A stretch of 64,000 bases of DNA from Vicinamibacteria bacterium. GTDB taxonomy: Bacteria; Acidobacteriota; Vicinamibacteria; Vicinamibacterales; JAENWD01. The stretch lies in the NCBI GenBank assembly GCA_963697705.1, contig CAVOPA010000003.1, forward strand, positions 832,176 through 896,175, written 5' to 3'. Made by a program: the position numbers and the translations under genes. The notes under the pieces are model-generated. The model saw only the letters and a list, made by a program, of their open reading frames with translations. It was not told the DNA's origin and did no database searches. Of the stretch, positions 1 to 64,000 are shown piece after piece (positions within the stretch are counted from its first letter, which is position 1; every line of letters begins with the position of its first letter).

Positions 1-828
1 CTGTTCGACGCGAGCCTGGGCCCGCTCGACCGGCTGCCCGTGATCGCCGGCCTGGCCCTGCTGTCGCTCGTCACCGCGGCCGCCGTTCTCCTGGCGTTCA
101 AGTGGACCGCCGATCAGCGGGCGCTGGTCGCTGCCAAACGAGCGATGCAGGCGGCCATCTTCGAGATGCGGCTGTTCAACGACGACATCGTCGCGCTGTT
201 TCGCGCACAGGGCGACGTGTTGCGCCACACGCTCCACTATCTGCGGCTGTCACTCGCGCCGACGCTGTGGCTGATCGTGCCCATGCTGGCGCTGATGCTG
301 CACATGGAGTTCCGCTACGGCTATACGGGGCTGACGATCGGGGTACCCGTTCTGGTAAAGCTTCGGCTTGGAGACGCCATTCAAGGCCGGGAGATGGGCG
401 CGCGCGAGACAGCGCCGGAGACCCGCGCAGTCCCGGTGTTGGAGGCTCCCGATGGCGTGAGCGTCGAGACGCCGGCGGTGTCGTTGCCGTCCGACCGTGA
501 GATTGCGTGGCGAGTCAGGCCCCGGGCCGGCGGCTCGTATCAACTGCGCGTGCACGTGGCCGGCACCGTGCTCACCAAGACGCTGGTGGTGTCTGATGGC
601 GTGGCACGTCGATCGCCGGTGCGGCCCGACGCCGGGCTGCTCAATCAGCTGCGGTATCCATCCGAGACGCCACTGCCGGGCGGTTCGGGCCTGGCGGCAA
701 TCACGATCGCGTATCCCGAACGCCCCTTCTCCGTCGCCGGCTGGGACATCGGCTGGTCGGGCGTCTACCTGGCCCTCACGCTCGTGTTTGCGCTGGTCCT
801 CAAGCGACCGCTCGGCGTAGCGATGTAG
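1..828 (+). CDS. Membrane protein of unknown function, 5' end outside window
   Basis: Frame 1 is open from base 1 (LFDASLGPLDRLP precedes the GTG at 40). Hydrophobic helices IAGLALLSLVTAAAVLLAF, TLWLIVPMLALML and the C-terminal WSGVYLALTLVFALVL. No family recognised. Confidence 0.5.
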   Translation: MFDASLGPLDRLPVIAGLALLSLVTAAAVLLAFKWTADQRALVAAKRAMQAAIFEMRLFNDDIVALFRAQGDVLRHTLHYLRLSLAPTLWLIVPMLALMLHMEFRYGYTGLTIGVPVLVKLRLGDAIQGREMGARETAPETRAVPVLEAPDGVSVETPAVSLPSDREIAWRVRPRAGGSYQLRVHVAGTVLTKTLVVSDGVARRSPVRPDAGLLNQLRYPSETPLPGGSGLAAITIAYPERPFSVAGWDIGWSGVYLALTLVFALVLKRPLGVAM

Positions 829-970
829 GCAGGCTCATCGCTGACTGCCGACAGCGTCCGTCTATGTACGCTCGCTCCGATGCTTCAGGATCCGGCCTGA
901 GTGCGGCTGTGCGTCGTCGAGCCGTTGGCACGCTGAGCTGGTCTCGCACCCTCGTGTATGCTCGATTCAG

Positions 971-2485
971 ATGAAGACTGCGTGCACAGTCGGCCTGCTC
1001 GTCCTCGGCCTGGCAGGAACCCCGCATGGCGTCACCGCGCAGGCGACCGGCGACTCAGCTGAATCCCGAGCGGCGCAGGGCTCCGCTGCCATGCAGGCCG
1101 GCGATTACGCGGCCGCCGCCGAGATCTATGCGGAGCTCGCCAGGGAGCGGCCGAAGGACGCAGGCCTGCTGATGAACCTCGGGATGGCGCATTACATGGG
1201 CGGGCAGGCGCCTCTCGCGATCGCACCGCTGCAGCGAGCCGCGGCGCTGCAACCCTCGCTGGCGCCGGTCGCGCTCTTCCTCGGCGCATCCCTCCTGGAG
1301 GTGGGACGTGTGAAGGAAGCCGTTCCGCCGCTGCAGCAAGCGGTGACCGCCATGCCGGAGAACGCCCAGGCGCGCGAGATGCTGGCACGGGCGAAGCTGA
1401 CCCTCGGCGACTCCGCCAGTGCCGCCGTCCACTACCGCACGCTGACGACGCTCGATGGCCAGAATCCAAAGGCGTGGTACGGATTGGCCCGCAGCTACCA
1501 GGGCATTGCTGAAGAGGCGTTCAGCGCGTTGCAGCAGCAGGCACCCGACTCGCCGCTGCTAGAGCTGATCGTTGCGGAGGTCGCCGCGACGGGAGAGAAG
1601 TTCGCGGCCGCCCTTGCGATCTACCGCCGCGTGCTCGAAGGCACCCCGCCGGTCGGCGGTCTGCACGAATCGATTGCGGAATTGTATGACCGTGCCGAGA
1701 AGCCTGAGTGGGCGGCCGCAGAGCTCCAGAAAGCGCCGCCACGCACCCCGGCGACCTGCGCCACCAGGCCGGCCGAATGCCTCTTCCTGGACGGGAAGTT
1801 TCGGGAGGCGCTGCTCGCGGCGCGCAAGGTGAAATCGCCAGTCGGGCTGTACTGGACGATCCGCGCGGCAAACCGGCTGGCGACCGAATCGGTCGCCGCG
1901 CTCGAGGCGTTGCCGCCATCACTCGAACTGCACCTGATCCGAGCGGAGATCGCGCAGGCACAGGGCCGACGCCAGGACGCGGTCACGGCCGTCCGGGCCG
2001 CGCTCGCGCTTGCTCCGGGAGATCCATCAGTGGAGGCGGCGCTCGCCGAGGCGCTGGTGCGAGCCAACGATCCAGGCGAGGCCATCCCGCTGCTCGAGCG
2101 GCTCACGCGGGAGCATCCGGACAACGGCTCGCTGTTGTTCATGTACGGCGACGCGCTGCTCCTGTCCCAGCGGATCGACGAGGCGATCCTGGTGCTCGAG
2201 CGGGCCGTGAAGGCCGATCCGCAGGCGCTCGCCGCACAGGCGTCGCTCGGGCGCGCGTACGTGCTCGCCGGCAAGTTCGAGGCGGCGCTGCCCCACCTCG
2301 AGGCTGCCGCACCGCAAGACGAGGACGGCGACGTGCATTACCAGCTGGCACGGGCCTATCAGGCATTGCAGCGCGCGGACGCGGCGAAGACGGCGATGGC
2401 GGAGTACCAGAGACTCCACGACATGAACGCGCCGGAGGAACCCGCCGGCGGTGCCGCAGACGCCGTGCTGACGCCACCCGAGTAG
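971..2485 (+). CDS. Secreted TPR-repeat protein
   Basis: Signal-like N-terminus MKTACTVGLLVLGLAGTPHGVTAQA, followed by repeated ~34-aa TPR-like units (AGDYAAAAEIYAELARERPKDAGLLMNLGMAHY ... YQALQRADAAKTAMAEYQRL). Confidence 0.8.
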   Translation: MKTACTVGLLVLGLAGTPHGVTAQATGDSAESRAAQGSAAMQAGDYAAAAEIYAELARERPKDAGLLMNLGMAHYMGGQAPLAIAPLQRAAALQPSLAPVALFLGASLLEVGRVKEAVPPLQQAVTAMPENAQAREMLARAKLTLGDSASAAVHYRTLTTLDGQNPKAWYGLARSYQGIAEEAFSALQQQAPDSPLLELIVAEVAATGEKFAAALAIYRRVLEGTPPVGGLHESIAELYDRAEKPEWAAAELQKAPPRTPATCATRPAECLFLDGKFREALLAARKVKSPVGLYWTIRAANRLATESVAALEALPPSLELHLIRAEIAQAQGRRQDAVTAVRAALALAPGDPSVEAALAEALVRANDPGEAIPLLERLTREHPDNGSLLFMYGDALLLSQRIDEAILVLERAVKADPQALAAQASLGRAYVLAGKFEAALPHLEAAAPQDEDGDVHYQLARAYQALQRADAAKTAMAEYQRLHDMNAPEEPAGGAADAVLTPPE

Positions 2486-2525
2486 AACGCACATCGGACC
2501 GGCTGCCGCGAGTGCAGCCAGGCCT

Positions 2526-4211
2526 CTACTTCTTCGGTTCGGTCACCGTCAGCACCTGGCTCGCCGCGACGTTCTCGAGCGTCTGCTTGATACCGCTCGG
2601 CCATGTGATCTCGATGTGCTCGATCGCTTTTGCGCCACCGAGCCCGAAGTGCACGCCGTAGTCGCTCGACGACGCATAGCCGACAGCCGTGGTCATGTGG
2701 TTCCACTGCGTCCCGAGGTGCACCCGCGCGCCGAGCCCGCCGCGGTTGCTCGACTGGCCTGACAGACGCAGCACAATCCACGTGTTCTGGTGCTCGCTCA
2801 CGTTGTGCAGCAGCAGCGGCTGCTCGCCGAGCACGCTGACGACGACGTCGAGCCGGCCATCGTTGTCGAAATCGCCAACGCCGACGCCCCGGTTTGCCCG
2901 CGCCACGCTGAAGTCGGCACCCGCCTGGGCCGAGACGTCCTGGAACTTGCCGTCGACGTTTCTGAAGACGGCGTTGCGTTGCCGGTACGTCGCCGACTCG
3001 AACTCCTCGATTCGATCGTTGGCGTGCGAGTTCGCCGTCACGAGATCCTTGAATCCATCGTTGTCGAAATCCGCGAGCGCGTTGCCCCATCCGCTCATGC
3101 GGATGCTGGCCGCGCCGAGCCCGCTCGCGTAGGTCACGTCACGGAAGAAGCTGCCGTTCTCGTTCTTGAAGAGCGGAAACGTCTCGCCCGTGAGCGCCGT
3201 CACGTTGAGGTCGGGCCGGCCATCGTTGTCGTAATCCCTGAAGTCCACGCCCATGCTCGAGATCGGCCGGCCATGCGCAGGCACCGCCACGCCCGCGAGC
3301 AGCCCCACCTCCTCGAACGTACCGTTACCGCGGTTGTGAAAGAGAAAGTCGGGGATCGCGTCGTTCGTGACGAACACATCGGTGAACCCGTCGCCATCGT
3401 AGTCGGCGAACGCGACGCTCATCCCCTTGCCGGTGTGCGCGGCGATCCCGGAGGTCTCCGATACATCCTCGAACGTGCCATCGTGCCGGTTCCGGAATAG
3501 CGCGTTCGGCAGGCCCTTGTACTGCCGCGGGTGGCAGTAGACGCGGAGACCGCGGGCGCGGTCGCCGCAGAACTTGTTGCCCTCGGGCGTCCAGTCCACG
3601 TAGTTGACGACGAAGAGATCGAGCCATCCGTCGTTGTCGTAGTCGAACCACCCCGCCGCGACCGACCAGGTGAAGTTCTTGATCCCTGCCTTCGCAGTGA
3701 TGTCCTCGAACCGGCCATCGCCCAGATTGCGGAACAACTGATTGCGCTGCACGCCGGCGACGAACAGATCGACGCGGCCGTCGTTGTCGAAGTCGGCTGC
3801 CGCTGCGCCGGTCGTGTATCCCTCCGCCTTCACGCCGGCGCGCTCGGTCACGTCGGTGAACTTCAGACCGCCATCGTTGTGAAACAGGCGATTCCACTCA
3901 CCCGGGCTCTCCTTCCGGAGCGACGGAATCGAGCCGCCGTTGGTGAAGTAGAGGTCAGGCAGGCCGTCGCCGTCGTAATCGAACACCGCGACGCCCCCGG
4001 CCATCGTCTCGACCATGTTCTTCTCGGGCGTGGCATGCTGGTCGAGCACGAAGGTCAGGCCGGACGACGCGGAGACATTCTCGAACTGAATCGAACCAGG
4101 GGCCGCCGGCGTCTGCCGCGCGGCCGCCGCCTGCACGGCGAGCACGATCGCGACGAGCGCAACGCATCCCGTGGAGCCGAACCGCACCCGAATCGGTCTC
4201 GAATCGAACAT
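2526..4211 (-). CDS. CRTAC1-family protein (FG-GAP/VCBS repeats plus ASPIC/UnbV C-terminal domain)
   Basis: Seven Ca-binding-like repeats (DYDGDGLPDLYF, DFDNDGRVDLFV, DYDNDGWLDLFV, DYDGDGFTDVFV, DYDNDGRPDLNV, DFDNDGFKDLV, DFDNDGRLDVVV). UnbV-like tail GARVHLGTQWNHMTTAVGYASSSDYGVHFGLG. Start placed at MFDSRPIRV... before a hydrophobic signal; the track ORF runs on to 4307 through a repeat arm. Confidence 0.85.
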   Translation of the reverse strand: MFDSRPIRVRFGSTGCVALVAIVLAVQAAAARQTPAAPGSIQFENVSASSGLTFVLDQHATPEKNMVETMAGGVAVFDYDGDGLPDLYFTNGGSIPSLRKESPGEWNRLFHNDGGLKFTDVTERAGVKAEGYTTGAAAADFDNDGRVDLFVAGVQRNQLFRNLGDGRFEDITAKAGIKNFTWSVAAGWFDYDNDGWLDLFVVNYVDWTPEGNKFCGDRARGLRVYCHPRQYKGLPNALFRNRHDGTFEDVSETSGIAAHTGKGMSVAFADYDGDGFTDVFVTNDAIPDFLFHNRGNGTFEEVGLLAGVAVPAHGRPISSMGVDFRDYDNDGRPDLNVTALTGETFPLFKNENGSFFRDVTYASGLGAASIRMSGWGNALADFDNDGFKDLVTANSHANDRIEEFESATYRQRNAVFRNVDGKFQDVSAQAGADFSVARANRGVGVGDFDNDGRLDVVVSVLGEQPLLLHNVSEHQNTWIVLRLSGQSSNRGGLGARVHLGTQWNHMTTAVGYASSSDYGVHFGLGGAKAIEHIEITWPSGIKQTLENVAASQVLTVTEPKK

Positions 4212-4277
4212 GTCCCACTCTGCCACAGGGACCATGCGCCGCCAAGCGGCCCCGGGCCGCCTACTGTGAGGCCCGCG

Positions 4278-4547
4278 GAATGCGAAATGCACAATGCAAA
4301 ATGACACCAGCCAGATGCGGGCAGGCGTCGGCGCTCGCGTCAGCGGCGCGGCTTCCGGCGTTCAGCCGCTTGGCGTGAACCGCTGCGCTTAACGCCACGC
4401 CAGACGCAGCCCCTCAGCCAACCGAGCACGGTCCGTTCCCTCCGGCCGGCGCGCGAGTCCAGAGCCGTCGCCCGCCGCCAAGGCCTACCGCCAGCCGCCA
4501 GCCGCCAGCCGCCAGCCGCCAGCCGCCTGTGCATTGTGCATTACACG
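4278..4547. repeat. Word palindrome, ATGCACA-type arms around a ~220-nt core
   Basis: Left gaatgcgaaatgcacaatgcaaaatgaca (4278-4306). Right tgtgcattgtgcattacacg (4528-4547). tgcacaatgca and tgcattgtgca are exact reverse complements. The core ends in (CCGCCAG) x5.7 at 4488-4527. Confidence 0.7.
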
Positions 4548-4565
4548 CGTTAGTACAATCCCGCC

Positions 4566-7250
4566 ATGCTGTGCGCCCCTGCTGTGGTTCGCGCGTGCGC
4601 CTGCGCCGCGGCGATCGGGTCCCTGTGTGTGCTGGCGCGCGGGCAATCGGTGCCTCCGTCTGGAGACGTTCTGGACGGGTCTGCGACTCGAACCTGGGAG
4701 CGCCTCCTGAAGCTGCGCACCACAGCGAGCCTCCTGCACACCACCGCGCACCCGGACGATGAGCAGGGCGCGATGCTGGCACGGGTGAGCCGCCGCGACG
4801 GGGCGCGCACGGCGCTACTGACCCTCAATCGTGGCGAGGCCGGCGACAACGCACTCGGGCCCGAGCTGTTCGACGGCCTCGGGCTGATCCGGACAGCCGA
4901 GCTCGTGGCTGCCGGACGGTATTACGGGGTCGACGAGCAGTACTTCACGGCCGTTGCCGACTACGGCTTCTCGAAGCGGCTGGACGAAGCGCTGGAGCAC
5001 TGGGATCGCGCCGACGTGCTTCGCGACATGGTTCGCGTCATCCGCCGCACGCGTCCGCTCGTCGTCGTGTCGCGCTGGCAGGGCAACGAGCGCGATGGAC
5101 ACGGGCAGCACCAGGCAGCGGGCGCGCTCACGCCAGACGCGGTGCGACTGGCGGGCGACCCGTCAGCGTACCCGGAGCTGCAAAACGAAGGTCTCCGGCC
5201 ATGGGCGGTTCGGAAGCTGTTCGTCGGCGGCGTGCGCGAGGCGGAACCGTGGAACGTGCGCCTCGACACCAACGCGTACGATCCGGCGCTTGGCGCGTCG
5301 TACAGCCTGCTCGGACGCCTTGGCCTGAGCATGCAGCGGTCGCAGACGAGCGGGCGTTTCGATCCGTATGCCGCTGGCCAACCGCTCTTCTATCGGCGCG
5401 TGCGGCCCGACGTGGCGCCCGAGCACGAAGACGGATTTTTCCAGGGCCTCGACATCAGCCTGCCAGGTCTGTACGCGCTGCTCGGCGTGCCAGCGCCTGC
5501 CGGGCACGTGGCCGCGCTCGAAGCCATCGCTCGGGAGGTCGAGGCGGCACCCGCGGCCTTCGCGATCACCGATCCGTCCGCGTGCGTTCCGCCGCTCGCG
5601 CGCGGCCTGGCCGCCGTCCGCCACCTTCGCGATGCCACGGCGGATCCGGACGCCCGGTTCATCCTCGAGATCAAGGCACGCCAACTGGAAGAGGCACTCG
5701 TCTCCGCTGCCGGTCTGGAGCTCGTGGCGATGGCGGAGCCGCCACGTTCGGCGGGCGATGCACCGAGCCCGTTTGCGCAGCCACCGACGCTCGGGCCCGT
5801 AACGCCAGGGCAAACGGTGAGTGTTCGCGTCGTCGCCACGAACCGCGGACTCGGGGAACTCTCGGTATTACGGCTGGCGGTCACGCATCCCGGCGGGACG
5901 CTGATGACCGACGTACCGGCCGATGTCGCAGCGCTTCATCCGATGGAGCCGCGCGTGCACATGTTCGCCGTCACCATTCCCACGGATGCGCCGCCTACGC
6001 GCCCGTACTTCACGCGTGCATCCCCTGAGGACACGCGTTACGAGCTGCGCGACGCGTCCATGGCGGGACGCGCGGAGGCGCCGCCTCCGTTCACCGCATC
6101 TGCCGACGTGCGGATCAGTGGCGTGCCGCTGACGCTGAGGGTGCCCGTCATGCGGCGTGAGGCGGACCTGCCGTTCGGATACGAGCTCTATCCGCTCGAG
6201 ATCCTGCCGGCGGTCAGCGTCTCACTGCTCCCGCGGTCCGGGATCCTGGTGCGCGGTTCGGGGGGCGCGATCAGTATCGAGGCGCGCGTCACCAATCACG
6301 CGGCGCAGCCAACCGCGGGTACCGTCGCGCTCACGTTGCCCACCGGCTGGACGTCGTCTCCCGAGCGTGAGCCATTCTCGCTTGCAGCGGCTGGCGCAAG
6401 CCACTCGACGGTGTTCACGGTGCGGGTGCCTTCGCTTGCCGCAGAGGCACAGGCCGTCTCCGCGGCTGTCACGGTCGGCGGCCGCGTCTACACGAGTGAC
6501 ATAGAGGCGATCCGGCATCGCGACCTGCCGGTTCAGTACGTGTATCGCGAAGCCCGCACGGTCGTGCGGGGTGTGGATGTGTCGGTCGTACCCGGATTGA
6601 ACGTCGGCTACGTCATGGGCGTGGGCGATGAGGTGCCAGCGGCGATCACACAGCTCGGCGCGACGGTTCACCTGCTGAGCGACGTGGAGCTGGCATCGGG
6701 CGATCTGGCGCGCTTCGATACGATCATCACAGGCACCCGGGCCTACGCCGTGCGTGCCGATCTCCACGCCCACAACGACCGGCTGCTGGCCTTTGTGAAG
6801 GCCGGGGGCAACCTCGTCGTGCTGTACAACACGCCCGAGTTCACGCCGGCAACGCTGGCGCCCTTCCCGGCATCGCTGCCGGACGATGCGGAGGAAGTGT
6901 GCGAGGAAGGAGCTGCCGTCGAGATCCTGACCCAAGCAGACCCGTTGCTGCTGCGGCCGAACCGGATTGGACCCTCTGATTTTGCCGGCTGGATCGAGCA
7001 GCGCGGCTCGAAGTTCTTTGCCACCTGGGACGCGCAGTACACGCCTCTGCTCTCAACCCACGATCGCGGCCAACCGCCGCAACGAGGCGGCATGCTGCAC
7101 GCGCGGTACGGGAAAGGGCACTACACGTACATGGCGTACGCGCTCCACCGGCAACTGCCGGCCGGTGTGCCCGGGGCTTACCGGCTGCTCGCTAATCTAA
7201 TCTCTTTGGGACGGAGCGACGACCCCGGTGCTTCCGGGCGGCGGCCGTGA
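4566..7250 (+). CDS. PIG-L/LmbE-family deacetylase, long form with C-terminal GATase1/ThuA-like module
   Basis: LmbE signature LHTTAHPDDEQGAMLARVS...LTLNRGEAGDN. C-terminal FDTIITGTRAY...AGGNLVVLYNTPEF. Signal-like N-terminus. Confidence 0.85.
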   Translation: MLCAPAVVRACACAAAIGSLCVLARGQSVPPSGDVLDGSATRTWERLLKLRTTASLLHTTAHPDDEQGAMLARVSRRDGARTALLTLNRGEAGDNALGPELFDGLGLIRTAELVAAGRYYGVDEQYFTAVADYGFSKRLDEALEHWDRADVLRDMVRVIRRTRPLVVVSRWQGNERDGHGQHQAAGALTPDAVRLAGDPSAYPELQNEGLRPWAVRKLFVGGVREAEPWNVRLDTNAYDPALGASYSLLGRLGLSMQRSQTSGRFDPYAAGQPLFYRRVRPDVAPEHEDGFFQGLDISLPGLYALLGVPAPAGHVAALEAIAREVEAAPAAFAITDPSACVPPLARGLAAVRHLRDATADPDARFILEIKARQLEEALVSAAGLELVAMAEPPRSAGDAPSPFAQPPTLGPVTPGQTVSVRVVATNRGLGELSVLRLAVTHPGGTLMTDVPADVAALHPMEPRVHMFAVTIPTDAPPTRPYFTRASPEDTRYELRDASMAGRAEAPPPFTASADVRISGVPLTLRVPVMRREADLPFGYELYPLEILPAVSVSLLPRSGILVRGSGGAISIEARVTNHAAQPTAGTVALTLPTGWTSSPEREPFSLAAAGASHSTVFTVRVPSLAAEAQAVSAAVTVGGRVYTSDIEAIRHRDLPVQYVYREARTVVRGVDVSVVPGLNVGYVMGVGDEVPAAITQLGATVHLLSDVELASGDLARFDTIITGTRAYAVRADLHAHNDRLLAFVKAGGNLVVLYNTPEFTPATLAPFPASLPDDAEEVCEEGAAVEILTQADPLLLRPNRIGPSDFAGWIEQRGSKFFATWDAQYTPLLSTHDRGQPPQRGGMLHARYGKGHYTYMAYALHRQLPAGVPGAYRLLANLISLGRSDDPGASGRRP

Positions 7251-7253
7251 CAG

Positions 7254-7400
7254 CCGGAATGCACGATGCACAATGCACAATGACAGACGCGGGCACCGTC
7301 CTCGACATGAACACCGCGTGTGGCCGTGTCGAGCATGGTCGTTAGCTTCAGTCGCATCCAGTCTGCCGGCCGTTGTGCATTGTGCCTTGTGCATTACTCG
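7254..7400. repeat. Word palindrome, ATGCACA-type, between convergent genes
   Basis: Left ccggaatgcacgatgcacaatgcacaatgacag (7254-7286). Right ccggccgttgtgcattgtgccttgtgcattactcg (7366-7400). Loop contains a nested hairpin ctcgaca (7301-7307) / tgtcgag (7327-7333). Confidence 0.8.
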
Positions 7401-7412
7401 AGCAAGGCCGTG

Positions 7413-8213
7413 TTACCGCTTTCGCCGAACCGTCTTCGCGGGCGGGGGCGGCGGGGCGGGCTTGTATTCCACCACCACCTGGCTGATCACCGCGACGGGC
7501 CGGCCAGGGGCGGTGTAGAGGGCGTCGCCATCCAGGCGCGACGTGGCGAGCTTCTCACCGAGGATGCTCACGCGGTCGATGTCGGCCGGAATGTCGATCA
7601 CGATCGACTCGACGCCCGTCGGCGCGACGGCCTTCACGCCCGCCGTCCCGCTCGCCCCGGGCGCCGAACTCGCGACGATACGGTCGAAGAGATCGGCTTC
7701 CTTCCGGAACTCACTCTGAATCACTGCCCGCGACAGCAGCGTGTTCTCCATGGTCAGGACGCCGACCGTGGCGGTGTAGCGCGTGTACGCGCGACCGGCC
7801 TTCTCCTGTTCGGCCGAGTAGGTGTGCCGGTTGTGCAGGTCGAAATAGATCGTCGCCGGCCCGGTGTGCTTCGGGAGTCGCACGATGATGCCGCCGCTCG
7901 GCTCGCGGCCGGAGAGCACATCGCAGAACGTGCGCCCGGTTCGCACACCAGTGCCGAGGGTCGCGTTGCACGAGATATCGGCTGGCTCGGTACGAAGGAC
8001 CTCGTGCGGCTTCGGCTTCGGTGGCAGCTTGCGGGTCTGGGCGAGCGCCGGTGACGCGCAGAGCACGATGGCGAGGCACACACACGCGGGCCGCGTGATG
8101 ACCCGATACGCGTCGGCAACAGGGCGGCGTGGCGCGGCGCACGATCCGGCGCCGAAAGCACGCTCGCGGTGCCGCCGATCGGCCGTGGCGGGGCCGGCGC
8201 GGGGGGGCTTCAC
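7413..8213 (-). CDS. Secreted hypothetical protein
   Basis: Coding-looking region after the signal [18 protein letters not shown]. Pro-rich basic tail [15 protein letters not shown]. The only in-frame start between the signal and folE is a GTG at 8213, which overlaps the folE stop as GTGA. The track ORF to 8603 overlaps folE and is rejected. Confidence 0.55.
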
Positions 8214-8812
8214 TCCGAGACGCACGTGAGGCTGGAGGCGATCGCGTCCGCGGCCGAGGGCACCGACTGCCGATGCCTGATCAGCTCGAGGAACTCGTTG
8301 CGGGTCCGGGCATTGTCGCGGAACGCGCCCAGCATCGCGCTCGTGACCGCAAACGAGTTCTGCTTCTCGACGCCGCGCATCGACATGCAGAGGTGCGTGC
8401 CTTCCATCACGACCGCGACGCCGAGCGGGTCGATCTTGTCGCGAATGACTTCGGCGATCTGGTGCGTCAGCCGCTCCTGCACCTGGAGGCGCCGCGCGAA
8501 CACGTCGACGAGGCGCGGAATCTTGCTGAGCCCGATGACACGCTTCTGCGGAATGTACGCGATGTGACATTTGCCGAAGAACGGCAGGAGGTGGTGCTCG
8601 CACAAGCTGTAGAAGTCTATGTCCTTGACGATCACCATCTCGCTGTAATCGACGGTGAACAGCGCGTTGTTGATGACCGCGTCCACGTCGGCACGGTATC
8701 CGCTTGTGAGGAACTGGAGCGCCTTCTCCACGCGCCGGGGCGTCGCCAGCAGCCCCTCCCGGCCAGGGTCCTCCCCCAGCTCCTCTAGCAGCTGGGTAAT
8801 CAGCTCTTGCAT
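8210..8812 (-). CDS. folE: GTP cyclohydrolase I
   Basis: Full-length match to type I FolE: [71 protein letters not shown]. Confidence 0.95.
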
Positions 8813-8899
8813 CCCGTTATTGTACACAGCAAGCGAGGCGGCTCAGCGGGACGCTCGCCACCCTCGAACCCGCCGCATCGTCGCACTGTGCTTTGTGCC

Positions 8900-9766
8900 T
8901 TACGCATAGTCATAGAACCCCTTCCCCACCTTCTTGCCCACCCGCCCTGCCAGCACCATTCGCTTGAGCAGCGGCGGCGGCGCGTAAGCGGGCTCCCGGA
9001 ACTCCTCGAACATGATGTTCGCGATGTAGTAGGTGGTGTCGAGACCGACGAAATCCAGCAGCGTGAACGGGCCCATCGGGTAGCCGCACCCGAGCTTCAT
9101 GCCCTTGTCGATGTCGTCGAGGGTGCCGAGCCCGTTCTCGTAGGCGCGGATCGCGTCGAGCAGGTACGGCACGAGCAGTCGATTGACGATGAAGCCGGGC
9201 CGGTCGGGGGCGGTGATGGGTTCCTTCCCAAGCGACTGTGCGAACGCGAAAAGCGCCTCGTAGGTCGGCTCTGTCGTGCTCAAGCCGCGGACCACTTCGA
9301 CGAGCTTCATCAGGGGCACGGGATTGAAGAAGTGCAACCCGCCGAACCGGTCGGGGCGCGTCGTGGCGGCCGCAAGCTCGGTGATGCACAGAGACGAAGT
9401 GTTCGACACGATCAGCGTCCCGGCCCCGACGACTGCTTCGACGGCGGCGTAGGCCTGTCGCTTCGCATCCAGGTTTTCTACGATCGCCTCGATCACGAGA
9501 TCGCAGCCCGCGAGCGCGTCGAAGCTGGTAGCGCCAGACAGGTTCGCGAGCGTCGCATCGCGAGCCTCCTCCGTCACCTTCCCCTTCTGGACCCCCTCGT
9601 CGAGGAACTTGCGGACGCGGCCGAGACCCTTATCGAGTACGCCCTGGTCGACCTCACGCACAACGGTCCGGTAGCCGCTCTGTGCGCACACCTGCGCGAT
9701 GCCGGCCCCCATCAGGCCGCAGCCGAGAACTCCGACGGATTGATGGACATGGACGCTGTACCTCAC
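8900..9766 (-). CDS. 3-hydroxybutyryl-CoA / 3-hydroxyacyl-CoA dehydrogenase
   Basis: NAD fold VGVLGCGLMGAGIAQV, HFFNPVPLMKLVEVV, PGFIVNRLLVPYL, GYPMGPFTLLDFVGLD. Start set at the GTG (VRYSVHVHQS...). The track TTG at 9790 lies inside a repeat arm. Confidence 0.9.
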   Translation of the reverse strand: MRYSVHVHQSVGVLGCGLMGAGIAQVCAQSGYRTVVREVDQGVLDKGLGRVRKFLDEGVQKGKVTEEARDATLANLSGATSFDALAGCDLVIEAIVENLDAKRQAYAAVEAVVGAGTLIVSNTSSLCITELAAATTRPDRFGGLHFFNPVPLMKLVEVVRGLSTTEPTYEALFAFAQSLGKEPITAPDRPGFIVNRLLVPYLLDAIRAYENGLGTLDDIDKGMKLGCGYPMGPFTLLDFVGLDTTYYIANIMFEEFREPAYAPPPLLKRMVLAGRVGKKVGKGFYDYA

Positions 9767-9767
9767 G

Positions 9768-9900
9768 AAAGGCCAAAGGCTAAGGGCCAAAGGCTTAGGG
9801 CCAACCGCTGAAGGCCCAAGCGCGAGTCGGCTCGTGACCGCGAGCTCGCCAAGGGGCCTTTAGCCATTGGCCCTTAGCCATCAGTCCTTAGCCCTGAACC
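9768..9900. repeat. Word palindrome, GGCTAAGGGCCAA-type, filling the thiolase-hbd spacer
   Basis: Left aaaggccaaaggctaagggccaaaggcttagggcc. Right ggcctttagccattggcccttagccatcagtccttagccc. The right arm contains the thiolase stop codon and the left arm abuts the hbd GTG. Confidence 0.8.
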
Positions 9901-11063
9901 AGCGCCGCGATCCCCTGCCCGCCGCCGATACACGCCGCCGCCACGCCGCGATGTGCGCCGCGCCGTCGCATTTCGAGGGCGAGCGTGAGCAGCAGGCGCG
10001 TGCCACTCATGCCGAGCGGATGACCGAGGGCGATGGCGCCGCCGTTGACGTTCACCGCCTCGCGAGGCAGACCCAGCTCCTGTTCGACCGCGAGGTACTG
10101 CGCGGCAAAGGCCTCGTTGATCTCGAACAAATCGATGTCGCCGAGCGTCAGCCCCGTGCGCTCGAGCAGCATCCGTGTAGCCGGTGCCGGCCCCATTCCC
10201 ATCAGCGTCGGCTCCACCCCCGTCGTCGCCCAACCCGCGAGCCTGCCGAGCGGCGTGACGCCGAGACGCTCCACCGCCGCGCCCGAAGCCAGGATCAACG
10301 CCGCGCCGCCATCGACGATGCCGCTGGCGTTGCCGGCGGTCACACACCCGTTCTTCGAGAAGGCCGCAGGCAGCTTCGCCAAGACTTCGAGCGTTGTCTG
10401 CGGCCGCATGTGATCGTCGCGAGTGAAAGCTTCGACACCCTTGCGCGATTTCACCTCCACGGCAACGACTTCGTCCGAGAATCGCCCCGCGTCCCAGGCG
10501 GCCGCCGCGCGCTGCTGGCTGAGTAGCGCGTACTCGTCCTGGGCGTTCCGCGAGATGCCGTATTTACCGGCACAATTCTCGGCCGTCACCGCCATGCTGC
10601 AGCCGCAATGCGTGTCGGTGAGGGCCTCCCAGAGCGAATCTTCGAGGGTGCCCTGTCCAAGGCGCAGACCGCCGCGCAGCCCGCGGATCACGTGGGGCGC
10701 CTGGCTCATGCTCTCGGCGCCACCGGTCAGCACGACGTCAGCTTCGCCCAGCAGGATCATCTGCGCACCGCTGATCGCGGCCTGAATGCCAGACCCGCAG
10801 AGGCGATTCACGGTGAGCGCAGGCACGTCCACCGGCACGCCGGCTTTGAGCCCGATATGGCGCGCACCGTAGATCGCATCCGCGCTCGTTTGCAGCACAT
10901 TACCGAACACGACGTGGGCGATCTGATCCGGGCGAACGCCCGTCCGTGTGAACGCCGCCCGGGCCGCGATGGCGCCGAGGTCGAGCGCGGAGATGTCCTT
11001 CAACGCGCCGACATACTCCGCCATCGGCGTGCGGGCGCCGCCCACTATGAAGACTTCAGTCAT
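9888..11063 (-). CDS. Acetyl-CoA C-acetyltransferase (thiolase II)
   Basis: NRLCGSGIQA (active Cys), NEAFAAQ, GHPLGMSGTRLL, ACIGGGQGIA. Confidence 0.93.
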   Translation of the reverse strand: MTEVFIVGGARTPMAEYVGALKDISALDLGAIAARAAFTRTGVRPDQIAHVVFGNVLQTSADAIYGARHIGLKAGVPVDVPALTVNRLCGSGIQAAISGAQMILLGEADVVLTGGAESMSQAPHVIRGLRGGLRLGQGTLEDSLWEALTDTHCGCSMAVTAENCAGKYGISRNAQDEYALLSQQRAAAAWDAGRFSDEVVAVEVKSRKGVEAFTRDDHMRPQTTLEVLAKLPAAFSKNGCVTAGNASGIVDGGAALILASGAAVERLGVTPLGRLAGWATTGVEPTLMGMGPAPATRMLLERTGLTLGDIDLFEINEAFAAQYLAVEQELGLPREAVNVNGGAIALGHPLGMSGTRLLLTLALEMRRRGAHRGVAAACIGGGQGIAALVQG

Positions 11064-11064
11064 T

Positions 11065-11241
11065 CCCGTGATCCGTTATCCGTGATCCGTTGGTTCGTCG
11101 ATCCGCTGTTCGTCGTCCGTTCCGTCGTTCCGTCATCCGCTGACCGCGCATTCGCCGCCGTGGGAGAGGCCGACTTGTGAATCGCTCCGGCGATCAGCGT
11201 CAACGCGGCGGATACCGGATAACGGATAACGTGTCAACGGG
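11065..11241. repeat. Word palindrome, ATCCGTT-type, filling the IPMDH-thiolase spacer
   Basis: Left cccgtgatccgttatccgtgatccgttggttcgtcgatccgctgttcgtcgtccgttccgtcgttccgtcatccg. Right ggcggataccggataacggataacgtgtcaacggg. cgttatccg pairs with cggataacg. Confidence 0.75.
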
Positions 11242-11264
11242 AAGTGATTGCGTCGACAATCGCC

Positions 11265-12287
11265 TCACCCACCGCAATCGTCCCCCTGCGTACCGCCGAT
11301 ATCAGGCGTGCCGATGCCGTCGTTGACCACGTGGCGGACGGCCCGGTCGATCGCAGCCGCTTCGTCAGTCAGACCGAGATGCGCGAGCATCAGGCCGGCG
11401 GACAGGATCGCACCCATCGGGTTCGCCACGTTCCGGCCCGCCAGCGGCGGCGCCGAACCGTGCACCGGCTCGAACATCGAGGTGCGGCCAGGGTGCACGT
11501 TCGCCGACGCGGCCATTCCGAGGCCTCCCTGTAGGGCGGCGCCAAGGTCGGTGATGATGTCGCCGAACAGGTTATTGGTCACGATGACGTCGAACTGCGC
11601 CGGCTCGCGCACCATCTGCAGCACCAGGGCGTCGATGTACTGGTGTGACGCATGGATGTCCGGAAATTCCGGTGCCACGGCGCGGAAGATGCGCTGCCAC
11701 AGGGCATGCCCGTCGGCCATGGCGTTGCTCTTGTCGGTCATGCACACGCGCGTGCGGCCGTGCACGCGTGCCCATTCGAACGCATACCGCACGATGCGGT
11801 TGACGCCCTTCCACGTATTGACCTCTTCCTGGATTGCGATCTCGTCCTCGGTGCCAGGCTTCACGCGACCGCCGACGCCAACATACACACCCTCGGTGTT
11901 CTCACGGAAGATCGCCATGTCGATGTCGGCCGGTGTGCGGTCCTTCAGCGGACAGAGCCGCGCGTCGAAGAGCGTGACGGGCCGGTAGTTCACGTACAAA
12001 TCGAGCTCGAAACGAATCCCGAGCAGGATGTCGCGCGCGTGCCGGCTGTCGGGCACCCGCGGATCGCCGAGCGCCCCGACGAGCACCGCGTCGAAGTCGT
12101 CCCTGAGCATCACGTACCCATTCGCGGGCACGGTGACGCCGGTCTCGAGGTAGTAGTCGGCGCCCCAAGGGATTTGTTCGATCTCGAACGTGCGCCCGAA
12201 GACATCGCCGACACGCCGGATCGCGCGGAGGGCTTCGGCTACGACCTCTTTGCCTATGCCGTCGCCGGGGATGACCGCCAGCCGCAT
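11265..12287 (-). CDS. Isocitrate/isopropylmalate dehydrogenase family enzyme (3-IPM or tartrate dehydrogenase-like)
   Basis: MRLAVIPGDGIGKEV, YVNYRPV, FRENTEGVY, NLFGDIITDLGAALQGGLG, EPVHGSAP. The C-terminus looks frameshifted (see findings); a corrected frame would end near 11234. Confidence 0.85.
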   Translation of the reverse strand: MRLAVIPGDGIGKEVVAEALRAIRRVGDVFGRTFEIEQIPWGADYYLETGVTVPANGYVMLRDDFDAVLVGALGDPRVPDSRHARDILLGIRFELDLYVNYRPVTLFDARLCPLKDRTPADIDMAIFRENTEGVYVGVGGRVKPGTEDEIAIQEEVNTWKGVNRIVRYAFEWARVHGRTRVCMTDKSNAMADGHALWQRIFRAVAPEFPDIHASHQYIDALVLQMVREPAQFDVIVTNNLFGDIITDLGAALQGGLGMAASANVHPGRTSMFEPVHGSAPPLAGRNVANPMGAILSAGLMLAHLGLTDEAAAIDRAVRHVVNDGIGTPDIGGTQGDDCGG

Positions 12288-12326
12288 GTCATGCAGGATG
12301 TCGGATGACGGATGCCGAATGCAAGG
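12285..12326. repeat. Low-coordinate arm of the GGATGNCG-word palindrome enclosing the four-helix-bundle ORF
   Basis: catgtcatgcaggatgtcggatgacggatgccgaatgcaagg. Includes the IPMDH start codon (12285-12287). Confidence 0.8.
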
Positions 12327-12415
12327 CTCGTCGATTCTGTCCGCCGGCGCCGAGCACAGAAGCATGTCGGATGGCGGGGGCCGGCCCCCGCGCCTAGATA
12401 TTCGACGATCCCGAT

Positions 12416-12788
12416 TCAGCCGCGACCTGGGTTGGAGCGCGCGTTGCGCAGAATCACAGTTAGTACCTGACACCAAGCCGTTAGCCTCGCGCAGCAATGG
12501 CGTAGCTGCCTCGACGAGCGCCGGCCGCTTGTTGCTGATCACGCGGAGCCAAAAATACGACTCGCGCGCCTCCTTCAAAGCGATAGCGCCCTTTGCGATG
12601 AAATCTGCCTTGCTCTGTCCAGCAGAGGCCTCCTCGAGGTTCGAGCCTATGCTCGTAGCGGCCTTGAACAATTGCCAGATCAAATGCCGGGTGGTGGCTC
12701 GCAGGTCCCGAACGGAATCGCAGAAATCGATCACGTCGCAGGCGAAGTTGAACGCACGATCATGAATATCTCGCGGCTTCTGCGTCAC
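12416..12788 (-). CDS. Four-helix-bundle protein (23S rRNA intervening-sequence protein family, TIGR02436/PF05635-like), apparent frameshift near the 3' end
   Basis: FNFACDVIDFC...QLFKAATSIGSNLEEASAGQSKADFIAKGAIALKEARESYFWLRVI. After ...LLREANGLV the family-typical tail (QVLTVILRNARSNPGRG-stop at about 12416) is in the neighbouring frame. As sequenced, the ORF reads through into the IPMDH gene, giving the 507-aa track ORF. Confidence 0.75.
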
Positions 12789-12860
12789 AGCGGCACGCGC
12801 ATGCGAAGGCCATGCCTGAGGTCAGCAATCGTCAAATCGTCCCTGCCGACCTGCAGTGCT

Positions 12861-13012
12861 ATGCGCCATCCGCCATCCGCATCCGCCATCCTGCATCCGC
12901 CATCCTGGCATCCGGCATCCGTCGCATTCGGCATCCGGCATTCGACATCCGGCATTCGACATTCATCGACATCCGACATCCGACATCCGGCATCCGGCAT
13001 CAGGCATCCGAG
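12861..13012. repeat. High-coordinate arm (CATCCG/CATTCG words, ~150 nt) of the same palindrome
   Basis: ...gcattcggcatccggcattcgacatccggcattcgacattcatcgacatccgacatccgacatccggcatccggcatcaggcatccgag. Ends 3 nt from the thiolase stop at 13015. Confidence 0.8.
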
Positions 13013-13014
13013 AA

Positions 13015-14226
13015 TCAGCCGTTCGTGTCGCACCTTTCAATGGCGAGCGCCATCCCCATCCCCCCGCTCACGCACAACGTGGCCAGGCCCCGGCGGGCCT
13101 GGCGGCGGTGCAGTTCGTGGAGCAGCGTGACGAGGATCCGTGTGCCGGTGCAGCCGATCGGATGTCCGAGCGCAATGGCGCCGCCGTTGACGTTCAGGCG
13201 CTCACGATCGATCGGGAGGTCGGCGAGCACGGCGAGCACCTGCGGGGCGAAGGCTTCGTTCAGCTCCACCAGATCGAAGTCGTCGAGCGTGAGCTGGAGG
13301 CGATCGAGCAGCTTGCGGACTGCGGGGACCGGCCCGATGCCCATGCGGGCCGGATCGACGCCGACGGTGGCCCAGCCAAGGATCCGCGCGAGGGGACGCA
13401 GGCCGTGCTTGCGTATGGCGGCCGCACTGGCCACGAGCACGGCGGCACCGCCGTCAGTGATGCCGGACGAGGAACCTGCCGTGATGATGCCGGGCAAGCC
13501 CGCCACCTGCGGAAACACCGGCGGCAGTTTCTTCAGCGCCTCGATCGTCGTCCCTGCCCTCGGATGCTCGTCGGCGGCGATCGTCGTGCCGCTTTTCGGC
13601 CCGGGCACGTGGACGGCCGTGATCTCGGCAGCGAAACGGCCCTCGCGCGTTGCGGCGTCGGCCCGATGCTGACTGAGGAGCGCGTAGTCGTCGGATGCCT
13701 CCCGCGTGATGCCATAGTCGCGCGCGAGCAGCTCCGCCGTCTCACCCATGATCAGCCCTGAAAGGGGGCACTGGAAACCGTCGCGATACATTGCGTCGAC
13801 GAGTGCGAAGTGCCCCATCTTGTGCCCCCACCGCGCATCGTCAGCGTCAAGCAGGTAGGGCATGCGGCTCATCGATTCGATGCCGCCCGCGAGCACGACG
13901 TCGGCGTCGCCCGCTGCGATCGCCTGCGCGGCCGAGGCGACGGCCTGCAGGCCCGACGCGCACGCCTGGTTCAGCGTCCACGCGGGCACGCGATCGGCAA
14001 GGCCGACATGGCGACCGACCTGCCGCGCGGGGTTCGGGCCAGACCCCGCCTGACGCGCGTGCCCGATGACGACGAGATCGATCAGCCCGGGATCGATCGC
14101 AGCGCGCTCAATCGCTGCGCGCGCGGCGATGGCGCCGAGCTCCGCAGGATGCACGCTCTTCAAGCCTCCGCCATAGCGCCCGATCGGCGTGCGCGCTCCA
14201 GCGACGATGAACGTCTCCGTCATCAC
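13015..14226 (-). CDS. Acetyl-CoA acetyltransferase / thiolase (second paralog)
   Basis: NQACASGLQA, NEAFAPQ, GHPIGCTGTRIL, LCVSGGMGMA. Confidence 0.93.
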   Translation of the reverse strand: MMTETFIVAGARTPIGRYGGGLKSVHPAELGAIAARAAIERAAIDPGLIDLVVIGHARQAGSGPNPARQVGRHVGLADRVPAWTLNQACASGLQAVASAAQAIAAGDADVVLAGGIESMSRMPYLLDADDARWGHKMGHFALVDAMYRDGFQCPLSGLIMGETAELLARDYGITREASDDYALLSQHRADAATREGRFAAEITAVHVPGPKSGTTIAADEHPRAGTTIEALKKLPPVFPQVAGLPGIITAGSSSGITDGGAAVLVASAAAIRKHGLRPLARILGWATVGVDPARMGIGPVPAVRKLLDRLQLTLDDFDLVELNEAFAPQVLAVLADLPIDRERLNVNGGAIALGHPIGCTGTRILVTLLHELHRRQARRGLATLCVSGGMGMALAIERCDTNG

Positions 14227-14311
14227 TGAACGATCTTATCCGGTGTCACAGACACCCGACGATGGGTCGTCGGCGATGACGGGTTCGGTCAGCACCCGGC
14301 GGCCCGCCGAC

Positions 14312-15748
14312 CTACGGTCCCGCACGCCGATACACCCGCATCCGCTCACCGTCGCCCGGCCGGTCCGAGAACCGCACCAGGCGCTCACCGAATGGGCGCA
14401 GCGGCAGGTGCGGATTGTCGCCGAGCCATTCGTTCGTCAGGAGGACTCCCTCAGGCGCAAGCATCGCCGCGATGTTTGCCGTGGCAAGCGCCTGCTCGAA
14501 GATGTCGTAGTAGATCAGCACGTTGGTGGCGACCACCACGTCGAAGCGCTCGCCCGGCGGGAGATCCAGGCGCTGGTAGACGATGTCGAGGTCGAGCGCA
14601 GTCAAGAGACGAGGGACGTCGGCGGAGAGCCGGACGGCTCGGCGTTCGAGCGTGCCGGCGTTGTTGGGGGGCGCCAGGGGATGAGCCGCGGCGCCGACCC
14701 GTGTGCCCACAGCCTGCCACCAGGCGCGCGCCTCCGGCGTCCACGGCACGGCCGGATCGAGCGTGAGCTGCAGGTCGTACGGTCTGGCTTTCGGAGAATC
14801 GACGAGCCGACGCAGGTGCTGATTGACGCGAGGGCTGACGTCGAAGGTCGTGAGGCGAAGGTCTCGTGAGGCGACGCCGAGGGTCGCGAGCGAATCGATC
14901 ACGGCGAACGGCTGGAAGGTCTGCGGCGGGTAGTAATCCTGTCCCTCGGCCTTGTCGATGAAGTCGAGGCCAGGACCAATCACCGCGATGCGCCGCACGC
15001 CGCTCGCAGGCAGGATACTCCTGGCTTGCAGATCCGCGAGGGCGCCGTGGACTGCAAATGCGATCGGCCACGATGTGTCGGACGCCAGCGCGCGCGACGC
15101 AAAGAGGTGCGCCCGCCGCGCGATGTCCGCGCGTTCCCCGCCCGACTCCCCTGCCGCGAGCGCGGCGCCGAGTTCCCGGCTCTCGCGCGTGACCCGCGCG
15201 AAGTTTGCGAGCAGGTAGGCGCGCGCGCGAGTCGCGCCGGCCGGCGTTTCCACGGGCAGGCCGAGGCGATCGAACGTCGCGCGCACCCACGCCAGCCGTT
15301 CGTCACCCGCCGGAGTTCCGGCCGCAGTGACCAGGTCGGAGACGCGCGCGTGGATCGCGCCGCCAACCACGCGCTCGACTCCCGCCGTTCCCGTTCCGTC
15401 GGCCGCCGCGCGCGCAGTCGCATCGGCAATGAACGCGACCGTGATCCGTGGCGCCGTGGTGAAGCTCGTGCCGTAGACGAGCAGATACGCGAGCGCGTCT
15501 TCTTCGGCGCGGAGGACGCGGCCGCGAACGGCGGCGTCGCGCGCCCTCACCCAAGCGGTCCACCGCGCCGCGCCCTCCGTGTCGGACGGCAGGTCTGCTG
15601 GCGCGTGCTCGGCCACCGCGGGGAGCACGGAGGCGATCTCGCCGCGGAACACGAAGCGGACGCGAGATCCGTCGGCGGCGGCGAGCCCGAGCGCGAGAGC
15701 GCCGAGGGGGAGCCACACGAGAAACGGGGTGCGGCGGAACGGAGGCAC
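14312..15748 (-). CDS. Hypothetical exported/membrane-anchored protein with a methyltransferase-like C-terminal region
   Basis: GTG start before FLVWLPLGALALGLAAA. C-terminal RIAVIGPGLDFID...FDVVVATNVLIYYDIFEQALATANIAAMLAPEGVLLTNE resembles a class I MTase fold. The track start at 15868 lies in REP-like repeats. Confidence 0.55.
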   Translation of the reverse strand: MPPFRRTPFLVWLPLGALALGLAAADGSRVRFVFRGEIASVLPAVAEHAPADLPSDTEGAARWTAWVRARDAAVRGRVLRAEEDALAYLLVYGTSFTTAPRITVAFIADATARAAADGTGTAGVERVVGGAIHARVSDLVTAAGTPAGDERLAWVRATFDRLGLPVETPAGATRARAYLLANFARVTRESRELGAALAAGESGGERADIARRAHLFASRALASDTSWPIAFAVHGALADLQARSILPASGVRRIAVIGPGLDFIDKAEGQDYYPPQTFQPFAVIDSLATLGVASRDLRLTTFDVSPRVNQHLRRLVDSPKARPYDLQLTLDPAVPWTPEARAWWQAVGTRVGAAAHPLAPPNNAGTLERRAVRLSADVPRLLTALDLDIVYQRLDLPPGERFDVVVATNVLIYYDIFEQALATANIAAMLAPEGVLLTNEWLGDNPHLPLRPFGERLVRFSDRPGDGERMRVYRRAGP

Positions 15749-15814
15749 GCGCCGAGTGTAGCAGCGGGAGTACGCGACGGCGGGCCACCGGAAGGGGGCA
15801 CTAACTTGGGCACT

Positions 15815-15881
15815 GGCCTGCCTAAAGGCAGGCACTACACGGGATCCACCTGCGCGAAAGGCGGGCACTACACGGGACTAC
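15815..15881 (+). repeat. Two REP-like hairpin units (GCACTAC family)
   Basis: ggcctgcctaaaggcaggcactacacgggatcca and cctgcgcgaaaggcgggcactacacgggactac. Confidence 0.75.
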
Positions 15882-15954
15882 GTGGGATGGTGCGCGGCGG
15901 CGACAGGCCGTGGCCCCTCCTGGGCGGTCCAGAAGAGGCCACGGTTAGGCCGGT

Positions 15955-18900
15955 CTAGAACTCGAACTTCAGACCGAGCTGCACTCGGCGCATGTCGGGC
16001 GCGAAAGGCGTACGAATGCCCTTGTAGCCGTAGATTGCATCGAAGCTGCTGATGTCGGCATTACCGCTGTCCACGAACATGTTCGGCATGGTTCAGCAGG
16101 TTGTATGCCTCGAAGCGGAACTGAACGGCATAATGGTCGTTGAACCGGATACGCTTGCTGAGCGTCGCGTCGACGTTCCACCATCCCGGACCGCGAAACG
16201 CGTCGCGCTTCGTCATGTCGGATGGATACGGGCCGTAGTCGCTCGTCCCCTGCACCGGGTGCACATACCCGCCGGCGAACGGAACAACCGGTGTGAGGTC
16301 GAGGAGCTTGAACTGGTTCGGGTCTCCCGTGGCCGCCCCGCCCGTCGCGCTCCGGCTGATGCCGACGGGATCCTCCATGCGCATGCAGAGCACGAGGCCG
16401 TTCGTGCAGTCGAAGATCGAGAACGAATAGCCCGTCCTCGCGTTGAACAGGAACGCCATCTGCCAGTCGCCGAACAAGGCCCGCTTGACCCCGTAACCAT
16501 CGTTGAAGAACGGCAGCTGCCAGATCCCGCTGAACGCGACGCGGTGCCGCACGTCGAACTCGGCGTATCCGTAGTCGAGCATCGGGTCGAATGCGTCGAG
16601 GTAACCCAGGTTGAAGTTGTTGCCCGCGATGTTGTCGCTGAACGTGCTGCTCAGGTTGTCCTTCGCCTTCCCGTAACGTGTACGAGCCGTTGAACTGCAG
16701 GCCCGTGTTCGCCACGCGACGGCTTTCGAGCGAGAACTGCACGCCGTGGTACTGCGAACGGCCGCGGTTGCCGCGCGTGTTGAACGCCGTGTACTGCGTA
16801 TTCGGACGCGCGGTTGCGCCGCCAGCTCCCAGGTAGACGAGCGCGGCACCGGGCTTGTTCGGGTCGGCCAGATCGTACAGCTTCCGCCCGAGCGACCCGG
16901 AGTACTCGACCTTCGCGACGAGGTTCGCAGCCACCTCGTGCTGGTACGACAGGCCGTAGAAGTGCGAGTAGGCCGTCTCGATGTTCTGGTCCACGTGCCT
17001 GACGCTGCCGCGCGGGATGGTCTTCGTCACACCGGCCACACCGCCGAACGGACCGGCCGAGTCTACGAAGATCGGCATCGTCGGAACGTCCGTCGGGGCG
17101 TCGATGGAGGCGACCAGATACTGGGGCGGGTTGAACAGCACGTTGTAGGTGACGTTGCCGAAGTTGCGCTCGTACGACATGCCGTACCCGCCGCGGACGC
17201 TCGTCTTGCCGTCCCCGCGGACGTCCCACGCAAAGCCGACGCGTGGCGCCCAGTTGTTCTTGTCGGGCTTCCACAATTTACCGATCGGGCTCTCGTTACT
17301 CGGGAGCACATGTCCGTGCGCGAGGTTCTGGACCAACTCCGCCGGGCTGCTCGTGTTCACCGACGCGTTCGGGTCGCCGTAATAGAAGTTCGAATCGTAC
17401 TTCGGGTCGCTCTTCGTCTGCGGTCCGTAGTACTCGTAGCGCATACCCAGGTTGATGGTCAGGCGGTTCCCGAGCGCCAGTTGTCGTTTGCGTACAGCGC
17501 GAACTCGTTGTAGCGGTTGTTGCTGAAGAAGCTCGGGAGCGGGACCGGGGTCGTGTAAGTCCCACCTGGGAAGCCGCCAGGATTGATCGCCGTCTGGAAG
17601 CGCGCGAGCCGGCCCAGAACGAAGTTGTCCAGGGACGGCAGCTGCAGCCGCAGTCAGGTTCAGCGCCTCGACGGAGTTCGCGTAGGCGCCGAACGTCCGC
17701 TCGTCCTTGATGTGCACGTAGGAGCCGCCGAACCGGAAATCGTGCTTGCCCTTGATCCAGGTCTGGTCCTGATACAGCTGGAACAGCTGCTGCGGGCCTC
17801 CAAACGGAATGGCGCTTCCCGGGCTCCAGGGCAGGTAGCCGGGGAATGCGATGCGGTACCTCTGTAGGCGCACCGGCGTCGTCGGGTTCATGTAGAGCGT
17901 CGGCTGCGGGTCACCGTTCAAGCGGCTGATCTTCCATCAGACGATTCCAGACCACCTTGCTCTGCGCGGTGAACGTGGGCGAGAAGACATGCGTGAACGA
18001 GCCGAGGAGGTTGTGGTTCTTGTTCAGATACCCCGTTTCGAACCCGTCGTACGGACTGGAGGCGTTCGTGCCTGGCTCTGCTTCCTGGTTCTGGTACGCA
18101 TACCGCACGTACAGCTGCGTGTTCGGGCCCATGCTGTAGTCGACTCGATTCACCCACTGATAGTTGTCCTGCGGGTCGCCGCCGCCGGCGTCGATCGGCA
18201 GGCTCTTCTCGACGCGTCCGAACACCGGGAGGTCCGCAGGCAGACTGTTGAAAGCTCCGGCATCGGCGCCCACGATCCCCGTCACGTCGGCGCGGGTCAG
18301 CGTCGGACCGTTGATGTTGGCTCCCCCGTACGCGTTGAAGAACGCCTGGGTCTCGGGTGCGGAAGCCGAGAGGAACTGAGGCGTCGGTACCCAGGAGATC
18401 TCCGTGTCCGCGCTGCGCACGCGGATGTACTCGAGGCTCGAGAAGAAGTGCAGCTTGTCTTTCACCACCGGGCCGCCGATGCTGAAGCCGGTCTGATCGC
18501 GGCGGTACTTCCCCTTGTCGATGTCGTTCGACGTGTTGTCGTAGGAGTTGGCCGTCAGCTTCTCGTTTCGGAAGAACTCGTAGGCCGTGCCGCGGAACGT
18601 GTTCGTGCCCGACTTGGTGGCTACGTTGACGATGCCGCCGGTGGCGCGGCCGTACTGCGCCGAGAAGTTGTTGGTGATGACGCTGAACTCCTGAACGGAG
18701 TCGAGCGGCACGTCCTGGCCGACGGTCGCGTCGAACTCGTTGTTGTTGGCCGAACCGTCGAGCAGGATGTTCGTGCTGGCCGAACGGGCGCCGTTGATCG
18801 AGTATCCGGTGCCGCGGTCCGACGCGAGGTCGCGCGACACGTTGCCCGAGACGCCGACCAGGTCGTAGACGTTTCGCGTGAGGGTCGGCAGCTCGCGGAT

Positions 18901-19343
18901 CTGCGACTCCGATATCGTCGTGGCCTGCTCCGCGTTCACCACGTTGACGGTCGGCGTCTCAGACACGACCTGGATCGTCTCCGACGTGCCTGCCAGGCCC
19001 GAGCTTCGGGTTGAACTCCATGGCGCCGCCCACCGGCACGATGACCTTGCCCGGAGTTCTTCGCAAAACCGGCGAGCTCGGCAGAAATTTCATACGTGCC
19101 GGGCTGCAGGTTCGTGAAAACGAAACGGCCGTTCGAGTCGGTCACGGCCGAGCGCGAGACCCCCGTGCCGACGTTGGTCGCGGTGATCGTCGCACCGGGC
19201 AAGACACCGCCCTGTTCGTCCATGGCCGTGCCGCTGATGCGGCCGGTCTCGGTCTGCCCGAGTGCCAGCGCCGGCACGAGCAGCACCACGGCCAGCAGCA
19301 TCCAGAATGCGCGGCACAACGTCCACGGCCTTCTCGATCTCAT
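15955..19343 (-). pseudogene. CarboxypepD_reg / TonB-dependent receptor-like outer-membrane protein, about 7 frameshifts
   Basis: N-terminus with signal and GRISGTAMDEQGGVLPGATITA...SNGRFVFTNLQPGTYEISAELAGFAK. Plug-like INGARSASTNILLDGSANNNEF. Terminal strand ...RRVQLGLKFEF-stop at 15955. The continuous protein can only be read by switching frame near 19045, 18995, 17920, 17650, 17475, 16680 and 16085. Confidence 0.8.
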
Positions 19344-19584
19344 TGCAAGCCTCCCTCTGGGATGAAATACGGTTCGGGATTGAGCGCGTCAGCACCGAGT
19401 CCAAGGCGTGGGAACGAACCCGGGCGCGCACGACGCAACGTGTATACCAATGAGGTAAAAGTGCCGCAGCGCAGAAATTCCTAGCAAAACGTGGCAATCA
19501 TGGCAACCCTGCCGCTGCGCCTCCTTCCAGCTCCGATGCCGATCCGGATCGTTGGACGCCCGATAAGGCTCGATTCGACTTCCT

Positions 19585-19720
19585 GAACTTACGGGGACGA
19601 ACGGCGGCCCATCACAGCATCCGCGCATGACGGTTCACGTCAGGTTTTACACCATTCGTCCCTGGAATGGCGTCGTTCATCACAGCGCAAGCTAAACCAT
19701 TCATCCCTCAGGACTTACGG
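19585..19720. promoter_or_regulatory. Cluster of TTCGTCCC-type motifs in the divergent receptor-gene spacer
   Basis: ccgttcgtccccgtaagttc (reverse, 19585-19604), accattcgtccctggaa (19651-19667), accattcatccctcaggacttacgg (19696-19720). A related tttcgtccccg lies at 23151-23161 upstream of the third receptor. Confidence 0.4.
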
Positions 19721-19836
19721 TACATCACGTGCTCTAGACTCCACCGCAACGCACTGAGCTGGTGCGGGCGGCCGTCCTCGGGATACCGGCGTTGCCGACG
19801 ACCGATGCCGCACCCATGCAAGGGGAGAAAGAACTG

Positions 19837-22770
19837 ATGAAATCTCGAATTCTAGCCTTCGTCGCGGCCCTGATGGTCGCGAACGCTGGCTACGGATGGG
19901 CCCAGGAAACCACAGGGTCCATCGCCGGCCGTGTGTCCGACCCGCAAGGGCTGGCGGTGCCCGGCGCCACGGTGACAGTCACCGGCGCGCGGGGAGCGCA
20001 GACCTTCACCGCGGACGCGGAGGGACGTTTCAACGCTCCGTTCCTTACGCCTGGCACCTACACGGTTCGGGCAGAGCTGCAGGGCTTCAAGGCGACCGAG
20101 CAGAAGGACGTGGTCGTGCGCCTCGGGCAGCGCGTCGATCTGCCGATCACCATGGCAGTGGGTGGCCTCACCGAAACGGTTGAAGTCACCGGAGGATCGC
20201 CGACGATAGACACCTCGACGACGACCGTCGGAGCGGTGATCAACTCTGACCTGTTGCAGCGCGTGCCGATCGGCCGGCGCTTCAGCGACGCACTCTACAT
20301 CGCGCCTGGCGTGACTGACAGCGGCGCGGGCGCAGCCAACCCGTCCGTCGCCGGAGGCAGCGGCCTCGAGAACCAGTACGTCGTCGACGGCGTGAACATC
20401 ACGAACACCGGCTACGGTGCGCTTGGCTCGTACTCCATCTACCACGGGTCGCTCGGCAATGGCGTCACCTACGACTTCGTGAACGAGATCCAGGTCAAGA
20501 CCGCGGGCTACGAGGCCGAGTACGGGCAGTCCACGGGCGGTGTCGTGAACGTGCTCACCAAGAGCGGCAGCAACAGCCTGCGCGGCAGCGTGTTCGGCTA
20601 CGCGCGGCCCTCGGCGCTCGAAGGCGAGTTCAAGCAGATCCAGACGGAGAACGGCTCCATCAACACGTCCGGCACGCAGACGAGCGACGCCGGGTTCACG
20701 GTCGGCGGCCCGGTGCTGCGCGACAGGATCTTCTTCTTCGGCGCGTACAACCCATCGTGGGAGACGCGCACGATCACCGCGCCGGCCGGCTTCCCGCTCG
20801 AGAGCCTCGGTGAGGTCGATCGCAAGCGGCACATCAACTCGTACTCCGCCAAGGGGAGCGCGCAGCTCGGGAACGGTCACCGCGTCGACGCGTCGTTTTT
20901 CGGTGACCCGGCAAAGGGCGACATGGGACCACAGCGGCTGTCGTCGCTCGTCCGCACCGATACATCGGCGTTCAGCTCACTCGAGTACGGCGGTCACAAC
21001 CAGACGCTGAAGTACGACGGTGTCATCCGTCCGAGCTGGCTCGTCGAAGCGACGTGTCTCGCGCGCGAAGAACAACCTGCAGGAGTTTCCGTCGGTCAAC
21101 TCGTTCCAGATTCAGGACACCACCGTGGTGCCCAACATCGTGAGCGGCGGCATCGGGTTCTACGAGGCGGGCAACGAGGGCATCAACCTGCAGTACCAGG
21201 CCAAGTCCACACACATCTTCGGCGGACACCAGATCCGGTACGGGGTGCTCTACGAGGACATCGAGTACAACAACATCAACCAGTACACGGGCCCGACCTT
21301 CACGCTGTCGGACGGGCAGCAGACGGCGACCGGAGCGAGCGTCCGCGTGCTGAGCGACCCCAATGTCGGGAAGATCTACCGCGCGATTCGGGCAAACCTG
21401 AACACGGACCGCTCGACGACGCAGCAGTACACCAGCTTCTTCGCGCAGGACACGTGGCGGGTGGGCAACCGGCTCACGATTCGACCGGGCATCCGCTACG
21501 AGCAGCAGAAGCTGGTCGGAACGCTTGACGGACTTCAAGTGGAGCGGCAACTGGGCGCCACGCATCGGCGCCACCTATGACGTGCTCGGGAACGGCCGCT
21601 CGAAGCTGTATGCGAACTGGGGCCGCTTCTTCGCCAAGGTGCCGAACGATCTCGCGGCCCGTGCGCTGTCGGCCGACGCGGGCGTGACGCGCGCGGACTA
21701 CTACGACGCCGCGCTGACGCAGCCGATTCCCGAGGGTGTGCCCGCCGGGCCCAACCTCGAGACGCGACACCTGAACTTCGCCGGGCTCTCGCCGTCGGAT
21801 TTCGATCCGGACGCCAAGTCCACCTACCTGGACGAGACGCTGGTCGGGTTCGAGTTCGAGCCGTTCACGAACCTGAACGTCGGCGCGCGGTGGGTCCACC
21901 GCCGGTTCGGGCGGATTCTCGAGGACGTGGGCACCGTGCCGATGGTCGGGTTCTTCCTCCCGGACAGCGGGGCGGACAGCGTCGAGTACTTCATCACCAA
22001 CCCAGGACCGAAGACGCCTGTCGTTCCGATTCCCGGCTTCGACATCAGCTTCGAAAACGCGATCCACGACTACGACGCCGTAGAACTGACAGCAGACAAG
22101 CGGTTCGGCAACAACTGGGGCCTGCAGGCGTCCTACCGCTGGTCGCGGCTGTATGGCACGTTCGAGGGCTTCTTCAGGAACGACAACGGCCAGTCGGACC
22201 CGGCGATCACCTCGCTGTTCGACTTCCCGACCAACGACCCGAGCTACGCCGCGATCGGCGTGCCGGAGTTCGGCTTCCGCGGCGATATCCGGTATCTGGG
22301 GTCGGCCGGCGCCGGTCCGCTCCCGACCGATCGGCCGCACCAGGTCAAGGTGTACGGCAACTACTCGATGAACTGGGGCCTCAACCTGGGCGCGGGCGTG
22401 ACAGCTCGGTTCCGGGATACCGCTCACGGCCCTCGCCGCGAACCCGTACTACGAGAACGAGGGCGAGATTCCGGAAGGGCCTCGCGGCTCGGGCGTCCAG
22501 ACGGCGGACGGGTTCAAGACGCGGACGCCGTTCACCTACGACGTCAACCTGCACACCGACTATGCGGTCAAGATGGGCGGGACGCGGAGGGTCGTGCTCC
22601 TGGCCGACATGTTCAACCTGTTCAACGTGAGGCGCGCGACGGGCTACGATCAGGACACGGAGTCCTCGTTCGGTGCGCTGAACCCCGATTACGGGCAGCC
22701 GGTGATCGCCCGGGTGCCGCAGTTCCAGACGCCGTTCCAGCTGCGGTTGGGCGCGCGGTTCGAGTTCTAG
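19837..22770 (+). pseudogene. CarboxypepD_reg / TonB-dependent receptor-like outer-membrane protein, about 3 frameshifts
   Basis: RBS GGGGAG then MKSRILAFVAALMVANAGYGWAQETTGSIAGRVSDPQGLAVPGATVTV...; ends ...FQLRLGARFEF-stop. Frame switches are needed near 21052, 21522 and 22400. Confidence 0.8.
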
Positions 22771-22780
22771 CAGACAACAC

Positions 22781-22816
22781 GAAGAGGGCGAGCGGGAAGA
22801 CCCGCCCGCCCTCTTC
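22781..22816 (+). terminator. Stem-loop downstream of the second receptor gene
   Basis: GAAGAGGGCGAGCGGG-aaga-CCCGCCCGCCCTCTTC (15/16 paired), 11 nt after the stop at 22770. No strong U-tract. Confidence 0.6.
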
Positions 22817-22908
22817 GATTCGCAACCGGGGTCCCCGGGCGCCGTTTGGGTCCGGGTGCCTGAACAGGCCCGCCCCACTCGCTCGGGCCCCACGGACCTC
22901 CGGCCCCG

Positions 22909-22980
22909 ACCTCCCGCCTCCAGCCTCCAGCCTCCAGCCCTCCAAGCCCCTCAGCCCTCAGCCTTGGTTGGCCTTAGCCG
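22909..22980. repeat. One-armed simple-word tract (CCTCCAG / CCCTCAG words)
   Basis: cctcccgcctccagcctccagcctccagccctccaagcccctcagccctcagccttggttggccttagccg. No complementary arm seen nearby. Confidence 0.7.
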
Positions 22981-23253
22981 ATAGTCTGCTTACCACCCGT
23001 CTCACATCACGACGTAGCAGGGTCCAGTGGACATACCTCTGTGACGAGCTGCATTCAACTTCTTGGATGGCGATCCAGCCGATCCGCAAATTGTCACGGA
23101 TCCGCACTGTTCACCACGGGGATATCGCCTTTCGTCACATCAAGTTAGAGTTTCGTCCCCGATTGGCACGGAGCTTCCTTATTGCTGCGTATCCAGGTGC
23201 CCACCCGTTTTTGCCTGGGCTCGTTTATTTGAACCCCTAGAGGAGGATGGAAG

Positions 23254-26200
23254 ATGTTTAGACGCGCTATAGCTGTGCTGGTGTGTGCGCTGGCGTTCGC
23301 GACGCCAGCTCTCGCCCAGGAGCAGCGAGGGTCGCTCGAGGGCACGATCAAGGACGCACAAGGCGCTGTGCTCCCCGGTGCCGTCGTTGAAGCCCGCAGC
23401 GCCGCCCTCATCGGCGTGCGCACCGAAACGACGGATGCCAACGGCATGTACCGGTTCCCGGCACTGCCGCCTGGCACCTACCAGGTCACGGCAGCGCTCA
23501 GTGGCTTCCAGTCCGCCAAGTCACAGATCGTCCAGCTGTCGGTCGGAGAGGTCCTGAGAGTCGACGTGACGCTCGCCCTCGGAGGCGTCACCGAAGCCGT
23601 CCAAGTGACGGCCGAGTCGACCGTGCTCGACGTTGCGTCCGCCCGCACGGCAACGACGCTGTCGGCGAAGGTCATCGAGGGGCTCCCCCGCGGCCGCACG
23701 TTCAACACACTGCTGCAGCTCGCCCCTGGCGTGCGCGCCGAAACGAAGTCCGGAACGGCGGGCGTCGGCGGCTACCAGTTCGACGGTACCAGCGGCTCCG
23801 AGAACGTGTTCGTGGTTGACGGCGTCGATGTCTCGAACATCCGCAATTCATCGCTGGGCGTCCAGGACGCCATCCCGTTCGAGTTCGTGCAGGAGCTGCA
23901 GATCAAGAGCGGCGGGTTCGAAGCCGAGTACGGCGGCGCGCTCGGCGGCGTGGTGAACGTGATCAGCAAGTCCGGCACCGACACGTTCCGCGGCGAAGCC
24001 CTGTATCAGTTCTCCGGCGATGTACTGAACGCAACGCCCCGCGCGGCCAGTCCGGTTGCGGGTCAAACGGCGACGTTCGTGGGGACCGGCTACCGAAGAG
24101 ATCCGTTCAACGTGACGCAGTCGGAGTTCTTCGAGCCCAGCGAAGACCAGTACACGCAACAGACCTACGGCTTCACGCTCGGCGGCCCGATCGCGAAAGA
24201 CAAGCTGCGGTTCTTCGTCGGGTACATGCCCGAGCGGTACCAGACCGACCGGTCGATCGACTTCGTCAACAGCCAGGGTGTCGTGACGCCCAAGGACTCC
24301 TCGTCCACGGTGCTCCGTCATCGCGGCACGGGCCGTCTCGACTACTCCCCGTTCCAGAAGCTGCAGTTGAACGCGTCCTATTTCTGGAATCCGCAGAAGA
24401 CCACCGGCCTGCTGACCACCAACGACCCCAAGGTGGCACCGCCGACGACTGACCTCGCGAAGCAGGGCGGCTACGTTCCGTCGAATGCCACGACGTTCGG
24501 CGCCAACTACCTGCCTTCGTCGAAGCTGCTCTTCAGCGCGCGATATGGCTACAAGTACGTGAACGACAAGGGCAACAGCTACGGCAAAGACCAGGTGCCG
24601 TACCTCGTGTACAACACCAGCTCGAATAACGGCGGCCTGACGGGCGTACCGGCGCAGTACACGGGAGCGGCCGGCTACACCAACGTCGCCAGCACATTGA
24701 CGACCCAACAGGACCTGCTCACGCGTCACAACGTGTATCTCGATGCCACCTACTTCGGAAACGTGCTCGGCCAGAACCACACGATCAAGGGGGGCTACGC
24801 GCTGAACCGGGTGGGCGACGACGTCCTCACCAACTACACGCAGGGGCGTTTCAACATCAACTGGGGTGAGGGCTACACGCGTGGCTCGATCGTCGACGTG
24901 CGCGGTCCCTACGGCTACTACACGTGGCAGGACGGCGTCCGGCTGAACTCCAAGGTCACGAGCCGCAACCAGGGCCTCTACATCCAGGATGCCTGGCAGA
25001 TTCACCCGCGCATCACGGTGAACCTCGGCCTCCGCATCGAGGACGAGTTCCTCCCGCCCTTCCGTGCGGAGCAGGAAGTCGACGGCCAGCTCGTCAAGAT
25101 CGCGAATCCGATCTCGTTCGGCTGGGGAGACAAGATCGCTCCGCGCATCGGCGGCGCATGGGACGTGCTCGGGAACGGACGCTGGAAGATCGCGTCGAGC
25201 TGGGTGCGCGTCAATGACGTGCTCAAGTACGAGCTCGCACGCGGATCCTTCGGCGGCGACTACTGGCACGACCACGTGTACACGCTCGACAACCCGGACC
25301 TGAACCAGCTCTCGCTCTCGACTCCGGGCGCGCTCGGGCAGAAGATCCAGGAGATCGACAACCGCACGGTGCCCATCAACGCCCAGGGCCAGATCGAGGG
25401 CGTGGACCCGGACATCAAGCCGATGTCGAACAACAACTTCGATGTCTCGACCGAGTACTTGCTCCGTCCCCAGACGACGTTGACGGTGCGCTACACGCAC
25501 AAGCACCTGCGGTATGGGATCGAGGACATCGGCGTGCTCGACGCCGACGAGAACGAGGTCTACACGATCGGCAACCCCGGGTTCGGCGCGACACCGGATT
25601 CGATCCGGACGGCGACCGGCGCCTCGCTGACGCCGCGCGCCCAGCGTGATTACGACGCGCTCGAGTTCCGCGTGACGGGCCGTATGACGCACTTCTTCTA
25701 CAACGCGTCGTACACCTACTCGAAGCTGTTCGGCAATTGGTCGGGCCTTGCGAACTCCGACGAAGCCGGCCGCTCCGACCCGAACGTGAGCCGCGCGTTC
25801 GACCTGTCGCCCGGCAACTTCGACGAGAACGGTCACAACGTCTACGGCCGTCTCGCCACGGATCGTCCGCACAGCCTCAAGCTGTTCGGCAACTACGCGC
25901 TCGAATCGAAGCTCGGCACCACCATGTTGGGGGTTTCGCAGCTTGCCTACAGCGGCACGCCCCTGAGCTCCGAGGTGACGTTCATCGTGCCGGTGCTTTA
26001 CAACGGCCGCGGCGATCTCGGGTCCACGCCGACCTTCACGCAGACCGACCTGCTCGCCTCGCACGCCATTCGCTTCGGCGCCAACAAGCGGGCGGTGTTC
26101 GAGTTCAACGTGACCAACCTGTTCGACCAGGACATCGTGACGAACGTCACGACCCGGTACAACCGCAACGGCAGCGTGCCGTCGACGTTCGCGAACGACC

Positions 26201-26343
26201 TCTACAACGGAACCATCGGTGACGTGACCCGCTTCGTGAGCGCTCCGGGCGGAGCATCGCCGAGCTACAACCCGATCTACAACCAGCCCCTTGCCTACCA
26301 GGAAGGGCGCCGGGCCACTCTCTCGCTCCGCTTCCAGTTCTAA
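23254..26343 (+). CDS. CarboxypepD_reg / TonB-dependent receptor-like outer-membrane protein (intact, 1029 aa)
   Basis: RBS GAGGAGG. Signal MFRRAIAVLVCALAFATPALAQE. GSLEGTIKDAQGAVLPGAVVEA...TDANGMYRFPALPPGTYQVTA. FVVDGVDVSN. Terminal strand RATLSLRFQF. Confidence 0.9.
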   Translation: MFRRAIAVLVCALAFATPALAQEQRGSLEGTIKDAQGAVLPGAVVEARSAALIGVRTETTDANGMYRFPALPPGTYQVTAALSGFQSAKSQIVQLSVGEVLRVDVTLALGGVTEAVQVTAESTVLDVASARTATTLSAKVIEGLPRGRTFNTLLQLAPGVRAETKSGTAGVGGYQFDGTSGSENVFVVDGVDVSNIRNSSLGVQDAIPFEFVQELQIKSGGFEAEYGGALGGVVNVISKSGTDTFRGEALYQFSGDVLNATPRAASPVAGQTATFVGTGYRRDPFNVTQSEFFEPSEDQYTQQTYGFTLGGPIAKDKLRFFVGYMPERYQTDRSIDFVNSQGVVTPKDSSSTVLRHRGTGRLDYSPFQKLQLNASYFWNPQKTTGLLTTNDPKVAPPTTDLAKQGGYVPSNATTFGANYLPSSKLLFSARYGYKYVNDKGNSYGKDQVPYLVYNTSSNNGGLTGVPAQYTGAAGYTNVASTLTTQQDLLTRHNVYLDATYFGNVLGQNHTIKGGYALNRVGDDVLTNYTQGRFNINWGEGYTRGSIVDVRGPYGYYTWQDGVRLNSKVTSRNQGLYIQDAWQIHPRITVNLGLRIEDEFLPPFRAEQEVDGQLVKIANPISFGWGDKIAPRIGGAWDVLGNGRWKIASSWVRVNDVLKYELARGSFGGDYWHDHVYTLDNPDLNQLSLSTPGALGQKIQEIDNRTVPINAQGQIEGVDPDIKPMSNNNFDVSTEYLLRPQTTLTVRYTHKHLRYGIEDIGVLDADENEVYTIGNPGFGATPDSIRTATGASLTPRAQRDYDALEFRVTGRMTHFFYNASYTYSKLFGNWSGLANSDEAGRSDPNVSRAFDLSPGNFDENGHNVYGRLATDRPHSLKLFGNYALESKLGTTMLGVSQLAYSGTPLSSEVTFIVPVLYNGRGDLGSTPTFTQTDLLASHAIRFGANKRAVFEFNVTNLFDQDIVTNVTTRYNRNGSVPSTFANDLYNGTIGDVTRFVSAPGGASPSYNPIYNQPLAYQEGRRATLSLRFQF

Positions 26344-26364
26344 CCGGATTGGGGCAGTAGACGC

Positions 26365-26398
26365 GCCCCGCCACTCCGAAAGGGGTGGCGGGGCTTTT
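26365..26398 (+). terminator. Intrinsic terminator of the intact receptor gene
   Basis: GCCCCGCCAC-tccgaaagg-GTGGCGGGGC followed by TTTTC, 22 nt after the stop at 26343. Confidence 0.8.
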
Positions 26399-26410
26399 CA
26401 CGTACCGGAA

Positions 26411-26515
26411 GGGCTAAAGGCTAAGGGCCAAGGGCTTAGGGACGGCCGGGGTTAAGGCCCAGAACTCGACTAGCCCTCAGCGGTGCCCTTAGCCCTCAGC
26501 CTTTAGCCCTCAGCC
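26411..26515. repeat. Word palindrome, GGCTAAGGGCC-type, between convergent genes
   Basis: Left gggctaaaggctaagggccaagggcttaggg (26411-26441). Right cccttagccctcagcctttagccctcagcc (26486-26515), ending 1 nt from the M14 stop codon. Confidence 0.8.
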
Positions 26516-26516
26516 T

Positions 26517-29336
26517 TCAGTAGAGCGCGTTGAAGAGCAGCTTGAAGGTAGCGTGGGGCTGGGCGCGGAACTGGGGCGGGAAGGCGAAGAGGACGACACG
26601 GCCGGCGCCATATGGTGCGTCGAGCAGCGCGTGGCGGGTGGCGATGCGATCGGCGCCGAGCAGCCAGCCGCTCATGAGCACGACGTCGGCGGGCGCGTAC
26701 TGCGCAATGCTCTGCACCGTCGGATCGGCAGTGTCGAAGGCGCGCGAGGCCTCGAAATAGGCGGCGCTCTCACGCGCCATCCCCCAGGCCACCGGCTGGT
26801 TGATGTCGACGGTGATCCGCACCACAGACCCCGGGCAGTAGAACACCGAGCGATCCAACCCGCGCGTCACGTCGCGAATGCGATCGAACACGCCGCCGAA
26901 GCGTTCGAGCGGGAGGTCGCTGGCCGCATCGAGGGTCACGAGTGTGCCGCCATCGTGCACGAAGCGCTTCAGCGCCTCCACCCCGGACTCGCCGATCCCG
27001 CCCTGGTACTCCGGTGGCACGGGGTTGGAGGGCCCATCGTGCCGGGATGACGCGGAGGGCTCGTGGCCGCGAACGATCGCCGCCGGTGACTGGCGCGGCA
27101 GGATGATGACGTCGAACGACCTGCGGAGATCGCCGGCGCGGACATCGCGGTCGACCAGCGTCGCGTATGGGAATCCGTACTGCTCCAGCAGCCACCGCGT
27201 CCAGCCTTCGTCGATATTGGCGACCCAGCTCTTATACAGGCCGATGCGGCGTGCGGCGATGGGCTGCGTGGGGTCCGCAGGCGCGCGATCGATTGACCAC
27301 GCGCGGAGACCGAGATCCTCCACCAGGCGGCGGACCAGCGCTGCGAGCCCCGGTCCGCGGTTTCGCGCCCCGGCGGGCTGCGATCGGCTGAATGCCATGT
27401 CGCTATCGCCGGACGCCCGGCTCGACTCGGGCGCGACAAGAGCCTTTCCTCCGCGGCCGGCCACCTTGATGACCCACGCTCCCGCTGGCAAGGTGACGCC
27501 CGGGCGGGGACTGAAGGGAGCGCGGAGGCGGCTGACGGCTGCGCCGTGCGCCAGCAGCCGGTTGACGGCGAGTGCGCTCACGTTCGCACGGTCATCAATC
27601 ACATACCCCCACGGGCCGGAGCCGGGTGCGATGGTGATGGCGCCCGCCGCGCGCGGTGCCGTCTCGAGGCGCACGAGGGCCGTCGTGTCGAATGGCGTGG
27701 CGACAGGAACGGCGGTGACGCCCATCTGATACGCGAGCGTCCAGCCGGCCGTGTCGTAGGGCGGGATTGGCGGTCCACCCGGGTGCGCGCGCAGATCCGG
27801 GTACACCTGGCGCTCGAGCAGGTCCTTGGCAAAAGGCCGGAACGGCTGCGCGAGCAGCACGGCGTGCGTACCGGCGGGATACGTGACCCCGTCCGCGGCG
27901 AGCGGCGCCGTCGCACGATGCACCTCGATTCCGCCCTTCATCAGCGTGTCGATGAACGCCATGCTCGCCGGCACGTCGTGCTGCGGGGCAGGAATGATGT
28001 AGGCCACAGGCGCTTCGGTCCGGCCCTTGGCGATCTGCCGCGCGCCGACCTGGTAGATGCCGTAGAGGAGCTGCTCGCGCCACTTCGCCGCAAGGTCGAG
28101 GACGCCCAACGAGCCCGTGAGCATGTAATCGACGGCGTCGGCGAGGTGCAGCGTGCCGCCCTTCCAGGGATTCGGATACGTCACGCTCGGCACGAGCGTG
28201 GACACGCCGTTCGAGAGCGTCCGCGGGAAATCGGCGGGGTCGTACGTGTACGGCGTGGCCGAGGCGTGGCCGGTCTCCGTCAGGATGCCGATGATGTTGT
28301 GGAAATAGCTCGTCGTGCGGACCGAACCGTTGTACCAGATCGAGAACGAGTATCGCGAGATGACGCCGTCCTTTCCCTCGCGCTCGAACCGGTCCTGCAT
28401 CGCGCCGCCGACCAGATCCACGCCGCGCACGATCTGCGGATCGATGTTGGGGTTCACCGGGTCGGGAAACGGCGGCACGAAGATGCGCGGCGGGTACGTG
28501 CCCTGATGCTGGTTGTACATGATTTGCGGCAGCCACTCCGCGAACAGCAGGTGACTGACGACCTGCGTTTCCTTCTGCGTCTGCATGTAGCCGTCGCGGT
28601 TGTTGTCGTGCCCGACATACTTCTGATAGAGCCACGGCATCGGACTGTCCTGGTGCGGCGTGTGGAGCGTGCGCCGGTACCAGTCGACCACCATGTTCAT
28701 GCCGTCCGGGTTGATGCACGGCGCGAGAACGAGGATCACGTTGTCGCGGATCGCCTGCATCTCGGCGCTGTCGTCGGTGGCCACACGGTAGGCGAGCCGG
28801 ATCGCGTGCTGCGCGGTCGCGACCTCGCTCGCGTGGAGGCCGCTGTCGATCCAGACGACTGCCTTGCCCTCCCGCGCGAGCGCGCGCGCCTCGCGGTCGC
28901 TCAAGCCGCCGACGAGCGCGAGCCGCCGCGAGATGTCACGGTAGTGCCCAAGCCGGGCGAGGTTCGCTTCCGACGAGATGATCGCGACGAGCATCTCGTT
29001 GCCTTCAGTGGATTGTCCCGCGATCTCGAGCTGCACCCGGTCGGAGGCCGCATCGAGCCGCTGGAAATACGCGCGCAGCTGCCGGAAGTCCGCGAGCGTG
29101 TAGTCGTCGCCGGGCTCGAACCCGAGGACGTCGCGCGGCGAAGGCACCCCGGTGGGCGCCTGCGGCGCGGCGCGCAGCTGTCCGGCAGGCTGCGGGAGCA
29201 GCAGGAGCGCGCACACTCCGAGGAGCTGCAGGAGATGTCCTGCGCACGTCCGGGTCGGCACGGGAGCTAGAGTGCCCGACGCTGCGAGGCTGCGCAACCC
29301 GACGCTGTCCCGTCGGCCAATGGCAGCTTTATCCAT
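26517..29336 (-). CDS. M14-family zinc carboxypeptidase-like protein, long form with C-terminal GATase1-like module
   Basis: GLHASEVATAQHAIRLAY, CINPDGMNMVVDWY, KYVGHDNNRDGYM. C-terminal IGLYKSWVANIDEGWTRWLLEQYGFPY...FDVIILP. Confidence 0.85.
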   Translation of the reverse strand: MDKAAIGRRDSVGLRSLAASGTLAPVPTRTCAGHLLQLLGVCALLLLPQPAGQLRAAPQAPTGVPSPRDVLGFEPGDDYTLADFRQLRAYFQRLDAASDRVQLEIAGQSTEGNEMLVAIISSEANLARLGHYRDISRRLALVGGLSDREARALAREGKAVVWIDSGLHASEVATAQHAIRLAYRVATDDSAEMQAIRDNVILVLAPCINPDGMNMVVDWYRRTLHTPHQDSPMPWLYQKYVGHDNNRDGYMQTQKETQVVSHLLFAEWLPQIMYNQHQGTYPPRIFVPPFPDPVNPNIDPQIVRGVDLVGGAMQDRFEREGKDGVISRYSFSIWYNGSVRTTSYFHNIIGILTETGHASATPYTYDPADFPRTLSNGVSTLVPSVTYPNPWKGGTLHLADAVDYMLTGSLGVLDLAAKWREQLLYGIYQVGARQIAKGRTEAPVAYIIPAPQHDVPASMAFIDTLMKGGIEVHRATAPLAADGVTYPAGTHAVLLAQPFRPFAKDLLERQVYPDLRAHPGGPPIPPYDTAGWTLAYQMGVTAVPVATPFDTTALVRLETAPRAAGAITIAPGSGPWGYVIDDRANVSALAVNRLLAHGAAVSRLRAPFSPRPGVTLPAGAWVIKVAGRGGKALVAPESSRASGDSDMAFSRSQPAGARNRGPGLAALVRRLVEDLGLRAWSIDRAPADPTQPIAARRIGLYKSWVANIDEGWTRWLLEQYGFPYATLVDRDVRAGDLRRSFDVIILPRQSPAAIVRGHEPSASSRHDGPSNPVPPEYQGGIGESGVEALKRFVHDGGTLVTLDAASDLPLERFGGVFDRIRDVTRGLDRSVFYCPGSVVRITVDINQPVAWGMARESAAYFEASRAFDTADPTVQSIAQYAPADVVLMSGWLLGADRIATRHALLDAPYGAGRVVLFAFPPQFRAQPHATFKLLFNALY

Positions 29337-29629
29337 ACCGCTGAACGGCCGACCTGCCGATGAAGTGGACAGGCGTCGTCGCCGGCGACGCTCGCAGAAA
29401 ATCGGTTTCGGAAACCGTCGCGTGCCTGGCGACGTCTGACAGAGAAAGACGCCTATGAAATCAGCAGCTTAGGTCGCCCGTCGGTGACCGAGGCGCTGGG
29501 CAGTGACTCCAAAGGGGGGCAACTCGCCAGCTCAGGACCCATCATAGGCACAGCAAAGGGCCGGTTCCGACCGAAGCCTGGCGTGGCGCGATTCTTGGAT
29601 GGAGTACCTGGCAGGAGAGGGTGACCGAC

Positions 29630-30010
29630 ATGCACATGATGCAGACTCCCCGGCGGGCGCCTGACACCGACCTGCAGAAGGTCGTCGTGGTGAATGGCAG
29701 CCCGGAAATCCTCGAGATGCTCGAGACGGTTCTCGACGCCGGGCGGTACGACATGGTGTTTGTCGAATCGAGCGCCCGGGCGTACTCGCGTGTGCGCCAC
29801 GTCCAGCCGAACCTGGTCATCGTGTGCATGCGTATCGACGATGTCGAGGTGTTCCAGCTGCTCTCCATGCTCAAGCTCGATGCTGAGACCCGGCGTATCC
29901 CGGTCGTCACCTACACCACGCACCTGGAGGCCGACAACGACGAATCGGAAGATGATGTCATCGAGGAAGACGAGTTCCCGCTCGCCCGCCCGACGGTGAC
30001 GATGAACTGA
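29630..30010 (+). CDS. Receiver-like single-domain protein lacking canonical phospho-acceptor residues
   Basis: CheY-like beta-alpha pattern KVVVVNGSPEILEMLETVL...PNLVIVCMRIDDVEVFQLLSMLK...RIPVVTYTT, then an acidic tail. GGAGAGGG RBS about 9 nt before the ATG at 29630 (the track GTG at 29621 is the alternative). Confidence 0.6.
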   Translation: MHMMQTPRRAPDTDLQKVVVVNGSPEILEMLETVLDAGRYDMVFVESSARAYSRVRHVQPNLVIVCMRIDDVEVFQLLSMLKLDAETRRIPVVTYTTHLEADNDESEDDVIEEDEFPLARPTVTMN

Positions 30011-30243
30011 CCTCGCGCGCAAGCGCCCGGTCGGCAGAAGGGGACAGCCGCCAGCGGCCGGATGGACGCGGCGCCTGTCCCCTCCGTATGTACGCGCGAC
30101 TGGGCGCGGTGCCGGCGCTTCAAGGGTGACGAAAAAGGCACCCCCGTGAAGAATGCCGGATGGATGACGGATGCAGGGTGTCGGTCCGGTGTGCGACATC
30201 CGGCACGCGACGGTCTGCATTTGGACTGCTGTTCAGCAGCCTG

Positions 30244-30645
30244 TTAGCGCACTTTGAGATATTCCAGGTAATCGCCGGAATCGATTCGCGGCGCCTTGCC
30301 AAGCGGGGCGTTGTAGAAGTAGACCCACGCCTGCTCGGTCGTGCCGTCGGGGAGGTGCACCGGCACCTGCGAGCGAATGTAGAGACTGCTGTCAGGCTCT
30401 CCCGGGCGGTATCCTTCCATCTCGTCGAGCGCCCGCAACACGCCCTCGGGGTCGAGCATGTCGAACAGTTCGCCCCACACGCGCCCGGAGTCGGCGGGCA
30501 CTGCCGCCGGATAAATCCCGAGGTCGAACAGGGCCGCTTGCACCCAGCCGCGGGTGCGATATTTCATCCGCGGGTCGATGCCCATCTGGCGCCGCCGATC
30601 GAACCCGGTCATCAGCGTGCCGTAGAAGAACACCAGATCAGCCAT
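30244..30645 (-). CDS. Gamma-glutamylcyclotransferase (AIG2/GGACT-like) family protein
   Basis: MADLVFFYGTLMTGF...GWVQAALFDLGIYPAAV...VWGELF...LDEMEGY. Start chosen at MADL; the upstream part of the track ORF overlaps the GNAT gene. Confidence 0.8.
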   Translation of the reverse strand: MADLVFFYGTLMTGFDRRRQMGIDPRMKYRTRGWVQAALFDLGIYPAAVPADSGRVWGELFDMLDPEGVLRALDEMEGYRPGEPDSSLYIRSQVPVHLPDGTTEQAWVYFYNAPLGKAPRIDSGDYLEYLKVR

Positions 30646-31246
30646 GCTCGCCGTCGGCCTCAGGCGCATCGGGCCCCGCACCAGGGACTGAACGGCGGGA
30701 TGCCCGCCACTCGGGCGCGAGAATCGCGTAGAGATGCTGGTCCAGCACGGTGCCGTTCTTACGAAACGACTGGCGGAGCGTTCCTTCGAGACAGCCGCCG
30801 AGCTTCGCGAACGCATTCCGGGACCGGCCGTTCTCGACCGCGATACGCGCTTCGATCCGGTGCAGGCCTAGGGGTCCAAACGCGTACGCAAGCAGCAGCC
30901 CTTTTGCCTCCGCGTTCACGCCAGCTCCCCAGCTCTGGCGGCGTACCCAGGTGCCGATCTGCGCCGTGCCCATCACCGGATCGAGGTGACGCAGGCTGGT
31001 GATGCCCAGCGGTTCGTCAGTAAGCCGATCGGCAATGATGAACACGTACTCCGCGTCGCAGCCACGGAGCACGCTCGCACGCTCGATGAAGCGCAACGAC
31101 TCCGCGACAGAGCGCGGCGAATCGAACGCGAGATAGCGCGTAACCTCGGGGTCGGACGTGTACAAGAAGAGAGGCTCGGCATCCGCAGCACGCGGCTCGC
31201 GCAGAAGTATTCGGGGGCCCGCCAGCAGCGGCAGTGAATTGTCCAT
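30638..31246 (-). CDS. GNAT family N-acetyltransferase (RimJ/RimL-like)
   Basis: ILLREPRAADAEPLF...DPEVTRYL...IGTWVRRQSWGAGVNAEAKGLLLAYAFGPLGLHRIEARIAVENGRSRNAFAKLG. Confidence 0.85.
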   Translation of the reverse strand: MDNSLPLLAGPRILLREPRAADAEPLFLYTSDPEVTRYLAFDSPRSVAESLRFIERASVLRGCDAEYVFIIADRLTDEPLGITSLRHLDPVMGTAQIGTWVRRQSWGAGVNAEAKGLLLAYAFGPLGLHRIEARIAVENGRSRNAFAKLGGCLEGTLRQSFRKNGTVLDQHLYAILAPEWRASRRSVPGAGPDAPEADGEHG

Positions 31247-31310
31247 CGAGCGCCGGAGCGCTTCGAAGTGTAGGGACTCGGCGGGAGGGAGTCAAGGAGG
31301 AGAGGGGATC

Positions 31311-31400
31311 CAATTTCGAAATCCGGAAGGCGGAGTGCGGAGACAAATTTCGAATGCGGAGTTCGGAATTTGGGATTCGGAAACTCGGATATCCGGAGTT
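31311..31400 (+). repeat. CGGA-word tract (CGGAGT/CGGAAT/TTCGAA words)
   Basis: caatttcgaaatccggaaggcggagtgcggagacaaatttcgaatgcggagttcggaatttgggattcggaaactcggatatccggagtt. Confidence 0.75.
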
Positions 31401-31485
31401 CAGCGGTCCGTCCCGGGTGGATCCGCTCTTGGGGTCGCGCTGGTGAGGAATAGCCGGCTATCGCGTCACCGGCTCCGGCACGCGC

Positions 31486-32511
31486 TCAGCGGGCCTCGCG
31501 CTCGTGGACCTGGTGCTCGCCGCTGCGGTGGGCCGCGCCTGCGGCTGCGCCAAGCGCCTCGATGGCTTCGCTCGGTAGCGAGAAGCTCAAGGTTACCGTC
31601 CGGCCCGTCCCGCTGACCTGGAGCGTCGATACGAGGGCCTGCATCTCGGGCTTGCTGCCGGCCTGCATACGGGCCAGGGCGAGGAACCCCTGCACGACGT
31701 CACGAAGGTTCTGTCCGGCCTGATCGTCGCGCGTCTCGGCGCGCAGCAGCCCCGACAATCCGCCGTTCACGTGACCGCTCGCCGAGAACCACTTCACGGC
31801 CGGAATCTGGCTGGCCACACCCTCCGGCAGGTTGGCGTGCATGATGAGCGCATCGAAGCGGCCGACCGCCCAGGCATTGCTGTCATCGATGTCGTGAATG
31901 AGGTTCATCAGTTCCGTATTGCCCGTGATGTTCGCCCCGCCGACGCCGTCGATGCCCCGCTTGACCGAGGCGGTGTCGCCAACAGCCACGAGGCCTGACT
32001 TCAGGAAGGCAACGCTGACGCTCTTTTGCCCGTCGGTCTGTTCCCTGTCGTCGACCACCCGCGTGATCATCCGCTTGCCCTTGTAGTCGGTCACGTCGCC
32101 GCCGTGTTGGCGCGCCAGCCCCTCGAGTCGGACCACGTCGAACCGCCCACTCGCCACCACCATGCCGCGATAGCCGTCTTTCGTGCCGGTCGGGACCAGG
32201 AAACCGACAATGCGGTCGATATCGCGCTCGATGTTGAGGCCGGTCTCCTGCTCGAACTGGCGCTGCCCTTCCTCGTGATTGGGCATGTTGCGCTGGAGCG
32301 TCTGCCGGAGTTGCGAGTGCATCACATCCTGCACGTTGCAGTACGCCACCACGGCGGCATCGGCGGGCACGTAGGAAAGCTCGGAGGGGGTGTCCTGCTG
32401 CCCGAAGGCGCCCATCGGGAGGCCGGAATAGAACGCCACGACACCCGTACACAGGCCGATGAGCAGGAAAGCGACCGAGCCGAACAGGAAATAGCGGGTC
32501 CGTGGTGTCAT
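31486..32511 (-). CDS. Membrane-anchored periplasmic protein of unknown function (last gene of the ABC operon)
   Basis: Single N-terminal helix YFLFGSVAFLLIGLCTGVVAFY followed by a ~300-aa soluble domain. No family recognised. Confidence 0.6.
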   Translation of the reverse strand: MTPRTRYFLFGSVAFLLIGLCTGVVAFYSGLPMGAFGQQDTPSELSYVPADAAVVAYCNVQDVMHSQLRQTLQRNMPNHEEGQRQFEQETGLNIERDIDRIVGFLVPTGTKDGYRGMVVASGRFDVVRLEGLARQHGGDVTDYKGKRMITRVVDDREQTDGQKSVSVAFLKSGLVAVGDTASVKRGIDGVGGANITGNTELMNLIHDIDDSNAWAVGRFDALIMHANLPEGVASQIPAVKWFSASGHVNGGLSGLLRAETRDDQAGQNLRDVVQGFLALARMQAGSKPEMQALVSTLQVSGTGRTVTLSFSLPSEAIEALGAAAGAAHRSGEHQVHEREAR

Positions 32512-32617
32512 TGTCGGTCCTCACCGGGTGTATACGCGGGCACGTCAGGGGGGGTTCCCACCGGTTGCCGCCGGCTCGGCGCCCCCCGCCCGAACAGATC
32601 CGTGGCGACGCCCGCCG

Positions 32618-33484
32618 TCACTGCTCGAGCACGTATTCTCTCCTCGCCACCGCCCGGGCGGCGAGGGCGAGAAACGTCACGAGTATCACGACCAGCGCCG
32701 CCAGGCTCGAGAGCGGCGAGGGACCGTCCCTGAAGAATACCTGCAGTGCCGTCACCGCACTGTCCTGTGGCATCGCCTGTGGGACGAGTGCCTGCAGGTA
32801 GTACGCCACCGTGAACCGCTTCAGGTAGCCTGGCAACGCCAGCACGACGTACTCCCACCCGACGATGAAGAAGAGGCCGATCAGCAGCGGGCGCTTGAGT
32901 TGTGCGCCGATGAAGGCGAACACGCCGCCGTACACGGCCAGACCGAGCCCGAGCAGCCCGAGATCCTTGAGCAGGTCCGGGAAGCCGCGCGCAATTGCCG
33001 CCACTCCGCCCCCGCCGAGCGGCATGACGAGGAAGAACACCAGCATCACCGACGGCAGCACGATCAGCCCCGTGCACGCCAGGTACGCCAGGTACTTGCC
33101 GATCAGCACCGCACCACGCGGAATCGGCCGTGTGAACAGGTAGGTCAGCGTCCGGTCTTCGACCTCGTCGGCCATCAGGGACGTTCCGTAGAACACGCCG
33201 AGAACGGGCACAATGACCCAGAGGTACAGGGCCCAAATCATCAACCCGAACATCACGGCGCCGCTGACGCGAGTGCCGTTGACGCGCAGCGCGGGCAGGT
33301 TGAAGAACTCCACCGTGCGCGCGATGACGGCGATGACGACCGGGCCGCCGACCACGAGGCCGAGAAACACGCTGCGGCGCGACCACAGCATCTCGCCGAG
33401 CGACAAATCGAAGATGCGCAGCGAGGCCGTCAGCAACGAGGGCGCTCTGGACGGCATCGGGCGGGTCGAAGCCTGTGTGGTCAT
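32618..33484 (-). CDS. ABC-2 type transporter permease
   Basis: Six-helix hydrophobic profile. ADEVEDRTLTYLFTRPIPR motif typical of ABC-2 exporter permeases. Confidence 0.75.
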   Translation of the reverse strand: MTTQASTRPMPSRAPSLLTASLRIFDLSLGEMLWSRRSVFLGLVVGGPVVIAVIARTVEFFNLPALRVNGTRVSGAVMFGLMIWALYLWVIVPVLGVFYGTSLMADEVEDRTLTYLFTRPIPRGAVLIGKYLAYLACTGLIVLPSVMLVFFLVMPLGGGGVAAIARGFPDLLKDLGLLGLGLAVYGGVFAFIGAQLKRPLLIGLFFIVGWEYVVLALPGYLKRFTVAYYLQALVPQAMPQDSAVTALQVFFRDGPSPLSSLAALVVILVTFLALAARAVARREYVLEQ

Positions 33485-33556
33485 GGTCGGATCAGTGTCA
33501 CCGGCGGGGCGCTCCGCGGCGGCGAGGCAACCTTCATCAACGTGTGCATTGCCGCC

Positions 33557-34495
33557 CTATTTGACCAGGTACTGGAAGACCGCCTGCAGGTTGTCGTCGG
33601 GCGACGTGACCTCGTCGATCGAACCGAGCTCGCCGGTCGCGGCCAAATCCGTCAGCCGGGTGTAGAACGCATCCGGCTTGCCCGTCTGCACGACCACGGC
33701 GCCCAGCTCGAACCGCAGGCTCAGCACGTCGTCGTCGGCAAGGAACCGGCGCGCGAGGGCCCGCGGATCGGCGGCCCTGATGTGCACGGTGTGCGGGTGC
33801 TCGTCGATCAGATCGCGAATCTGGTGAACGTTGCCTTCCGCAAGGATCCGCCCGTTGTTGATCAACAGGATGTTCGAGGTCATCGACTCGACTTCGTGCA
33901 GGATATGGCTCGATACCAGGATGCTCTTGCCGGCGCGGGCCCAGTCTTTCACCTGGCGGATCGTCTTGCGACGGGCGATCGGATCCATGCCCGACAGCGG
34001 TTCGTCGAGGATGAGCAGCTGCGGATCGTGCACGATCGCCTGCGCCAGCTTGATGCGCTGCCGCATGCCCTTGCTGTATGCACCGATTCTCTTGTTCGCC
34101 GCGTCGACCAAGTCCACTTGTTCGAGAGCGGCCTGGGCGGCCGTTCGCGCCGCCGCGTCGTCGAAGCCGTTCAACCGCACGAGCGCGGTGATCCACTCGA
34201 GTCCGGTCATGCGCTCGTAGAAGGCGTCCTGCTCCGGGCAGAACCCGATCCGGAAATACAGCGCCGGGTTGCCCCAGATCGGCTCGCCGAAGACAGTGAT
34301 GCGGCCCTTGCTCGGCTTCAGCTGCCCGGTCACGAGCTTCATGAACGTCGACTTGCCCGCGCCGTTCGGGCCGAGCAGGCCCGTGATGCCCGGAGGCACC
34401 GACACGGACACGTCGTTCAGGCCGATGACCTGGCCGTACCACTTCGACAGCTGCTGTGCCTCCACAATCGGCGCGGCGGCGGCGGCGACGGTCAT
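33557..34495 (-). CDS. ABC transporter ATP-binding protein
   Basis: Walker A GPNGAGKST, signature YSKGMRQR, Walker B LLILDEP, H-loop SSHIL. The start ATG overlaps the upstream permease stop (ATGA). The 627-aa track ORF is a read-through artefact. Confidence 0.92.
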   Translation of the reverse strand: MTVAAAAAPIVEAQQLSKWYGQVIGLNDVSVSVPPGITGLLGPNGAGKSTFMKLVTGQLKPSKGRITVFGEPIWGNPALYFRIGFCPEQDAFYERMTGLEWITALVRLNGFDDAAARTAAQAALEQVDLVDAANKRIGAYSKGMRQRIKLAQAIVHDPQLLILDEPLSGMDPIARRKTIRQVKDWARAGKSILVSSHILHEVESMTSNILLINNGRILAEGNVHQIRDLIDEHPHTVHIRAADPRALARRFLADDDVLSLRFELGAVVVQTGKPDAFYTRLTDLAATGELGSIDEVTSPDDNLQAVFQYLVK

Positions 34496-35331
34496 GCGAC
34501 CACCTCCACGCCCCGGACGCGCCGCTCGAGCACCAGGACGGAGGCGGCCACGATCGCTGTGACCATGAAGAGCGAGAGGGCCGCCGGCGTTTCGTACCTC
34601 GGAGGCACGCGGAAGATCACGTCGCCGAGCTGGTTCAGAGACGCGGTCGGCGAGATGAGCGAGGCGGCCGAAGAGCGCGTCATCGCCCAGAACATCGCCT
34701 GGATAGCGCTGCTGAAGAGGATGACGCCGGCGTACATCGCCGCGACGAACCGGCTGCTCTTCGACAGCGACGACAGAGCGAGCATCGTGAAAGTCGCCAT
34801 CAGCACCTGGAGCAAGGCGAACACCGTGATGGCCGGAAACAGGAACAGATTCTTCTGCACGAACGCGAAGCTGCCGGCCAGCAGGATCTGCACGAACAGC
34901 AGCAGCAGCGCGGGCACCCACGTCACGAACAGCAGGAACGCCATCAGCGCGGCGGCCTTGCCCGCGACGTACTCGAGCCGCGTGAGCGGCTTCGACAGGT
35001 AGATCTGCAGCGCGTTCGCCCGCCGATCGTTCGCAATCAACCCTGCGCCGACGTAGACGGTGACGAAGAACACGAACGGGTTCTGCTGCTCCAGGAACTC
35101 GCGGAACGTCTTGGCCGTGGGCGCAAGAAACGCGACCTGCGGGAAATTGGTCGAGGCGTACACCTGGACCGCTCGCACCAGAAACGGCCCCCAGGCGAGC
35201 AGCAGCAGGCCCATGAACTTGCGGTTGCGGAGCGTGTTCCGGATTGCCGTCATCGCGATGACCAGCCACGCGTTGCCGCGCGCGGCCCGCGTGCCGCCAA
35301 AGCGTCGGTAGCCCTGATCGTGAATCGGCAT
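34492..35331 (-). CDS. ABC-2 type transporter permease
   Basis: Polytopic hydrophobic profile. IANDRRANALQIYLSKPLTR motif. Confidence 0.75.
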   Translation of the reverse strand: MPIHDQGYRRFGGTRAARGNAWLVIAMTAIRNTLRNRKFMGLLLLAWGPFLVRAVQVYASTNFPQVAFLAPTAKTFREFLEQQNPFVFFVTVYVGAGLIANDRRANALQIYLSKPLTRLEYVAGKAAALMAFLLFVTWVPALLLLFVQILLAGSFAFVQKNLFLFPAITVFALLQVLMATFTMLALSSLSKSSRFVAAMYAGVILFSSAIQAMFWAMTRSSAASLISPTASLNQLGDVIFRVPPRYETPAALSLFMVTAIVAASVLVLERRVRGVEVVA

Positions 35332-35333
35332 GG

Positions 35334-36308
35334 CTACTGCTCCCCGACTGCTCGCGCGAACACGTCTTCGAGCGTCGGGACGCTGGGACGAAGGTGCCGC
35401 AGCTGGATCCGCTCGCGGGCGGCCACCTCGAAGACGGCACGCGCGGTCAGTCCTTCGGGCACGAACACGCGCATCACGTCTTCATCGGTCGCATGGCAGT
35501 CCATGCCGGCCGCGCGCAACGCGCTCACGAGCCGGTCGGTATCGATCTTCGCGCGCAGCTCGTAGACGCTGCCCCTCGGCCCCTTCAGCTCCGCGATTGG
35601 CCCCTGGGCGGCGATCCGGCCCTTGTCCATCACGACGACGCGGTCGCAGGTGTACTCGACATCGGGCAGAAGGTGGGATGACAGAATCAGGTTCACGCCC
35701 TTGTTGTGCGCAAGATCGCGAATGAGCTCCAGCATCTCGTCGCGGCCCTTCGGATCCATGCCGTTGGTCGGCTCGTCGAGGAAGAGCAGGTCGGGGTCGT
35801 GGACGAGGGCCTGCGCGAGCTTGATCCGCTGTTTCATGCCGGTCGAATACGTCTCGACATTGCGGTAGCGGGCCTCGCCGAGGCCGACGTAGTACAGGAC
35901 CTCGTGGGCACGCTGCATCGCATCGACAGCGTCGAGCCCCGCCAGCTCGCCGCAGTACGCCACAAACGACACGGCGTTCATGCCGGGGATGTGTGCATCG
36001 TTCTCCGGCATGTAGCCGATCCTGGAGCGAATCTCGAGCGGCGAGTGGGCCACGTCGAGGCCGAGCACCGTCATCTGTCCCTGGTCGGGCTTGATGAACC
36101 CGAGCAGGCTCTTGATCATCGTGCTCTTGCCGGCGCCGTTCGGACCGAGCAGCCCGACCGCGCCGGTCTCGAACGTGGCGGCGACGTCGCGCAGGGCGAA
36201 GTTCCGACCGTAGCGGACGCTGACGTTGGCCAGACGCACCACCACGCTGTCTGGCGGCGTGGGCATGGCCACGGGAGGAGCAAGAGGCTGGGAAGCGATC
36301 TCAGGCAT
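35334..36308 (-). CDS. ABC transporter ATP-binding protein
   Basis: Walker A GPNGAGKST, signature YSTGMKQR, Walker B LLFLDEP, SSHLL. Start at MPEIAS (36308); the alternative is MPTPPD at 36266. Confidence 0.9.
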   Translation of the reverse strand: MPEIASQPLAPPVAMPTPPDSVVVRLANVSVRYGRNFALRDVAATFETGAVGLLGPNGAGKSTMIKSLLGFIKPDQGQMTVLGLDVAHSPLEIRSRIGYMPENDAHIPGMNAVSFVAYCGELAGLDAVDAMQRAHEVLYYVGLGEARYRNVETYSTGMKQRIKLAQALVHDPDLLFLDEPTNGMDPKGRDEMLELIRDLAHNKGVNLILSSHLLPDVEYTCDRVVVMDKGRIAAQGPIAELKGPRGSVYELRAKIDTDRLVSALRAAGMDCHATDEDVMRVFVPEGLTARAVFEVAARERIQLRHLRPSVPTLEDVFARAVGEQ

Positions 36309-36429
36309 GCTGCTTTCACTATACGCATTGGGCAGATTCGGCGTTCGACATGGCCTCTCCATGGGCGCGGTTTGTCACGCGACGGCCTCTGCCCGTGGAT
36401 TCCGCGGTCGAAGCTCGGACGTCGAAAAT

Positions 36430-37023
36430 TTATTCCGTCTTCCGCACTCCGGCCTCCGAATTTCCCCTGAGCCCCAGTTCGTCGGCGCGCTCCTGCATGA
36501 AGCGAATCACGTTGTCGATGTGCTCGGCGAGGGGCAGACCGAGCTCGTCGGCGCCTCGGCGCAGGTCGTCACGGTTCACTGCACGGGCAAAGGCCTTGTC
36601 CTTCATCCGCTTGATCACCGAGCCGGACTCGAGGTCCATGATGCTTTTGCTCGGCCGCACCAGGGCTGCCGCGGTGACAAAGCCCGCCATCTCGTCACAC
36701 GCGAAGAGCACGTGCTCCAGCCGCGACTCGCGGGGGACGCCGCTGTAGTCGGCGTGCGACAGAATCGCCCGCGTCACCCACGACGGGTAGCCCAGGCGCT
36801 CGAGAATCTCCACACCCCGAAACGGATGGTTCACCGCATCCGGGTACTGCTCGTAATCGAAATCGTGAACGAGCGCCACGAAGCCCCAGGCGTCTTCGTC
36901 TTCGCCGAACATCCGCGCGTATCCCCGCACGGCGGCCTCGACGGCCAGCATGTGCTTGCGAAGGCTCTCGCTCGTCGTGTGGGCGGTCACGAGCGCCCAG
37001 GCGGCTTCACGTGTCAGTACCAT
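36430..37023 (-). CDS. HD/HDIG-domain metal-dependent phosphohydrolase
   Basis: LRKHMLAVEAAVRGYA, ALVHDFDY, ILSHADY. Confidence 0.85.
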   Translation of the reverse strand: MVLTREAAWALVTAHTTSESLRKHMLAVEAAVRGYARMFGEDEDAWGFVALVHDFDYEQYPDAVNHPFRGVEILERLGYPSWVTRAILSHADYSGVPRESRLEHVLFACDEMAGFVTAAALVRPSKSIMDLESGSVIKRMKDKAFARAVNRDDLRRGADELGLPLAEHIDNVIRFMQERADELGLRGNSEAGVRKTE

Positions 37024-37081
37024 CGGGCCCCTCCGCCAGCGTTCCAGGTGCCCCGTGCCGGGCTCCTGATCAGCACACTTT

Positions 37082-38338
37082 CTATCGTAAGAGGTTCAAG
37101 AAACCCGTAATCACGAGCGCGTTCGTGAAGTCGATGAAGAACGCACCAACCATGGGAACGACCAGGAACGCTCGCGGCGCCGGACCGTAACGCTCGACGA
37201 GCGCCTCCATGTTCGCCATCGCATTGGCGGTGGTGCCGAGCATGAACCCGCAGTAGCCGCTCGCGATGACGGCTCCTTCGTAGTCGCGGCCCATCGTGCG
37301 GTACACCGCCCAGATTGCCAGCGCCGCCACGGACACAATCTGCACCCCGAGGATGATCGCGAGCGGCACCGCCACGTGGACGATTTCATAGAGTCGCAGC
37401 GTCATGAGCGCGAGCACGAGAAAGAGCGACAGCGCGACGTTCCCGAGATCGTCCACGATCTGCTGCGGAAGACCTATGATCCCGGTGAGGTCGTCGGCGT
37501 TCCGGATTGCTGCTGCCGCGAGCATCGCGCCGATGTAGGCCGGCAGCGCCAGCCCGACCCCGGCCAGGGTGCGGTTGATCCAGGCGCTGATCAGGCCGCC
37601 GATCCACATGGCCACGAGCATCACCACCAGCGTCTTCAGGATCGCGTACGCCTCTCGATCCTCGCCCTCCGGCACGCGCACGGGCGGAACCGGCATCTGC
37701 TCTTCGACGATACTCTGCGCGGTCACGATCGGCGCCTGGACCGGCACGTGGACAGGCGCCGTCCTGGGCGTCGAGAGCCGCCGGCCGGCGATCAGCCACG
37801 TCGCCACGGGCCCGCCGACGAGACCGCCGGCGACGATCCCCGCCATCGCGGCCGCGAGCGCGAGCGGTCCCGCCGCGGCCACCCCCGCAGCCTCGAACTG
37901 CGGCGCGAAGGCAAGCGCGGTGGCCGGACCGCCCGTCAGCGACACCGAGCCCGCGAGCACCCCCATCAGCACGGGTTGGCCGAGGGCGACCGCAAGGAGC
38001 GCGCCGACGACATTCTGAAACACCGCCGTGACGGTGGCGATGGCAAAGAAGATGAGGACCAGCGGCCCACCCACGCGAAGCAGCGCGAAGCTGGCGCCGA
38101 AGCCGACCGACGTGAAGAACGCAATCATGAGCGGCGGCTGCAGCGTCGTGTCGAACGTGACGACGGTCACGCCGCGGCTCGTAGCAAAGCTGAGGATCGC
38201 AGCGACGAGCAACCCGCCGATGACCGGCGCGGGGATGTTGTATCGCGCGAGCACCGGCACGGCACGACGGATTCCGTAGCCGCCGAAGAGCACGACGCCC
38301 GCGAAGGCGACCGTCTGAATCAGATCGAGAGACAGCAC
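37082..38338 (-). CDS. gltS: Sodium/glutamate symporter
   Basis: GltS-like N-terminus LDLIQTVAFAGVVLFGGYGIRRAVPVLARYNIPAPVIGGLLVA and C-terminus GPAPRAFLVVPMVGAFFIDFTNALVI. Start uncertain (GTG at about 38338 chosen; the track ORF extends to 38533). Confidence 0.8.
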   Translation of the reverse strand: MLSLDLIQTVAFAGVVLFGGYGIRRAVPVLARYNIPAPVIGGLLVAAILSFATSRGVTVVTFDTTLQPPLMIAFFTSVGFGASFALLRVGGPLVLIFFAIATVTAVFQNVVGALLAVALGQPVLMGVLAGSVSLTGGPATALAFAPQFEAAGVAAAGPLALAAAMAGIVAGGLVGGPVATWLIAGRRLSTPRTAPVHVPVQAPIVTAQSIVEEQMPVPPVRVPEGEDREAYAILKTLVVMLVAMWIGGLISAWINRTLAGVGLALPAYIGAMLAAAAIRNADDLTGIIGLPQQIVDDLGNVALSLFLVLALMTLRLYEIVHVAVPLAIILGVQIVSVAALAIWAVYRTMGRDYEGAVIASGYCGFMLGTTANAMANMEALVERYGPAPRAFLVVPMVGAFFIDFTNALVITGFLNLLR

Positions 38339-38496
38339 GACGGGTGGCGGCAGAGTGCTGGTGTCAGCCTTCGGGTACCTTTTCCGGATCGTCAACGCAC
38401 GCGCCCGGCCGATCGCCGACGCGAGCTGTCTTGCGGCCCGTGAACGCGGCAGATATAGTGCGTTCGACCCTGCATCGTATTTCAGAAGGAGCCTGG

Positions 38497-39996
38497 ATGG
38501 CGAATCCGCGCACGGCGGTGGCGAGCGGCGCAACGGCGCTCGACACCGAGTTCAACCGCGGCCTCGGTCTCTATGACGCCACGATGGTGGTGGTAGGGTC
38601 GATGATCGGCTCCGGCATCTTCATCGTGCCAGCAGACATGGCGCGCCAGCTGGGGAGCCCCGGGTGGCTGCTGGTGGCGTGGGTGGTGACCGGTGTGCTC
38701 ACGATTGCGGCGGCGCTGTCGTACGGCGAGCTGGCGGCGATGATGCCCCGTGCCGGCGGTCAGTATGTATACCTGCGCGAGGCGTTCTCGCCGCTGTGGG
38801 GCTTCCTCTACGGCTGGACGCTGTTCCTCATCATCCAGACGGGAACGATCGCCGCCGTTGCCGTCGCGTTCGCGCGCTTCCTCGGCGTGATCTGGCCCGC
38901 CATCGGCGAGGAACACTACATCGTCGCGCCCGTGCACCTGAGCGCCGGGTACGCGGTGTCGCTGTCGACGGCGCAGCTGGTCGGCGTGCTCCTCATCGCC
39001 TTGCTCACGTGGAGCAATACGCGCGGGCTGGAGTACGGAAAGATCGTTCAGAACGTCTTCACGACGGCAAAGACCGGCGCCGTGATCGCGCTCATCGGCC
39101 TCGGGCTCGTGCTGGGGTGGAACGCCACGGCGGTCGATGCGAACTTCGGCGCCTTCTGGACGCCGCGCGGCCAGGTCGACATCGTTCCCGGCCTCTCGGC
39201 ACTCACGGCGTTCGGTCTCTTCGCGGCCATCTGCGTTGCCCAGACCGGGTCGCTCTTCTCGGCCGACTCGTGGCACAACGTGACGTTCACCGCCGGCGAG
39301 GTGAAGGATCCGAGGCGCAATCTGCCGCTCTCGCTTGCGCTTGGCACCGGCATCGTCATCACGCTCTACCTGCTCGCGAACGTGGCCTACATCGTCACGC
39401 TGCCCCTCGAGGCGATTCAGCACGCGCCGTCGGATCGTGTTGCCACTGCCACACTGAACGCGATCTTTCCTGGGCTCGGCGCGACCCTGATGGCGGCCGC
39501 CATCATGATCTCGACTTTCGGGTGCAACAACGGCCTGATCCTGGCTGGCGCGCGAGCCTACTACGCGATGGCGCGCGACGGCCTGTTCTTCAGGCGCGTG
39601 GGGCACTTGAATGCCGCGAAGGTGCCAGCGGCCGGTCTGGTGCTGCAAGGCGTCTGGGCCGCCGTGTTGGTATTGCCTCGCACCTACGACACCGCGACCG
39701 GCAAGTATGGCAACCTGTACGGCAACCTGCTCGACTACGTGATCTCGGCGGCGTTAATCTTCTACATCCTGACCATCGCCGGCGTGTTCAGGCTCCGCCA
39801 CACGCGCCCCAACGCCGATCGGCCGTACCGCGCGTTCGGCTATCCGGTCGTGCCCGCGCTGTACATGCTCGGAGCCAGCGCCATTCTCATCGTGCTCTTC
39901 GTGTACCGCGCATCCACGACCTGGCCCGGACTGCTCATCGTGCTGCTCGGGCTGCCGGTGTACTACGCGTGGCACGGGCGGGAGGAAGGGACGTAA
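38497..39996 (+). CDS. APC-family amino acid permease
   Basis: MANPRTAV...LGLYDATMVVVGSMIGSGIFIVP...YGELAAMMPRAGGQYVYL. About 12 hydrophobic segments. Confidence 0.88.
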   Translation: MANPRTAVASGATALDTEFNRGLGLYDATMVVVGSMIGSGIFIVPADMARQLGSPGWLLVAWVVTGVLTIAAALSYGELAAMMPRAGGQYVYLREAFSPLWGFLYGWTLFLIIQTGTIAAVAVAFARFLGVIWPAIGEEHYIVAPVHLSAGYAVSLSTAQLVGVLLIALLTWSNTRGLEYGKIVQNVFTTAKTGAVIALIGLGLVLGWNATAVDANFGAFWTPRGQVDIVPGLSALTAFGLFAAICVAQTGSLFSADSWHNVTFTAGEVKDPRRNLPLSLALGTGIVITLYLLANVAYIVTLPLEAIQHAPSDRVATATLNAIFPGLGATLMAAAIMISTFGCNNGLILAGARAYYAMARDGLFFRRVGHLNAAKVPAAGLVLQGVWAAVLVLPRTYDTATGKYGNLYGNLLDYVISAALIFYILTIAGVFRLRHTRPNADRPYRAFGYPVVPALYMLGASAILIVLFVYRASTTWPGLLIVLLGLPVYYAWHGREEGT

Positions 39997-40075
39997 TGCA
40001 AAATGCACGATGCACGATGCGACGATGCGACGATGCGACGATGGACAGACTGACATGTCGGATGCGGGATGCCGG
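39995..40075 (+). repeat. Direct octamer/heptamer word tract between convergent genes
   Basis: aatgcaaaatgcacgatgcacgatgcgacgatgcgacgatgcgacgatggacagactgacatgtcggatgcgggatgccgg. Confidence 0.75.
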
Positions 40076-40112
40076 CTCGTAGAAAATTCGGACTGCCGAT
40101 AATTGCCCGCAC

Positions 40113-40913
40113 TCACACCGATTCCGCCGCTCGCCGCGACACGATCGTGGCCAGTCGCCGCGGCAGCAGCCGCAAGAGCACGGGCACCAATCGATTCGTG
40201 GCCCCGGGAATGACGACGGCCTGGCCGGCGAGCATGCCGCGGTAACCCGCCTCCGCTACGTCGACCGCGCTCATGATCGCCCCCTGAAACAGCCGCGATT
40301 TCTGCATCCCCGCCACCCGCTGGAACGCGGTCTCGGTCGGGCCGGGGCAGAGCGCCGTGACGGTGACTCCGGTATCGCGCAGCTCGTCGCCGATCGCCTC
40401 CGAAAACGACAGCACGAATGCTTTCGTGGCGTAGTAGACCGCCATGTTGGGTCCTGGCAGGAAGGCGGCCGTCGAGGCGACGTTCAGCACGCGTCCGCGG
40501 CGGCGATCCAGCATCCCAGGCAGGAACAGCTTGGTCAGCGTCACGAGCGCGCTGATGTTGAGATCGATCATCCGCTGCTCGCTTTCGAGCGGCGTCCCGG
40601 CAAAGAGACCGAAGAGGCCGAAACCCGCGTTGTTCACGAGCACGTCGACCGTGACGCCCGCCGACGCGATCTCCTGCACGAGGTCGTGCGCCCCGCGTGG
40701 AGAGGCGAGGTCGGCTGACACGGCGTGCACGACCGCGCGGTAGGTGGACGACAGCTCGCGCGCCACCTGGTCGAGCGCTGGTTGGCTTCGCGCCGTGATG
40801 ACCAGGTCGTACCCTCCGCGCGCGAGCACGCGAGCGAGCTCGAGACCGATGCCGTTCGACGCGCCCGTGACGAGCGCCCGCTGCCTCGGAGTGGGTGCCG
40901 CCATGTTGCTCAT
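40113..40913 (-). CDS. SDR-family oxidoreductase
   Basis: TGASNGIGLELA, NNAGFG, YYATKAF. The 548-aa track ORF upstream part overlaps the Nudix gene in another frame. Confidence 0.9.
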   Translation of the reverse strand: MSNMAAPTPRQRALVTGASNGIGLELARVLARGGYDLVITARSQPALDQVARELSSTYRAVVHAVSADLASPRGAHDLVQEIASAGVTVDVLVNNAGFGLFGLFAGTPLESEQRMIDLNISALVTLTKLFLPGMLDRRRGRVLNVASTAAFLPGPNMAVYYATKAFVLSFSEAIGDELRDTGVTVTALCPGPTETAFQRVAGMQKSRLFQGAIMSAVDVAEAGYRGMLAGQAVVIPGATNRLVPVLLRLLPRRLATIVSRRAAESV

Positions 40914-41791
40914 TCGAGGGCCGGAGTGAAAGACCGCAAGGCGGAGGTGCTGAACGCCTCGGGGGCCATGCGCAGCCCTCGCTCGGCCACCGCGACCGCT
41001 TTGGCGGTCATACGGTAGCCGGCCAGTTCGCCAGGGGAGGCCAGGACGGCATCGGCAACATCGGAACCGGCGACCAGCCGGCCGCCGATCGGGCGGCACA
41101 GGTAATCGATCAGGACGAAGTGATACCGCACCCGCCCGTCCGGGTCGAGCAGGATGCGGTCGAACACCTCGACGACCGGCCCGACCTCGATCTCGAGCCC
41201 GGTCTCCTCGTGAATCTCGCGCGCGACACCGGTCTCGAGCGTCTCGCCGAGCTCCAGCGTTCCACCTGGCAGGCTCCACTGTCCAGCGAGCGGCTCGAAC
41301 TTGCGCTTGATCAGGACGACGCGGCCCTCCTGCACGATCACCGCCCCGACGCCCACGATCGGCCGTTCGGGGTACCGCCGCGTCGAGGGGCGCAGGGATT
41401 CGGCGAGCGACGCCGCGCCGGACTCCTGCGGCCGGACCACCTGGCGCTGACGCGCGATGCAGCCGTCGACGATCGTGAAGTGATCGTACCCGGTCGCGTC
41501 GAGCACGTCGCCGGTGGCGCGCCTGATCTCGCGGCCCACCCATTCGGTCGCGATGCCCGTTTCGATGCTGCCCATGGTGCGGAGGCGGCACCGCGCGCCG
41601 CCGTCGAGTGCGGGTTCCCAGGCCTTGCAGTGATCGGCAAGCGCCCGTACGATCGCTTCGCGCCCGTGCAGCACACCGGCATCGCGATCCAGCTGCGCAT
41701 CCACGGCGTAGAGGGCCTCGAGCGCCGGCACGTCGCTGCGATTGAATGCCGCGAACCACGCGCGGACGATCGCAAACGGGTCCTCGCTCAC
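40910..41791 (-). CDS. SnoaL/NTF2-like domain fused to a Nudix hydrolase
   Basis: N-terminal [21 protein letters not shown]. Nudix box [28 protein letters not shown] start overlaps the yjbQ-like stop (GTGA). Confidence 0.8.
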
Positions 41792-42204
41792 CGCTCGCCC
41801 ATCACCTTGACGACGACGCGCTTGCGCCGGCGGCCGTCGAACTCGGCATAGAACACCTGCTCCCACGGCCCGAGATCGAGCGCACCGGCCGTGATCGGCA
41901 GGATCACCTGGTGCCCGAGGATCGTGCGCTTCAGGTGCGCATCGGCATTGTCCTCACCTGTTTGATGATGCCGGTAGTCCAGACCGGCCGGCGCCAGCTT
42001 CTCGAGCCACACCTGGATGTCGCTGATCAGCCCGCTCTCCCAGTCGTTCACGTAGACGCCCGCCGTGATGTGCATCGCGGAGACCAGCACCATGCCGTCC
42101 GTGACGCCGCTCGCCTGGACGATGGACGCGACCTCGTCGGTGATGCGCACGATCTCCTGCCGCTTGGTGGTGTTGAACCAGAGGTAATCGGTGTGGACGG
42201 GCAT
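41788..42204 (-). CDS. YjbQ/UPF0047 family protein (secondary thiamine-phosphate synthase-like)
   Basis: [25 protein letters not shown]...[18 protein letters not shown]...[21 protein letters not shown]. Confidence 0.88.
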
Positions 42205-42221
42205 AGGGGATGATACTCGGA

Positions 42222-42375
42222 GGTAAAGGGCCAAGGGCTGGGGCCAGGGGCCAGCGCTTGCGCGCCATGACGATCGCTCCCGCGTTGGCCACGGCCCTCC
42301 TGCGTCTTCGCGTGTCCGCAGCAGCAGCAGCTCGACTGAAGTCTTTAGTCTTGGCCCTCTAGCCCGCAGCCCCTT
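42222..42375. repeat. Weak GGGCCAAGGGC-word palindrome in the tsaD-yjbQ spacer
   Basis: Left gtaaagggccaagggctggggccaggggcc. Right gtctttagtcttggccctctagcccgcagcccctt. Complementary words are present but the register is not collinear. Confidence 0.45.
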
Positions 42376-43508
42376 CAAAGCGCCAGGCTCGCCTCAGCGT
42401 TGAGATCCCAGCCCGCGCGGACGCCGGCGTGGTAGGCACGCAGGCCGGCGGCGGCGATCATCGCCGCGTTGTCGGTCGAGAGCGCCAGGCTCGGGATGAA
42501 CACGGGCAGCCCTTCGCGCGCGCCGCGTGCCAGGGCGTCGGCGCGCAGCCGGCTGTTCGCCGACACGCCGCCGGCGATGCCCACGCTAGCGGCACCGAAA
42601 CCGCGCGCCGCCGCGAACGTGCGATCGAGCAGCGTCTCGACGACGGTTCGCTGGAAACTGGCGCAGAGGTCCGCAACCTGTGCAGGGGTCAGGATTTCGC
42701 CATCAGGGTTGTTGCCCGCCTGAAGGCGGGCACTACCGGGATCACGGCCTCTGCGCTGACCATGCGTCGTCTTGCTCGCGACTCCACCTGGGTCGCGGAC
42801 CACGCGCAGCACCGCGGTCTTGAGGCCGCTGAAGCTGAAATCGAGACGGCCGGGATCATCTGGTGTGCGCCGATCCGCATGGGTGATGCGCATCTGCGGA
42901 AATTCGAAGGCGCGGTCGTTGCCATCGCGGGCGGCCCGATCGATCGCCGGCCCGCCCGGATACCCCAGACCGAGAAGCTTCGCGACCTTGTCGTAGGCTT
43001 CCCCCGCCGCATCATCTCGCGTGCGGCCCAGCGTGCGATAGTCGCCCGGCGCGGTCACTGCGTAGAGGCTCGTGTGCCCACCCGACACAACCAGCACCAC
43101 GGCTGGCAATGGCAGTGGGCCGTTCTGGAGGAAGAGCGACTCGATGTGGCCCGCCAGGTGGTGCACCGGCACCAGCGGCAGCCCGCGGGATGCGGCGAGC
43201 GCCTTCGCGAACGACACGCCGACGAGCAGTGATCCGACCAGCCCCGGCCCGGCGGTGACCGCAATCGCGCCGATGTCGTCCAGCGTCGAGCCCGCCTGCG
43301 CGAGGGCGCTCTCGACCACGCCGCAGATGTCTCGCACGTGCTGTCTCGACGCGATTTCCGGCACGACACCGCCCCACTCGCGGTGGATGTCCGCCTGGGA
43401 CGCGACCACGTTGGACCGCACCATCCAGGGACGTGCAGGGTCGTCCACCTCCTCGACGACCGCCGCCGCCGTCTCATCGCAGGAGGTCTCGATGCCGAGC
43501 ATCCGCAT
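42375..43508 (-). CDS. tsaD: tRNA N6-adenosine threonylcarbamoyltransferase
   Basis: [45 protein letters not shown]. Carries an extra segment containing a REP-like element (see findings). Confidence 0.93.
42712..42749 (+). repeat. REP-like hairpin unit (GCACTAC family) inside the tsaD coding sequence
   Basis: ttGCCCGCCTGAAGGCGGGCACTACcgggatcacggcc. The 23-nt core is identical to the array units at 48466-48570. Confidence 0.85.
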
Positions 43509-43526
43509 GCGAAGGATCGCGCCCGA

Positions 43527-44588
43527 TTAGCTCTGAGCCACCGGGTCAACCGCACAGGCCACGCGCAGGCTCTCCGTGTACGGCGCCCGGAAGATGCCGC
43601 GTTCGGTGATGATCCCCGCGATGAGCCGATGTGGCGTGACGTCGAAGGCCGGATTGCGAATGAGCGCGCCGACGGGCGTGAGCCGCAGGTTTCTGAGGTG
43701 GGTCACCTCCCGCTGGTCGCGCTCCTCGATCGGGATATGCGTGCCGTCGGGCGTAGCCAGGTCGATTGTCGAGACCGGGGCCGCGATGTAGAACGGAATC
43801 TGGTGCTCGTGTGCGAGCACGGCGACGGTGTAGGTGCCGATTTTGTTCGCCGTGTCACCGTTCGCCGCGATGCGATCCGCCCCCACGACGACGACGTCGA
43901 TCTCGCCATCGCGCATCAGCGGTCCCGCCATGCTGTCGGTGATGACCGTCGTCTCGATGCCGTCGCGCAGCAGTTCCCACGCGGTGAGGCGCGCCCCCTG
44001 CAGAAAGGGGCGCGTCTCGTCGGCGAGCACGCACACCCGCTTGCCCTGCTCCACGGCCGCCCGCACGACGCCGAGCGCGCTGCCGTACCCTGCCGTCGCC
44101 AGGGCCCCGGCGTTGCAGTGCGTGAGCACGCGGGCCACGTCCGGAATCACTGCCGCGCCGAACCCGCCGAGCATCCGGCAGCTCGCGACGTCCTCGTCGT
44201 GGATCAGGCGTGCTTCCGTGCGCAGCCGCTCCTGCAGCTGTTCCACCGACTCGCCAGCCTCGACGCCCGCGGCGAAGCTGCGCTTCATGCGATCGATGGC
44301 CCAGAACAGATTGACCGCCGTCGGTCGCGTGGCGGCCATCACGTCGCACATCCGGTAGAACTCGACGGCAAGCTTCTGCGTGCCCGTGGCCTTGCTCTGG
44401 CGCACGCAGAGGGCCAAACCCATCGCCGCGGCCACACCAATCGCCGGCGCGCCGCGAATCACCATCGTCTTGATCGCCTTGGCGACCTCCTGAGCCGTGC
44501 GGCAGCGCACGTAGAGCTCTTCGGCGGGCAGCTTGCGCTGATCCACCATCACGATGGCATCGTCGGTCCACTCGATGGTCGGAAGCAT
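43527..44588 (-). CDS. mtnA: S-methyl-5-thioribose-1-phosphate isomerase
   Basis: [55 protein letters not shown]. Confidence 0.92.
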
Positions 44589-44627
44589 GGGCCGATCATA
44601 CCGAAATGTACCGGCGGCGGAACGGCT

Positions 44628-44740
44628 GTAGTACGGCCTTCAGGCTGGCCCCTGCGTCAATGCCGTCGCCACACGAGCTGACTCGTTACTGTCTGGCCTT
44701 CGCGACTTCGCGACTTCTAGTGCCTGCCTTCGGACTGGCC
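44628..44740 (-). repeat. Two degenerate REP-like units in inverted orientation (cdd-mtnA spacer)
   Basis: gtagtacggccttcaggctggcc (44628-44650) and ctagtgcctgccttcggactggcc (44717-44740), compared with the reverse unit GTAGTGCCCGCCTTCAGGCGGGCC. (cttcgcga) x2 lies between them. Confidence 0.6.
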
Positions 44741-44749
44741 CGTGTTCCC

Positions 44750-45157
44750 TCACCGAGGCTGCGACGAGAGCACTCCCGCATCGAACGGCACGGGGAGCAG
44801 CTCGGACACGCGGTGGCGCCCGGTTTCCTGCGTCAGGTTCGCGAGGATCACTTCGCTGTCGCCGGCGAACTCCCACAGGATCTGCCGGCAGGCGCCACAA
44901 GGCGCCGTCGGCGCCGGCGTGTCGGCGACAATGGCGATGCGGCGGAAGGCCCGGTGTCCGTCGGACACCGCCTTGAAGATCGCGACGCGCTCCGCGCACA
45001 TCGTCAGGCCGTAGCTCGCGTTCTCGATGTTGCAGCCGGTCACGATGGTGCCGTCGGCGGTCTCGAGCGCCGCACCCACCTTGAATCCGGAGAACGGGGC
45101 CACGGCGTGCTCCCTGGCCTGGCGCGCGGCATCGACGAGGAGGTCAGAGTCGGCCAA
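44750..45157 (-). CDS. cdd: Cytidine deaminase
   Basis: FKVGAAL, CAERVAIF, PCGACRQIL. Confidence 0.92.
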   Translation of the reverse strand: MADSDLLVDAARQAREHAVAPFSGFKVGAALETADGTIVTGCNIENASYGLTMCAERVAIFKAVSDGHRAFRRIAIVADTPAPTAPCGACRQILWEFAGDSEVILANLTQETGRHRVSELLPVPFDAGVLSSQPR

Positions 45158-45962
45158 TGGTGTACTCCAGCAGGCGCATGAAATCGGCGGCCACGCGGCG
45201 CGCGGTCCTCATCACCTCGGCGTGATCGAGCGGTTGCGGCAGCACTCCGGCGGCCATGTTGGTGATGCACGAGATGCCGAGCACGTCGAGACCCATGTGG
45301 CGGGCGACGATCGCCTCGGGCACCGTCGACATGCCGACCGCGTCGGCACCGATGGTGCGCAGGTAGCGAATCTCCGCCGGCGTCTCGTAACTGGGACCGT
45401 GCAGCGCCGCATACACGCCATGGGTGATGGTGACCCCGGCATCGGCTGCGGCCGCATCGGCGAGCCGCCGCAGATGGCGGGAGTAGACTTCGCTCATGTC
45501 GGGGAAGCGCGGACCGAAGCGATCCTCGTTCGGTCCGACGAGCGGGTTGGCGCCGATCAGGTTGAGATGATCGTCGATGATCATCAGCCCGCCCTGGGTG
45601 AACGCCGTGTTCACGCCCCCGGCGGCGTTGGTGAGGATCAGAACCTTGACGCCCAGCAGGCCGAGCACGCGGGTCGGGAAGGTGACCGTCCGGAGATCGT
45701 GTCCCTCGTAGAAGTGCGCGCGTCCGGCGAGCACCGCCACCTCGCGCCCGCAGACGCGGCCCAGAACGAGGCTGCCGGCGTGGCCGACGACGGCAGCGGC
45801 AGGCCAGTGCGGGATGTCTCCATACGCGAACTGCCGCGCGCCCTCGACCCGCTCGGCGAAGCTTCCAAGTCCTGAGCCGAGCACGATGGCGACTTCCGGC
45901 GCGTGCCCGCCGTGACCACGCACCCAGGTCGCCGCTTCGGCGACCGCATCGTAGTAGGACAT
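45144..45962 (-). CDS. Purine nucleoside phosphorylase (PNP/MTAP family)
   Basis: VLGSGLGSFA, GRAHFYEGH, LILTNAAGGVN, GMSTVPEAIVARHMG. Start at MSYYD. Confidence 0.9.
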   Translation of the reverse strand: MSYYDAVAEAATWVRGHGGHAPEVAIVLGSGLGSFAERVEGARQFAYGDIPHWPAAAVVGHAGSLVLGRVCGREVAVLAGRAHFYEGHDLRTVTFPTRVLGLLGVKVLILTNAAGGVNTAFTQGGLMIIDDHLNLIGANPLVGPNEDRFGPRFPDMSEVYSRHLRRLADAAAADAGVTITHGVYAALHGPSYETPAEIRYLRTIGADAVGMSTVPEAIVARHMGLDVLGISCITNMAAGVLPQPLDHAEVMRTARRVAADFMRLLEYTIGRL

Positions 45963-46061
45963 GTCAATCGAAGTGTACTCTGGCACCGATACGACGGGGA
46001 GCGCCACGAAGTGCCCGGCCCTCCCACGACGTGGCCGGCGTAACGTCCGCCGAAACTTCCA

Positions 46062-47001
46062 ATGGCTACTGCGAATCTGCGCGTCGTCCTCATCCTGGCG
46101 CTGACGGCCGGCTTCGCGACGGCGAGCGCCAGCCGTGCAGCAACGCAGCCTGCGGCTACCACCTTGTCGGTGACCCGCGCAGGCCCCAGAGGCGAAGTCG
46201 GCAGCCTCGCCGAGGCGAACGAGGTGCGGGTCGTGTTCTCGGAGCCGATGGTCTCGCTCGGCCGCATACCGCGCGTCGAGACCGCGCCGTTCGTCCGGAT
46301 CTCTCCGGCAGTGGCTGGTACATTTCGCTGGTCCGGAACAACGACGCTGATCTTCACGCCGGACCCGAAGCGGCCGCTCCCGTTCGCCACGCGGTTCGAC
46401 GTCACGATCACGTCCGCCGCGACGGCGGTGAGCGGGCGGCGGCTCGCCACGCCGTACACGTTCACGTTCATCACGCCTGCGGCGCGTCTGCTGCGCACGA
46501 CGTGGTCACGGCGGGGCGGCCTCTCCAGCGCGCCGGTCGTCGTGCTGCTCCGCTTCAATCAGCGTGTGCAGCCTGCGGATGTCTTCTCGCACCTGGCCGC
46601 GAGCTTCGAGCCGCACGACTGGGCGGAGCCCTCGCTGTCGGACGATTCGGTCGCGCGCACGACGGCTGCCGATCCCACTCGACGAGCGTCTGCGCGTACG
46701 GCCGGCGATCGCGATGGGCGAGACGCGCGCCAGACGTGACCCGTCCGCCATCGTCATCGCCAACCCGCCTTCCGGTGCGACCTACTCTATCGATCCGACC
46801 CTGCGGCGCGAGTTCCAGACGCTCGCGCTCCGAGCGGTGACGGCTGAGCACACGCGCGTGGAGCGGCACATCGACGGCCGCACAGTGGGCAGTTCGACTT
46901 CGGAGAGCGCCGTGATGTGGCCGCTCCGCGCAGGTCGGCACCGTATCTCGGCCAACGACCCGCGCGGCCGAACCGCCGAAGCTACGATCGTCGTGCGGTG
47001 A
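46062..47001 (+). pseudogene. Deletion remnant: alpha-2-macroglobulin-like N-terminus joined to a PBP1C C-terminal domain
   Basis: Frame A (46062-46739) has a signal plus an MG1-like fold: EVRVVFSEPMV...ISPAVAGTFRWSGTTTLIFTPDPKRPLPFATRFDVTI. Frame B (to 47001) has a BiPBP_C-like tail: IANPPSGATYSIDPTL...HIDGRTVG...WPLRAGRHRISANDPRGRTAEATIVV. Confidence 0.6.
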
Positions 47002-47006
47002 CTTCC

Positions 47007-48326
47007 TCAGAGCAGCATTGACGCGATCGCGGCGTTGATCAGGGTGGCAAGAAAGCCCACGAGCAACGCCCGAGAGGCGAGCCGGGCCAGGTCGCCTCGG
47101 CGCGTGGGGGCCATTCCGCCGATGCCGCCGAGCTGGATGCCAATCGAAGCGAAGTTCGCGAAGCCGGTGAGCGCATATGTGGCGAGCGTGTACGACCGCG
47201 GGCTCAGCGTGTGGCGGTACTGCGTCGTCAGCTTCACGAACGAGACGAACTCCGTGGCCACGAGCTTCGTGCCGAGAAGATCGGCGACGGCCGGCACATC
47301 AGCACGCGGCACGCCCATGAGCACGGCGGCAGGTGAGAAGACCACCGCGAAAACGCTCGCGAGCGTCAGGCCCGGGCGAATTGCACCGAGCACGAAGTCA
47401 AACAGCGCCAGGAACGCCAGGAAGGCGATGAGCATGGCGGCGACGTTCAGCGCCAGGGTCAGTCCGTCCGCGGCGCCAGCGGCCGCAGCGTCGATGACGT
47501 TGACGTGCTGGCGCTCGACGGCCGTTTTTACGCGCCCCTGAGTCTCGGGGCGTTCGAGCTCGGGCAGCATTATCTTCGAGAGGTACAACCCACACGGTGC
47601 CGCCATGACGCTCGTCGTCAGAATGGCAATCGGGTCTGCGCCGAGCCCGATGTAGACGGCCATGACCCCGCCGGAGATAGTGGCCATCCCGCCAACCATC
47701 ATCGCGAGCAGCTCCGACTGCGTCATCCGGGGCACGTACGGTTTCACGATGATTGGCGCCTCGGTTTGGCCCATGAAGACGTTCGCCGCCGCCGACAATG
47801 TTTCTGCGCCGCTCGTTCGCATCAGGTACATCATGGCGCGCGCCATCATGGCGACGATGAACTGGAGGACACCAAAGTAGTACAAGACCGTGAAGAACGA
47901 CGATATGAAGATGATCGTCGGCAGCGCCGTAAACGCGAAGACGAACCCGCGCGGCAGCACCTTGCCGAGGACCTGCTGGTTCGCGAGATCACCAAACACG
48001 AACTGCGAGCCCAGGTTCGTGAACTCGAGAAAACGCGCGACACCTCGCGCCACCGCGCTGAACAGCTCATAGCCCGGGCGGACGCCGTTCACCTCGAGCT
48101 TCAGGATGAAGAACGCCAGCAGCAGCTGCAGCGCGATGCCCCAGCCAACCGTGCGCCAGCTCACGGCGCGCAGGTTGGAGGAGGCGGCGGCCACGATGGC
48201 GATGAAGCACAGCGCGCCGATGCCGCCCTGCAGGCGGGGATCGATCACCCCCTGCGAGAGCCAGGCGAGTGCGGCGAGTACAACGGCGACGCCGCCGGCG
48301 GCGATGCGTAACGAGAGATTCGACAT
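47007..48326 (-). CDS. Concentrative nucleoside transporter (NupC/CNT family)
   Basis: GFVFAFTALPTIIFISSFFTVLYYFGVLQ, GAETLSAAANVFMGQTEAP, TGFANFASIGIQLGGIG. Confidence 0.88.
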   Translation of the reverse strand: MSNLSLRIAAGGVAVVLAALAWLSQGVIDPRLQGGIGALCFIAIVAAASSNLRAVSWRTVGWGIALQLLLAFFILKLEVNGVRPGYELFSAVARGVARFLEFTNLGSQFVFGDLANQQVLGKVLPRGFVFAFTALPTIIFISSFFTVLYYFGVLQFIVAMMARAMMYLMRTSGAETLSAAANVFMGQTEAPIIVKPYVPRMTQSELLAMMVGGMATISGGVMAVYIGLGADPIAILTTSVMAAPCGLYLSKIMLPELERPETQGRVKTAVERQHVNVIDAAAAGAADGLTLALNVAAMLIAFLAFLALFDFVLGAIRPGLTLASVFAVVFSPAAVLMGVPRADVPAVADLLGTKLVATEFVSFVKLTTQYRHTLSPRSYTLATYALTGFANFASIGIQLGGIGGMAPTRRGDLARLASRALLVGFLATLINAAIASMLL

Positions 48327-48397
48327 GTGCGCTGAATCCTGGTCAGAGTCTCGTGGCGGCGACGTTTCGGCTGCGCTCGATGCGCTCGCGGGATCGC

Positions 48398-48632
48398 GGC
48401 CCGCCTGAAGGCGGGCACTACGTGACGATCACGGCCCACCTTGAGGCGGGCACTACGGACATCACGGCCCGCCTGAAGGCGGGCACTACGCGACGATCAC
48501 GGCCCGCCTGAAGGCGGGCACTACGCGACGATCACGGCCCGCCTGAAGGCGGGCACTACGCGACGATCACGGCCCGCCTGAGGCGGGCACTACGACGATC
48601 CGGCCCGCCTGGCGGGCACTACCTGACGATCC
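48398..48632 (+). repeat. Tandem array of 7 REP-like hairpin units (31-35 nt) between deoA and nupC
   Basis: Units start at 48398, 48433, 48466, 48501, 48536, 48571 and 48602. Consensus GGCCCGCCTGAAGGCGGGCACTACGCGACGATCAC. Three central units are identical. The last unit overlaps the deoA stop at 48619. Confidence 0.9.
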
Positions 48633-49920
48633 CGTGAATGAGGGGAACCGGCGGGGGCGGCTCGGCGCTTATCGTCACGGCGCGGGCGAGCAGCTCCCGT
48701 GCCTCGTCGGACCGCGCGCCGGCCCCGGGGTGCAGGCGGACGATCGGGTCCCCTGCCTCGACCCGGTCCCCCGGCTTGGCCAGCAGCACGAGCCCCGCGC
48801 CCGGATCGATCCGCGTGTCGAGGCGCTCGCGGCCGGCGCCGAGCACCATCGACGCGCGGCCGATGAGCGCGGCGTCCATCCCGGCCACGAAGCCGGAACG
48901 CGCAGCCGTGAACGGATCCGCGGCGGCCACGTGCGGCAGGCGGGCACGGTCCTCGATGATGCGGCGATCGCCGCCCTGGTTTTCCACCACCTGCCCGAAC
49001 TTCTCGAGCGCCGCACCCGAGGCGAGCGCCCGCCGCACGCGCTCGCCGGCGTCACGATCGTCGCCGGCTCCGGCGAGTCGCAGCATGCGCGCGGCAAGCG
49101 CCACGCACAGGTGCTCCAGATCCGAGGGGCCGCGCCCGGCCAGCGTGTCCAGGCACTCGCCGATCTCGAGCGCGTTGCCGATCGCGCGACCGAGCGGCGC
49201 ATCCATCGCGGTGAGCATGGCCTCGGTCTCGAGCCCCACCCGCGCGCCGATTGTCACCATCGCTTCAGCCAGCCGGCGGGCGTCGGCCTCCGTTTTCATG
49301 AAAGCGCCGCGGCCGACTTTCACGTCGAGCACCAGCACGTCGGTGCCCTCGGCGATCTTCTTACTCATGATCGATGACGCGATGAGCGGAATGCTCTCGA
49401 TCGTGCCGGTGACATCGCGCAACGCGTACAGTTTCTTGTCGGCGGGGGCGATATCCGCCGTCTGGCCGATGAAGGCACACCCGATCCGCTGCAGCGCCGC
49501 GAGGAACGCGTCGCGCTCCATCGCGACGCGGAACCCCGGAATGGACTCCAGCTTGTCGATGGTGCCGCCGGTGTGCCCGAGCCCTCGTCCTGAGCTCTTG
49601 GGCACCACCACTCCGCAGGCGGCCACGATCGGCGCGACCACGATCGACGTCTTATCGCCGACGCCGCCGGTGCTGTGCTTGCCTGCTTTCGTGCCCGGGA
49701 TTGCGGACAGGTCGACGCGGCGCCCCGATGCAACCATCGCCTCTGTGAGCCAGCCCGTCTCGTCCGCGCTCATGCCGCGAAGCAGCATGGCCATCAGCAG
49801 CGCCGACGTCTGGTACTCCGGGATGGTGTTCGCCGCGACGCCCGAGACGAAGAACTCGAGTTCCTCGCGCGTGAGAGCGGCGCCGTCCCGCTTCCGGACG
49901 ATGATGTCGACAATGCGCAT
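48619..49920 (-). CDS. deoA: Thymidine / pyrimidine-nucleoside phosphorylase
   Basis: MRIVDIIVRKRDG, KHSTGGVGDKTS, GRGLGHTGGTIDKLESIPG. The track ORF upstream extension to 50226 overlaps the divergent M14 gene. Confidence 0.92.
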   Translation of the reverse strand: MRIVDIIVRKRDGAALTREELEFFVSGVAANTIPEYQTSALLMAMLLRGMSADETGWLTEAMVASGRRVDLSAIPGTKAGKHSTGGVGDKTSIVVAPIVAACGVVVPKSSGRGLGHTGGTIDKLESIPGFRVAMERDAFLAALQRIGCAFIGQTADIAPADKKLYALRDVTGTIESIPLIASSIMSKKIAEGTDVLVLDVKVGRGAFMKTEADARRLAEAMVTIGARVGLETEAMLTAMDAPLGRAIGNALEIGECLDTLAGRGPSDLEHLCVALAARMLRLAGAGDDRDAGERVRRALASGAALEKFGQVVENQGGDRRIIEDRARLPHVAAADPFTAARSGFVAGMDAALIGRASMVLGAGRERLDTRIDPGAGLVLLAKPGDRVEAGDPIVRLHPGAGARSDEARELLARAVTISAEPPPPVPLIHGIVR

Positions 49921-49928
49921 GAGGCCGG

Positions 49929-49958
49929 GGAAAAGTATAGGGCAGACTATACTTTTCC
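49929..49958. promoter_or_regulatory. Perfect 12-bp AT-rich inverted repeat in the 43-bp deoA / M14 divergent spacer
   Basis: GGAAAAGTATAG-ggcaga-CTATACTTTTCC. Each arm contains TATACT read towards the adjacent gene. It lies 9 nt from the deoA start and 6 nt from the M14 start. Confidence 0.7.
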
Positions 49959-49963
49959 GTTCG

Positions 49964-52654
49964 ATGCCTGCCGCCTCCCCGCGATCGCACCTGACGCATA
50001 CCGGCCGCCGCCGGTTCCTGCCCGTCGTCCTGCTCGGCGTGCTCGCGACGCTCGCGTCTGGCGCGGCTGTGCGCGGCGAGTCCGCGGTCCCGTCCCCTGA
50101 GCAGTTCTTTGGCTTCCGCATGGGCGCCGACCGCCGCATCGCCGGCTGGTCGCGCATCGTCGAGTATTTCCGCACGGTCGACCGCCTCTCCGACCGCGTG
50201 ACCGTGCAGGATCTCGGGCCGACCACCGACGGCCGTCCCTACCTGCTGGCCGTCATCTCGGCGCCGGACACGATTGCCGACCTGCCGCGCTACCAGGCGA
50301 TGCAGAAGCGCCTCGCCGATCCGCGCATCACCTCGCCGGCGGAGGCCGATCGGATCGCGCGGGACGGCAAGGTGGTCGTGCTCATTGGCGCCAACGTCCA
50401 CGCCAACGAGATCGGCAGCAGCCAGACGGCCAACGACCTGCTGTATTGGCTCGCGACGTCCGACGATTCCCGCGTCAAGCGCGTGCTCGACAACGTGATC
50501 CTGCTGCTCGTGCCCTCGCAGAATCCCGACGGTCAGCAGATGATGACCGACTGGTACGCGCAGACGGTCGGCACACCCTACGAGGACGCGCCGCTTCCGG
50601 AGCTGTACCAGCGCTACGCGGGTCACGACAACAACCGCGACAGCTACATGCTCACGCAGGTCGAAACGCGCTACCTCGCCCAGATCACCTACCGCGACTG
50701 GCTGCCCGAGGTGTACCTCGATCAGCATCAAATGGGCAGCGGACGCGCGCGCATCTTCGTGCCGCCGTTCAAGAACCCGCCCAACCCCAACGTGGATCCG
50801 CTCGTGTGGAGCGAGGTGAACCTGCTCGGACAGGCAATGGCCGCCCGCCTGCAGGAGGCGGGCAAGCCAGGCGTGATGTGGGGTGAGATCTACAGCGGCT
50901 TCTGGCAAGGTGCGAACAGCACCAACCCGTGGTGGCACAACATGGTGGCGCTGCTCGCCGAAGTTGCGGGCGCACGCGGCGCGTCGCCCATTTTCCAGCA
51001 CACGCCACCGGGCGCGTCCCTCTCAGGCGCCGAGACGAAGATCGAGTCGGGCGACATGCCGATCCCTCCGCCACCGGACCTTCAGTTCCGGATGAACTAC
51101 CCGGAGCCCTGGCTTGGCGGTCGCTGGACCTTCGCGGACGTTGTCGAGCACCATCGGCTCGCGGCAGAAGGCCTGCTCGAAGCCGCGGCGGATCGGCGCG
51201 AGAGCCTGAAGCGCAACTTCTACCTGATGAACCGGCGGACCGTCGAGCGGTTCTCCAGCGGTCAGCCGTTCGCGTTCATCGTGCCTCGGGCACAGCATGA
51301 CCCGGGGAGCGCCGTGCGCCTGCTCGGTCTCATTCAAGACGGCGGCGCCGACGTCGACGAGGCCAGCGCGCCGTTCACGGCGGGGGGCGTGCAATATCCG
51401 GCAGGGACGGCCGTGATCCGCCTCGCGCAGCCGTTCGGGCGATGGGTGAAGGATCTGCTCGAAGCGCAGTCGTACCCGGACATCCGGTGGCCCTCGCCTT
51501 CCGCGCCCATCGATCGGCCGTACGACATGACCGCGTGGACGCTCGGCCTGTTGATGGGCGTCACCGTCGTCGAAGTGCCGGCGCCGTTCGACGCGGCGCT
51601 CACGCGGCTCGGCCGTGACCTGGCGTGGCCACGGGGAGTTGTGACCGGCAGCGGCACCACATGGGTGCTGTCGCACAGCCCGAACGCGTCGAGCACGGCC
51701 ACATACCGGCTGCTCGCCGCAGGCGCCGACGTCTCGTGGGCGACCGAACCAGTCCGCGTGGGCGAACGGCAATTCGAGAGCGGCGCCGTCATCGTTGGCA
51801 ACGTGGCGCCGGGGCTGATGGCCACACTCGCAGCAGACCTCGGCCTCGAGATCGCGGCCACGTCGCAGCCGCTGCGGTCAGAGCGTCTCGCGCTTCGGCT
51901 GCCGCGCGTGGCGTTGTACGAACCATGGGGCGGTCTCGCCGATGCGGGTTGGACGCGGTGGATCTTCGAGCAACACGACGTTCCGTACACGCGCGTGCGG
52001 CATGACGACGTGCAGGATCCGTCGTTCGGCCGCCGGTTCGACGTGCTCGTCCTGGCCGATGCGCCAGGGACGCTCCTGCTGCGGGGCCTGCCGGGCGCGA
52101 ACGTCATGCCGCGCCACAAGGGCGGTCTCGGTGACACCGGCGTCGCAGCCCTTCGCCGCTTCGTGCAAGGGGGCGGGACGATTATCACGCTCGGCAACAG
52201 CGCGTTGTTCGCCATCGAGCACCTCGGCGTTCCCGTGGCCAACGTCATCCCCACCGACGATCCCGACGCGTTCTTCTGCCCCGGCTCTCTACTCCGCCTG
52301 GACGTCGATACCGAGCACCCAATCGGCTACGGCATGCCGCCCGGTGCGGCGGCGATGTTCGTGAACAACGGCGGCTATGCGATCACAGACGGTCCGAACA
52401 CCGCCGTGACCACAGTGGCACGCTACCCTCAGGGTCCGCTGCTCCTGAGCGGCTGGATGCTGGGCGAACAGCGCCTCCGCGGAGCCGGCGCCGTGCTCGA
52501 CGTGCCGATGGGCCGCGGACGCATCATCATGCTGACCTTCAGGGTGCAGCACCGGGCGCAGACGTCAGGCACGTTCAAGTTGCTCTTCAACGCAATTCTC
52601 TATGGGCCGGCCGCCGCGGCGCGGCAGGTCGGCGCTCCAACGCAGCAATTCTGA
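49964..52654 (+). CDS. M14-family zinc carboxypeptidase-like protein (paralog of 26517-29336)
   Basis: ATG at 49964, Arg-rich then hydrophobic signal RRRFLPVVLLGVLATLASGAA. NVHANEIGSSQ, SQNPDGQQMMTDWY, RYAGHDNNRDSYM. C-terminal VALYEPWGGLADAGWTRWIFEQHDVPY...FDVLVLAD. Confidence 0.85.
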   Translation: MPAASPRSHLTHTGRRRFLPVVLLGVLATLASGAAVRGESAVPSPEQFFGFRMGADRRIAGWSRIVEYFRTVDRLSDRVTVQDLGPTTDGRPYLLAVISAPDTIADLPRYQAMQKRLADPRITSPAEADRIARDGKVVVLIGANVHANEIGSSQTANDLLYWLATSDDSRVKRVLDNVILLLVPSQNPDGQQMMTDWYAQTVGTPYEDAPLPELYQRYAGHDNNRDSYMLTQVETRYLAQITYRDWLPEVYLDQHQMGSGRARIFVPPFKNPPNPNVDPLVWSEVNLLGQAMAARLQEAGKPGVMWGEIYSGFWQGANSTNPWWHNMVALLAEVAGARGASPIFQHTPPGASLSGAETKIESGDMPIPPPPDLQFRMNYPEPWLGGRWTFADVVEHHRLAAEGLLEAAADRRESLKRNFYLMNRRTVERFSSGQPFAFIVPRAQHDPGSAVRLLGLIQDGGADVDEASAPFTAGGVQYPAGTAVIRLAQPFGRWVKDLLEAQSYPDIRWPSPSAPIDRPYDMTAWTLGLLMGVTVVEVPAPFDAALTRLGRDLAWPRGVVTGSGTTWVLSHSPNASSTATYRLLAAGADVSWATEPVRVGERQFESGAVIVGNVAPGLMATLAADLGLEIAATSQPLRSERLALRLPRVALYEPWGGLADAGWTRWIFEQHDVPYTRVRHDDVQDPSFGRRFDVLVLADAPGTLLLRGLPGANVMPRHKGGLGDTGVAALRRFVQGGGTIITLGNSALFAIEHLGVPVANVIPTDDPDAFFCPGSLLRLDVDTEHPIGYGMPPGAAAMFVNNGGYAITDGPNTAVTTVARYPQGPLLLSGWMLGEQRLRGAGAVLDVPMGRGRIIMLTFRVQHRAQTSGTFKLLFNAILYGPAAAARQVGAPTQQF

Positions 52655-52813
52655 TGACGGCGGGCGACGGGCGATGCGGTCGGGCGACAGCGGCCTGGGC
52701 CGTGACGGTGCAACGCGGCGGCGGGCAACCCCGGTGTGCGACTCTATCGAGTCGCCTCACGCGGGAGCGGCTCGCGCAGCAAGGCGCTGACTTCCGCTGA
52801 GAACGTGGCCTGC

Positions 52814-54481
52814 ATGCGTTCAACCCCTCTCATCCTGCTGGCCGCGTCGGCAATGCTTTCCGCACGTCAAACCGCGTTACCGGGCGCGCCAGCGGACCTG
52901 ATCGTGCACCACGCTGTCGTGTACACGATGGCGGACGGGCAACAGACGGCCGAAGCCTTTGCCGTCACGGGCGACCGGTTCGTCGCGGTCGGCACGTCGG
53001 CCGACGTGTTGCGCTGGCGCGGACCGTCGACGCGCGTCGTCGATGGCGCCGGCCAGGCGATCGTGCCGGGCCTGCAGGATGCGCACGGGCACGTGCTGGG
53101 ACTCGGTGCGTCGCTCGAAGAGCTCGACCTTCGCGATACGCCCACCTTCGACGCGATCGTCGCGAAGGTGCGTACGCGCGCCAGCGCCGCGCGCCCTGGC
53201 GAGTGGATCATCGGGCGCGGCTGGGATCAGAACCGGTGGCCGGTTCCCGATTGGCCAGCGCCCGGTCCGCTGGACGACGCCGCTCCCCGAAACCCGGTGT
53301 TTCTGATTCGCATCGACGGGCATGCCGCACTGGCGAACCGCAGCGCGCTGGCAGCGGCGGCGATCACCCCGGAGACGGCCGACCCGGCCGGTGGGCGGCT
53401 GATTCGGGACCGATCGGGGCTGCCGACCGGCGTACTGGTGGATGCGGCGCGCTCACTCGTCGAACGGCGAATCCCGCAGGCGACCACGCAGCAGCTGACC
53501 GAGCAGCTGCTCCTGGCCGATCGTGAGCTGCGCAGGGTCGGACTGACGATGGTGCACGACGCGGGCGTCTCGCCAGCGGTCGTCGATCTGTACCGTGAAT
53601 TGGTGGCCGGCGATCGCTTTTCCACGCGCGTCTACGTAATGCTCACGGGACTCAGCCCAGGCGACTGGTTCACACGCGGGCCGCTCCTCGATCCCCGGCA
53701 GCGCCTTACGGTGCGAGCCGTGAAGCTGATCGCCGACGGGGCTCTCGGCTCACGCGGCGCAGCCCTGCTCGACGACTACGCCGACGAGCCCGGAAACCGC
53801 GGTCTGCTCGTGACCGAACCCGATCGGTTGTACGCGGTGACGCGGGCGGCGTCCGAGGCAGGCTTCCAGACCGCGATTCACGCCATCGGCGATCGGGCGA
53901 ACCGCGAAGTGCTCGACATCTTCGAGCGCGTGGAGCGCGAGGTGCCGCGCGCCCGCGAGCTGCGCCTGCGCGACGAGCACGCGCAGATCGTGGCCGCGAG
54001 CGACATCCCGCGATTCGCGAAGCTCGGAGTCATCGCGTCGATCCAGGCCACCCACTGTACTTCGGACATGCCGTGGGCGCCGCGCCGGCTCGGTGACGCC
54101 CGCATTGCCGAAGGCGCCTACGCGTGGCGGAAGCTGATCGCGTCCGGTGCCGCGCTCGCCCATGGATCCGACTTCCCCGTCGAGCGGCCGGATCCACTCC
54201 TCGGTTTCTACGCGGCCATCACGCGGCAGGACGCCCACGGGCAACCGCCGGGCGGCTGGGCACCCGACCAGCGGCTCACACGCGAGGAGGCGCTGCACGC
54301 CATGACGCGTGGCGCCGCGTTTGCCGCGCACGCCGAGCGCGACCTCGGCTCGATCGAGCCGGGCAAGCTGGCGGATTTCGTCGTCCTCTCCCGCGACATC
54401 ATGCAGGTCGAACCGCACGACGTGCTCTCGACGGCCATCGTCCGCACGGTCGTGGGCGGCCGGACCGTGTACGAACGATAG
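52814..54481 (+). CDS. Amidohydrolase-family metal hydrolase (Amidohydro_3/YtcJ-like)
   Basis: Signal MRSTPLILLAASAMLSA. PGLQDAHGHVLGLG, TAIHAIGDRANREVLD, DEHAQIV, HGSDFPVE. Confidence 0.88.
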   Translation: MRSTPLILLAASAMLSARQTALPGAPADLIVHHAVVYTMADGQQTAEAFAVTGDRFVAVGTSADVLRWRGPSTRVVDGAGQAIVPGLQDAHGHVLGLGASLEELDLRDTPTFDAIVAKVRTRASAARPGEWIIGRGWDQNRWPVPDWPAPGPLDDAAPRNPVFLIRIDGHAALANRSALAAAAITPETADPAGGRLIRDRSGLPTGVLVDAARSLVERRIPQATTQQLTEQLLLADRELRRVGLTMVHDAGVSPAVVDLYRELVAGDRFSTRVYVMLTGLSPGDWFTRGPLLDPRQRLTVRAVKLIADGALGSRGAALLDDYADEPGNRGLLVTEPDRLYAVTRAASEAGFQTAIHAIGDRANREVLDIFERVEREVPRARELRLRDEHAQIVAASDIPRFAKLGVIASIQATHCTSDMPWAPRRLGDARIAEGAYAWRKLIASGAALAHGSDFPVERPDPLLGFYAAITRQDAHGQPPGGWAPDQRLTREEALHAMTRGAAFAAHAERDLGSIEPGKLADFVVLSRDIMQVEPHDVLSTAIVRTVVGGRTVYER

Positions 54482-54489
54482 GGTGAACC

Positions 54490-56139
54490 ATGCGACGTGT
54501 GACAGGAGTGCTCCTTTGCCTGACGCTGCTCTTTCCCGTGTCACAAGGGGCCAGCACTCCCCCGCCCGAGCGCCCAAAGCTGGTGGTGGTGCTCGTCGTC
54601 GACCAGATGCGGAACGACTACGTCGATGATTACGGTGGGCACTGGACGAAGGGGTTGCGCCGCCTCATCACGGACGGCGCCCGGTTCCGCAACGCGGCGT
54701 ACCCGTACTTCAACACCGTCACCTGTGCCGGGCACGCCACGATCTCCACCGGAACGGTACCCGCGGTCCACGGGATCATCCTCAACCAGTGGTGGCATCG
54801 AGACGAGCAGAAGGAACTGACGTGTACGGACGACCCCGCAGCGCCGACGATCCGGTACGGCAGCGGCCAACCGAGCGGCGGCCACAGCGCCAAGCGGCTG
54901 CGCGTACCGAGCTTCGCGCAGACGCTCGATCGCGCCCAGGCCGACCGGGCGCACGTCGTGACGATGTCGATGAAGCCGCGAAGCGCGATCATGCTGGCCG
55001 GCGGAAAGGCCGACGCGGTGACGTGGTTCGAGGGCAGGAGCTTCGCGACGTCGGCGGCCTTCAGCCCGGGACGTGTGCCGTTCGTGCAGCAGTTCACCGC
55101 GTCGTCGCCGGTCGAGCGCGATCTCGGGAAGACGTGGGAGCGGCTGCTGCCGCTCACGGCATACAAGTACGCAGACGATGCGGAGGGAGAGAAGCCGCAG
55201 AAGGGCTGGACGCGGGTGTTCCCGCACGCTCTCGGGACGTCTGGAAACCCATCCGACGAGTTCTACGGCCAATGGACGGCGAGTCCATTCTCGGATGCGT
55301 ACCTCGAGCAGATGGCGGAGGCCGCGATCGACGGCCTGGCGCTCGGGCAGGGCACGACAACCGATTTCCTCGGCGTGAGCTTCTCGGCGCTCGACAGCGT
55401 GGGCCACAAGTTCGGGCCGCGCAGCCACGAGGTGCAGGACCTGCTGGCGCGGCTGGACGTCACGATCGGCCGCCTGCTCGATCACCTGGACGCGCGCGTT
55501 GGGCGCGGCAAGTACGTGGTCGCCCTGTCCGCCGACCACGGCGTGGCCGTCATCCCAGAGCAACTGAGACGCGAGGGCCAGGATGCTGGCCGCGCGGTCA
55601 TGGAAGCGGCATCGGCCCGCGCAGAATCGGCAGCTGCCGCTGCACTGGGGCCGGGTAAGTACGTCGCTCGCATGAACTACACCAACCTCTACTTCCGTCC
55701 CGGCGTGTTCGAACGCTTGTCGGCGCCGGCGGCGCGGCTCGCGGCGGTCATGCAGCAGATCCAGCAGGTACCCGGCGTGCTGCGGGTGATCGACAGCCGC
55801 ACGCTCGATCCGCATGCGGACACCCCCGACCCGTTGCTGCACGCCGTCGCGCTCAGCGAGTTCCCGGGGCGCAGCGGGGACCTGCTCGTGCTCCCGAAGA
55901 CGAACTGGATCTGGGTCGCCGACGATGGAACCGCGACACCGGGCGACGCCACCACGCACGGCACCGCGTATCCGTACGACACGCGCGTGCCGCTGCTGTT
56001 GTTCGGCGTCGGTGTGCGCCCGGGGCAGTACGAACAGTCAGCCACGCCGGCGGACATCGCACCGACACTCGCGAAGATCTGCGGCATCGCGCTGCCATCG
56101 GCGACAGGCCGGGCGCTTACGGAAGCCGTCGGACCATGA
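54490..56139 (+). CDS. Alkaline-phosphatase-superfamily protein (type I phosphodiesterase / nucleotide pyrophosphatase-like)
   Basis: LVVVLVVDQMRNDY, TVTCAGHATISTGTVPAVHGII, LDSVGHKFGP, LSADHG. Confidence 0.85.
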   Translation: MRRVTGVLLCLTLLFPVSQGASTPPPERPKLVVVLVVDQMRNDYVDDYGGHWTKGLRRLITDGARFRNAAYPYFNTVTCAGHATISTGTVPAVHGIILNQWWHRDEQKELTCTDDPAAPTIRYGSGQPSGGHSAKRLRVPSFAQTLDRAQADRAHVVTMSMKPRSAIMLAGGKADAVTWFEGRSFATSAAFSPGRVPFVQQFTASSPVERDLGKTWERLLPLTAYKYADDAEGEKPQKGWTRVFPHALGTSGNPSDEFYGQWTASPFSDAYLEQMAEAAIDGLALGQGTTTDFLGVSFSALDSVGHKFGPRSHEVQDLLARLDVTIGRLLDHLDARVGRGKYVVALSADHGVAVIPEQLRREGQDAGRAVMEAASARAESAAAAALGPGKYVARMNYTNLYFRPGVFERLSAPAARLAAVMQQIQQVPGVLRVIDSRTLDPHADTPDPLLHAVALSEFPGRSGDLLVLPKTNWIWVADDGTATPGDATTHGTAYPYDTRVPLLLFGVGVRPGQYEQSATPADIAPTLAKICGIALPSATGRALTEAVGP

Positions 56140-56145
56140 GCCCCT

Positions 56146-56220
56146 GCAATTCGGAACGCGGAGTACGGAGTTCGCAATTCGGTCGGAGTTTGGGCTTCGG
56201 ACAGCCAGGTACGGAGCTCA
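56146..56220 (+). repeat. CGGA-word tract upstream of the MGMT-like gene
   Basis: gcaattcggaacgcggagtacggagttcgcaattcggtcggagtttgggcttcggac. Shares TTCGCAATTCGG with 57046-57128 and ggagtttgggcttcgg with 31365-31380. Confidence 0.7.
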
Positions 56221-56352
56221 GGAAGGAAGAAGGGTTGCCGCTTACACACCTCGATTCCGGGTCCACCACGAACGGCTGCGAGCGGTTCGCACACGCGTTC
56301 GGTGGGCAGCACTCTGCCCCTGAACCGCAGGCTTGATCGAAGGTGGTGAACG

Positions 56353-56724
56353 GTGAACCGTCAACGGCCAACGAAACAGCAGGACCAGTCGACTTTCACG
56401 CGTCAGGTGCTGTCGCTCGTGTGCCGCATTCCTGTAGGGCGGGTGGCGAGCTACGGCGACATCGCGGCAGCAGCGGGACGTCCGCGGGCGTACCGGGCGG
56501 TGGGGAACATCATGGCAACGTGCACGCGTCCTGGCGTGCCGTGCCACCGGGTCATCGCCGCGGGCGGGCGGCTCGGCGGCTTTGGCGGCAACCTGGCGCT
56601 CAAGCGGGCCCTGCTCATCAGCGAAGGGGTGGTCGTGTCCGGAATGCGAGTGAAAGACTGGAAAACTCGCAGCTGGAAGCGCGCTGGCAGCGATGCGGAC
56701 CGTCGCGTCGGACGCGTACGGTAA
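56353..56724 (+). CDS. MGMT-family DNA-binding protein (methylated-DNA--protein-cysteine methyltransferase C-terminal domain)
   Basis: IPVGRVASYGDIA...RAVGNIM...VPCHRVI...GGF. Confidence 0.85.
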   Translation: MNRQRPTKQQDQSTFTRQVLSLVCRIPVGRVASYGDIAAAAGRPRAYRAVGNIMATCTRPGVPCHRVIAAGGRLGGFGGNLALKRALLISEGVVVSGMRVKDWKTRSWKRAGSDADRRVGRVR

Positions 56725-56794
56725 GCACCAACCCAGGTTCCGAATTCGGAGAATCGGCTGGCCAGGAACCGAGTCCCCGGCCAGCCTCGCCACG

Positions 56795-57004
56795 TCAGTC
56801 CTTCAGGTCGTCGACGGCGTCGCTCAGTTTCTCTCCAGCCCGCCCGACCTTCTGGCGAATGTCGCCCTTCGCCTGATCCATTTCGCCGTCCGCCGCCCAG
56901 TCGTCGCGGCCTGTGAGGTCACCCGCCGCTTCCTTCATCTGCCCCTTCGTCTTCTCCGCGGCTCCCTTGACCTGCTGCTTCATCGACTCGTCTTTCAGGC
57001 TCAT
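56795..57004 (-). CDS. CsbD-family stress protein
   Basis: MSLKDESMKQQVKGAAEKTKGQMKEAAGDLTG...GEMDQAKGDIRQKVG. Confidence 0.85.
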   Translation of the reverse strand: MSLKDESMKQQVKGAAEKTKGQMKEAAGDLTGRDDWAADGEMDQAKGDIRQKVGRAGEKLSDAVDDLKD

Positions 57005-57045
57005 GCGATCCTCCTCGGACCGTGTTGATTTCAACATCTGTACCC

Positions 57046-57128
57046 CATTCGCAATTCGGAATTCGGAATGCGGCGCTCGGAATTAGAGCCGACTTCGGAG
57101 CGCGGAGTGCGGAAAGCGAGGCACGGAG
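57046..57128 (+). repeat. CGGA-word tract beside csbD
   Basis: cattcgcaattcggaattcggaatgcggcgctcggaattagagccgacttcggagcgcggagtgcggaaagcgagg. Confidence 0.7.
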
Positions 57129-57204
57129 GGGTGAACCGAGTAAGTTGCTCACCTCGACGGCCAAGCTGCTTCGCCAGTCCGGAGCCCTCGCTCGTGAAAC
57201 ACGC

Positions 57205-57262
57205 CCCTTAGCCTTTAGTCTTCAGCTTTAGCTCCTGGACTACGCTTCAGCCCCTCTGTCCT
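57205..57262. repeat. One-armed CTTAGCC-word tract
   Basis: cccttagcctttagtcttcagctttagctcctggactacgcttcagcccc. Same word family as 9851-9900 and 26486-26515. Confidence 0.6.
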
Positions 57263-57374
57263 CCGAACATTGCCTCGAAGTGGCCGTATTCACAGTGTCG
57301 AGTAATTACGGGACCGTCCTCGGCGGCAGGCAACGCTGCAACCGGGCCGTTCCGTCTAAGCAGGCAAGGATGGC

Positions 57375-57941
57375 GTGACGTCCGACGAAGCCGACCTGAT
57401 AGACCGCTGCAAACGCCGCGAGCCCGGAGCGTTCGAGCAACTGTACCGATTGCACGCGGGCAGGGTGTACAACCTGGCATGCCGGCTGACGGGCAGCCTG
57501 TCGGATGGTGAAGACCTGATGCAGGAGATTTTCGTGCAGGTCTTTCGCAAACTCGACGGATTCAAGGGAGAGTCGGCCGTGGGCACGTGGATCTACCGGC
57601 TGGCGACGAACCAGTGCCTCGATTTCCTGCGCGGACGCGAGGCGCAGAATCGTAAGGTTACCGATCCCATCGAAAACGAGGACACGCTGCGGCCGCAGGC
57701 TGCACGCCCGATGCGGGCGGATCGCCTCGACCTCGAGCGGGCGATTGCGCGGCTGGCGCCGGGGTATCGGGCCGCATTCGTGCTGCACGACGTCGAAGGG
57801 TTCGAACACCACGAGGTGGCCTCGATCCTGGGCATTGCCGAAGGCACCTCGAAGTCGCAGGTGCACAAGGCGCGCCTGAAGATTCGCGAGTACCTCACCG
57901 CCGGCCGGCCGCTCGAGGCCGCAGGCCGCTTCCGTGGGTGA
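57375..57941 (+). CDS. ECF (sigma-70 family) RNA polymerase sigma factor
   Basis: Region 2 FEQLYRLHAGRVYNLACRLTG...DLMQEIFVQVFRKLDGF. Region 4 YRAAFVLHDVEGFEHHEVASILGIAEGTSKSQVHKARLKIREYL. Confidence 0.9.
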   Translation: MTSDEADLIDRCKRREPGAFEQLYRLHAGRVYNLACRLTGSLSDGEDLMQEIFVQVFRKLDGFKGESAVGTWIYRLATNQCLDFLRGREAQNRKVTDPIENEDTLRPQAARPMRADRLDLERAIARLAPGYRAAFVLHDVEGFEHHEVASILGIAEGTSKSQVHKARLKIREYLTAGRPLEAAGRFRG

Positions 57942-57960
57942 CGGAAGCCGGGAACAAACC

Positions 57961-58680
57961 ATGAGCTGCGATCGCGACGACGATATCAACCGGCTGATTG
58001 ACGGTTCGCTCGAACCGGCGGCACGGCGCGACGTCGAGGCGCACCTGCATTCGTGCGACGAGTGCGCGGCGATGGCCGACGACCTGCGGCGCGTCCGCGC
58101 GCTCGCCGGGTCGCTCGAGCGGCTCGAGCCGCCGAGCGCGGCATGGGACCGCGTCGCGCGCCGAACGGTGGCGCCGCTCCAGGGGCGGCTCCTCTGGATG
58201 TCTCGCGCGCGCCGTGCCGTGGTGCCACTGGCGACGGCGGCGTGCCTCGTGCTCGCCGTTGGCCTCGTCTACCTCTGGAACCGCCCGTCGCCGCCCGCAC
58301 CAGGCACGCGGACGGCAGTCGAGGCGCCTCGGACGAGCAGCGAAGTGACCGGCTCGGTCGAAGCCGAGCTGCGGCAGGCCGCGCTGCACTACGAGAATGC
58401 GATCCATGGTCTCGAGGCGCTGGCCAAGGAACAGGAAGGCGTGGATCCGCAGGTTGCGGCGACGCTCCAGAAGAACCTGCAGCTGATCGATCAGGCGATC
58501 GGTGAGAGCCGCGCGGCGCTTGCGCGCGAGCCAGCCAGCGGGCCGGCACAACAGAGCCTGTTCGAAGCGTTCCGCACGAAGATTGCCTTCCTGCAGGACA
58601 CCATCGCGCTCGTCAACGAAATGCGGAAGGGAAACCAGGCCGAGGCGGCCCGAATCGCCGAAGGTCTCAAGAAGTCATGA
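57961..58680 (+). CDS. Anti-sigma factor (zf-HC2 type), single-pass membrane
   Basis: MSCDRDDDINRLIDGSLEPAARRDVEAHLHSCDECAAMADDL, then TM VVPLATAACLVLAVGLVYL. Confidence 0.8.
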   Translation: MSCDRDDDINRLIDGSLEPAARRDVEAHLHSCDECAAMADDLRRVRALAGSLERLEPPSAAWDRVARRTVAPLQGRLLWMSRARRAVVPLATAACLVLAVGLVYLWNRPSPPAPGTRTAVEAPRTSSEVTGSVEAELRQAALHYENAIHGLEALAKEQEGVDPQVAATLQKNLQLIDQAIGESRAALAREPASGPAQQSLFEAFRTKIAFLQDTIALVNEMRKGNQAEAARIAEGLKKS

Positions 58681-59828
58681 AGGCACCAGCCATGCGCGTC
58701 ACACCGTCACTCGTCGTCACGTCATTCTGCGTGCTGCTCGGCACCGGCGCGGCGGCTGAGGGCCCATTCCCACGGGCCGTTTCGTCCCCGCCCTCGGCGG
58801 CGGCCTCGCCGAGGCCCGCCTGGTTCGAGCGGTTCCAGGAGTCCCGCAGCGGTCCGGAGAGCAGCGACCGCTGGAGCCGGACGTTCAAGGTGGGGCCGTC
58901 CGGCTCGCTCGATCTTTCCAACGTGGCCGGCGACATCACCGTCACCGGCGGCGCCGGCGACGAGATTCACGTCGAAGCCGTCAAGCGGGTGCGTGCGCAC
59001 GACGCGGCCGAAGCGAAGAAACAGCTGGAGGCGGTCACGATCGAGGCCGCCGAGCGCGCAGGGCGCGTCGAGATTACGACGTCCTATCCGCAGAAGCAGA
59101 ACATTCAAATAGAGGTGGACTACACCGTCCAGGTGCCCGCAGCGACGACCGTGTCGCTGCGCAGCGTGTCCGGCAGCCTTCAGCTGACGGGTCTCAAGGG
59201 CGAGGCCCGCCTCGAAACCGTGAGCGGCGACGTGACCACCGCCAACAGCGGACAGCTCGCGCGGGTCAAGAGCGTGTCTGGGGACGTCTCCGTGACCGAA
59301 GGCGGGGCCGGCGACGTGCTCAGCCTCGGGACGGTGAGCGGGAACCTCGTCGTGAAGCGCCTGAAGGCGCACACTCTCGAGGTACAGACGATCAGCGGCG
59401 ACCTGTTGCTCGCCGACACCGTTTGCGATCGCGTGCTCGCCAAGTCGGTGAGCGGCGACCTGCAGTTCAGCGGCCCCCTCGCGAAGACCGGCCGCTACGA
59501 GTTCAACACGCACTCGGGCGACGTGAGACTCGCCGTGCAGGGCTCCATCGGCTTCGAGCTCACCGCCAACACCTTCAGCGGCGAGCTCCGGTCCGACCTC
59601 CAGCTGGCGGGCCGCGGAGGCGACAGCAGCGCCGTCGCGGCCGGCGACGGCGATCGCCACCACGGCCCACGCCGCCAGGAACTGCGCGGCACGTTCGGCG
59701 ACGGCAGTGCCCTCATGGTCGTTCAGACGTTCAGCGGAGACGTGCTCGTCACCAGCGGCGCCGCGGACAGGCGCAACGGTCAAAAGGACAAAGAGAAGCA
59801 GAAGGACAAAGACAGGGATCAGGAGTAG
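58677..59828 (+). CDS. DUF4097-like beta-strand-repeat protein (putative adhesin fold)
   Basis: Signal. Repeated VSGSL/VSGDV/ISGDL/FSGDV units every ~20 aa. Lys/Asp-rich tail KDKEKQKDKDRDQE. Start overlaps the anti-sigma stop (ATGA). Confidence 0.8.
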   Translation: MKAPAMRVTPSLVVTSFCVLLGTGAAAEGPFPRAVSSPPSAAASPRPAWFERFQESRSGPESSDRWSRTFKVGPSGSLDLSNVAGDITVTGGAGDEIHVEAVKRVRAHDAAEAKKQLEAVTIEAAERAGRVEITTSYPQKQNIQIEVDYTVQVPAATTVSLRSVSGSLQLTGLKGEARLETVSGDVTTANSGQLARVKSVSGDVSVTEGGAGDVLSLGTVSGNLVVKRLKAHTLEVQTISGDLLLADTVCDRVLAKSVSGDLQFSGPLAKTGRYEFNTHSGDVRLAVQGSIGFELTANTFSGELRSDLQLAGRGGDSSAVAAGDGDRHHGPRRQELRGTFGDGSALMVVQTFSGDVLVTSGAADRRNGQKDKEKQKDKDRDQE

Positions 59829-59866
59829 GCGCTGCGGGCTCCGGGCCGGAGCTCTGGCCTCCGACT

Positions 59867-60097
59867 GGTGCTGGGCTGGGCTGATGGGCTGTGCGCGGGC
59901 AGCGGCTCGAGGCTGGGGCACTCCGGGCTGGTCGTGACGGCGACGGCGCTCCGCCTGCCGGTCGTCGCAAAGCGCGACAGTAGCCGTACGGAAATCCGCT
60001 CCCCTGCCCTCGCTCGACAACAGGTATCATCTCTAAGACGTGCGCGGTCCCTCGGTTTTTCTGAACGCCCTGCAGTGCCAGCCTCCAGCCCCAGCCC
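59867..60097. repeat. Word palindrome, GGGCTGG-type arms around a ~180-nt core
   Basis: Left ggtgctggggctgggctgatgggctg-like tract (59867-59895, plus ggctcgaggctggggc at 59904-59919). Right ccagcctccagccccagccc (60078-60097). Confidence 0.5.
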
Positions 60098-60224
60098 TTT
60101 CAGCTGGTGGAATGCGGTTTGCTGCTCAGGCGGTGTTCTGGTGTCTCCGCTCCGACGACGATCCCTCGGGCCGTCTACTGGGGGGCGGGCTTTCGGACTG
60201 GGTCCATCCACAGGAGGCAATCCA

Positions 60225-60728
60225 ATGAAGCAGGTAGTCCTCGCTGGCCTCGTTGCTGGCGCACTCGCGGCAGGGCAGCCCGGAGTGGCCTTCGCGCAGG
60301 CAACGGCCGGCAGTACGGAGCACAAGACGGCGGGCGCCGCGGCCAAAACCGGCCCGGCGAAAACCGCGTCCGCTCCCGGCGGCGCCACCTCGCTCGGGTC
60401 GGTGCGGATCACGCACGCCGTGAAAGCCAACGGCGAACCCCTCAAACCGGGTACCTACAGCGTGCGGCTCACGCCGGAAGAAGCCAAGCCCGATGTGAAG
60501 GGTCAGACGGCGGGGCTCGAGCGCTGGGTCGAGTTCCTGCAGGGCAACCAGGTGAAAGGACGCGAGGTCGTCAGCATCGTGCCCGACACCGAGATCGCCC
60601 AGGTCGCCGAGGGCAAACGCGTGCCGAGCGGCAGCTCACGCGTCGAAATGCTGAAGGGCAACGAATACGTGCGCGTGTGGATCAACCGCGGAGGGAACAA
60701 CTATCTGATTCACCTGCCGCCGGCGTAA
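60225..60728 (+). CDS. Small secreted hypothetical protein
   Basis: GGAGG RBS then MKQVVLAGLVAGALAAGQPGVAFAQA. Coding-like remainder. No family recognised. Confidence 0.6.
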   Translation: MKQVVLAGLVAGALAAGQPGVAFAQATAGSTEHKTAGAAAKTGPAKTASAPGGATSLGSVRITHAVKANGEPLKPGTYSVRLTPEEAKPDVKGQTAGLERWVEFLQGNQVKGREVVSIVPDTEIAQVAEGKRVPSGSSRVEMLKGNEYVRVWINRGGNNYLIHLPPA

Positions 60729-60730
60729 CG

Positions 60731-60819
60731 AAATGTCGGATGCAGGATGGCGGATGCCGGATGCCAGAAAGTCCTTGGCGTCACATTCGACATCCAGCAT
60801 CCGACATCCCGCATCCTCT
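60731..60819. repeat. Word palindrome, GGATGNCG-type, between convergent genes
   Basis: Left aaatgtcggatgcaggatggcggatgccggatgccag. Loop aaagtccttggcgtcac. Right attcgacatccagcatccgacatcccgcatcctct, abutting the rng stop at 60818. Confidence 0.8.
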
Positions 60820-62341
60820 ACCCCACCGCCATCACGTCGAACTGCTCGTGGTGGAGGTGGGTGTCGGGTTGGATCGTGACTTCCTTGCCAAGCACCACGC
60901 GGAGATCTTTCAAGACCGCGATCTCTTCTTCCTTCAGCGCCCGCGCGATGTCCGGGTTGACCCGGAGCACCACCGCGTGGCCGTTCAGCTCCGCGCCGAG
61001 CTTCTTCACTTCCGCCAGGATCTCGTAGCAGATCGTCGAGCTCGCCTTGATGACGCCGCTGCCCGAGCAGTACGGACAGGGCTCGGTCAGCACCCGTTCG
61101 AGGCTCTGCTTCACGCGCTTGCGGGTAATCACGATCAGACCGAAGTCCGACACCTGCAGCGCCTTGGACGGCGCGCGATCGTGTTTCAACTCCTGTTCGA
61201 GCGCCTGGAAGACCTTCTGGCGGTTCTTGCGGTCTTCCATGTCGATGAAATCCAGCACGATGATCCCGCCGAGATCCCGCAGCCGGATCTGCCGCACGAT
61301 CTCCTTGGCGGCCTCGAGGTTCGTCTTGACGATGGTGTCTTCGAGTCGCCCGGCCGTGCGCTTTCCGACGTAGCGTCCGGTGTTGACGTCGATGGCGACC
61401 AGGGCTTCCGTCTGGTTGATCACGATAGAGCCGCCGGACTTCAGCCACACCTTGCTTCGGAGCGCCTTGTCGAGCTCGGCCTGGACTCCGTATTCCTCGA
61501 AGATGGGAAACGGCTTGTCGTACAGCTTTACGCGCGGCGCGAGCGCGGGCAGGATCCGCTCGACGAGCTGCAGCACTCGCTGGTGCTCCTGGGGATGATC
61601 GATGCGAACCGCGGAGAACTCCTCGGTGAGCAGATCGCGCAGCAGCTTTGCCACGAGGCTGTCCTCGCGGTAGACAACCGCCGGGGCACGGAGGGCGTCG
61701 GTCTTCTTCCGCACCTCGGTCCAGATGCGGTTGAAGTAGTCGAGATCGACCACGATGTCGTCTTTCGAGCGGCCGGCGGCGGCCGTGCGGATGATGATGC
61801 CGCCAGTGAACCCCTGCTGCTCGCGGTACTCGCGCACGATCCCGCGCAGCCGCGCGCGTTCGTCGCGTGATTCGATCTTCCGCGACACGCCGATGTGATC
61901 GACCGTCGGCATGAACACGAGGAAGCGGCCGGCGAGGGATGCATGCGATGTCAGCCGCGCACCCTTCGTGCCGAGCGGCTCTTTGGCCACCTGCGCGAGC
62001 ACTTCCTGCCCCTCCCGGAGCAGGTCCTCGATTTTCGGCTCCTCGCGCGGCCCCTTGGCCCCCTCCTCTTTCTTGTCTTCGCTCTCCTCGTCGGGATCGA
62101 GCTTCTCGAACTCCTCGTTGACCACGTCCGACACGTACAGGAACCCGTCCCGCTCGAGCCCGATGTCCACGAACGCCGACTGCATGCCGGGCAGGACCTT
62201 CGAAACGCGTCCCTTGTAGATGTTGCCGACGACCCCGCGCTGCCGTTCCCGCTCGACGAAGATCTCGCTGACGAGATCGTCTTCGAGGATCGCGACGCGC
62301 GTCTCGTGGTCGTTCGAGCAGATGATCATCTCCTTGTTCAT
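60818..62341 (-). CDS. rng: Rne/Rng-family ribonuclease (RNase G-like)
   Basis: S1 domain GNIYKGRVSKVLPGMQSAFVDIG, ITRKRV, GGIIVLDFIDM, CPYCSGSG. Confidence 0.9.
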   Translation of the reverse strand: MNKEMIICSNDHETRVAILEDDLVSEIFVERERQRGVVGNIYKGRVSKVLPGMQSAFVDIGLERDGFLYVSDVVNEEFEKLDPDEESEDKKEEGAKGPREEPKIEDLLREGQEVLAQVAKEPLGTKGARLTSHASLAGRFLVFMPTVDHIGVSRKIESRDERARLRGIVREYREQQGFTGGIIIRTAAAGRSKDDIVVDLDYFNRIWTEVRKKTDALRAPAVVYREDSLVAKLLRDLLTEEFSAVRIDHPQEHQRVLQLVERILPALAPRVKLYDKPFPIFEEYGVQAELDKALRSKVWLKSGGSIVINQTEALVAIDVNTGRYVGKRTAGRLEDTIVKTNLEAAKEIVRQIRLRDLGGIIVLDFIDMEDRKNRQKVFQALEQELKHDRAPSKALQVSDFGLIVITRKRVKQSLERVLTEPCPYCSGSGVIKASSTICYEILAEVKKLGAELNGHAVVLRVNPDIARALKEEEIAVLKDLRVVLGKEVTIQPDTHLHHEQFDVMAVG

Positions 62342-62432
62342 CGATGGCACTCCCGGCGACGGCGGGGGGCCGGTGGACCGGGCGGCCGCGCGCTCGCGGC
62401 GCGCCGCCGCAGCGGTCCCCCATATCGCCGCG

Positions 62433-63521
62433 TCAATTCGTGAACCGGCGCATTCGCACGTTGAGGATCAGGCCGAAGCCTGCCAACGTGGCGATGAGCG
62501 ACGAGCCGCCGTAACTCATGAGCGGCAGCGTCAGGCCCTTCACCGGGGCCAGTCCGGCTGACATGGATATGTTGTACAGCACCTGAAACGTGAAGCCGGC
62601 CAGGATCCCGAGCACGAGGTACGCCCCGAGCCGATCCTTCGCCAGCCGTGCGGCGTCGAGCGATCGCATGATCACGAACAGGTAGAGCCCGAGCGCGACG
62701 ATGACGCCGGCGAAGCCCTGCTCTTCGCCCCAGACCGAAAAGATGAAATCGTTGTGGGCGACCGGCAGGAAGCGCAATTGCCCCTGCGTACCCTTCATGT
62801 AGCCCTTGCCCCACAGGCCGCCCGAACCGGTGGTGATGCGGGCCTGGATCTGCTGGTAGCCAGCGCCGCGCGTGTCTTTCGACGGATCGACGAAGGTCAT
62901 CACACGCTGCCGTTGGTAGTCCTTGAGAACGAACTTCCACGCGACCGGCGCCGCCAGCACGGCGACAATCGCCGCCACCGCGAGAATGCGAGTGGGCAGG
63001 CCCGCCACGTAGGCAATGGCGAGGTACACCGGGATGACCGTGACCGCCGTGCCGAGATCCGGCTGGCGCATGATGAGCAGCACCGGCAGCACCGCCAGGC
63101 CGCCGGCAATCGCCAGATCGGTCAGCGTCGGGTTGCCGCGGCGGTTCTCGCCGAAGTACTTCGCGAGCACCAGCGCGACCGCCATGCGCGCGAACTCCGA
63201 CGGCTGGAGGTTGAAGAGGCCGAGCGGGATCCAACGCCGCGCGCCGCCGCGGACCGCGCCGAAGAACATCACGTACAGCAGCAGGCAGACGACTGCAGCG
63301 TAGATGAAATGGGAGCGATCCGCGAGCGTGCGGTAGTCGATGGCGAGCATCACGACGAGGGCGGTGGCGCCGAGCCCGAGTGCATACAGCTGCGAGACGT
63401 AGAGGCGCGGCGCCGTGCTCTGCGTAGCGCTGTAGATCATCAGGATCCCCATGCCGCAGAGCGCGAACACGGCGATCACGAGCGCCCAGTCGACGTGGAA
63501 GTAGAGGCGGCGTTCGAACAT
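62433..63521 (-). CDS. rodA: Rod shape-determining protein RodA (SEDS family)
   Basis: LQPSEFARMAVALVLAKYF, RQPDLGTAV, HNDFIFSVWGEEQGF, TLPLMSYGGSS. Start at MFERRL. Confidence 0.92.
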   Translation of the reverse strand: MFERRLYFHVDWALVIAVFALCGMGILMIYSATQSTAPRLYVSQLYALGLGATALVVMLAIDYRTLADRSHFIYAAVVCLLLYVMFFGAVRGGARRWIPLGLFNLQPSEFARMAVALVLAKYFGENRRGNPTLTDLAIAGGLAVLPVLLIMRQPDLGTAVTVIPVYLAIAYVAGLPTRILAVAAIVAVLAAPVAWKFVLKDYQRQRVMTFVDPSKDTRGAGYQQIQARITTGSGGLWGKGYMKGTQGQLRFLPVAHNDFIFSVWGEEQGFAGVIVALGLYLFVIMRSLDAARLAKDRLGAYLVLGILAGFTFQVLYNISMSAGLAPVKGLTLPLMSYGGSSLIATLAGFGLILNVRMRRFTN

Positions 63522-63528
63522 TCCCGCG

Positions 63529-64000
63529 CTATCCTCCGACCGGAGGCGCGGATGGTCCCGTGCCGCTGGCGTATGGGTCCTTGTAATCGAGCCGCAGGTC
63601 GTCGTGGGTCGGCGGCGGGGGCAGCGGCTGCCCATCCTGCTTGGCAAAAAATGTCGCCAGGATGTGATGCGCGACCGACGCGGCGTTCGGGCCGTGGATG
63701 CCGTGTTCCAGGAAGACCACGCCGGCAATCTTCGGGTTGTCCCGCGGCGCGAAGAAGACGAACCAGCCGTTGTCGCGGAGGTCCTTGCCGCTGCCACGCG
63801 CTGCGAGCCGGCCCTGGTTCGAAATGACCTGGGCCGTCCCGGTTTTGCCGGCGACGTCGTGCCCGGTAATCCGGGCACGACCGCCCGTGCCGCCGGCGTT
63901 CACGACCATCCAGAGGCCATCGCGGATCGCTTGCAGCTTCGCCGGGTCGACGTCGATCGCCGACTGCGGTGGAGGCGTCGGGACCGGCTTCCAGCCGCGG
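63529..64000 (-). CDS. mrdA: Penicillin-binding protein 2, C-terminal part (5' end outside window)
   Basis: Frame open to the window edge. VAGKTGTAQV (KTG motif), NGWFVFFAPRDNPKIAGVVFLEHG. Confidence 0.88.
   Translation of the reverse strand, partial: RGWKPVPTPPPQSAIDVDPAKLQAIRDGLWMVVNAGGTGGRARITGHDVAGKTGTAQVISNQGRLAARGSGKDLRDNGWFVFFAPRDNPKIAGVVFLEHGIHGPNAASVAHHILATFFAKQDGQPLPPPPTHDDLRLDYKDPYASGTGPSAPPVGG

Follow-up and report, generated by a model that had tools for sequence, protein, structure and literature searches.

The window, which is the whole 64,000-nt stretch of DNA analysed here, comes from a soil MAG of Vicinamibacteria (Acidobacteriota) and carries, in a reading that we hold with moderate confidence, a class of hairpin repeats that are dispersed between genes throughout the lineage and resemble intervening sequences (IVSs), with and without an ORF. 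Each element consists of two inverted arms, each made of tandem copies of one heptamer (in some cases an octamer), placed immediately past stop codons around an arbitrary loop, whose length across the class goes from 3 to about 600 nt. The loop either contains a PF05635 gene or has no ORF; the second form is much more numerous and has arm words in common with the first. This heptamer-arm architecture is present across the order, and the elements tie together three poorly explained things, namely heptamer repeats, IVSs and the PF05635 family.

Tandem words in the window are essentially of period 7, with 17 such tracts (488 nt) observed vs 0.2 expected in shuffles; the same scan gave 12 tracts of period 14 and 0-4 for each remaining period. 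Non-coding DNA has 752 of its 7181 nt (10.5%) in period-7 tracts, vs 7 of 56819 nt (0.01%) for coding DNA. The initial annotation had described words of 6-8 nt in most spacers: tandem short words are indeed real, hugely enriched and confined to spacers, but their length is essentially 7, and only about 17 of the 36 spacers of at least 30 nt hold a period-7 tract, and 6-9 a palindrome. To score palindromes, the pairing of an arm with a reverse-complement arm was compared with 60 dinucleotide shuffles of each spacer. The 19 loci originally listed were sorted into six strong palindromes (z 5-12), three borderline ones and ten unpaired tandem tracts. None of the 60 shuffles reached the observed score in any of the six strong spacers, where inverted pairing thus lies well beyond chance, and the four of these palindromes that were folded as RNA all gave long hairpins (z -3.1 to -6.0). 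The six strong palindromes, one of which bears the ORF, comprise the following features.

7258-7280: left arm, AATGCAC-family heptamer array in a convergent spacer, 7 nt past the stop at 7250 (23 nt, 91% complementary; z 9.3; RNA fold z -5.0)
7373-7395: right arm, TTGTGCA array pairing with 7258-7280 (loop 92 nt)
9768-9826: left arm, AAGGGCC/AAGGCTA family (49 nt pairing at 76%, 25 nt at 88%; z 11.6; RNA fold z -5.8; core pairing 9778-9826 / 9845-9893)
9845-9893: right arm pairing with 9768-9826, overlapping the thiolase gene stop codon 9888-9890
11066-11090: left arm, GATCCGT family, 2 nt from the thiolase start codon 11061-11063 (23 nt, 87%; z 5.3; core pairing 11067-11089 / 11209-11231)
11209-11231: right arm, CGGATAA array pairing with 11066-11090 (loop 119 nt)
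12291-12322: left arm, GGATGNC family, adjoining the start codon 12287-12289 of an isopropylmalate-dehydrogenase-like gene (32 nt, 91%; z 10.7; core pairing 12291-12322 / 12924-12955)
12459-12788, minus strand: PF05635 ORF (23S rRNA intervening-sequence protein / four-helix-bundle, Avd-like) inside the loop of this palindrome (E 2e-11, 44.5 bits vs a cut-off of 33.8)
12864-13010: right arm, about 20 CATCCGN units (period 7, 19.9 copies), stopping 4 nt short of the stop of the second thiolase gene (13015)
26409-26441: left arm, AAGGGCT family, just past a terminator-like GC hairpin at about 26366-26393 (26 nt, 92%; z 9.0; RNA fold z -3.1; core pairing 26410-26435 / 26485-26510)
26485-26520: right arm pairing with 26409-26441, containing the M14 peptidase gene stop codon 26517-26519
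60733-60765: left arm, GGATGNC family without ORF, 4 nt past the stop at 60728 (24 nt, 88%; z 10.0; RNA fold z -6.0; core pairing 60738-60763 / 60791-60816)
60784-60816: right arm pairing with 60733-60765, 1 nt short of the RNase G stop codon 60818-60820; relatives have different words in the orthologous spacer

As previously noticed, arms adjoin both stop and start codons; loops in the window measure 18 to 601 nt rather than the announced 17-230 nt. The borderline arm pairs (4286 / 4530, 42224 / 42350 and 59897 / 60078; z 2.1-2.7) and the unpaired arrays are given below.

4275-4303: borderline left arm, AATGCAC family, in a divergent spacer (z 2.7), with GGAATGC...AATGACA ends common to 7254-7290 and L004
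4528-4547: borderline right arm, two TGTGCAT units, 225-231 nt from its partner 4275-4303
42224-42254: borderline left arm, AAGGGCC/GGGGCCA family (z 2.1)
42340-42374: borderline right arm, partner of 42224-42254, adjoining the stop codon at 42375
59867-59916: borderline left arm, GGGCTGG-type (z 2.7)
60076-60097: borderline right arm, CCAGCC-type, pairing with 59867-59916
39995-40075: unpaired direct arrays in the order AATGCAC, GATGCGAC, GGATGCN, beginning within the stop codon TAA 39994-39996 (fold z -0.04)
57047-57128: unpaired direct CGGAAT/CGGAGT tracts in a divergent spacer
31311-31400, 56146-56220, 57205-57235, 22910-22964, 52655-52700, 44698-44717 and 30148-30205: further, similar unpaired tracts

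A perfect (CCGCCAG)x5.7 array lies at 4488-4527, immediately before the arm at 4528-4547. The arm at 59867-59916 belongs to a segment of about 275 nt (59829-60106) that is missing in the related genomes L003 and L004. No reverse-complement arm was found for the arrays at 39995-40075 (arm-pair z -0.6), which match the arm of L003 in the spacer downstream of rng at 81% over 64 nt. Similarly, only tandem or degenerate direct tracts, and no palindrome, were found in the regions 22909-22980, 31311-31400, 39995-40075, 44700-44716, 52655-52700, 56146-56220, 57046-57128 and 57205-57262, and the stem at 30148-30205 has only 9 bp (fold z -0.1).

Of 178 tracts across the order, 82 pair with an inverted partner vs 20 with a direct one, and an inverted-repeat score of at least 12 was reached downstream of rng at 61/155 loci, vs 5/155 shuffles and 1/155 coding controls. 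The rng spacer left out, period-7 palindromes occupy 17.6% of convergent spacers, 6.2% of tandem and 1.1% of divergent ones. Palindromes lie at a median of 5-7 nt past the stop codon. In tandem spacers, the median distance of the arm is 5 nt to the stop before it and 26 nt to the start that follows; 31 arms lie nearer to the stop and four nearer to the start.

Words turn over between species while the arms stay matched. The orthologous spacer downstream of rng contains 21 different words in 23 species, mirrored in both arms every time, the word distance between the two arms of a spacer being 0-1 in 20/23 species and the between-species mode 3-4. The initial annotation was therefore right that the architecture is conserved and the sequence free; nor are the arms reducible to one consensus, since the order has more than 100 canonical words. 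Its suggestion of slippage also gained ground, as unit-scale, slippage-type indels that hit one arm only separate strains of 98% identity. Turnover is slow, because strains at 99-99.6% identity showed no unit-number changes in six spacers.

Contrary to the initial annotation, the words are not locus-specific. The window contains about six word families at 1-5 loci each, not a different word at each locus, and two spacers of one genome share an identical word in 6.7% of pairs vs 0.46% between genomes (about 15-fold), which indicates genome-specific multi-copy families. Furthermore, AATGCAC arms that share both their outer and their inner ends are found at non-orthologous loci in the window genome, L003, L004 and L083, at odds with a process excluding the spread of one element. 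These defined ends and the multi-copy families indicate that words are copied or spread between loci. Mobility is read from this distribution, as neither target-site duplications nor clean empty sites were found; no loop homology was detected within a word family either, loops being unrelated in sequence and length.

The only PF05635 gene of the window is enclosed by the GGATGNC palindrome, whose arms occur with the ORF at 12291-13010 and without it at 60733-60816; at least five other window word families are without an ORF in view. Further PF05635 genes sampled from at least six phyla are flanked by tandem 6-8-mers in 21/21 cases, inverted in 18. Both sides carry inverted word arrays in 11/11 genes from MAGs or metagenomes, and tandem 6-8-mers in 10/10 plasmid genes (cyanobacteria, Bacteroidota, Spirochaetota, Chloroflexota), where the arrays are inverted in seven and direct in three. 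The flanking word is conserved between PF05635 orthologs of 71-75% identity. Recombination between arms can flip the loop, as seen in L167/L168, where the PF05635-bearing loop is inverted and the flanks are collinear. PF05635 proteins are not known to have any catalytic activity.

A neutral mutational by-product, in which heptamers slip in tolerant spacers and quasi-palindrome template switching mirrors the arrays, with no trans factor, mobility or function and with PF05635 genes merely sitting in the same permissive spacers, has a modest chance of being correct. Stop codon or gene-end letters do appear in the first repeat unit (TAATGCA at 39994; AAATGAC giving rise to GAATGAC units in L006), the 4-5 units per side of L006 correspond to no more than a minimal AATGAC-GATT-GTCATT hairpin in L005 and L084, and one-arm indels and arbitrary words fit such a process. 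It leaves unexplained, however, the word families at unlinked spacers of one genome, the same-ended arms at non-orthologous loci of different genomes, the 21/21 association of PF05635 with arrays across phyla and the G-rich polarity of the 5' arm (47 vs 15). A slightly smaller chance goes to 3'-end RNA structures selected by the host (terminators devoid of U-tract, 3' exonuclease barriers or insulators between convergent genes), of which only the pairing would be selected while the sequence drifts and tandem words buffer register shifts. The 3'-end position, the gradient from convergent to divergent spacers, the strong predicted RNA hairpins and the compensatory word changes by which the rng-spacer architecture lasts across the order all agree with it. 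Yet no T-runs follow the arms, loops of up to 600 nt can contain whole genes, and canonical terminator-like hairpins lie in or beside arms, including within 6/40 loops. Sense-strand arm mismatches show no G-U excess (41 G-U vs 43 A-C), as also expected of a neutral by-product, but control hairpins have none either, so that this comparison carries little weight. The terminator role initially proposed has no direct support at the RNA level. Four of five window spacers lack the element in close relatives with no visible replacement, and in one clear case the 4275/4528 pair encloses a divergent promoter region, of which each transcript would carry one arm at most.

That a conventional transposase encoded outside the window, either a RAYT (Y1 transposase) or an IS enzyme, moves them as REP/BIME- or MITE-type elements is improbable. 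Multi-copy inverted pairs of species-specific sequence at gene 3' ends recall REPs and REPINs (PMC3116915), and the genome has a classical, GTAG-headed REP-like repeat containing a GC hairpin at 48392-48631, 42714 and 15816; against this stand the unrelated loops, the lack of target-site duplications and that of any transposase among the window proteins scanned (about 20 of some 50 genes). Binding sites of a nucleoid-associated or global regulatory protein (IHF/HU, gyrase) are more improbable still. Gyrase and IHF bind E. coli BIMEs, but no single protein or small set of proteins could recognise, by sequence, over 100 unrelated words in the order and about six in one genome, and divergent spacers, which bear promoters, have hardly any of the elements.

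Returning to IVS-like repeats, the arrays undergo unit-scale indels, their arms are kept mirrored and genome-specific families occupy different spacers of relatives. For their manner of spread and function, we infer that slippage builds the heptamer arrays, that intramolecular template switching or gene conversion across the hairpin would homogenise the two arms, and that a copying step may seed new spacers. By analogy with rRNA IVSs, a transcript through both arms would form a dsRNA stem of 20-50 bp that RNase III would cut, separating or ending transcripts at gene 3' ends. Given the terminator-like hairpins in 6/40 loops, however, many transcripts may already stop ahead of the second arm. 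The elements may persist there because promoter-bearing spacers would not tolerate them, and the PF05635 protein might, more speculatively, be the cognate partner of its flanking word array.

Among known systems, REP units are self-complementary (z -2.4), unlike single heptamer arms (z -0.7 to +1.1), which also have no GTAG or CGTC head, whereas MITEs and REPINs differ from the heptamer families by the unrelated sequence and length of the loops of the latter. In Geobacter metallireducens, tandem hepta- and octamer sites that occur in pairs, and were proposed to bind a nucleoid-associated or global regulatory protein, have the same layout, with opposite strands, variable spacing and several word classes per genome (PMC2700814). 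The PF05635-bearing element has the build of ORF-containing IVSs of 23S rRNA genes. The 23S rRNA IVS of Coxiella is built in the same way: it contains an S23p ORF, RNase III cleaves its terminal stem of 28 bp, and its GACAGAT heptamers, 2-3 in tandem, vary in number among strains (PMC4990558), an analogy that lends some support to the RNase III sites suggested by the initial annotation.

The window has a G+C content of 63-71%, and its gene map, built from codon usage and checked with NCBIfam and Pfam, comprises about 50 genes and 36 spacers of at least 30 nt. Inside the seemingly single genes at 15969-17921, 19762-21580 and 21525-22770, the frame of high third-position G+C switches; these switches are frameshifts that stem from assembly errors of long reads or mark pseudogenes. 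The window and comparison loci L001 and L002 also diverge by indels of single bases within coding sequence.

A scan for tandem periods, with shuffles as control, found 17 period-7 tracts where 0.2 were expected, 12 tracts of period 14 and 0 to 4 tracts for each remaining period within 2-16. The scan singles out period 7, so that the tandem words that the initial annotation had described as 6-8 nt long are almost all heptamers, a predominance with which Tandem Repeats Finder agrees. Period-7 sequence represents 10.5% of the non-coding versus 0.01% of the coding bases, and the tracts show the tandem 7-nt iterations and intergenic enrichment typical of heptanucleotide simple-sequence repeats (STRR / LSSR 5-11 type). 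The words belong to about six families (AATGCAC, AAGGGCY/AAGGCTA, GGATGNC, CGGAAT/CGGAGT, GATCCGT and CCTCCAG/CCAGCC) that recur at several loci, so that describing them as locus-specific was an overstatement.

In six spacers, an array of one word (an arm) is paired across a loop with a reverse-complement arm, over 23-49 nt and with 76-92% complementarity (z 5.3-11.6). None of 60 dinucleotide shuffles attained the observed score, and the palindromy proposed initially therefore stands far above composition-matched random sequence at these six pairs. RNA folding, done for four of the six, gave a long hairpin each time (z -3.1 to -6.0). The terminal inverted repeats forming a long enclosing stem that characterize rRNA intervening sequences (IVSs) are present here, with arms of 23-49 nt and folds of z -3 to -6, and the loops span 18 to 601 nt. 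Palindromes are strong at six loci and borderline at three, out of 36 spacers of at least 30 nt, and the initial statement that most spacers contain word tracts was an overstatement.

Palindromes and unpaired tracts in the window
7258/7373: strong palindrome
9778/9845: strong palindrome
11067/11209: strong palindrome
12291/12924: strong palindrome
26410/26485: strong palindrome
60738/60791: strong palindrome
4286/4530: borderline palindrome (z 2.1-2.7)
42224/42350: borderline palindrome (z 2.1-2.7)
59897/60078: borderline palindrome (z 2.1-2.7)
22909, 30148, 31311, 39995, 44700, 52655, 56146, 57046, 57205: not palindromic; unpaired tandem or degenerate direct tracts

Folding of 30140-30215 and of 39994-40080 gave a z of about 0. 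A perfect (CCGCCAG)x5.7 array at 4488-4527, in a divergent spacer, has no reverse-complement partner and lies directly against the AATGCAC palindrome's right arm. A terminator-like GC hairpin is found at 26366-26393 (CCCCGCCAC...GTGGCGGGG, then CTTTTC); since it follows the TonB-receptor stop and precedes the left arm of the palindrome, the palindrome arms sit outside it. A consensus terminator scan of 26300-26560 found none, this hairpin being uncalled because it has only 4 T.

The evolution of one such element could be followed in the convergent spacer downstream of the RNase G gene (rng; 60818-62341, minus strand), which holds the GGATGNC palindrome 60733-60816 in the window. The RNase G protein is 96% identical to Vicinamibacteria MAG proteins, and its best 80 genomic matches all come from Vicinamibacterales or Acidobacteriota soil MAGs. 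The order-wide sample, about 2 Mb in total, comprised rng-centred loci, 80 of them genomic and 80 metagenomic. At the rng spacer, an inverted repeat score of at least 12 was reached in 61/155 loci, compared to 5/155 shuffles and 1/155 coding controls, with widely differing words.

Words at the rng spacer
Window: GGATGCN
L003 and L004 (96% RNase G identity): AATGCAC
L083: AATGAAA
L006: GAATGAC
L087: GTTCACG
L081: AGTAGGC (12 units) versus TACTGCC (8 units)

The words of the 23 species whose arms at this spacer are clean period-7 arrays form 21 clusters. The left word and the reverse complement of the right word of one species lie at a distance of 0-1 in 20/23 cases, whereas the distance between species has its mode at 3-4. 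The arms of the rng spacer covary strongly: pairing is conserved and sequence is free. Arms pair within species and words differ between species, which bears out the initial proposal that architecture rather than sequence is conserved. A single consensus element, to which all arms would reduce, is rejected, as the words (some six families within the window, over 100 distinct canonical words across the order) align to no single consensus. Four further tract-bearing spacers of the window have counterparts without tracts at the relatives' loci L003-L006. In-place drift between GGATGCA (window) and CAATGCA (L003) at the rng spacer is doubtful, and replacement is as likely, since both families have further loci in the window genome; drift in place fits the pair of relatives L085 and L086.

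Across the rng-centred loci the commonest non-coding period is again 7, and an inverted partner lies within 800 nt for 82/178 tracts, compared to a direct one for 20. When the rng spacer is left out, 9/51 convergent, 34/544 tandem and 1/95 divergent spacers hold period-7 palindromes. In tandem spacers, the median distance of the element is 5 nt to the stop codon upstream and 26 nt to the start downstream, and it is nearer the stop in 31 cases and nearer the start in 4; in convergent spacers, the median distance of the arms to the stops is 7 nt. These spacer counts and distances therefore define the palindromes as gene-3'-end elements, and the wider scan and codon positions suggested at the outset place them order-wide, just after stop codons. 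The 5' arm, on either strand, is richer in G than in C in 47 cases versus 15 among all period-7 palindromes of the window and loci; for other intergenic hairpins this polarity is 38 versus 19. An assembly artefact is ruled out, as the same architecture recurs in independent assemblies, i.e., ENA, JGI and NCBI MAGs and finished plasmids. The plasmid collection, searched with the window DNA, gave no match at the DNA level.

Two kinds of change are apparent in the arrays. Contigs 99.0-99.6% identical to the window show no change in unit number in the six spacers compared, which rules out hypervariable contingency-type repeats, and contigs about 98% identical carry 9-nt indels in one arm only, at 7275 and 11092; in the comparison of close strains suggested at the outset, single-arm indels thus show up only at about 98% identity. 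The rng spacer of two relatives, L005 and L084, holds a minimal AATGAC-GATT-GTCATT hairpin overlapping the stop codon of the neighbour, and at the same position L006 has 4-5 GAATGAC units per side. Several arrays start within a stop codon, e.g., TAATGCA at 39994. The indels, the minimal hairpin and the stop-codon starts are consistent with growth and collapse in place.

Genome-specific word sharing and common arm ends at non-orthologous sites, in turn, point to copying between loci. Identical words at different spacers are about 15-fold more frequent within one genome (6.7%) than between genomes (0.46%). AATGCAC arms at 4275, 7254 and 39995 of the window and at the rng spacers of L003, L004 and L083, which are non-orthologous loci, have common ends (outer GGAATGC or GTAATGC, inner AATGACAGAC), and one AATGCAC match runs about 20 nt past the array (81% over 64 nt, E 4e-8). 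A segment of about 275 nt at 59829-60106, which includes GGGCTGG/CCAGCC arms, exists in the window and is missing from L003 and L004; homology with L003 (reverse complement, 9132-9161) resumes at GTGGAAYGC after it. No target-site duplication is evident relative to the shorter L003/L004 spacer, where divergence of the flanks obscures any clean empty site.

Several known classes of elements could be discarded. In the all-against-all spacer comparison, same-family matches are confined to the arms and the loops are unrelated, which rules out a classical MITE; against the 2 Mb of relatives, spacers gave arm-level matches only, plus about 20 nt of adjacent sequence. REP units are ruled out since a single arm, when folded, does not surpass its shuffles (z -0.7 to +1.1) and no GTAG head is present: the arm ends read GGAATGC, GTAATGC, ATGTCGG or GAAGGGC, with neither GTAG nor CGTC, and GTAG appears in the compared repeats only on the reverse complement of an unrelated 35-nt repeat. 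No Y1 transposase (RAYT) was found among the about 20 window proteins scanned. The 35-nt repeat, a separate REP-like one, has seven tandem units at 48392-48631; in each unit, a GC hairpin of 7 bp (GCCCGCC-TGAA-GGCGGGC) precedes ACTAC, i.e., GTAG on the other strand; the unit at 48462-48496 folds on itself (z -2.4), and two more copies (42714-42736 and 15816-15838) lie within regions called coding. CRISPR arrays are ruled out by contiguous units without spacers and by inverted partner arrays, and known RNA families by Rfam, which at gathering thresholds matched neither rRNA nor any other family across the whole window.

A role as canonical Rho-independent terminators, which combine a short GC-rich stem with a loop of 3-8 nt and a U-tract, is ruled out by the loops of 18-601 nt and by the absence of T-tracts after the arms, where the stop or start of the next gene is found instead of T-runs. 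This absence of T-runs also argues against a function exerted through RNA only, as do the terminator-like hairpins present within 6/40 loops and the one palindrome that brackets a divergent promoter region. Sense-strand arm mismatches of the G-U and A-C types number 41 and 43, without G-U excess, and control hairpins are equally flat. Binding sites for a sequence-specific regulator are hardly compatible with words of such diversity.

The GGATGNC palindrome 12291-13010 has a 540-nt "loop" that codes for a protein of family PF05635, the 23S-rRNA-intervening-sequence protein (S23p / IVP), also annotated as "four helix bundle protein", and thereby has the ORF found in the loop of IVSs. Homology links this family to Avd, a protein of diversity-generating retroelements (DGRs) (PMC10053308). 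The ORF-less palindrome 60733-60816 uses the same GGATGNC word as this ORF-bearing element (100% identity over 21 nt). Tandem word arrays lie on both sides of each of the 22 PF05635 genes examined, that of the window included; for the other 21, from six or more phyla, the flanking 6-8-mer arrays are inverted in 18 cases and direct in 3.

PF05635 genes and cassettes flanked by word arrays
Window 12459-12788, minus strand: PF05635 ORF (E 2e-11, above the curated cut-off), between arms 12291-12322 and 12864-13010
MAG and metagenome loci L037, L165, L167/L168, L169/L170 and L171-L175: inverted arrays at 11/11 loci (9 distinct genes)
L037 10165-10479: PF05635 gene flanked by inverted arrays
Plasmid loci L176-L185: both sides flanked at 10/10, 7 inverted and 3 direct
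L172 2501-2914 and L175 1201-1551: cassette between imuB and dnaE2 (mutasome), in two species
L176, Anabaena cylindrica: cassette between cas2 and cas1
L182, Chondrinema: cassette between RND pump subunits
L174, Planctomycetes contig: cassette between pdxA and ksgA
Window 12323-12863, L167 1266-1835 and L168 537-1105: inverted loop, protein 75% identical

The MAG and metagenome genes derive from Acidobacteriota (most assumed from similarity), with one Planctomycetes match and one Deltaproteobacteria MAG, and the plasmid hosts are Nostoc, Anabaena, Euhalothece, Gloeocapsa, Pseudanabaena, Bernardetia, Chondrinema, Treponema and Chlorohelix. Between PF05635 orthologs 71-75% identical the word is kept: L172 and L175 both have GCAGAAT, and the window and L167 both have GGATGYC. 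Flanking genes and arms of the window are collinear with those of L167/L168 and the PF05635 segment lies on the opposite strand; therefore, the loop was inverted between the arms, an arrangement that indicates recombination between the inverted arms. A GAATG/GGATG core occurs in the arrays around 4/7 independent cassettes (words of the window, L167, L169, L172, L173 and L175) and may hint at a sequence preference; the words of ORF-less palindromes are far more varied.

The window harbors a dispersed class of 3'-end hairpin repeats whose arms are covarying heptamer arrays in genome-specific word families, and its word palindromes have the same architecture as PF05635 cassettes and rRNA IVSs, with a word in common in one case. 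We infer that slippage would build the arrays, that template switching or gene conversion across the hairpin would keep the two arms matched, and that some copying step would seed new spacers; by analogy, read-through transcripts across both arms might form RNase III substrates. That the PF05635 protein is the partner of the arrays is speculative. A broader reading, which we judge rather unlikely, is that PF05635 proteins are the cognate partners of widespread heptamer-armed hairpin elements, with ORF-bearing cassettes, including rRNA IVSs, as autonomous forms and the ORF-less palindromes and arrays of Acidobacteriota, cyanobacteria, Xanthomonas, Geobacter and others as non-autonomous derivatives. 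If true, one mechanism would lie behind the origin of rRNA IVSs, the role of non-DGR Avd/PF05635 members and the over-representation of intergenic heptamers.

Over-representation of tandem heptamers in bacterial intergenic DNA has reportedly been known since 2007 without explanation. Since about 1990, rRNA IVSs and their S23p/PF05635 ORFs have been described as selfish elements whose origin is unexplained, and the opposite-strand paired word arrays of Xanthomonas and Geobacter were noted earlier and left unexplained. All three may be one phenomenon, i.e., heptamer-armed hairpin elements colonising gene 3' ends as genome-specific families. Such elements keep their arms complementary through complete word turnover, give rise to spurious ORFs and can flip the DNA between their arms; since they occur inside operons (imuB-dnaE2, cas2-cas1, RND pump genes), they are relevant to annotation and operon expression. 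The finding is real and related to IVS-like and REP-like hairpin repeats. The PF05635 link is so far unreported and testable, by comparing PF05635 gene number with heptamer load, and ORF-less words with cassette words of the same genome. Our literature search, of incomplete coverage, retrieved no paper on such repeats in Acidobacteria and none tying PF05635 genes in general to flanking heptamer arrays.

Among known systems, cyanobacterial STRR heptamers and long simple-sequence repeats with units of 5-11 bp (LSSR) were reportedly described by Mazel in 1990, Mrazek in 2007 and Elhai in 2008. The TAACTGA repeats of Beggiatoaceae form direct arrays, mostly upstream of start codons in Beggiatoa (PMC4679880). 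As in the window, tandem heptamers are over-represented in the intergenic DNA of these large-genome bacteria, and cyanobacteria likewise have several words per genome; however, the descriptions concern direct arrays, without inverted pairing, arm covariation or association with gene 3' ends. Heptamer over-representation is also known from the intergenic GGGAATC of Xanthomonas and GGGGA(C/T)T of Nostoc, with 70-75 cases per genome of close opposite-strand array pairs and positions that are not conserved among related species (Rehm et al., 2015, PMC4692102). There, a single dominant G-rich word per genome was studied as a G-quadruplex former, with no link to PF05635 genes or gene 3' ends, whereas the 64 kb of the window contain about six unrelated words, most of which cannot form G4. 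Also known are the "global regulator binding sites" of Geobacter metallireducens (classes 1-3), paired tandem octa- or heptanucleotides (GTTGCTYN x4, TCTCCGTS[Y] x3, MTYCTGA x5) that are missing from the sister species and were interpreted as putative IHF/HU sites (Aklujkar et al., 2009, PMC2700814). They share with the window several word classes, opposite-strand pairs at variable distance and a location in intergenic regions and between operon genes; cross-species covariation, positional statistics and the PF05635 link are reported here and not in that study.

The rRNA IVSs of Coxiella burnetii, Leptospira, Brucella and Xanthomonas resemble the element 12291-13010 by their terminal inverted repeats, long stem and a loop that may hold a PF05635/S23p ORF, and ORF-less short forms exist among both rRNA IVSs (Salmonella type) and word palindromes. 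The Coxiella 23S rRNA IVS has an S23p ORF and a 28-bp terminal stem inside which RNase III cuts, and its 5' arm carries 2-3 tandem GACAGAT heptamers in strain-variable number (PMC4990558). Excision from the transcript by RNase III is a feature of rRNA IVSs (PMC4990558) and would apply to word palindromes by analogy. Unlike rRNA IVSs, inserted in 23S helices 9, 25 or 45, all window elements lie between protein-coding genes; they also have many copies and several word families per genome, and much longer arrays as arms, up to 20-25 units.

REP/BIME/REPIN elements, like word palindromes, form genome-specific multi-copy families of hairpin-forming inverted doublets at gene 3' ends. However, each REP unit on its own is an imperfect palindrome of 20-40 nt that carries a GTAG or CGTC head, whereas the arms of word palindromes are tandem direct heptamers that do not fold on themselves, and REPIN loops are homologous between copies whereas those of word palindromes are not. 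PF05635 is not known as a nuclease or transposase. REPs have a protein-coding "master" copy, RAYT, flanked by the repeats of the family, a place that PF05635 possibly takes among word palindromes.

Follow-up and report, generated by a model that had tools for sequence, protein, structure and literature searches.

The spacers of a co-directional gene string on the minus strand of a 64,000-nt stretch of Vicinamibacteria DNA (the window) hold, with a probability that we put at about 0.6, members of a widespread class of selfish or neutral elements, namely palindromes whose arms are inverted tandem arrays of 7-nt words. The copy at 12291-13010 has a four-helix-bundle (4HB) gene in its loop, and the other two spacer copies are ORF-less. 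We suppose that such elements sit or grow in any intergenic gap and take up its whole length between a stop codon and the next start codon. Pfam and NCBIfam matches to the genes agree with the order given by an initial annotation: thiolase-2, 4HB ORF (start 12788), IPMDH-like, thiolase-1, hbd and folE, all on the minus strand.

13015-14226, minus strand: thiolase-2 (acetyl-CoA C-acyltransferase), which opens the string
12867-13010: 4HB element, long arm; some 20 heptamers in tandem (plus strand CATCCGG, operon sense CGGATGC)
12416-12788, minus strand: four-helix-bundle gene, '23S rRNA intervening sequence protein' (PF05635/TIGR02436)
12291-12322: short arm of the 4HB element, GGATGTC GGATGAC GGATGCC on the plus strand
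11265-12287, minus strand: isopropylmalate/tartrate dehydrogenase-like gene (IPMDH-like), ATG at 12285-12287
11066-11236: ORF-less heptamer hairpin in the IPMDH/thiolase-1 spacer
9888-11063, minus strand: thiolase-1 (BktB-like)
9768-9893: ORF-less heptamer hairpin in the thiolase-1/hbd spacer, GGCTAAG/GGGCCAA words
8900-9766, minus strand: 3-hydroxybutyryl-CoA dehydrogenase, hbd, GTG at 9764-9766
8883-8899: remnant half-array of GCACAAA/GCACAGT type just past the hbd stop, not a significant hairpin
8819-8824, minus strand: TACAAT box, predicted promoter, exactly 6 nt before the folE ATG
8210-8812, minus strand: GTP cyclohydrolase I, folE

Every arm of the real spacer hairpins consists of tandem 7-nt words in inverted orientation, a regularity that the initial annotation had missed. 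Both ORF-less hairpins were delimited by inverted repeats and TRF. In the thiolase-1/hbd spacer, the 49-nt arms 9778-9826 and 9845-9893 are 76% complementary, and the operon-strand RNA of 9767-9887 folds at -65.4 kcal/mol (z = -4.3 against dinucleotide shuffles). This hairpin stops 1 nt short of the hbd GTG, and its first GGCTAAG unit includes the last Gly codon and the TAA stop of thiolase-1. The IPMDH/thiolase-1 hairpin has arms at 11066-11134 (CCGTGAT/CCGTTAT plus degenerate units) and 11209-11236 (CGGATAA), with an 87% complementary inverted repeat (11067-11089/11209-11231) and an operon-strand fold of z = -2.8 for the spacer 11064-11264 against the same kind of shuffles. The two GGATG tracts previously listed as separate spacer structures are actually the two arms of one element: the long arm (TRF period 7, 19.9 copies) begins 4 nt past the thiolase-2 stop, the short arm ends 3 nt from the IPMDH ATG, and the 32-nt segments 12291-12322 and 12924-12955, which lie 601 nt apart and enclose the 4HB ORF, are 91% complementary. 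Several inverted repeats pair the long arm with 12291-12335, and the operon-strand RNA of the whole element (12288-13014) folds with z = -2.2 against dinucleotide shuffles, its MFE structure including the long-range pairing of the arms.

Three of the four structures that had been claimed, one for each spacer, are thus real, and the one between hbd and folE is not; the RNA of 8813-8899 folds no better than shuffles (z = -0.8), and we rejected a hairpin there on this fold energy. Nor are the hairpins different in kind, since TRF resolves all of them into tandem period-7 words; what does hold is that the words differ, though their families intergrade (GGATGAC/GGATGTC with GGATAAC/GGATCAC, and AATGCAC through GATGCAC to GATGCGAC at 39998-40043). 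Inside the operon, the heptamer arrays begin 0-4 nt past stop codons, and only 1-3 nt separate an arm from the start codon at IPMDH, thiolase-1 and hbd, where a GGAG motif is absent, as had been noted for at least three cases. Fold predictions indicate that the transcribed spacers should form long stable stems beside these three start codons.

Just past hbd, where the window keeps the remnant half-array, the related genome L001 carries a full ATGCACG array. A TAnAAT box with the same spacing to folE recurs in about 50 related loci, and because this conserved -10 box lies 6 nt before the folE ATG, folE is probably a transcription unit of its own with a leaderless mRNA from the predicted promoter. 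For the same reason the string, described earlier as one six-gene unit, is probably not a single one. Independent promoters in the spacers had been named beforehand as an observation that would make the structures irrelevant, and the box before folE is promoter-like in this sense. By inspection of the sequence, a -10-like TAAGAT (14233-14238) also lies 6 nt upstream of the thiolase-2 GTG, and a scan for sigma-70 promoters found none in the spacers.

The 4HB ORF of the window matches its profiles at 1.4e-11 (Pfam) and 5.4e-16 (TIGR02436), and an extra G at about 12466-12467 shifts its frame, so that it reads on into the IPMDH gene. The ORF 11265-12788, which runs through the heptamer palindrome, is an annotation artefact. 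An intact 123-aa copy (P0001), 98% identical to that of the window, is present in L081 and L082, and the copy in L002 is doubly frameshifted. The frameshifts in the window and L002 point to a decaying cargo gene, although a frameshift could be a sequencing error. In the PDB, 2RLD is a homologue of the 4HB protein and 2GSC a weak match, and no other entry matched.

The junctions were compared among about 45 syntenic Vicinamibacterales genomes, mostly metagenome-assembled, in which repeat arrays can be mis-assembled; at one extreme the genes overlap and at the other they are more than 300 nt apart, and long junctions contain other words. Junctions of at most 30 nt were found in 22/45 cases for thl1>hbd, 16/44 for thl2>IPMDH and 4/49 for IPMDH>thl1. 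In the last of these, the hairpin is often followed by aaggag or aagga before the start codon, and the abutment of arm and start codon is therefore not conserved. At the thl1>hbd junction, L001 and L002 have the word family of the window in longer arrays. Turnover is directly visible between the window and the near-identical strain L081, which has indels and 89% identity in the long arm, against 98-99% identity in the 4HB gene and IPMDH; unit number and sequence of the arrays are polymorphic among the window, L081, L001 and L002. Inversion is visible as well: in L083, L084, L085, L001 and L002 the 4HB interior aligns in the orientation opposite to that of the flanks. Gain, loss and mutation of array units are much more rapid than change in the neighbouring genes, and recombination between the arms can flip the interior.

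Elements of the same anatomy occur elsewhere in the window, across which TRF reports 18 period-7 rows.

4279-4542, divergent intergenic region: AATGCAA/AATGCAC array and inverted TGTGCAT array on either side of a unique core of 184 nt; contains a perfect CCGCCAG x5.7 array at 4488-4527
7258-7395: heptamer hairpin, AATGCAC/TTGTGCA arms, at convergent gene ends; fold z = -4.7
26409-26520: heptamer hairpin, AAGGGCT/GCCCTCA arms, between convergent genes; fold z = -3.3
60733-60816: heptamer hairpin between convergent genes, arms of the CGGATGC family that also forms the 4HB element; fold z = -6.2

Among tandem arrays in 977 kb, the window and related loci taken together, a period of 7 is the most frequent, with 147 arrays compared with 47, 51 and 49 for periods 6, 8 and 9. 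As many as 121 of the 147 lie outside coding-like ORFs, inside which about 80% of the DNA falls. A reverse-complement partner within 800 nt accompanies 47 of the arrays, against 0-1 in reverse-only and complement-only controls, and the other 100 have no detectable partner.

The association with 4HB genes extends far beyond this lineage. At 56 of 73 unrelated metagenomic loci (77%), the 4HB gene lies between inverted heptamer arrays, arms being matched at 13 or more of 14 positions, compared with 3/73 for the complement-only control and 4/129 (3%) for the positional one. Wherever both sides show a strict tandem signal, the period is 7 (28/28 loci). CAATTGA arms flank the gene in Bacteroides araD>4HB>araA, GGGAATC arms enclose it in Xanthomonas accB>4HB>accC, and the Planctomycetes locus pdxA>4HB>rsmA has the same inverted-heptamer arrangement. 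An arm word is common to 3/3 4HB pairs at 70% identity or more and to about 10% of those below 70%. We call the element mobile on account of the same arms-plus-gene unit in different gene contexts, since neither a transposase nor a target-site duplication nor a common core turned up. A blastn search with 11 element cores against the window and 89 loci returned only orthologous copies in L081/L082 and one 21-nt match, and the core of the IPMDH/thiolase-1 hairpin is unique sequence without a second copy there. When all six-frame ORFs of at least 20 aa were searched with the 4HB HMM, only the copies at the thl2/IPMDH junction matched, which gives no support to the ORF-less hairpins being decayed 4HB genes; because no remnants were detected in them, their kinship with the 4HB element rests on shared architecture and word families. 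Judged from sequence, they may have grown in situ from seeds or arrived by insertion, origins that look alike here.

The 4HB element closely resembles the intervening sequences (IVS) of 23S rRNA. In Coxiella, an S23p ORF sits in the loop of a 28-bp terminal-inverted-repeat stem that is cut by RNase III; the IVS also contains heptamers in tandem, their number variable, and its ORF is decaying (PMC4990558). As in the IVS of Coxiella burnetii and Leptospira (PMC4990558), a PF05635/TIGR02436 ORF, here likewise decaying, lies in the loop of a long stem of pairing terminal inverted repeats, with heptamers of strain-variable copy number beside it; the 23S rRNA IVS is regarded as selfish, and we take the same view of the element here. 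It differs in lying between protein genes of an operon, thiolase-2 and IPMDH, and not in a 23S rRNA helix (25 or 45), in its much longer arrays of up to 20 units and in an interior found in both orientations; RNase III excision would be carried over to it by analogy. An Rfam 15 covariance search of 7000-14500 gave no rRNA match and only two sub-threshold chance matches at permissive E-values, and we rejected a known RNA family because none matched above threshold. A literature search joining 4HB-gene names with 'heptanucleotide' found nothing, and the Coxiella IVS paper (PMC4990558) is the only one found that connects both.

Heptanucleotide simple sequence repeats (SSRs) are the other close counterpart. 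They reportedly include the cyanobacterial STRR, ascribed to Mazel et al. in 1990. Xanthomonas genomes have 70-75 inverted GGGAATC pairs each, most arrays there being convergent inverted pairs (PMC4692102), and TAACTGA repeats occur in Beggiatoaceae and cyanobacteria (PMC4679880). Our arrays resemble all three in being tandem 7-nt units dispersed over many intergenic sites, including operon spacers, and in varying in length and sequence between close relatives; unlike in those reports, one Acidobacteriota genome here has several word families side by side. Those papers do not report an association with 4HB genes; in our analysis, one Xanthomonas GGGAATC pair encloses the 4HB gene between accB and accC.

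The earlier proposal was that the structures set translation initiation or mRNA stability for each cistron. As adaptive intercistronic regulators, the hairpins would combine REP-like 3' protection with occlusion or gating of start codons and so set the relative output of each cistron, which we consider unlikely. Enterobacterial REP/BIME sequences, as in the malE-malF-malG spacers, are transcribed intercistronic palindromes that can protect upstream mRNA, and stabilisation by the malEFG REP is an established precedent. A conserved consensus, about 35 nt long, unites the REPs, which RAYT transposases mobilise. The comparison with them, already made by the initial annotation, is reasonable as a 'works like' analogy, but the hairpins here share only the period-7 architecture and no sequence, and their arm words differ between copies in place of a conserved palindromic consensus. 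Like MITEs, they are small, ORF-less, intergenic and inverted at their ends; unlike MITEs, they form no homologous-core family, show no target-site duplication and end in variable-length tandem arrays, not in fixed terminal repeats. With unique cores, differing arm words and variable arrays as ends, a MITE or REP family was rejected. A regulatory role would fit the stable stems in three spacers and the SD-less start codons 1-3 nt from an arm. The word family of the thl1>hbd hairpin persists in the window, L001 and L002, and retention of such a hairpin at this junction by the three closest genomes would also fit weak selection. Against such a role, many syntenic relatives have short or overlapping junctions, with unrelated words in the long ones, start-codon abutment is not conserved, the same elements also occur where genes converge and in one region where they diverge, the hbd>folE 'hairpin' lacks significance, and folE is preceded by a promoter box of its own. 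The sense RNA is no more stable than the antisense RNA (sense in 18 and antisense in 14 of 32 hairpin-bearing spacers, Wilcoxon p = 0.72), and selection on sense-strand RNA structure through G-U asymmetry was rejected for want of any bias across these spacers. GGAGG-type sites do exist elsewhere in the window, as had been stated (23254, 29630 and 60226), but an SD-like motif of any kind precedes a candidate start in only 12 of 34 large window genes; absence of an SD in about two thirds is typical of the genome, and we rejected it as a special trait of the string. Given the stable stems predicted beside three start codons, some effect on processing, stability or initiation stays plausible; a dedicated structure that sets the expression of each cistron does not. 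The hairpins do not seem to be built to tune this operon, which by all appearances works without them in many relatives; because the element is fast-changing, dispensable and found across bacterial phyla, we do not regard it as a control device for this operon.

U-tract-less (I-shaped) terminators have been proposed for some high-G+C bacteria, and the hairpins could be terminators or attenuators of this type, bidirectional at convergent ends and partial in the operon. Three window copies do lie exactly between convergent gene ends directly past stop codons, and the operon arrays begin 0-4 nt past theirs, yet we find this reading improbable. No T-run follows any stem, so that the GC-rich stem plus T-run of an intrinsic terminator is absent at the spacers, and a terminator scan of 8100-14400 was empty. 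A canonical GC-stem plus TTTT terminator at 26343-26400 precedes the hairpin 26409-26520, which is therefore not needed for termination; one copy lies in a divergent promoter region, and 4HB copies sit inside essential operons (accB-accC), where termination would be harmful. Still more remote is plain replication slippage, by which the arrays on each side of a spacer would be independent microsatellites and the hairpin arrangement incidental. Heptameric SSRs are over-represented in bacterial intergenic DNA (PMC4692102), unit numbers vary between close strains, and the 100 partnerless arrays agree with slippage, but independent events would not yield the same word on both sides, and both the excess of reverse-complement partners and the bracketing of 4HB genes far exceed their controls.

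If the spacers hold selfish or neutral palindromes, as we favour, complementarity of the arms would be kept by a strand-symmetric DNA process, for which we infer templated repair or template switching in quasi-palindromes together with slippage. Transcribed elements would fold into 25-40 bp stems that, by analogy with the IVS, should serve as substrates of RNase III. Cleavage at every spacer would divide the thl2>IPMDH>thl1>hbd transcript into stem-ended upstream pieces and downstream pieces starting a few nt before start codons, an outcome that could suit a genome apparently using leaderless, SD-less initiation widely. As a possible mechanism, excision at the RNA level may let such an element live inside essential operons. 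The long spacers and 'missing' ribosome-binding sites of Vicinamibacteria operons would be explained by hypervariable heptamer palindromes and not by bespoke regulators.

A broader reading, to which we give well under even odds, is that 4HB (S23p, PF05635) genes and inverted heptamer arrays form a previously unrecognised cross-phylum family of palindromic elements, tolerated because host RNase III takes the stem-loop out of the RNA, with a pentameric 4HB protein that makes or maintains the arrays. Its sites would be the stop/start gaps of thl2-IPMDH, accB-accC, araD-araA, pdxA-rsmA and hsdS-hsdR and the helices of rRNA, and its cargo-less relatives the ORF-less hairpins described here, the Xanthomonas GGGAATC pairs and possibly the cyanobacterial STRR. 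If true, it would join two old puzzles, the nature of heptanucleotide repeats and the role of the S23p/IVS protein. The present data already offer a handle on two long-standing questions: where bacterial heptanucleotide repeats come from and what they do, and what rRNA intervening sequences are. The 4HB or '23S rRNA IVS protein' family has been annotated thousands of times, and in about three quarters of the sampled loci its gene lies between inverted 7-nt arrays, model organisms included (B. thetaiotaomicron araD-araA and Xanthomonas accB-accC).

The identity and order of the six minus-strand genes agree with the initial annotation:

13015-14226, minus strand, thiolase-2
start at 12788, minus strand, four-helix-bundle (4HB) ORF
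11265-12287, minus strand, IPMDH/tartrate-dehydrogenase-like gene
9888-11063, minus strand, thiolase-1
8900-9766, minus strand, hbd
8210-8812, minus strand, folE

That annotation had also placed a different hairpin, suggested to be regulatory, in every spacer of the string. Inverted repeats do occur at the places it claimed. When the spacers were folded on the operon strand and scored against dinucleotide shuffles, the thiolase-1/hbd spacer (9767-9887) gave -65.4 kcal/mol with z = -4.3 and the IPMDH/thiolase-1 spacer (11064-11264) z = -2.8, and in 12288-13014 (z = -2.2) two GGATG tracts pair around the 4HB ORF. The hbd/folE spacer (8813-8899), however, contains no significant hairpin (z = -0.8). 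The spacers that flank the string on either side (14227-14311 and 8142-8209) showed no hairpin on folding, an Rfam search returned no match to the hairpins, and a scan of the spacers found neither a sigma-70 promoter nor a T-run terminator. The key feature of the spacer hairpins had been overlooked, namely that their arms are built of inverted tandem 7-nt words. TRF resolved every arm into a tandem 7-nt array, the two arms of one element sharing a word in inverted orientation: CATCCGG (x19.9) at 12867-13010 is paired with GGATGAC (x2.7) at 12296-12314, CCGTGAT with CGGATAA, and AAAGGCC/GGCTAAG with GGCCCTTAGCC. In the thiolase-1/hbd hairpin, the first GGCTAAG unit is made up of the last Gly codon and TAA stop of thiolase-1 (9888-9893), and the end of this gene may itself have been the seed of the array.

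Heptamer hairpins are not peculiar to this operon. Further elements lie elsewhere in the window:

4279-4542, heptamer element in a divergent region
7258-7395, heptamer hairpin at convergent gene ends, z = -4.7
26409-26520, heptamer hairpin at convergent gene ends, z = -3.3
60733-60816, heptamer hairpin at convergent gene ends, z = -6.2

Single heptamer arrays also occur at several other gene ends in the window. The word families recur and grade into one another: the CGGATGC family of 12291-13010 is found again at 60733-60816, the AATGCAC family at 4279, 7258 and 8883, and at 39998-40043 a stepwise series leads from AATGCAA through AATGCAC and GATGCAC to GATGCGAC. The unit drift of the array at 39998-40075 ends in three copies of the 8-nt GATGCGAC, followed by GGATGCG/GGATGCC units, and hints at the way in which one family of words becomes another. 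In the region of the 4279-4542 element, two different heptamer words stand end to end, with a perfect CCGCCAG array (x5.7, 4488-4527) directly adjoining the TGTGCAT arm. A repeat of a different, REP-array-like kind lies at 48392-48631, with a minus-strand gene on one side and a plus-strand gene on the other; in it, about seven tandem copies of a 35-nt unit (90% identity) each contain the hairpin GCCCGCCTGAAGGCGGGC.

In 977 kb of sequence, made up of the window and 89 loci (the comparison sequences being mostly metagenome assemblies, in which repeat arrays may be mis-assembled), period 7 was the commonest tandem period: it was represented by 147 arrays, and periods 6, 8 and 9 by 47, 51 and 49. 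By a GC3-based approximation of the coding/non-coding split, 121 of the 147 lie outside coding-like ORFs, although such ORFs cover about 80% of the DNA. A reverse-complement partner (at least 13/14 match within 800 nt) was present for 47/147 period-7 arrays, with 0-1 in the reverse-only or complement-only controls; the rates for periods 8, 9 and 6 were 20/51, 14/49 and 2/47. No core of the window's elements was found a second time, either in the window itself or in any other locus, except for orthologues and one short 21-nt match, and we therefore rejected the explanation that the elements are MITE or REP copies. The analogy with REP sequences drawn in the initial annotation is fair in the sense of "works like", but tested for membership the window's elements came out as neither REP, MITE nor terminator.

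Comparison with 80 related loci placed the window in Vicinamibacteria/Vicinamibacterales of the Acidobacteriota. About 45 of these loci preserve the order thiolase-2, IPMDH, thiolase-1, hbd, and the elements are dispensable for the operon and change much faster than it does. The junction is 30 nt or shorter in 22/45 loci for thiolase-1/hbd, 16/44 for thiolase-2/IPMDH and 4/49 for IPMDH/thiolase-1, and exceeds 300 nt in others. The long spacers of relatives hold arrays of other words (for example, CACGAAG+n, GAATCTG, GGAAGCC and CACAGAG) with period 7, 8 or 9, which often form hairpins; among spacers of 60-450 nt, 35/75 carry a 7-9-nt tandem array and 15/75 a perfect 12-nt inverted repeat (control 0). 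In L001 and L002, the two nearest genomes (83-94% protein identity), the word CTGGAGC replaces CGGATAA at IPMDH/thiolase-1, the thiolase-1/hbd junction retains the GGCTAAG family in a spacer of 166-208 nt, and an AATGCAC-armed 4HB gene occupies the thiolase-2/IPMDH junction. An arm abutting the start codon is not conserved, because in many relatives aaggag or aagga intervenes between the IPMDH/thiolase-1 hairpin and the start codon. At one related locus (L039, 8344-8700), a different repeat type occupies the thiolase-1/hbd spacer: a unit of roughly 45 nt that contains gatagacgtagcgcgaaggcttcagccgagcgcacac, repeated in tandem about eight times.

The 4HB ORF belongs to PF05635/TIGR02436, the "23S rRNA intervening sequence protein" family, and is homologous to PDB 2RLD. 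In the window sequence, one extra G near 12466-12467 appears to shift the reading frame of the gene, which would account for an apparent 507-aa ORF running into the IPMDH gene; L081/L082 have an intact 123-aa version, 98% identical, at the same junction, and the L002 copy carries two frameshifts. In a search of 5.8 billion proteins, the nearest homologues all occupied this thiolase-2/IPMDH junction. L081 is collinear with the window across the element. When L083, L084, L085, L001 and L002 are aligned with the window, the 4HB interior runs opposite to the flanking genes; the interior has therefore been inverted between the arms, the outcome expected of recombination between inverted repeats. 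Identity to L081 is 91.7% in thiolase-2, 89% with indels in the long arm, 97.8% in the 4HB gene and 99.3% in the remainder and IPMDH. Aligned as 11685-14240 against L081 2083-4630, the two form an identity mosaic that switches at the long heptamer arm, from 91.7% in thiolase-2 to 98-99% from the 4HB gene onward, and a recombination breakpoint may lie at this array.

Bracketing by inverted heptamer arrays is a general arrangement for 4HB genes. Four further homologues, from two acidobacterial-type contigs, one "Deltaproteobacteria" MAG and one Planctomycetes contig (pdxA, 4HB, rsmA), have such arrays on both sides with a locus-specific word. Bacteroides-type copies all carry CAATTGA arrays upstream and TCAATTG arrays downstream; the crystallised B. 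thetaiotaomicron protein matches the copy between araD and araA at 99% identity, and other CAATTGA-armed copies lie between an aminotransferase and DAHP synthase and, in an Anaerolineae MAG, between hsdS and hsdR. In Xanthomonas, GGGAATC-type arrays flank the 4HB gene between accB and accC, and the downstream arm touches the accC ATG. In well-known operons of other phyla, the 4HB elements occupy the whole stop-to-start gap. Element positions in the loci fetched for comparison are as follows:

L177/L178, 1425-1872
L090/L096, about 1435-1940
L089, 1961-2421
L094, 1486-1905

In a systematic sample of 80 metagenomic 4HB loci (73 usable), 260-nt flanks contained matching inverted arms (at least 13/14 complementary) at 56/73 loci, compared with 3/73 in the complement-only control and 4/129 at control positions 1.5-2.3 kb away. 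Wherever both arms gave a strict tandem signal (28 loci), the period was 7. Pairs of 4HB proteins with at least 70% identity had the arm word in common in 3/3 cases, and less similar pairs in about 10%, so the arms travel with the gene and change fast. Read in the 4HB sense, the upstream arm in this sample is nearly always purine-rich (GAATGGA, AAGGCAG, AAAGTAA, GAATTGA and others) and the downstream arm pyrimidine-rich, with few exceptions (L116, L156 and L170).

The Coxiella 23S rRNA intervening sequence (IVS), described as a selfish element, carries a 4HB (S23p) ORF in its loop, and its terminal inverted repeats pair into a 28-bp stem that RNase III cuts; strain-variable numbers of GACAGAT tandem heptamers adjoin the decaying ORF (PMC4990558). 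Beyond that paper, we found nothing in the literature searched that links 4HB genes with heptamer arrays, and a search combining their names gave no result. Xanthomonas genomes contain about 185 GGGAATC arrays, mostly transcribed and variable from one species to another, with 70-75 cases of convergent inverted pairs (PMC4692102), and heptamer repeats have also been described in Beggiatoaceae, cyanobacteria and Bacteroidetes (PMC4679880). The spacers of the string hold heptamer-armed palindromic elements, one with an IVS-type 4HB cargo and two without, and the class they represent extends across the genome, across the lineage and across phyla.

Selection on the RNA hairpin is not apparent in the folds: in a set of 32 hairpin-bearing operon spacers whose direction of transcription is known, stability favoured the sense RNA in 18 and the antisense in 14 (Wilcoxon p = 0.72), and for the window's two hairpins the antisense folds slightly better. 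Arm complementarity thus appears to be strand-symmetric, suggesting a process that acts on DNA. For the transcript, the likely consequence, judging from the IVS precedent and the stem length, is cutting by RNase III at each stem, which would leave stem-ended upstream pieces and near-leaderless downstream pieces.

Shine-Dalgarno usage appears low across the window. The clear GGAGG sites cited in the initial annotation are real but in the minority, an SD-like motif (GGAG/GAGG/AGGA, 4-11 nt before a candidate start; chance rate 5.6% per candidate codon) preceding only 12 of 34 large genes. Neither IPMDH nor thiolase-1 is preceded by a -10-like box, and the only candidate at hbd is a weak TAGCCT some 10 nt before its GTG. 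At folE, TACAAT (8819-8824, minus strand) stands exactly 6 nt before the ATG, and a search of the 48 nt upstream of folE found TACAAT, TAGAAT or TAAAAT at exactly this distance in about 50 of the loci from Vicinamibacterales relatives (L001-L078). From this conserved TAnAAT box, folE is predicted to have its own promoter and a leaderless mRNA. Thiolase-2 has the same geometry, with TAAGAT (14233-14238) 6 nt before its GTG, and mRNAs that lack a leader may be widespread in this genome.

Follow-up and report, generated by a model that had tools for sequence, protein, structure and literature searches.

We examined the junction between two metabolic genes in a 64-kb stretch of Vicinamibacteria (Acidobacteriota) DNA, referred to here as the window. 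The spacer between the thiolase gene and a gene of the isopropylmalate/tartrate dehydrogenase family (IPMDH) contains a small gene enclosed by two arrays of heptamers, and the RNA of the operon corresponds to the minus strand. In the order in which they occur in that RNA, the features are as follows.

13015–14226, minus strand: thiolase gene, the upstream cistron (PF00108 and PF02803; stop codon 13015–13017)
12861–13012, minus strand: 5′ arm in the operon RNA ('high arm'), ~20 tandem heptamers CGGATGC/CGGATGT/CGAATGC (minus strand)
12918–12963, minus strand: best-pairing section of the 5′ arm (RNAduplex −60.4 kcal/mol; inverted-repeat partner 12924–12955)
12789–12860, minus strand: 72-nt leader from the arm to the start codon, poorly conserved in an alignment of seven orthologous cassettes
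12416–12788, minus strand: four-helix-bundle gene (S23p/PF05635/TIGR02436), GTG 12788, TGA 12418–12416, frame broken by an extra G
12374–12391, minus strand: 18-nt GC palindrome GCGGGGGCCGGCCCCCGC, 25 nt past the stop codon and with no U run after it, as read from the sequence
12285–12327, minus strand: 3′ arm in the operon RNA ('low arm'), ~4.5 heptamers GCATTCG/GCATCCG (minus strand)
11265–12287, minus strand: IPMDH gene, the downstream cistron (PF00180, 323 bits; NCBIfam), ATG 12287–12285

The insert, which we call the cassette, measures ~730 bp. A consensus scan of 11000–14400 found no promoter, and none of the sigma-70 type in the leader; no intrinsic terminator (GC hairpin followed by a U tract) was found within 12250–13050, and the sole terminator-like site scored in 11000–14400 lies on the plus strand at 11711–11724, inside the IPMDH gene. 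Besides the heptamer arrays, the region 12200–13100 contains merely three two-copy matches of 12–17 nt. The window has no tRNA genes and no Rfam match at the gathering threshold, LSU rRNA included, the flanks of the cassette being thiolase and Iso_dh. The PADLOC defence library gave zero matches, and PHROGs a single marginal family of unassigned function.

The small gene and its protein family

The original prediction treated 12416–12788 as an intact open reading frame, but its 373 nt are not a multiple of three, and the TGA at 12418–12416 stands in another frame than the GTG. Translation from GTG 12788 meets no stop and passes on into IPMDH in the same frame, so that the ORF comprises 507 aa (11265–12788). 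Two metagenome contigs that are ~98–99% identical to the window (L081 and L082) both carry an intact 123-aa gene, from which the window differs by a single extra G at 12466/12467 ('tcaggtac' as against 'tcagtac' in the contigs). The extra G reflects either a true frameshift or an assembly error in a homopolymer. A fusion of the four-helix bundle to IPMDH was considered and rejected, since the stop codon is in frame in both contigs; for annotation, the lesson is that the fused 507-aa ORF is an artefact of a single-base frameshift.

Assignment of the gene to the four-helix-bundle family was borne out by two profiles. With the extra G removed, the match to TIGR02436 scores 61.8 bits (cutoff 24) and covers profile positions 2–107 of 109; PF05635 scores 43.7–45.7 bits (cutoff 33.8). 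An AlphaFold2 (AF2) model of an intact orthologue that is 98% identical (P0001) has four helices with a pLDDT of 92.7, and Foldseek matched this model to 2RLD (E = 6e-5, TM 0.8) and 2GSC (TM 0.8). The protein is under purifying selection (dN/dS 0.08–0.22). The family is very large, more than 7,800 clusters having been matched in one search; to our knowledge, two crystal structures are available for it and no function has been established. The closest solved relatives of the window protein are BT_0352 (2RLD; E = 1.5e-29 by profile comparison) and Xcc0516 (2GSC), both labelled 'S23 ribosomal protein family' by structural genomics; unlike the window protein, they come from other phyla, with about 28% and 20% identity to it. 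Each of these PDB entries contains five chains, and a homopentamer has been reported (Lin et al. 2006, as cited in PMC4990558 and PMC10053308).

Foldseek also matched Avd, the accessory protein of diversity-generating retroelements (DGR; PDB 4DWL, DGR ribonucleoprotein 8UB7), with a TM of about 0.6–0.7. Avd shares the four-helix-bundle fold and, like 2GSC and 2RLD, is known as a homopentamer, whereas sequence similarity to it is below detection. We considered a DGR remnant and rejected it: the adjacent genes encode a thiolase and a dehydrogenase instead of a reverse transcriptase, and a template/variable repeat pair was not found at the window locus.

Heptamer arms and their predicted duplex

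The two arms of inverted words that had been proposed to bracket the gene are real. TRF recovers a period-7 array at 12867–13010 (19.9 copies, consensus CATCCGG) and a short array at 12296–12314. The best inverted pair, 12291–12322 with 12924–12955, is 32 nt long and complementary at 29/32 positions (91%), more than the 26/32 first counted, and no inverted repeat in the whole window with arms at most 800 nt apart is longer. The high arm does adjoin the thiolase stop codon as described, at a distance of 2 nt (the array ends at 13012) rather than 3. Each spacer flanking the ORF has one arm only, and each arm matches the other. The order and number of units in the 5′ array differ from those in the ~99% identical contig L081, so that this array is hypervariable; the 3′ arm at 12285–12327 is identical in L081 and L082, and the GC palindrome at 12374–12391 is partly conserved in L081.

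On the minus strand, RNAduplex gives the two arms −60.4 kcal/mol, compared with −34.4 ± 4.7 when the low arm is shuffled, and only 2 of 1000 random genomic 46-mers equal this energy. A partition-function fold of 12250–13050, the check suggested at the outset, favours the long-range pairing: bases of the low arm pair with the high arm with a mean probability of 0.81. The predicted duplex of ~40 bp covers 12285–12327, with a pairing probability of ~1.0 for most low-arm bases. The ATG of IPMDH falls within it and, as had been noted, no purine-rich Shine-Dalgarno sequence is visible there. The arms are thus predicted to close a ~40-bp duplex in the thiolase–IPMDH transcript that reaches the IPMDH start codon.

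The cassette in relatives and the family-wide bracket

At the thiolase–IPMDH junction the cassette occurs only in lineages whose IPMDH is at least 83% identical to that of the window, a genus-level clade, and wherever a related lineage has the gene, the arms accompany it. Where IPMDH is at most 75% identical (L003–L005 and like lineages), the junction is short and free of arrays. The orthologous cassettes L001, L002 and L163–166 have arms of related words (GCAGAAT, GCCGAAT, GCCGGAT and GCACAAT), both arms having changed words together. Their ORF is antisense to the operon; it is in the sense orientation only in the window, L081 and L082, three strains of one species that share this orientation, and by this comparison the cassette is inverted in the lineage of the window. 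The ORF is frameshifted in L002 as well as in the window, and L163 and L164 differ by a possible rearrangement breakpoint at the array.

The suggestion that the cassette may be mobile gains little from these comparisons, as its distribution at the junction agrees with a single ancient insertion that was then inherited vertically. Searching six-frame ORFs with an HMM detected the gene at this junction only, with no second copy elsewhere in the window or across ~950 kb of related loci, and no recombinase was found in ~950 kb of related DNA. Terminal words vary from locus to locus, with no set of near-identical copies sharing terminal repeats. Recent mobility was rejected on examination of identical proteins, which have a single context each (P0056 in 15 contigs, P0130 in the 24 contigs examined).

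The bracket extends well beyond this junction. We scored inverted repeats between the 200-nt flanks of 59 homologous genes from diverse metagenomes, using other positions in the same loci as controls. Inverted heptamer arrays (score of at least 30) flank 76% of the genes but 0.3% of 1488 controls, and the true site outscores every control in 40 of 42 loci. The median arm is 34 nt long, about 5 units, and arrays contain between 3 and 20 units. The gap from the upstream arm to the start codon has a median of 18.5 nt, and 7 nt separate the stop codon from the downstream arm. The purine fraction is 0.75 in the upstream arm and 0.27 in the downstream arm. Of 62 loci, 52 have more than 0.6 purine in the upstream arm and none has less than 0.4, and the purine-rich arm is never downstream. 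The layout recurs in low-GC lineages, in L167 from the cultured/complete genome set, on Nostoc and Anabaena plasmids of cultured strains, and in Bacteroides, where a BT_0352-like gene lies between araD and araA within arms (AATTGAC)n and (ATTGTCA)n. Rfam at the gathering threshold gave no match of any kind, and so no rRNA, in the 40 homologue loci tested. Thus, the unit of gene and inverted heptamer arms, with the purine-rich arm 5′, recurs across phyla, and the proposed ORF-in-a-stem topology in an mRNA spacer belongs to a bracket found family-wide outside rRNA. We found no prior description of this bracket in the full-text literature searched, which includes few subscription papers.

Heptamer arrays also occur without an ORF. 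More than ten such palindromes had been claimed for the window, which in fact has five clear inverted pairs (7258/7373, 9778/9855, 11067/11209, 26410/26485 and 60733/60784), a weaker sixth (4275/4527) and several unpaired arrays. They share with the cassettes a period of 7, the purine-then-pyrimidine polarity and some in-genome words. Word identity lends no support to the idea that they are non-autonomous relatives of the cassette, since they match its consensus only at chance level: among ORF-less arrays of the window and 78 Vicinamibacterales loci, just 10% score above the null 95th percentile with the cassette word matrix. ORF-less hairpins of other words stand at the orthologous junction in other Vicinamibacterales, and together with their abundance in the window this could suggest that the small gene merely happens to lie between two of the many spacer hairpins of its genome. 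Such a coincidence, already disfavoured, is very improbable given a single arm in each flanking spacer, arms that match each other, the 76% versus 0.3% enrichment, the recurrence in low-GC lineages and cultured strains, and the short, array-free junctions of L003–L005. Equally hard to credit is a stem that acts as a bidirectional terminator isolating the small gene from host transcription. In its favour, some ORF-less hairpins are situated between convergent genes, and most cassettes have a 3′ arm rich in pyrimidines/U. The window arms, however, are rich in GC and have no U tract, the scan scored no terminator-like site at the cassette, and a terminator at the thiolase/IPMDH or araD/araA junction would have a polar effect on the downstream cistron, although operons stably retain the cassette.

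Mismatches between the arms bear on the level at which the stem acts. Across 62 loci, 66 were sense-compatible and 72 antisense-compatible (p = 0.67), most mismatches being transversions. With no excess of G·U over A·C on either strand, selection on an RNA-level stem is not demonstrated, and arm complementarity could be explained by DNA-level homogenisation. The arrays might accordingly be a DNA-level element (cruciform or hairpin quasi-palindromes, inversion substrates or replication-slippage structures), whose arms are kept alike by template switching and whose RNA stem is incidental. Besides the missing strand-specific G·U bias, this reading would accommodate the inversion of the loop between close lineages, the hypervariability of arrays between ~99% identical strains, the possible breakpoint between L163 and L164, and the purine-then-pyrimidine polarity, a strand-symmetric property of DNA. 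We nevertheless consider it unlikely: RNA processing has been demonstrated for the homologous element of Coxiella (PMC4990558), the tight placement of the arms around the start and stop codons of the ORF points to a unit at the level of the transcript, and inversion is infrequent, the three strains of the window's species having the same orientation.

The arm words share a consensus, RAAKKNA, with 5.14 bits compared with 2.84 ± 0.15 in shuffles. A stem does not need a conserved word, so something besides the stem also reads the sequence. The conserved word and the ~5-unit arms raise the possibility that a pentamer of the cassette protein reads the heptamers. Taken as the whole explanation, the arrays would be iterated putative binding sites for the pentameric protein, with roles proposed in autoregulation, RNA chaperoning or, by analogy with Avd, polymerase recruitment, and arm complementarity would be secondary. 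The retention of RAAKKNA across phyla despite rapid array turnover speaks for this, as do the median arm length, the five chains in both 2RLD and 2GSC, the place of Avd in the DGR ribonucleoprotein reverse-transcriptase complex (8UB7) and the purifying selection on the protein. Against it, GGATGCC, the word of the window arms, is a poor match to the consensus, unit number runs from 3 to 20, and binding sites leave the inverted-copy relation of the two arms unexplained. By itself it is quite improbable; it could coexist with the cassette explanation that follows.

A candidate intervening-sequence-type cassette

The locus is best explained, and probably so, as a stem-loop cassette of the type of 23S rRNA intervening sequences (IVS), residing outside rRNA in an intercistronic spacer of a Vicinamibacteria operon. 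Its parts would follow in the order of heptamer-array arm, short leader, Avd-like four-helix-bundle (S23p) gene and complementary array arm. By analogy with the 23S IVS of Coxiella and Leptospira, the long duplex would be cut by RNase III, releasing the ORF-bearing loop and separating the upstream and downstream cistrons; such cutting would account for the tolerance of operons towards a ~730-bp insert in both orientations. Array slippage and copying between arms would maintain the complementarity of the two. Excision from the operon RNA cannot express the protein in most orthologues, because the ORF is antisense there, and RNase III cleavage so close to the IPMDH start codon might do harm instead of being neutral.

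The IVS of Coxiella burnetii has a 28-bp terminal stem that RNase III cuts mid-stem in vitro, and 2–3 tandem heptamers GACAGAT directly upstream of its S23p ORF, the 5′ cut falling at the first repeat (Warrier et al. 2016, PMC4990558; for 23S IVS with an S23p ORF in Coxiella and Leptospira, see also Ralph & McClelland 1993, as cited there). The cassette resembles these elements in having a homologous PF05635 ORF in the loop of a long terminal stem, variable-copy, purine-rich tandem heptamers upstream of the ORF (~20 units in the window) and an ORF prone to decay, as the frameshifts in the window and L002 illustrate. It differs in its host RNA, a polycistronic mRNA spacer instead of helix 45 of 23S rRNA, in its much longer arrays of up to about 20 units, and in an ORF that takes either orientation relative to the host transcript; RNase III cleavage, seen in vitro for the Coxiella IVS, is a putative step for the window cassette.

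Heptamer repeats have been described elsewhere: GGGAATC arrays in Xanthomonas, with 70–75 convergent pairs per genome, and GGGGAYT in Nostoc (Rehm et al. 2015, PMC4692102), and TAACTGA repeats in Beggiatoaceae and cyanobacteria (MacGregor 2015, PMC4679880). Like the cassette arrays, these have a period of 7, are intergenic and vary in copy number between relatives, and in Xanthomonas inverted pairs occur. They are ORF-less, with one genome-wide word and no link to PF05635 mentioned in either paper; each cassette locus, in contrast, has its own word in arms enclosing a gene. The Xanthomonas-type definition, convergent arrays with no gene between them, accordingly fits the window's ORF-less pairs but not the cassette. 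In Haemophilus influenzae, a heptameric simple sequence repeat (SSR) and an RNase III-targeted 5′-UTR element belong to a phase-variation system upstream of an adhesin gene (PMC12721329). There too, the transcript contains heptamer repeats and RNase III takes part in its processing; as described, the system has neither an inverted second arm nor an enclosed ORF.

PF05635/TIGR02436 gains a rule from these findings: its genes and two inverted heptamer arrays go together as a unit. Family genes are repeatedly wedged into unrelated operons, such as thiolase/IPMDH, araD/araA and cyanobacterial cas2/cas1 or cmr3/cmr2, of which the cas context has been interpreted as functional association (PMC3936711). 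As the unit has the layout of an RNase III-excised rRNA IVS, these contexts may reflect insertions of a stem-loop cassette and not partners. The over-representation of heptamer repeats among bacteria is enigmatic, and RAAKKNA links it to one particular protein family. Going further, and with considerable doubt, we suggest that genes of the Avd-like four-helix-bundle family and inverted RAAKKNA-type arrays together form self-contained stem-loop cassettes that span phyla and reside within host transcripts, in rRNA as well as in operon spacers, the pentamer reading, maintaining or helping to generate the arrays. If so, such cassettes would be one source of the cyanobacterial STRR-like and Xanthomonas-type arrays, and a large structural-genomics family of 'unknowns' would have its first function. 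Protein and heptamer repeats are open to direct experiment, with Bacteroides thetaiotaomicron and Nostoc punctiforme as tractable carriers.

Gene row, reading frame and arms of the cassette

The cassette belongs to a row of minus-strand genes in a genome of 67% GC. The row comprises the following genes (from the ORF table and profile searches, with PF05635/TIGR02436 profiles for the small ORF) and period-7 arrays (from TRF).

Genes and arrays around the cassette
14226 to 13015, minus strand: thiolase
12867-13010: period-7 array of about 20 units
GTG start at 12788, minus strand: small four-helix-bundle ORF
12296-12314: short period-7 array
12287 to 11265, minus strand: isopropylmalate/tartrate-dehydrogenase-family gene
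11063 to 9888, minus strand: second thiolase
9790 to 8900, minus strand: 3-hydroxyacyl-CoA dehydrogenase

The original prediction treated 12416-12788 as an intact four-helix-bundle ORF, which it is not. The stretch is 373 nt long; the frame from GTG 12788 meets no stop codon and reads on through the dehydrogenase, giving a 507-aa ORF, while the TGA at 12418-12416 sits in a different frame. With one base removed, TIGR02436 matches over its full length (profile positions 2-107 of 109, 61.8 bits). Since two same-species metagenome contigs, L081 and L082, differ from the window by one G at 12466/12467 ('tcagtac' vs 'tcaggtac' in the window) and encode an intact protein of 123 aa (P0001), the window copy either is a fresh pseudogene or contains an assembly error at a homopolymer. 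The single extra G also makes the 507-aa "fusion" produced by mechanical ORF calling at 11265-12788 (four-helix-bundle gene, translated heptamer arm and dehydrogenase) an annotation trap. The protein matches both PF05635 and TIGR02436, and the AlphaFold model of P0001 has four helices (pLDDT 92.7), with 2RLD (BT_0352) and 2GSC (Xcc0516) as the best structural matches and Avd of the Bordetella phage DGR as a more distant one. A PADLOC search gave no match.

The longest inverted repeat in the whole window with arms at most 800 nt apart pairs 12291-12322 with 12924-12955 (32 nt, 91% complementarity). On the operon strand, the arm duplex covers 12918-12963 and 12285-12327 and amounts to -60.4 kcal/mol, compared with -34.4 ± 4.7 kcal/mol for shuffled low arms; of 1000 46-mers drawn at random from the genome, only 2 reached the observed value. 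Stable long-range pairing of the arms, as predicted, was found on folding 12250-13050: the stem was present in both the MFE and the centroid structures, and the mean pairing probability of low-arm bases with the high arm was 0.81 in the partition-function fold. The dehydrogenase start codon lies inside the duplex, and the thiolase stop codon 2 nt from the end of the high-arm array.

The thiolase-dehydrogenase junction in related genomes

With the dehydrogenase as query, the relatives retrieved assign the window to the Vicinamibacteria (Acidobacteriota); the closest species representatives showed 85-86% identity to the window's protein, and the thiolase-dehydrogenase-thiolase synteny was retained in most of 80 related genomes. 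Among the related genomes compared, junctions with a dehydrogenase of 75% identity or less to that of the window are devoid of the four-helix-bundle gene; there, the genes overlap, are separated by tens of bases, or flank ORF-less heptamer arrays or hairpins, whose word changes from genome to genome (CTGAGAG, GCTGGAA, GGGGACC, GTTGAAA/TTTCAGT and others). The gene occupies the junction in every lineage with a dehydrogenase identity of at least 83% (L001, L002, L081, L082 and L163-L166), always with inverted heptamer arrays on both sides, in keeping with what had been predicted for relatives. The simplest history of the junction is a single insertion inherited by descent.

In the comparison set L003-L080, nearly every genome has its own 7-mer array or hairpin at the junction (for example L030, L031, L035, L036, L045, L053 and L058), the array/hairpin region reaching 352 nt in L031 and forming nested hairpins in L058; in others the genes overlap, leaving no spacer. 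Heptamer arrays thus come and go quickly in the order, independently of the four-helix-bundle gene.

Orthologous arm words (GNCGGAT and GCCGAAT in the window; GCAGAAT, GTCGGAT and GCCGAAT in L163; GCACAAT in L001, L002, L165 and L166) are connected by single-base steps, the two arms having changed in concert. The thiolase-side arrays of the window and L081 differ in unit order and number, though the surrounding DNA is about 99% identical. The ORF runs antisense to the operon in every carrier lineage but the window's species. The loop has therefore flipped between that lineage and the rest, as expected from recombination between inverted arms. The dN/dS values of the four-helix-bundle orthologues (0.08-0.22; dehydrogenase, 0.09) indicate that the protein is maintained by selection; the gene is degraded in L002. 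Loci L163 (1800-1960) and L164 (1080-1200) encode an identical four-helix-bundle protein and have the dehydrogenase side in common; past the pyrimidine-rich array lies a DUF1206 gene in L163 and the thiolase in L164, and a rearrangement breakpoint may lie at this array.

Heptamer brackets across the family and ORF-less hairpins

Metagenome contigs were pattern-scanned with a 42-homologue alignment, yielding 80 loci of 40-70% GC, and a bracket score was obtained by aligning the upstream flank to the reverse complement of the downstream flank (200-nt flanks). The inverted arms expected at homologues of the gene were indeed common: 76% of 59 assessable genes scored at least 30, compared with 0.3% of 1488 control positions within those loci, and the true gene position outscored all controls in 40 of 42 loci. 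In the 62 loci scoring at least 36, the arms are 34 nt long (median; range 22-85), and most are period-7 arrays; the median distance is 18.5 nt from the end of the upstream arm to the start codon and 7 nt from the stop codon to the downstream arm. Their polarity is fixed, with a median purine fraction of 0.75 in the upstream arm vs 0.27 in the pyrimidine-rich downstream arm; the upstream value is above 0.6 in 52 loci and never below 0.4. No rRNA was present at any of 40 homologue loci tested. After circular alignment, the upstream-arm words of L083-L162 and L167-L180 (40-70% GC) share the consensus R-A-A-K-K-N-A, with 5.14 bits of information vs 2.84 ± 0.15 (maximum 3.21) in within-word shuffles fitted identically, or 5.21 vs 3.06 ± 0.21 bits when each distinct word was counted once. 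Full-text searches of a literature that includes few subscription journals turned up no account of the family-wide bracket; it is probably, though not certainly, new.

Named genomes carry the same arrangement. On a 5.35-Mb MAG chromosome the gene lies antisense between aminotransferase and MacB-type genes, with GAATGCT arrays. RefSeq "four helix bundle protein" genes are bracketed by GTCGGAR arrays on a plasmid of Nostoc punctiforme PCC 73102 and by AATTCAA arrays on one of N. flagelliforme. In Bacteroides, a BT_0352-like gene (98% identical to the crystallised protein, PDB 2RLD) sits between araD and araA, with (AATTGAC)4-5 upstream and (ATTGTCA)4 downstream, the latter stopping 12 nt short of the araA start. 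The arabinose row of L168-L170 (1434-1933) reads araR, araD, BT_0352-like gene, araA, and one strain (L170) has extra heptamer units at this gene. On plasmid pANACY.01 of Anabaena cylindrica PCC 7122 (L179, 154903-156626), the gene is antisense between cas2 and cas1, with AGTAAAA arrays. This context agrees with an earlier report of the family between cas genes, taken there as a functional link (PMC3936711), and suggests that cassettes inserted into operon spacers may lie behind the reported association.

ORF-less, intergenic inverted heptamer hairpins in the window
4275-4303 with 4527-4545 (weaker)
7258-7283 with 7371-7395
9778-9802 with 9855-9879
11067-11089 with 11209-11231
26410-26435 with 26485-26510
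60733-60756 with 60784-60807

ORF-less palindromes thus exist, but as about six pairs, one of them weaker, rather than the more than ten originally counted. Their proposed kinship with the cassette is not supported by word identity, their words fitting the consensus no better than chance; they do have period 7 in common with it and, by 17 to 3, mostly the polarity. The suggested mobility has support on an evolutionary scale only; identical proteins always occur in one genomic context. The window hairpins use the words AATGCAC (also a cassette arm word in L001 and L002), AAGGGCY, CGGATAA and CGGATGC, some recurring across several spacers; the flanking genes are co-directional at some and convergent at others, and the purine-rich arm comes first in all except 11067/11209.

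The window holds further repeats. At 4488-4527, a perfect (CCGCCAG)x5.7 array lies in the loop between AATGCAA and TGTGCAT arrays. The composite spacer at 39992-40075 passes from AATGCAC heptamers through (ATGCGACG)x5 octamers to CGGATGC-type words. A 35-nt unit (GATCACGGCCCGCCTGAAGGCGGGCACTACGCGAC, 90% matches), with a GC-rich hairpin in every copy, is repeated seven times in tandem at 48392-48631, directly upstream of a 1338-aa ORF starting at 48638.

Likeness to rRNA intervening sequences

The proposed ORF-in-stem anatomy was borne out, and is the same as that of the Coxiella 23S rRNA intervening sequence (IVS), except for its location in an mRNA spacer. In the Coxiella IVS, a 28-bp terminal stem, cut in the middle by recombinant RNase III, closes a loop carrying a seemingly decaying S23p ORF, just upstream of which lie two to three tandem GACAGAT heptamers, their number varying by strain (PMC4990558). 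Gene-free inverted pairs of heptamer repeats are on record from Xanthomonas, as are heptamer repeats from cyanobacteria and Beggiatoaceae, with no link to the four-helix-bundle family noted (PMC4692102, PMC4679880).

The best-supported reading, held with moderate confidence, is an IVS-type cassette. The arms would close a long duplex in the host transcript, which RNase III could cut, and the cut would release the loop and separate the cistrons on either side. This reading accounts for the position of the cassette right against start and stop codons and for its presence in operons and rRNA alike; the insert would be tolerated in either orientation because the stem is identical on both strands. 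Confidence is moderate because the heptamer words are sequence-constrained and G.U-over-A.C bias between the arms was absent on either strand (66 vs 72). Given this absence of bias, the arms could be maintained by DNA-level copying between them. The sequence constraint on the words exceeds what a stem alone would need. A candidate role for the protein, in which it may read the heptamers, is suggested by the conserved word, by arms that are typically about five units long and by the pentameric relatives. The Bacteroides araD/araA cassette offers a ready experimental model.

Follow-up and report, generated by a model that had tools for sequence, protein, structure and literature searches.

A GTAG-tagged REP repeat carried in frame by tsaD in a Vicinamibacteria bacterium

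TsaD is a universal tRNA-modifying enzyme, essential in most bacteria, and the presence of a palindromic repeat within its coding sequence raises the question of how such an element came to lie there and of what it does to the enzyme. In the window analyzed here, the whole 64,000-nucleotide stretch of Vicinamibacteria bacterium contig CAVOPA010000003.1, tsaD occupies positions 42375–43508 of the minus strand and encodes 377 aa in an intact frame, as identified from the open reading frame list, the TIGR03723 model, an AlphaFold2 (AF2) model and Foldseek. The 23-nt core of the repeat, GCCCGCCTGAAGGCGGGCACTAC, lies inside the gene at 42714–42736 (plus strand) and exactly matches units of a tandem array at 48.4 kb; no chance match to it arose in 100 dinucleotide-preserving shuffles, which bears out the original prediction of a repeat identical to the array units within tsaD. 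On the plus strand the core is followed by CGG and GATCACGGCC, with the latter equal to the opening 10 nt of the array unit that comes next. Likeness to the array extends to 42749, and one full 36-nt repeat unit (42714–42749) is present, in essential agreement with the span first proposed (42712–42749). Read on the minus strand, this unit encodes G254–G265, as had been correctly translated. The sense strand of tsaD reads GTAG-T-GCCCGCC-TTCA-GGCGGGC across the intact core, with the GTAG tag at 42733–42736, the stem arms at 42725–42731 and 42714–42720 and the loop at 42721–42724 (all on the minus strand), and the hairpin is recovered in both the RNA fold and the GTAG-hairpin scan.

The core encodes S259–G265 and supplies the last two bases of the G258 codon, GSARLQAG corresponding to 42714–42737. 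Next to it, 42737–42749 (minus strand; CGG and GATCACGGCC on the plus strand) is, by direct comparison with the array unit GATCACGGCCCGCC, the spacer remnant of an adjoining array unit, and it encodes G254–P257 and the first base of the G258 codon (GRDP and the G of GGT). The remainder of the insert was delimited by DNA alignment with other tsaD genes. Residues D239–R253 (42750–42794, minus strand; aligned with P0005 and P0002) are encoded by a stretch that opens with GTCGCG, like an array unit, and holds a second small hairpin, CGCGAC...GTCGCG; its sequence suggests that it consists of decayed repeat units. The 3' part of the insert, N266–G270 (NNPDG; 42699–42713, minus strand), is missing from P0005 and may be spacer-derived (CCTGAT against CCGTGAT), an uncertain origin. 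RNA folding of the 141-nt insert region yields z = -3.98.

One explanation for such a structure is that repeat DNA was collapsed or mis-joined into tsaD during sequencing or assembly. Related long-read assemblies are rich in homopolymer indels, as illustrated by locus L124, where 16 gap positions in 3 kb break both tsaD and mtnA, and some genes in the window look fragmented, among them pieces of a TonB-dependent receptor. Nevertheless, the tsaD frame is intact, the flanking synteny is kept, with the gene order mtnA-tsaD-yjbQ shared by relatives, and the same insert and junctions are found in independent assemblies from different samples. Locus L001 (GCA_047520405, 91% amino acid identity) carries the same insert, with the 3' junction …GGCGGGC followed by AACAACCCTGAT; L124, with 98.3% nucleotide identity to the window over 3 kb, has the same insert and the same 3' junction; and the 413-aa proteins P0123 and P0124 contain the same insert peptide, as read from their protein sequences. 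Because the same junction occurs in at least three independent assemblies, an artefact is excluded for practical purposes and has only a negligible probability.

The repeat lies between the conserved blocks FSFSGLKT (224–231) and ADLCASF (279–285), in a linker that had been noted as unusually long. Linkers were compared over the stretch from GLKT to D[LV]CASF in the 120 closest TsaD homologs (65–100% identity). The window linker, T231 to D280, measures 48 aa, against 24 aa or fewer (18–24) in 73 of the 120 homologs, and the shorter length initially given as typical was about right; a further 6 homologs have linkers of 25–35 aa and 41 have linkers of 36–105 aa, giving 47 of 120 with expanded linkers. 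In a linker-masked tree, the window TsaD and P0002 are sister to P0005/L004, and insert-free forms are nested among insert-bearing forms. P0005 is the closest insert-free ortholog (84% identity); its linker measures 21 aa, and its DNA shows nothing that resembles the repeat. The length of the window linker is hence neither typical of these homologs nor shared with the sister, and alignment with P0005 delimits a net insertion of about 78 nt, or 26 codons. Among 80 metagenome tsaD loci, which are at most 73% identical and roughly half of which were unmatched by the motif regular expression, those that could be parsed have mostly short linkers (31–43 aa).

The insertion has left a recognizable TsaD. 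The product scores 384 bits against TIGR03723, above the cutoff of 296, and qualifies as an equivalog, the match falling in two stretches broken at the insert. The AF2 model, built on a 72-sequence alignment (pLDDT 87.6, pTM 0.87), places a helix at 227–243, a coil at 244–274 with pLDDT of about 45–55 and a helix at 275–304. Foldseek returns target-normalised TM scores of 0.90–0.93 to 8ifx/8iey, 4ydu/4wq5/4wq4, 3zet and 6z81, which are the TsaDs of A. aeolicus, E. coli and Salmonella, and the residues invariant across the 72 homologs are retained. The window protein thus resembles other bacterial TsaDs (T. maritima, E. coli, A. aeolicus) in its equivalog match, intact fold and preserved FSFSGLK motif and helix α7. 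It differs from solved TsaDs in having a 31-residue coil (244–274; net insert of about 26 aa) where these have an α7-α8 connection of about 5 residues, against which about 38 query residues remain unaligned. The proposal that a repeat had entered a loop without breaking the frame is therefore supported, the loop being predicted as disordered between two confident helices.

In the cryo-EM structure of the T. maritima TsaB2D-tRNA complex, helix α7 (Ala210–Glu223) begins in F207SFSGLK213 and runs along the D-stem of the tRNA (PMC13276492). With an offset of +17, T. maritima Glu223 corresponds to P240 of the window protein, which puts the start of the insert precisely at the C-terminus of α7, within the α7-α8 loop. 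The insertion site is a helix-connecting loop near the tRNA-binding surface that clearly tolerates extra length. Since it comes directly after the helix that contacts the tRNA D-stem, a harmless surface loop is no more than a plausible reading of this region.

The architecture of the element is that of a GTAG-tagged REP as defined by Di Nocera et al. (2013; PMC3733652), for which a stem of 5–13 bp and a loop of 2–20 nt are specified (Table 1 of that study). The stem GCCCGCC/GGCGGGC measures 7 bp (8 bp in the tsaD copy), the 4-nt loop is TTCA, and an unpaired GTAG-T precedes the stem in every unit; dispersed copies and compensatory stem subfamilies are in line with it as well. A genome scan for the exact core, using one genome per species, located it at 35 loci or more, at least 12 of them in a single MAG, STL-ACI17. 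Among the matches listed, all but one are from Acidobacteriota MAGs (Vicinamibacterales, Candidatus Acidiferrales and unclassified), the copies are mostly intergenic and many adjoin inverted relatives, such as GTAGTGCCCGGCTTCAGCCGGGC or GTAGTGTCCACCTTTAGGTGGAC. Across 321 kb, comprising the window and related loci, 65 GTAGTG-hairpins were found, in which at least six stem variants (GCCCGCC, GCCCGGC, GTCCACC, GTCCGCC, GTCCGGC and GCCTGCC), each with its complementary arm, stand behind one GTAGTG tag and a TTCA or TTTA loop; the relative frequencies of these variants are biased, because the loci were selected for the GCCCGCC core.

Within the window, the family amounts to three sites and about 10 units. 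The largest site is the 48.4-kb array (48392–48631, GTAG on the minus strand), defined by TRF, by sequence and by Pfam annotation of the flanking genes as a head-to-tail tandem arrangement of about 7 units with a period of 33–35 nt. TRF reports a period of 35 and 7.1 copies of the unit GATCACGGCCCGCCTGAAGGCGGGCACTACGCGAC. The array contains four further exact copies of the core (48399–48559), and a search allowing up to 3 mismatches adds matches at 48434 and 15816, with shorter variants at 48572 and 48603. The array starts 66 nt upstream of the start of a nucleoside-transporter gene (47007–48326, minus strand). The third site, at 15816–15871 (minus strand), consists of two diverged units, GCCTGCCTAAAGGCAGGCACTAC and a degenerate …GGCGGGCACTAC, identified by the mismatch search and the GTAG-hairpin scan, and it is either intergenic or located in the over-extended 5' end of the ORF at 14312–15868. 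A CRISPR reading of the array was rejected: unique spacers of about 25–40 nt between repeats would be expected, and those of the array are 10–12 nt long and nearly identical. A general enrichment of GTAG/GTGG hairpins was likewise discarded, with 14 observed in the window against 3–16 in Markov simulations; among these hairpins, only this specific REP family is real. A role as an intrinsic terminator, promoter or known structured RNA was also rejected: there are no terminator-like sites in 42300–43600, no promoter-like sites at the tsaD repeat, and no Rfam matches at gathering score in the window.

Intragenic, in-frame GTAG and CGTC REPs were described by Di Nocera, De Gregorio and Rocco (2013; BMC Genomics 14:522; PMC3733652), who found a minority of REP units in frame in known genes, often grouped and encoding 20–80 aa, reported different REPs at about the same gene site in related species, as in Xanthomonas recB, and proposed that intragenic REPs occupy flexible linkers or loops. 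The family analyzed here shares with those GTAG/CGTC REPs a short GC-rich hairpin, an unpaired terminal GTAG, a dispersed and mostly intergenic distribution and the formation of dimers and clusters. It differs in its host phylum, Acidobacteriota (Vicinamibacterales-like), and in the head-to-tail arrangement of the window array, which that study calls rare for GTAG REPs; the likeness established here is one of architecture. Neither the text of that study nor five of its supplementary files name tsaD, gcp or ygjD. The Rickettsia RPEs (Ogata et al., 2000, as cited in PMC3733652) are likewise palindromic repeats carried in frame by genes that are probably still functional, and they are usually read as selfish DNA tolerated in surface regions. 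According to PMC3733652, the CGTC tag is found in RPE-4 and RPE-6, and RPE-1 is a palindrome of greater length; the element in tsaD has a GTAG tag and a 35-nt unit, which set it apart from the RPEs. Its host belongs to a free-living soil lineage, that of the RPEs is an obligate intracellular bacterium. GTAG-type hairpins are also common to REPIN/RAYT systems (Bertels and Rainey, 2011; PMC3116915), and REPIN-like inverted REP doublets occur at the related loci L008, L010 and L031. In tsaD, by contrast, one intact unit stands next to remnants in its own orientation, and the units of the 48.4-kb array run head-to-tail, an organization that places neither among the REPINs.

The existence and decay of several units bears on how the insert arose. 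The original prediction envisaged the insertion of a single unit, and one intact REP unit is indeed present, but the insert as a whole is the remnant of a multi-unit array. P0002 holds 90 extra nt of decayed units, such as GCCGTGGTCGGCGTAGTGCCCG and …CGCGATCCCGGTAGTGCCCGCC, and the window allele equals that of P0002 minus the segment between two such direct repeats. P0123 and P0124 show an additional 6-aa (18-nt) tandem duplication. Alleles of 377, 407 and 413 aa therefore exist among near-identical strains, set apart by blocks of 90 nt and 18 nt with direct repeats at their ends. Divergence between near-identical strains is also 5–12 times higher in the linker than elsewhere in the gene: on small numbers, window and P0002 differ by pS 0.175 and pN 0.063 in the linker, against pS 0.032 and pN 0.005 in the rest of tsaD.

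The reading frame imposes its own filter on these changes. In a REP unit, four of the six frames are open, with one frame per orientation closed by the TAG of GTAG or by a TGA in the loop. Three or more intact tandem units cannot be read through, because the 35-nt period rotates the frame, and therefore only short or length-altered arrays fit an intact tsaD, as is observed. Two shorter proteins, P0125 (277 aa) and P0129 (272 aa), take the alternative open frame through the REP (VVPAFRRA) and end at a stop beyond it. A genuinely frameshifted or split tsaD was considered for these and rejected, since homopolymer indels occur throughout the source contig and mtnA is broken too; the truncations are judged to be long-read assembly errors.

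Sequences from relatives indicate that the α7-α8 loop of TsaD is a recurrent REP hotspot across the clade. L003/P0011 carries the exact 23-nt core in the same loop in the opposite orientation to the gene (GPPEGGHY), and L002/P0014 has about three units, also in the opposite orientation, of the compensatory stem variant GTCCGCC/GGCGGAC. Three units of another subfamily, GTAGGGCGGACC…, GGGCGGGCC… and …GCCCCGCTCTAC, are found in L005/P0076, where the same subfamily also occurs in intergenic DNA of the contig, and L006/P0033 has short tandem repeats in the loop, resembling GAGAGGCACGG. As insert-free sequences branch within insert-bearing groups, the data call for no fewer than three separate REP captures (sense, antisense and other subfamily) and one tandem-repeat expansion. 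An older insertion with subsequent losses, instead of repeated gains, may account for some of what remains. L122/P0003 contains a decayed unit (about 24 of 31 nt) in the orientation and frame of the window copy, and one old insertion with precise losses could explain part of the distribution.

The favored and most likely account is that a GTAG-REP array resident in the genome found its way into the α7-α8 loop codons, survived there through an open frame and a site tolerant of disorder, and is now a fast-evolving, length-polymorphic passenger. In this sequence of events, a REP unit or short REP array would have reached the loop codons through single-strand transposition of the HUH/RAYT type, or else through recombination or template switching that involved a REP array. 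It would have survived where its orientation and frame were stop-free and the site accepted extra disordered peptide. In-frame deletions and duplications between direct repeats would later have altered the length of the array, which would have decayed under relaxed constraint. The juxtaposition of a perfect unit and heavily decayed ones calls for an additional step, either a second, later event or gene conversion.

The two routes of arrival differ in whether a transposase is involved. Entry by template switching, ectopic repair or gene conversion from a head-to-tail array, such as that at 48.4 kb, followed by replication slippage, is a possible but not the favored account. It carries real weight, because an array-type spacer adjoins the core and no RAYT was detected: the tsaD core is accompanied by GATCACGGCC instead of standing as a lone REP, several decayed units are present in P0002, and the length variants are bounded by direct repeats. 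Pfam identified no RAYT/Y1 (PF01797-type) transposase in about 50 ORFs of the window, a small part of any genome, and tblastn with an E. coli YafM query, used only as a lead, gave no match with E < 1 in the window and related loci. Against this, the small fraction of any genome spanned by the RAYT search reduces the force of that result, there is no evident homology between basal tsaD loop DNA and the array with which to seed recombination, and both orientations and different REP subfamilies at one site fit transposition followed by a selection filter equally well.

A different reading concerns not arrival but function, and holds that the repeat-derived, partly basic peptide beside α7 is an adaptive loop that modulates tRNA binding, TsaB/TsaE cycling or regulation. 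The position of the insert, which begins at the equivalent of T. maritima Glu223, the last residue of the helix α7 that runs along the D-stem (PMC13276492), and its net charge of about +2, counted from the sequence, are in keeping with such a role, which would also account for the frequent expansion of this loop in the clade, where the linker is expanded in 47 of 120 relatives and inserts persist throughout one subclade. The inserts of relatives, however, share no length, charge or motif, some being acidic (SAGEQDGTAKTAEGAASGA), some basic and some repeats; the linker outpaces the rest of the gene in divergence, strains of a single species-level cluster differ in its length, insert-bearing branches of the tree enclose insert-free ones, and the pLDDT of the insert is below 55. 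This heterogeneity and quick turnover disfavor an adaptive role, which is improbable, and the encoded peptide most likely amounts to a passenger that is neutral, or nearly so, in function. Likewise improbable is a combined scenario, in which the structure or sequence of the basal-loop DNA makes the α7-α8 loop a preferred target of REP insertion or array recombination and the encoded peptides tune tRNA binding or TsaBDE cycling; if it were true, REPs would keep supplying a universal tRNA-modification enzyme with evolvable loop sequence.

That REPs and RPEs can be carried in frame, and that related species may share the gene sites involved, was already established, and a location in flexible loops had been proposed (PMC3733652). 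What is new here is the phylum, the host gene tsaD and the documented recurrence and polymorphism at a loop adjoining a tRNA-binding helix, which together provide a clean, multiply replicated case of translated selfish hairpin repeats within a universal enzyme of a little-studied soil phylum. The insert-free and 377-, 407- and 413-aa alleles, the two orientations and the several REP subfamilies form a natural polymorphic system that can be used to ask how proteins gain loop sequence and how REPs move. On a practical level, annotators and completeness tools should expect two effects in Vicinamibacterales-like genomes. The insert splits the TsaD HMM match in two, and in long-read MAGs homopolymer indels near this repeat-rich stretch lead to falsely truncated TsaD calls, as in P0125 and P0129.

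The same process has been repeated in the TsaD loop and in loops of other proteins in the lineage. A second host gene encodes a type III restriction enzyme, in which the loop from YYPDFIARxG to LNLIxEVSGE has 1–8 residues in its basal form. L019 carries the exact core in frame in this loop (…ARSARLQAGPAD…), and the loop peptides of P0138 (RSVRLQPD) and P0132 (RSVRLEP) resemble related units in the same frame, with other inserts at that position in P0130, P0133, P0135, P0142, P0145 and P0150. Several further candidates for intragenic copies were set aside: the copy in L009 is actually intergenic, between speA and rnhA, and its frame spurious, while those in L014, L021 and L036 probably precede the true start codons. 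The TreZ-like frame with a core copy in L010 has no Pfam match, and in L008 a core copy lies in a C-terminal tail.

Beyond tsaD, REP sequences are also found inside other coding or coding-like frames. A Vicinamibacterales MAG (JBFWPN010000003.1; locus L019, 3137-6313, minus strand) encodes a homolog of type III restriction enzymes (ResIII) that contains the same REP core in frame, within a loop of its nuclease-like C-terminal region, and in several close homologs of this protein that position is occupied by other REP-like inserts. Within long coding-like frames of the groundwater Acidobacteria MAG JACQTH01, REPs form REPIN-like inverted doublets, one making up the tail at the C-terminus of a 4Fe-4S oxidoreductase (L008, 4320-7607, minus strand) and another lying in a putative TreZ-like C-terminal region (L010, 4635-5354, minus strand), a frame for which a Pfam search yielded no match.

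The array at 48392-48631 of the window is composed of head-to-tail units and is flanked by a nucleoside-transporter gene (47007-48326, minus strand), whose start codon lies 66 nt downstream of the array, and by a long M14-peptidase-containing ORF on the opposite strand. Head-to-tail arrangement and 5' location, both seen in the window array, have been described as uncommon for GTAG REPs (PMC3733652). A single exact copy of the Acidobacteriota core, adjoining a GTAGTGTCCGGC-type partner, is present in a 7.6-Mb contig labelled Bacteroidota (Chitinophagaceae MAG; JASGHY010000001.1, locus L033, 7821-7843), which could be due to horizontal transfer or to the contig having been wrongly binned or labelled.

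In close relatives of the window, tsaD is called as truncated products of 272-277 aa plus a 69-aa fragment (proteins P0125 and P0129; tsaD region at 2501-3633 of locus L124, ERZ25039579 contig_86816) because of single-base homopolymer indels, which also break the neighbouring mtnA. These indels are probably long-read assembly errors, which make pseudogenes look more numerous than they are in these MAGs. In the window itself, matches to a TonB-dependent receptor (OMP_b-brl_4) are spread over several ORFs with partial profile coverage (16061-16849 and 17911-18966, minus strand; 21020-21580 and 21525-23240, plus strand), suggesting frameshifts, whether from genuine pseudogenization or from indel errors in the window's assembly. 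A single open frame (11265-12788, minus strand) joins a 23S_rRNA_IVP four-helix-bundle match (N-terminal aa 8-87) to an isocitrate/isopropylmalate dehydrogenase domain (aa 170-501), and might represent a fused gene, a pair of neighbouring genes in the same frame, or a start called too far upstream.

Tandem arrays of 7-8-nt units, such as CATCCGG repeated some 20 times, are unusually frequent in the intergenic DNA of the window (4488-4527, 7258-7282, 9768-9820 with 9855-9893, 12867-13010, 26409-26441 with 26485-26520, 40003-40043, 42228-42254, 57047-57084 and 60733-60816). Some have inverted partner arrays (AAAGGCC.../...GGCCCTT and AAGGGCT/GCCCTCA) with which they could form long, imperfectly paired hairpins. 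In relatives, the TsaD loop includes translated short tandem repeats of a similar kind (loci L006 and, with GGGGCYR, L005).
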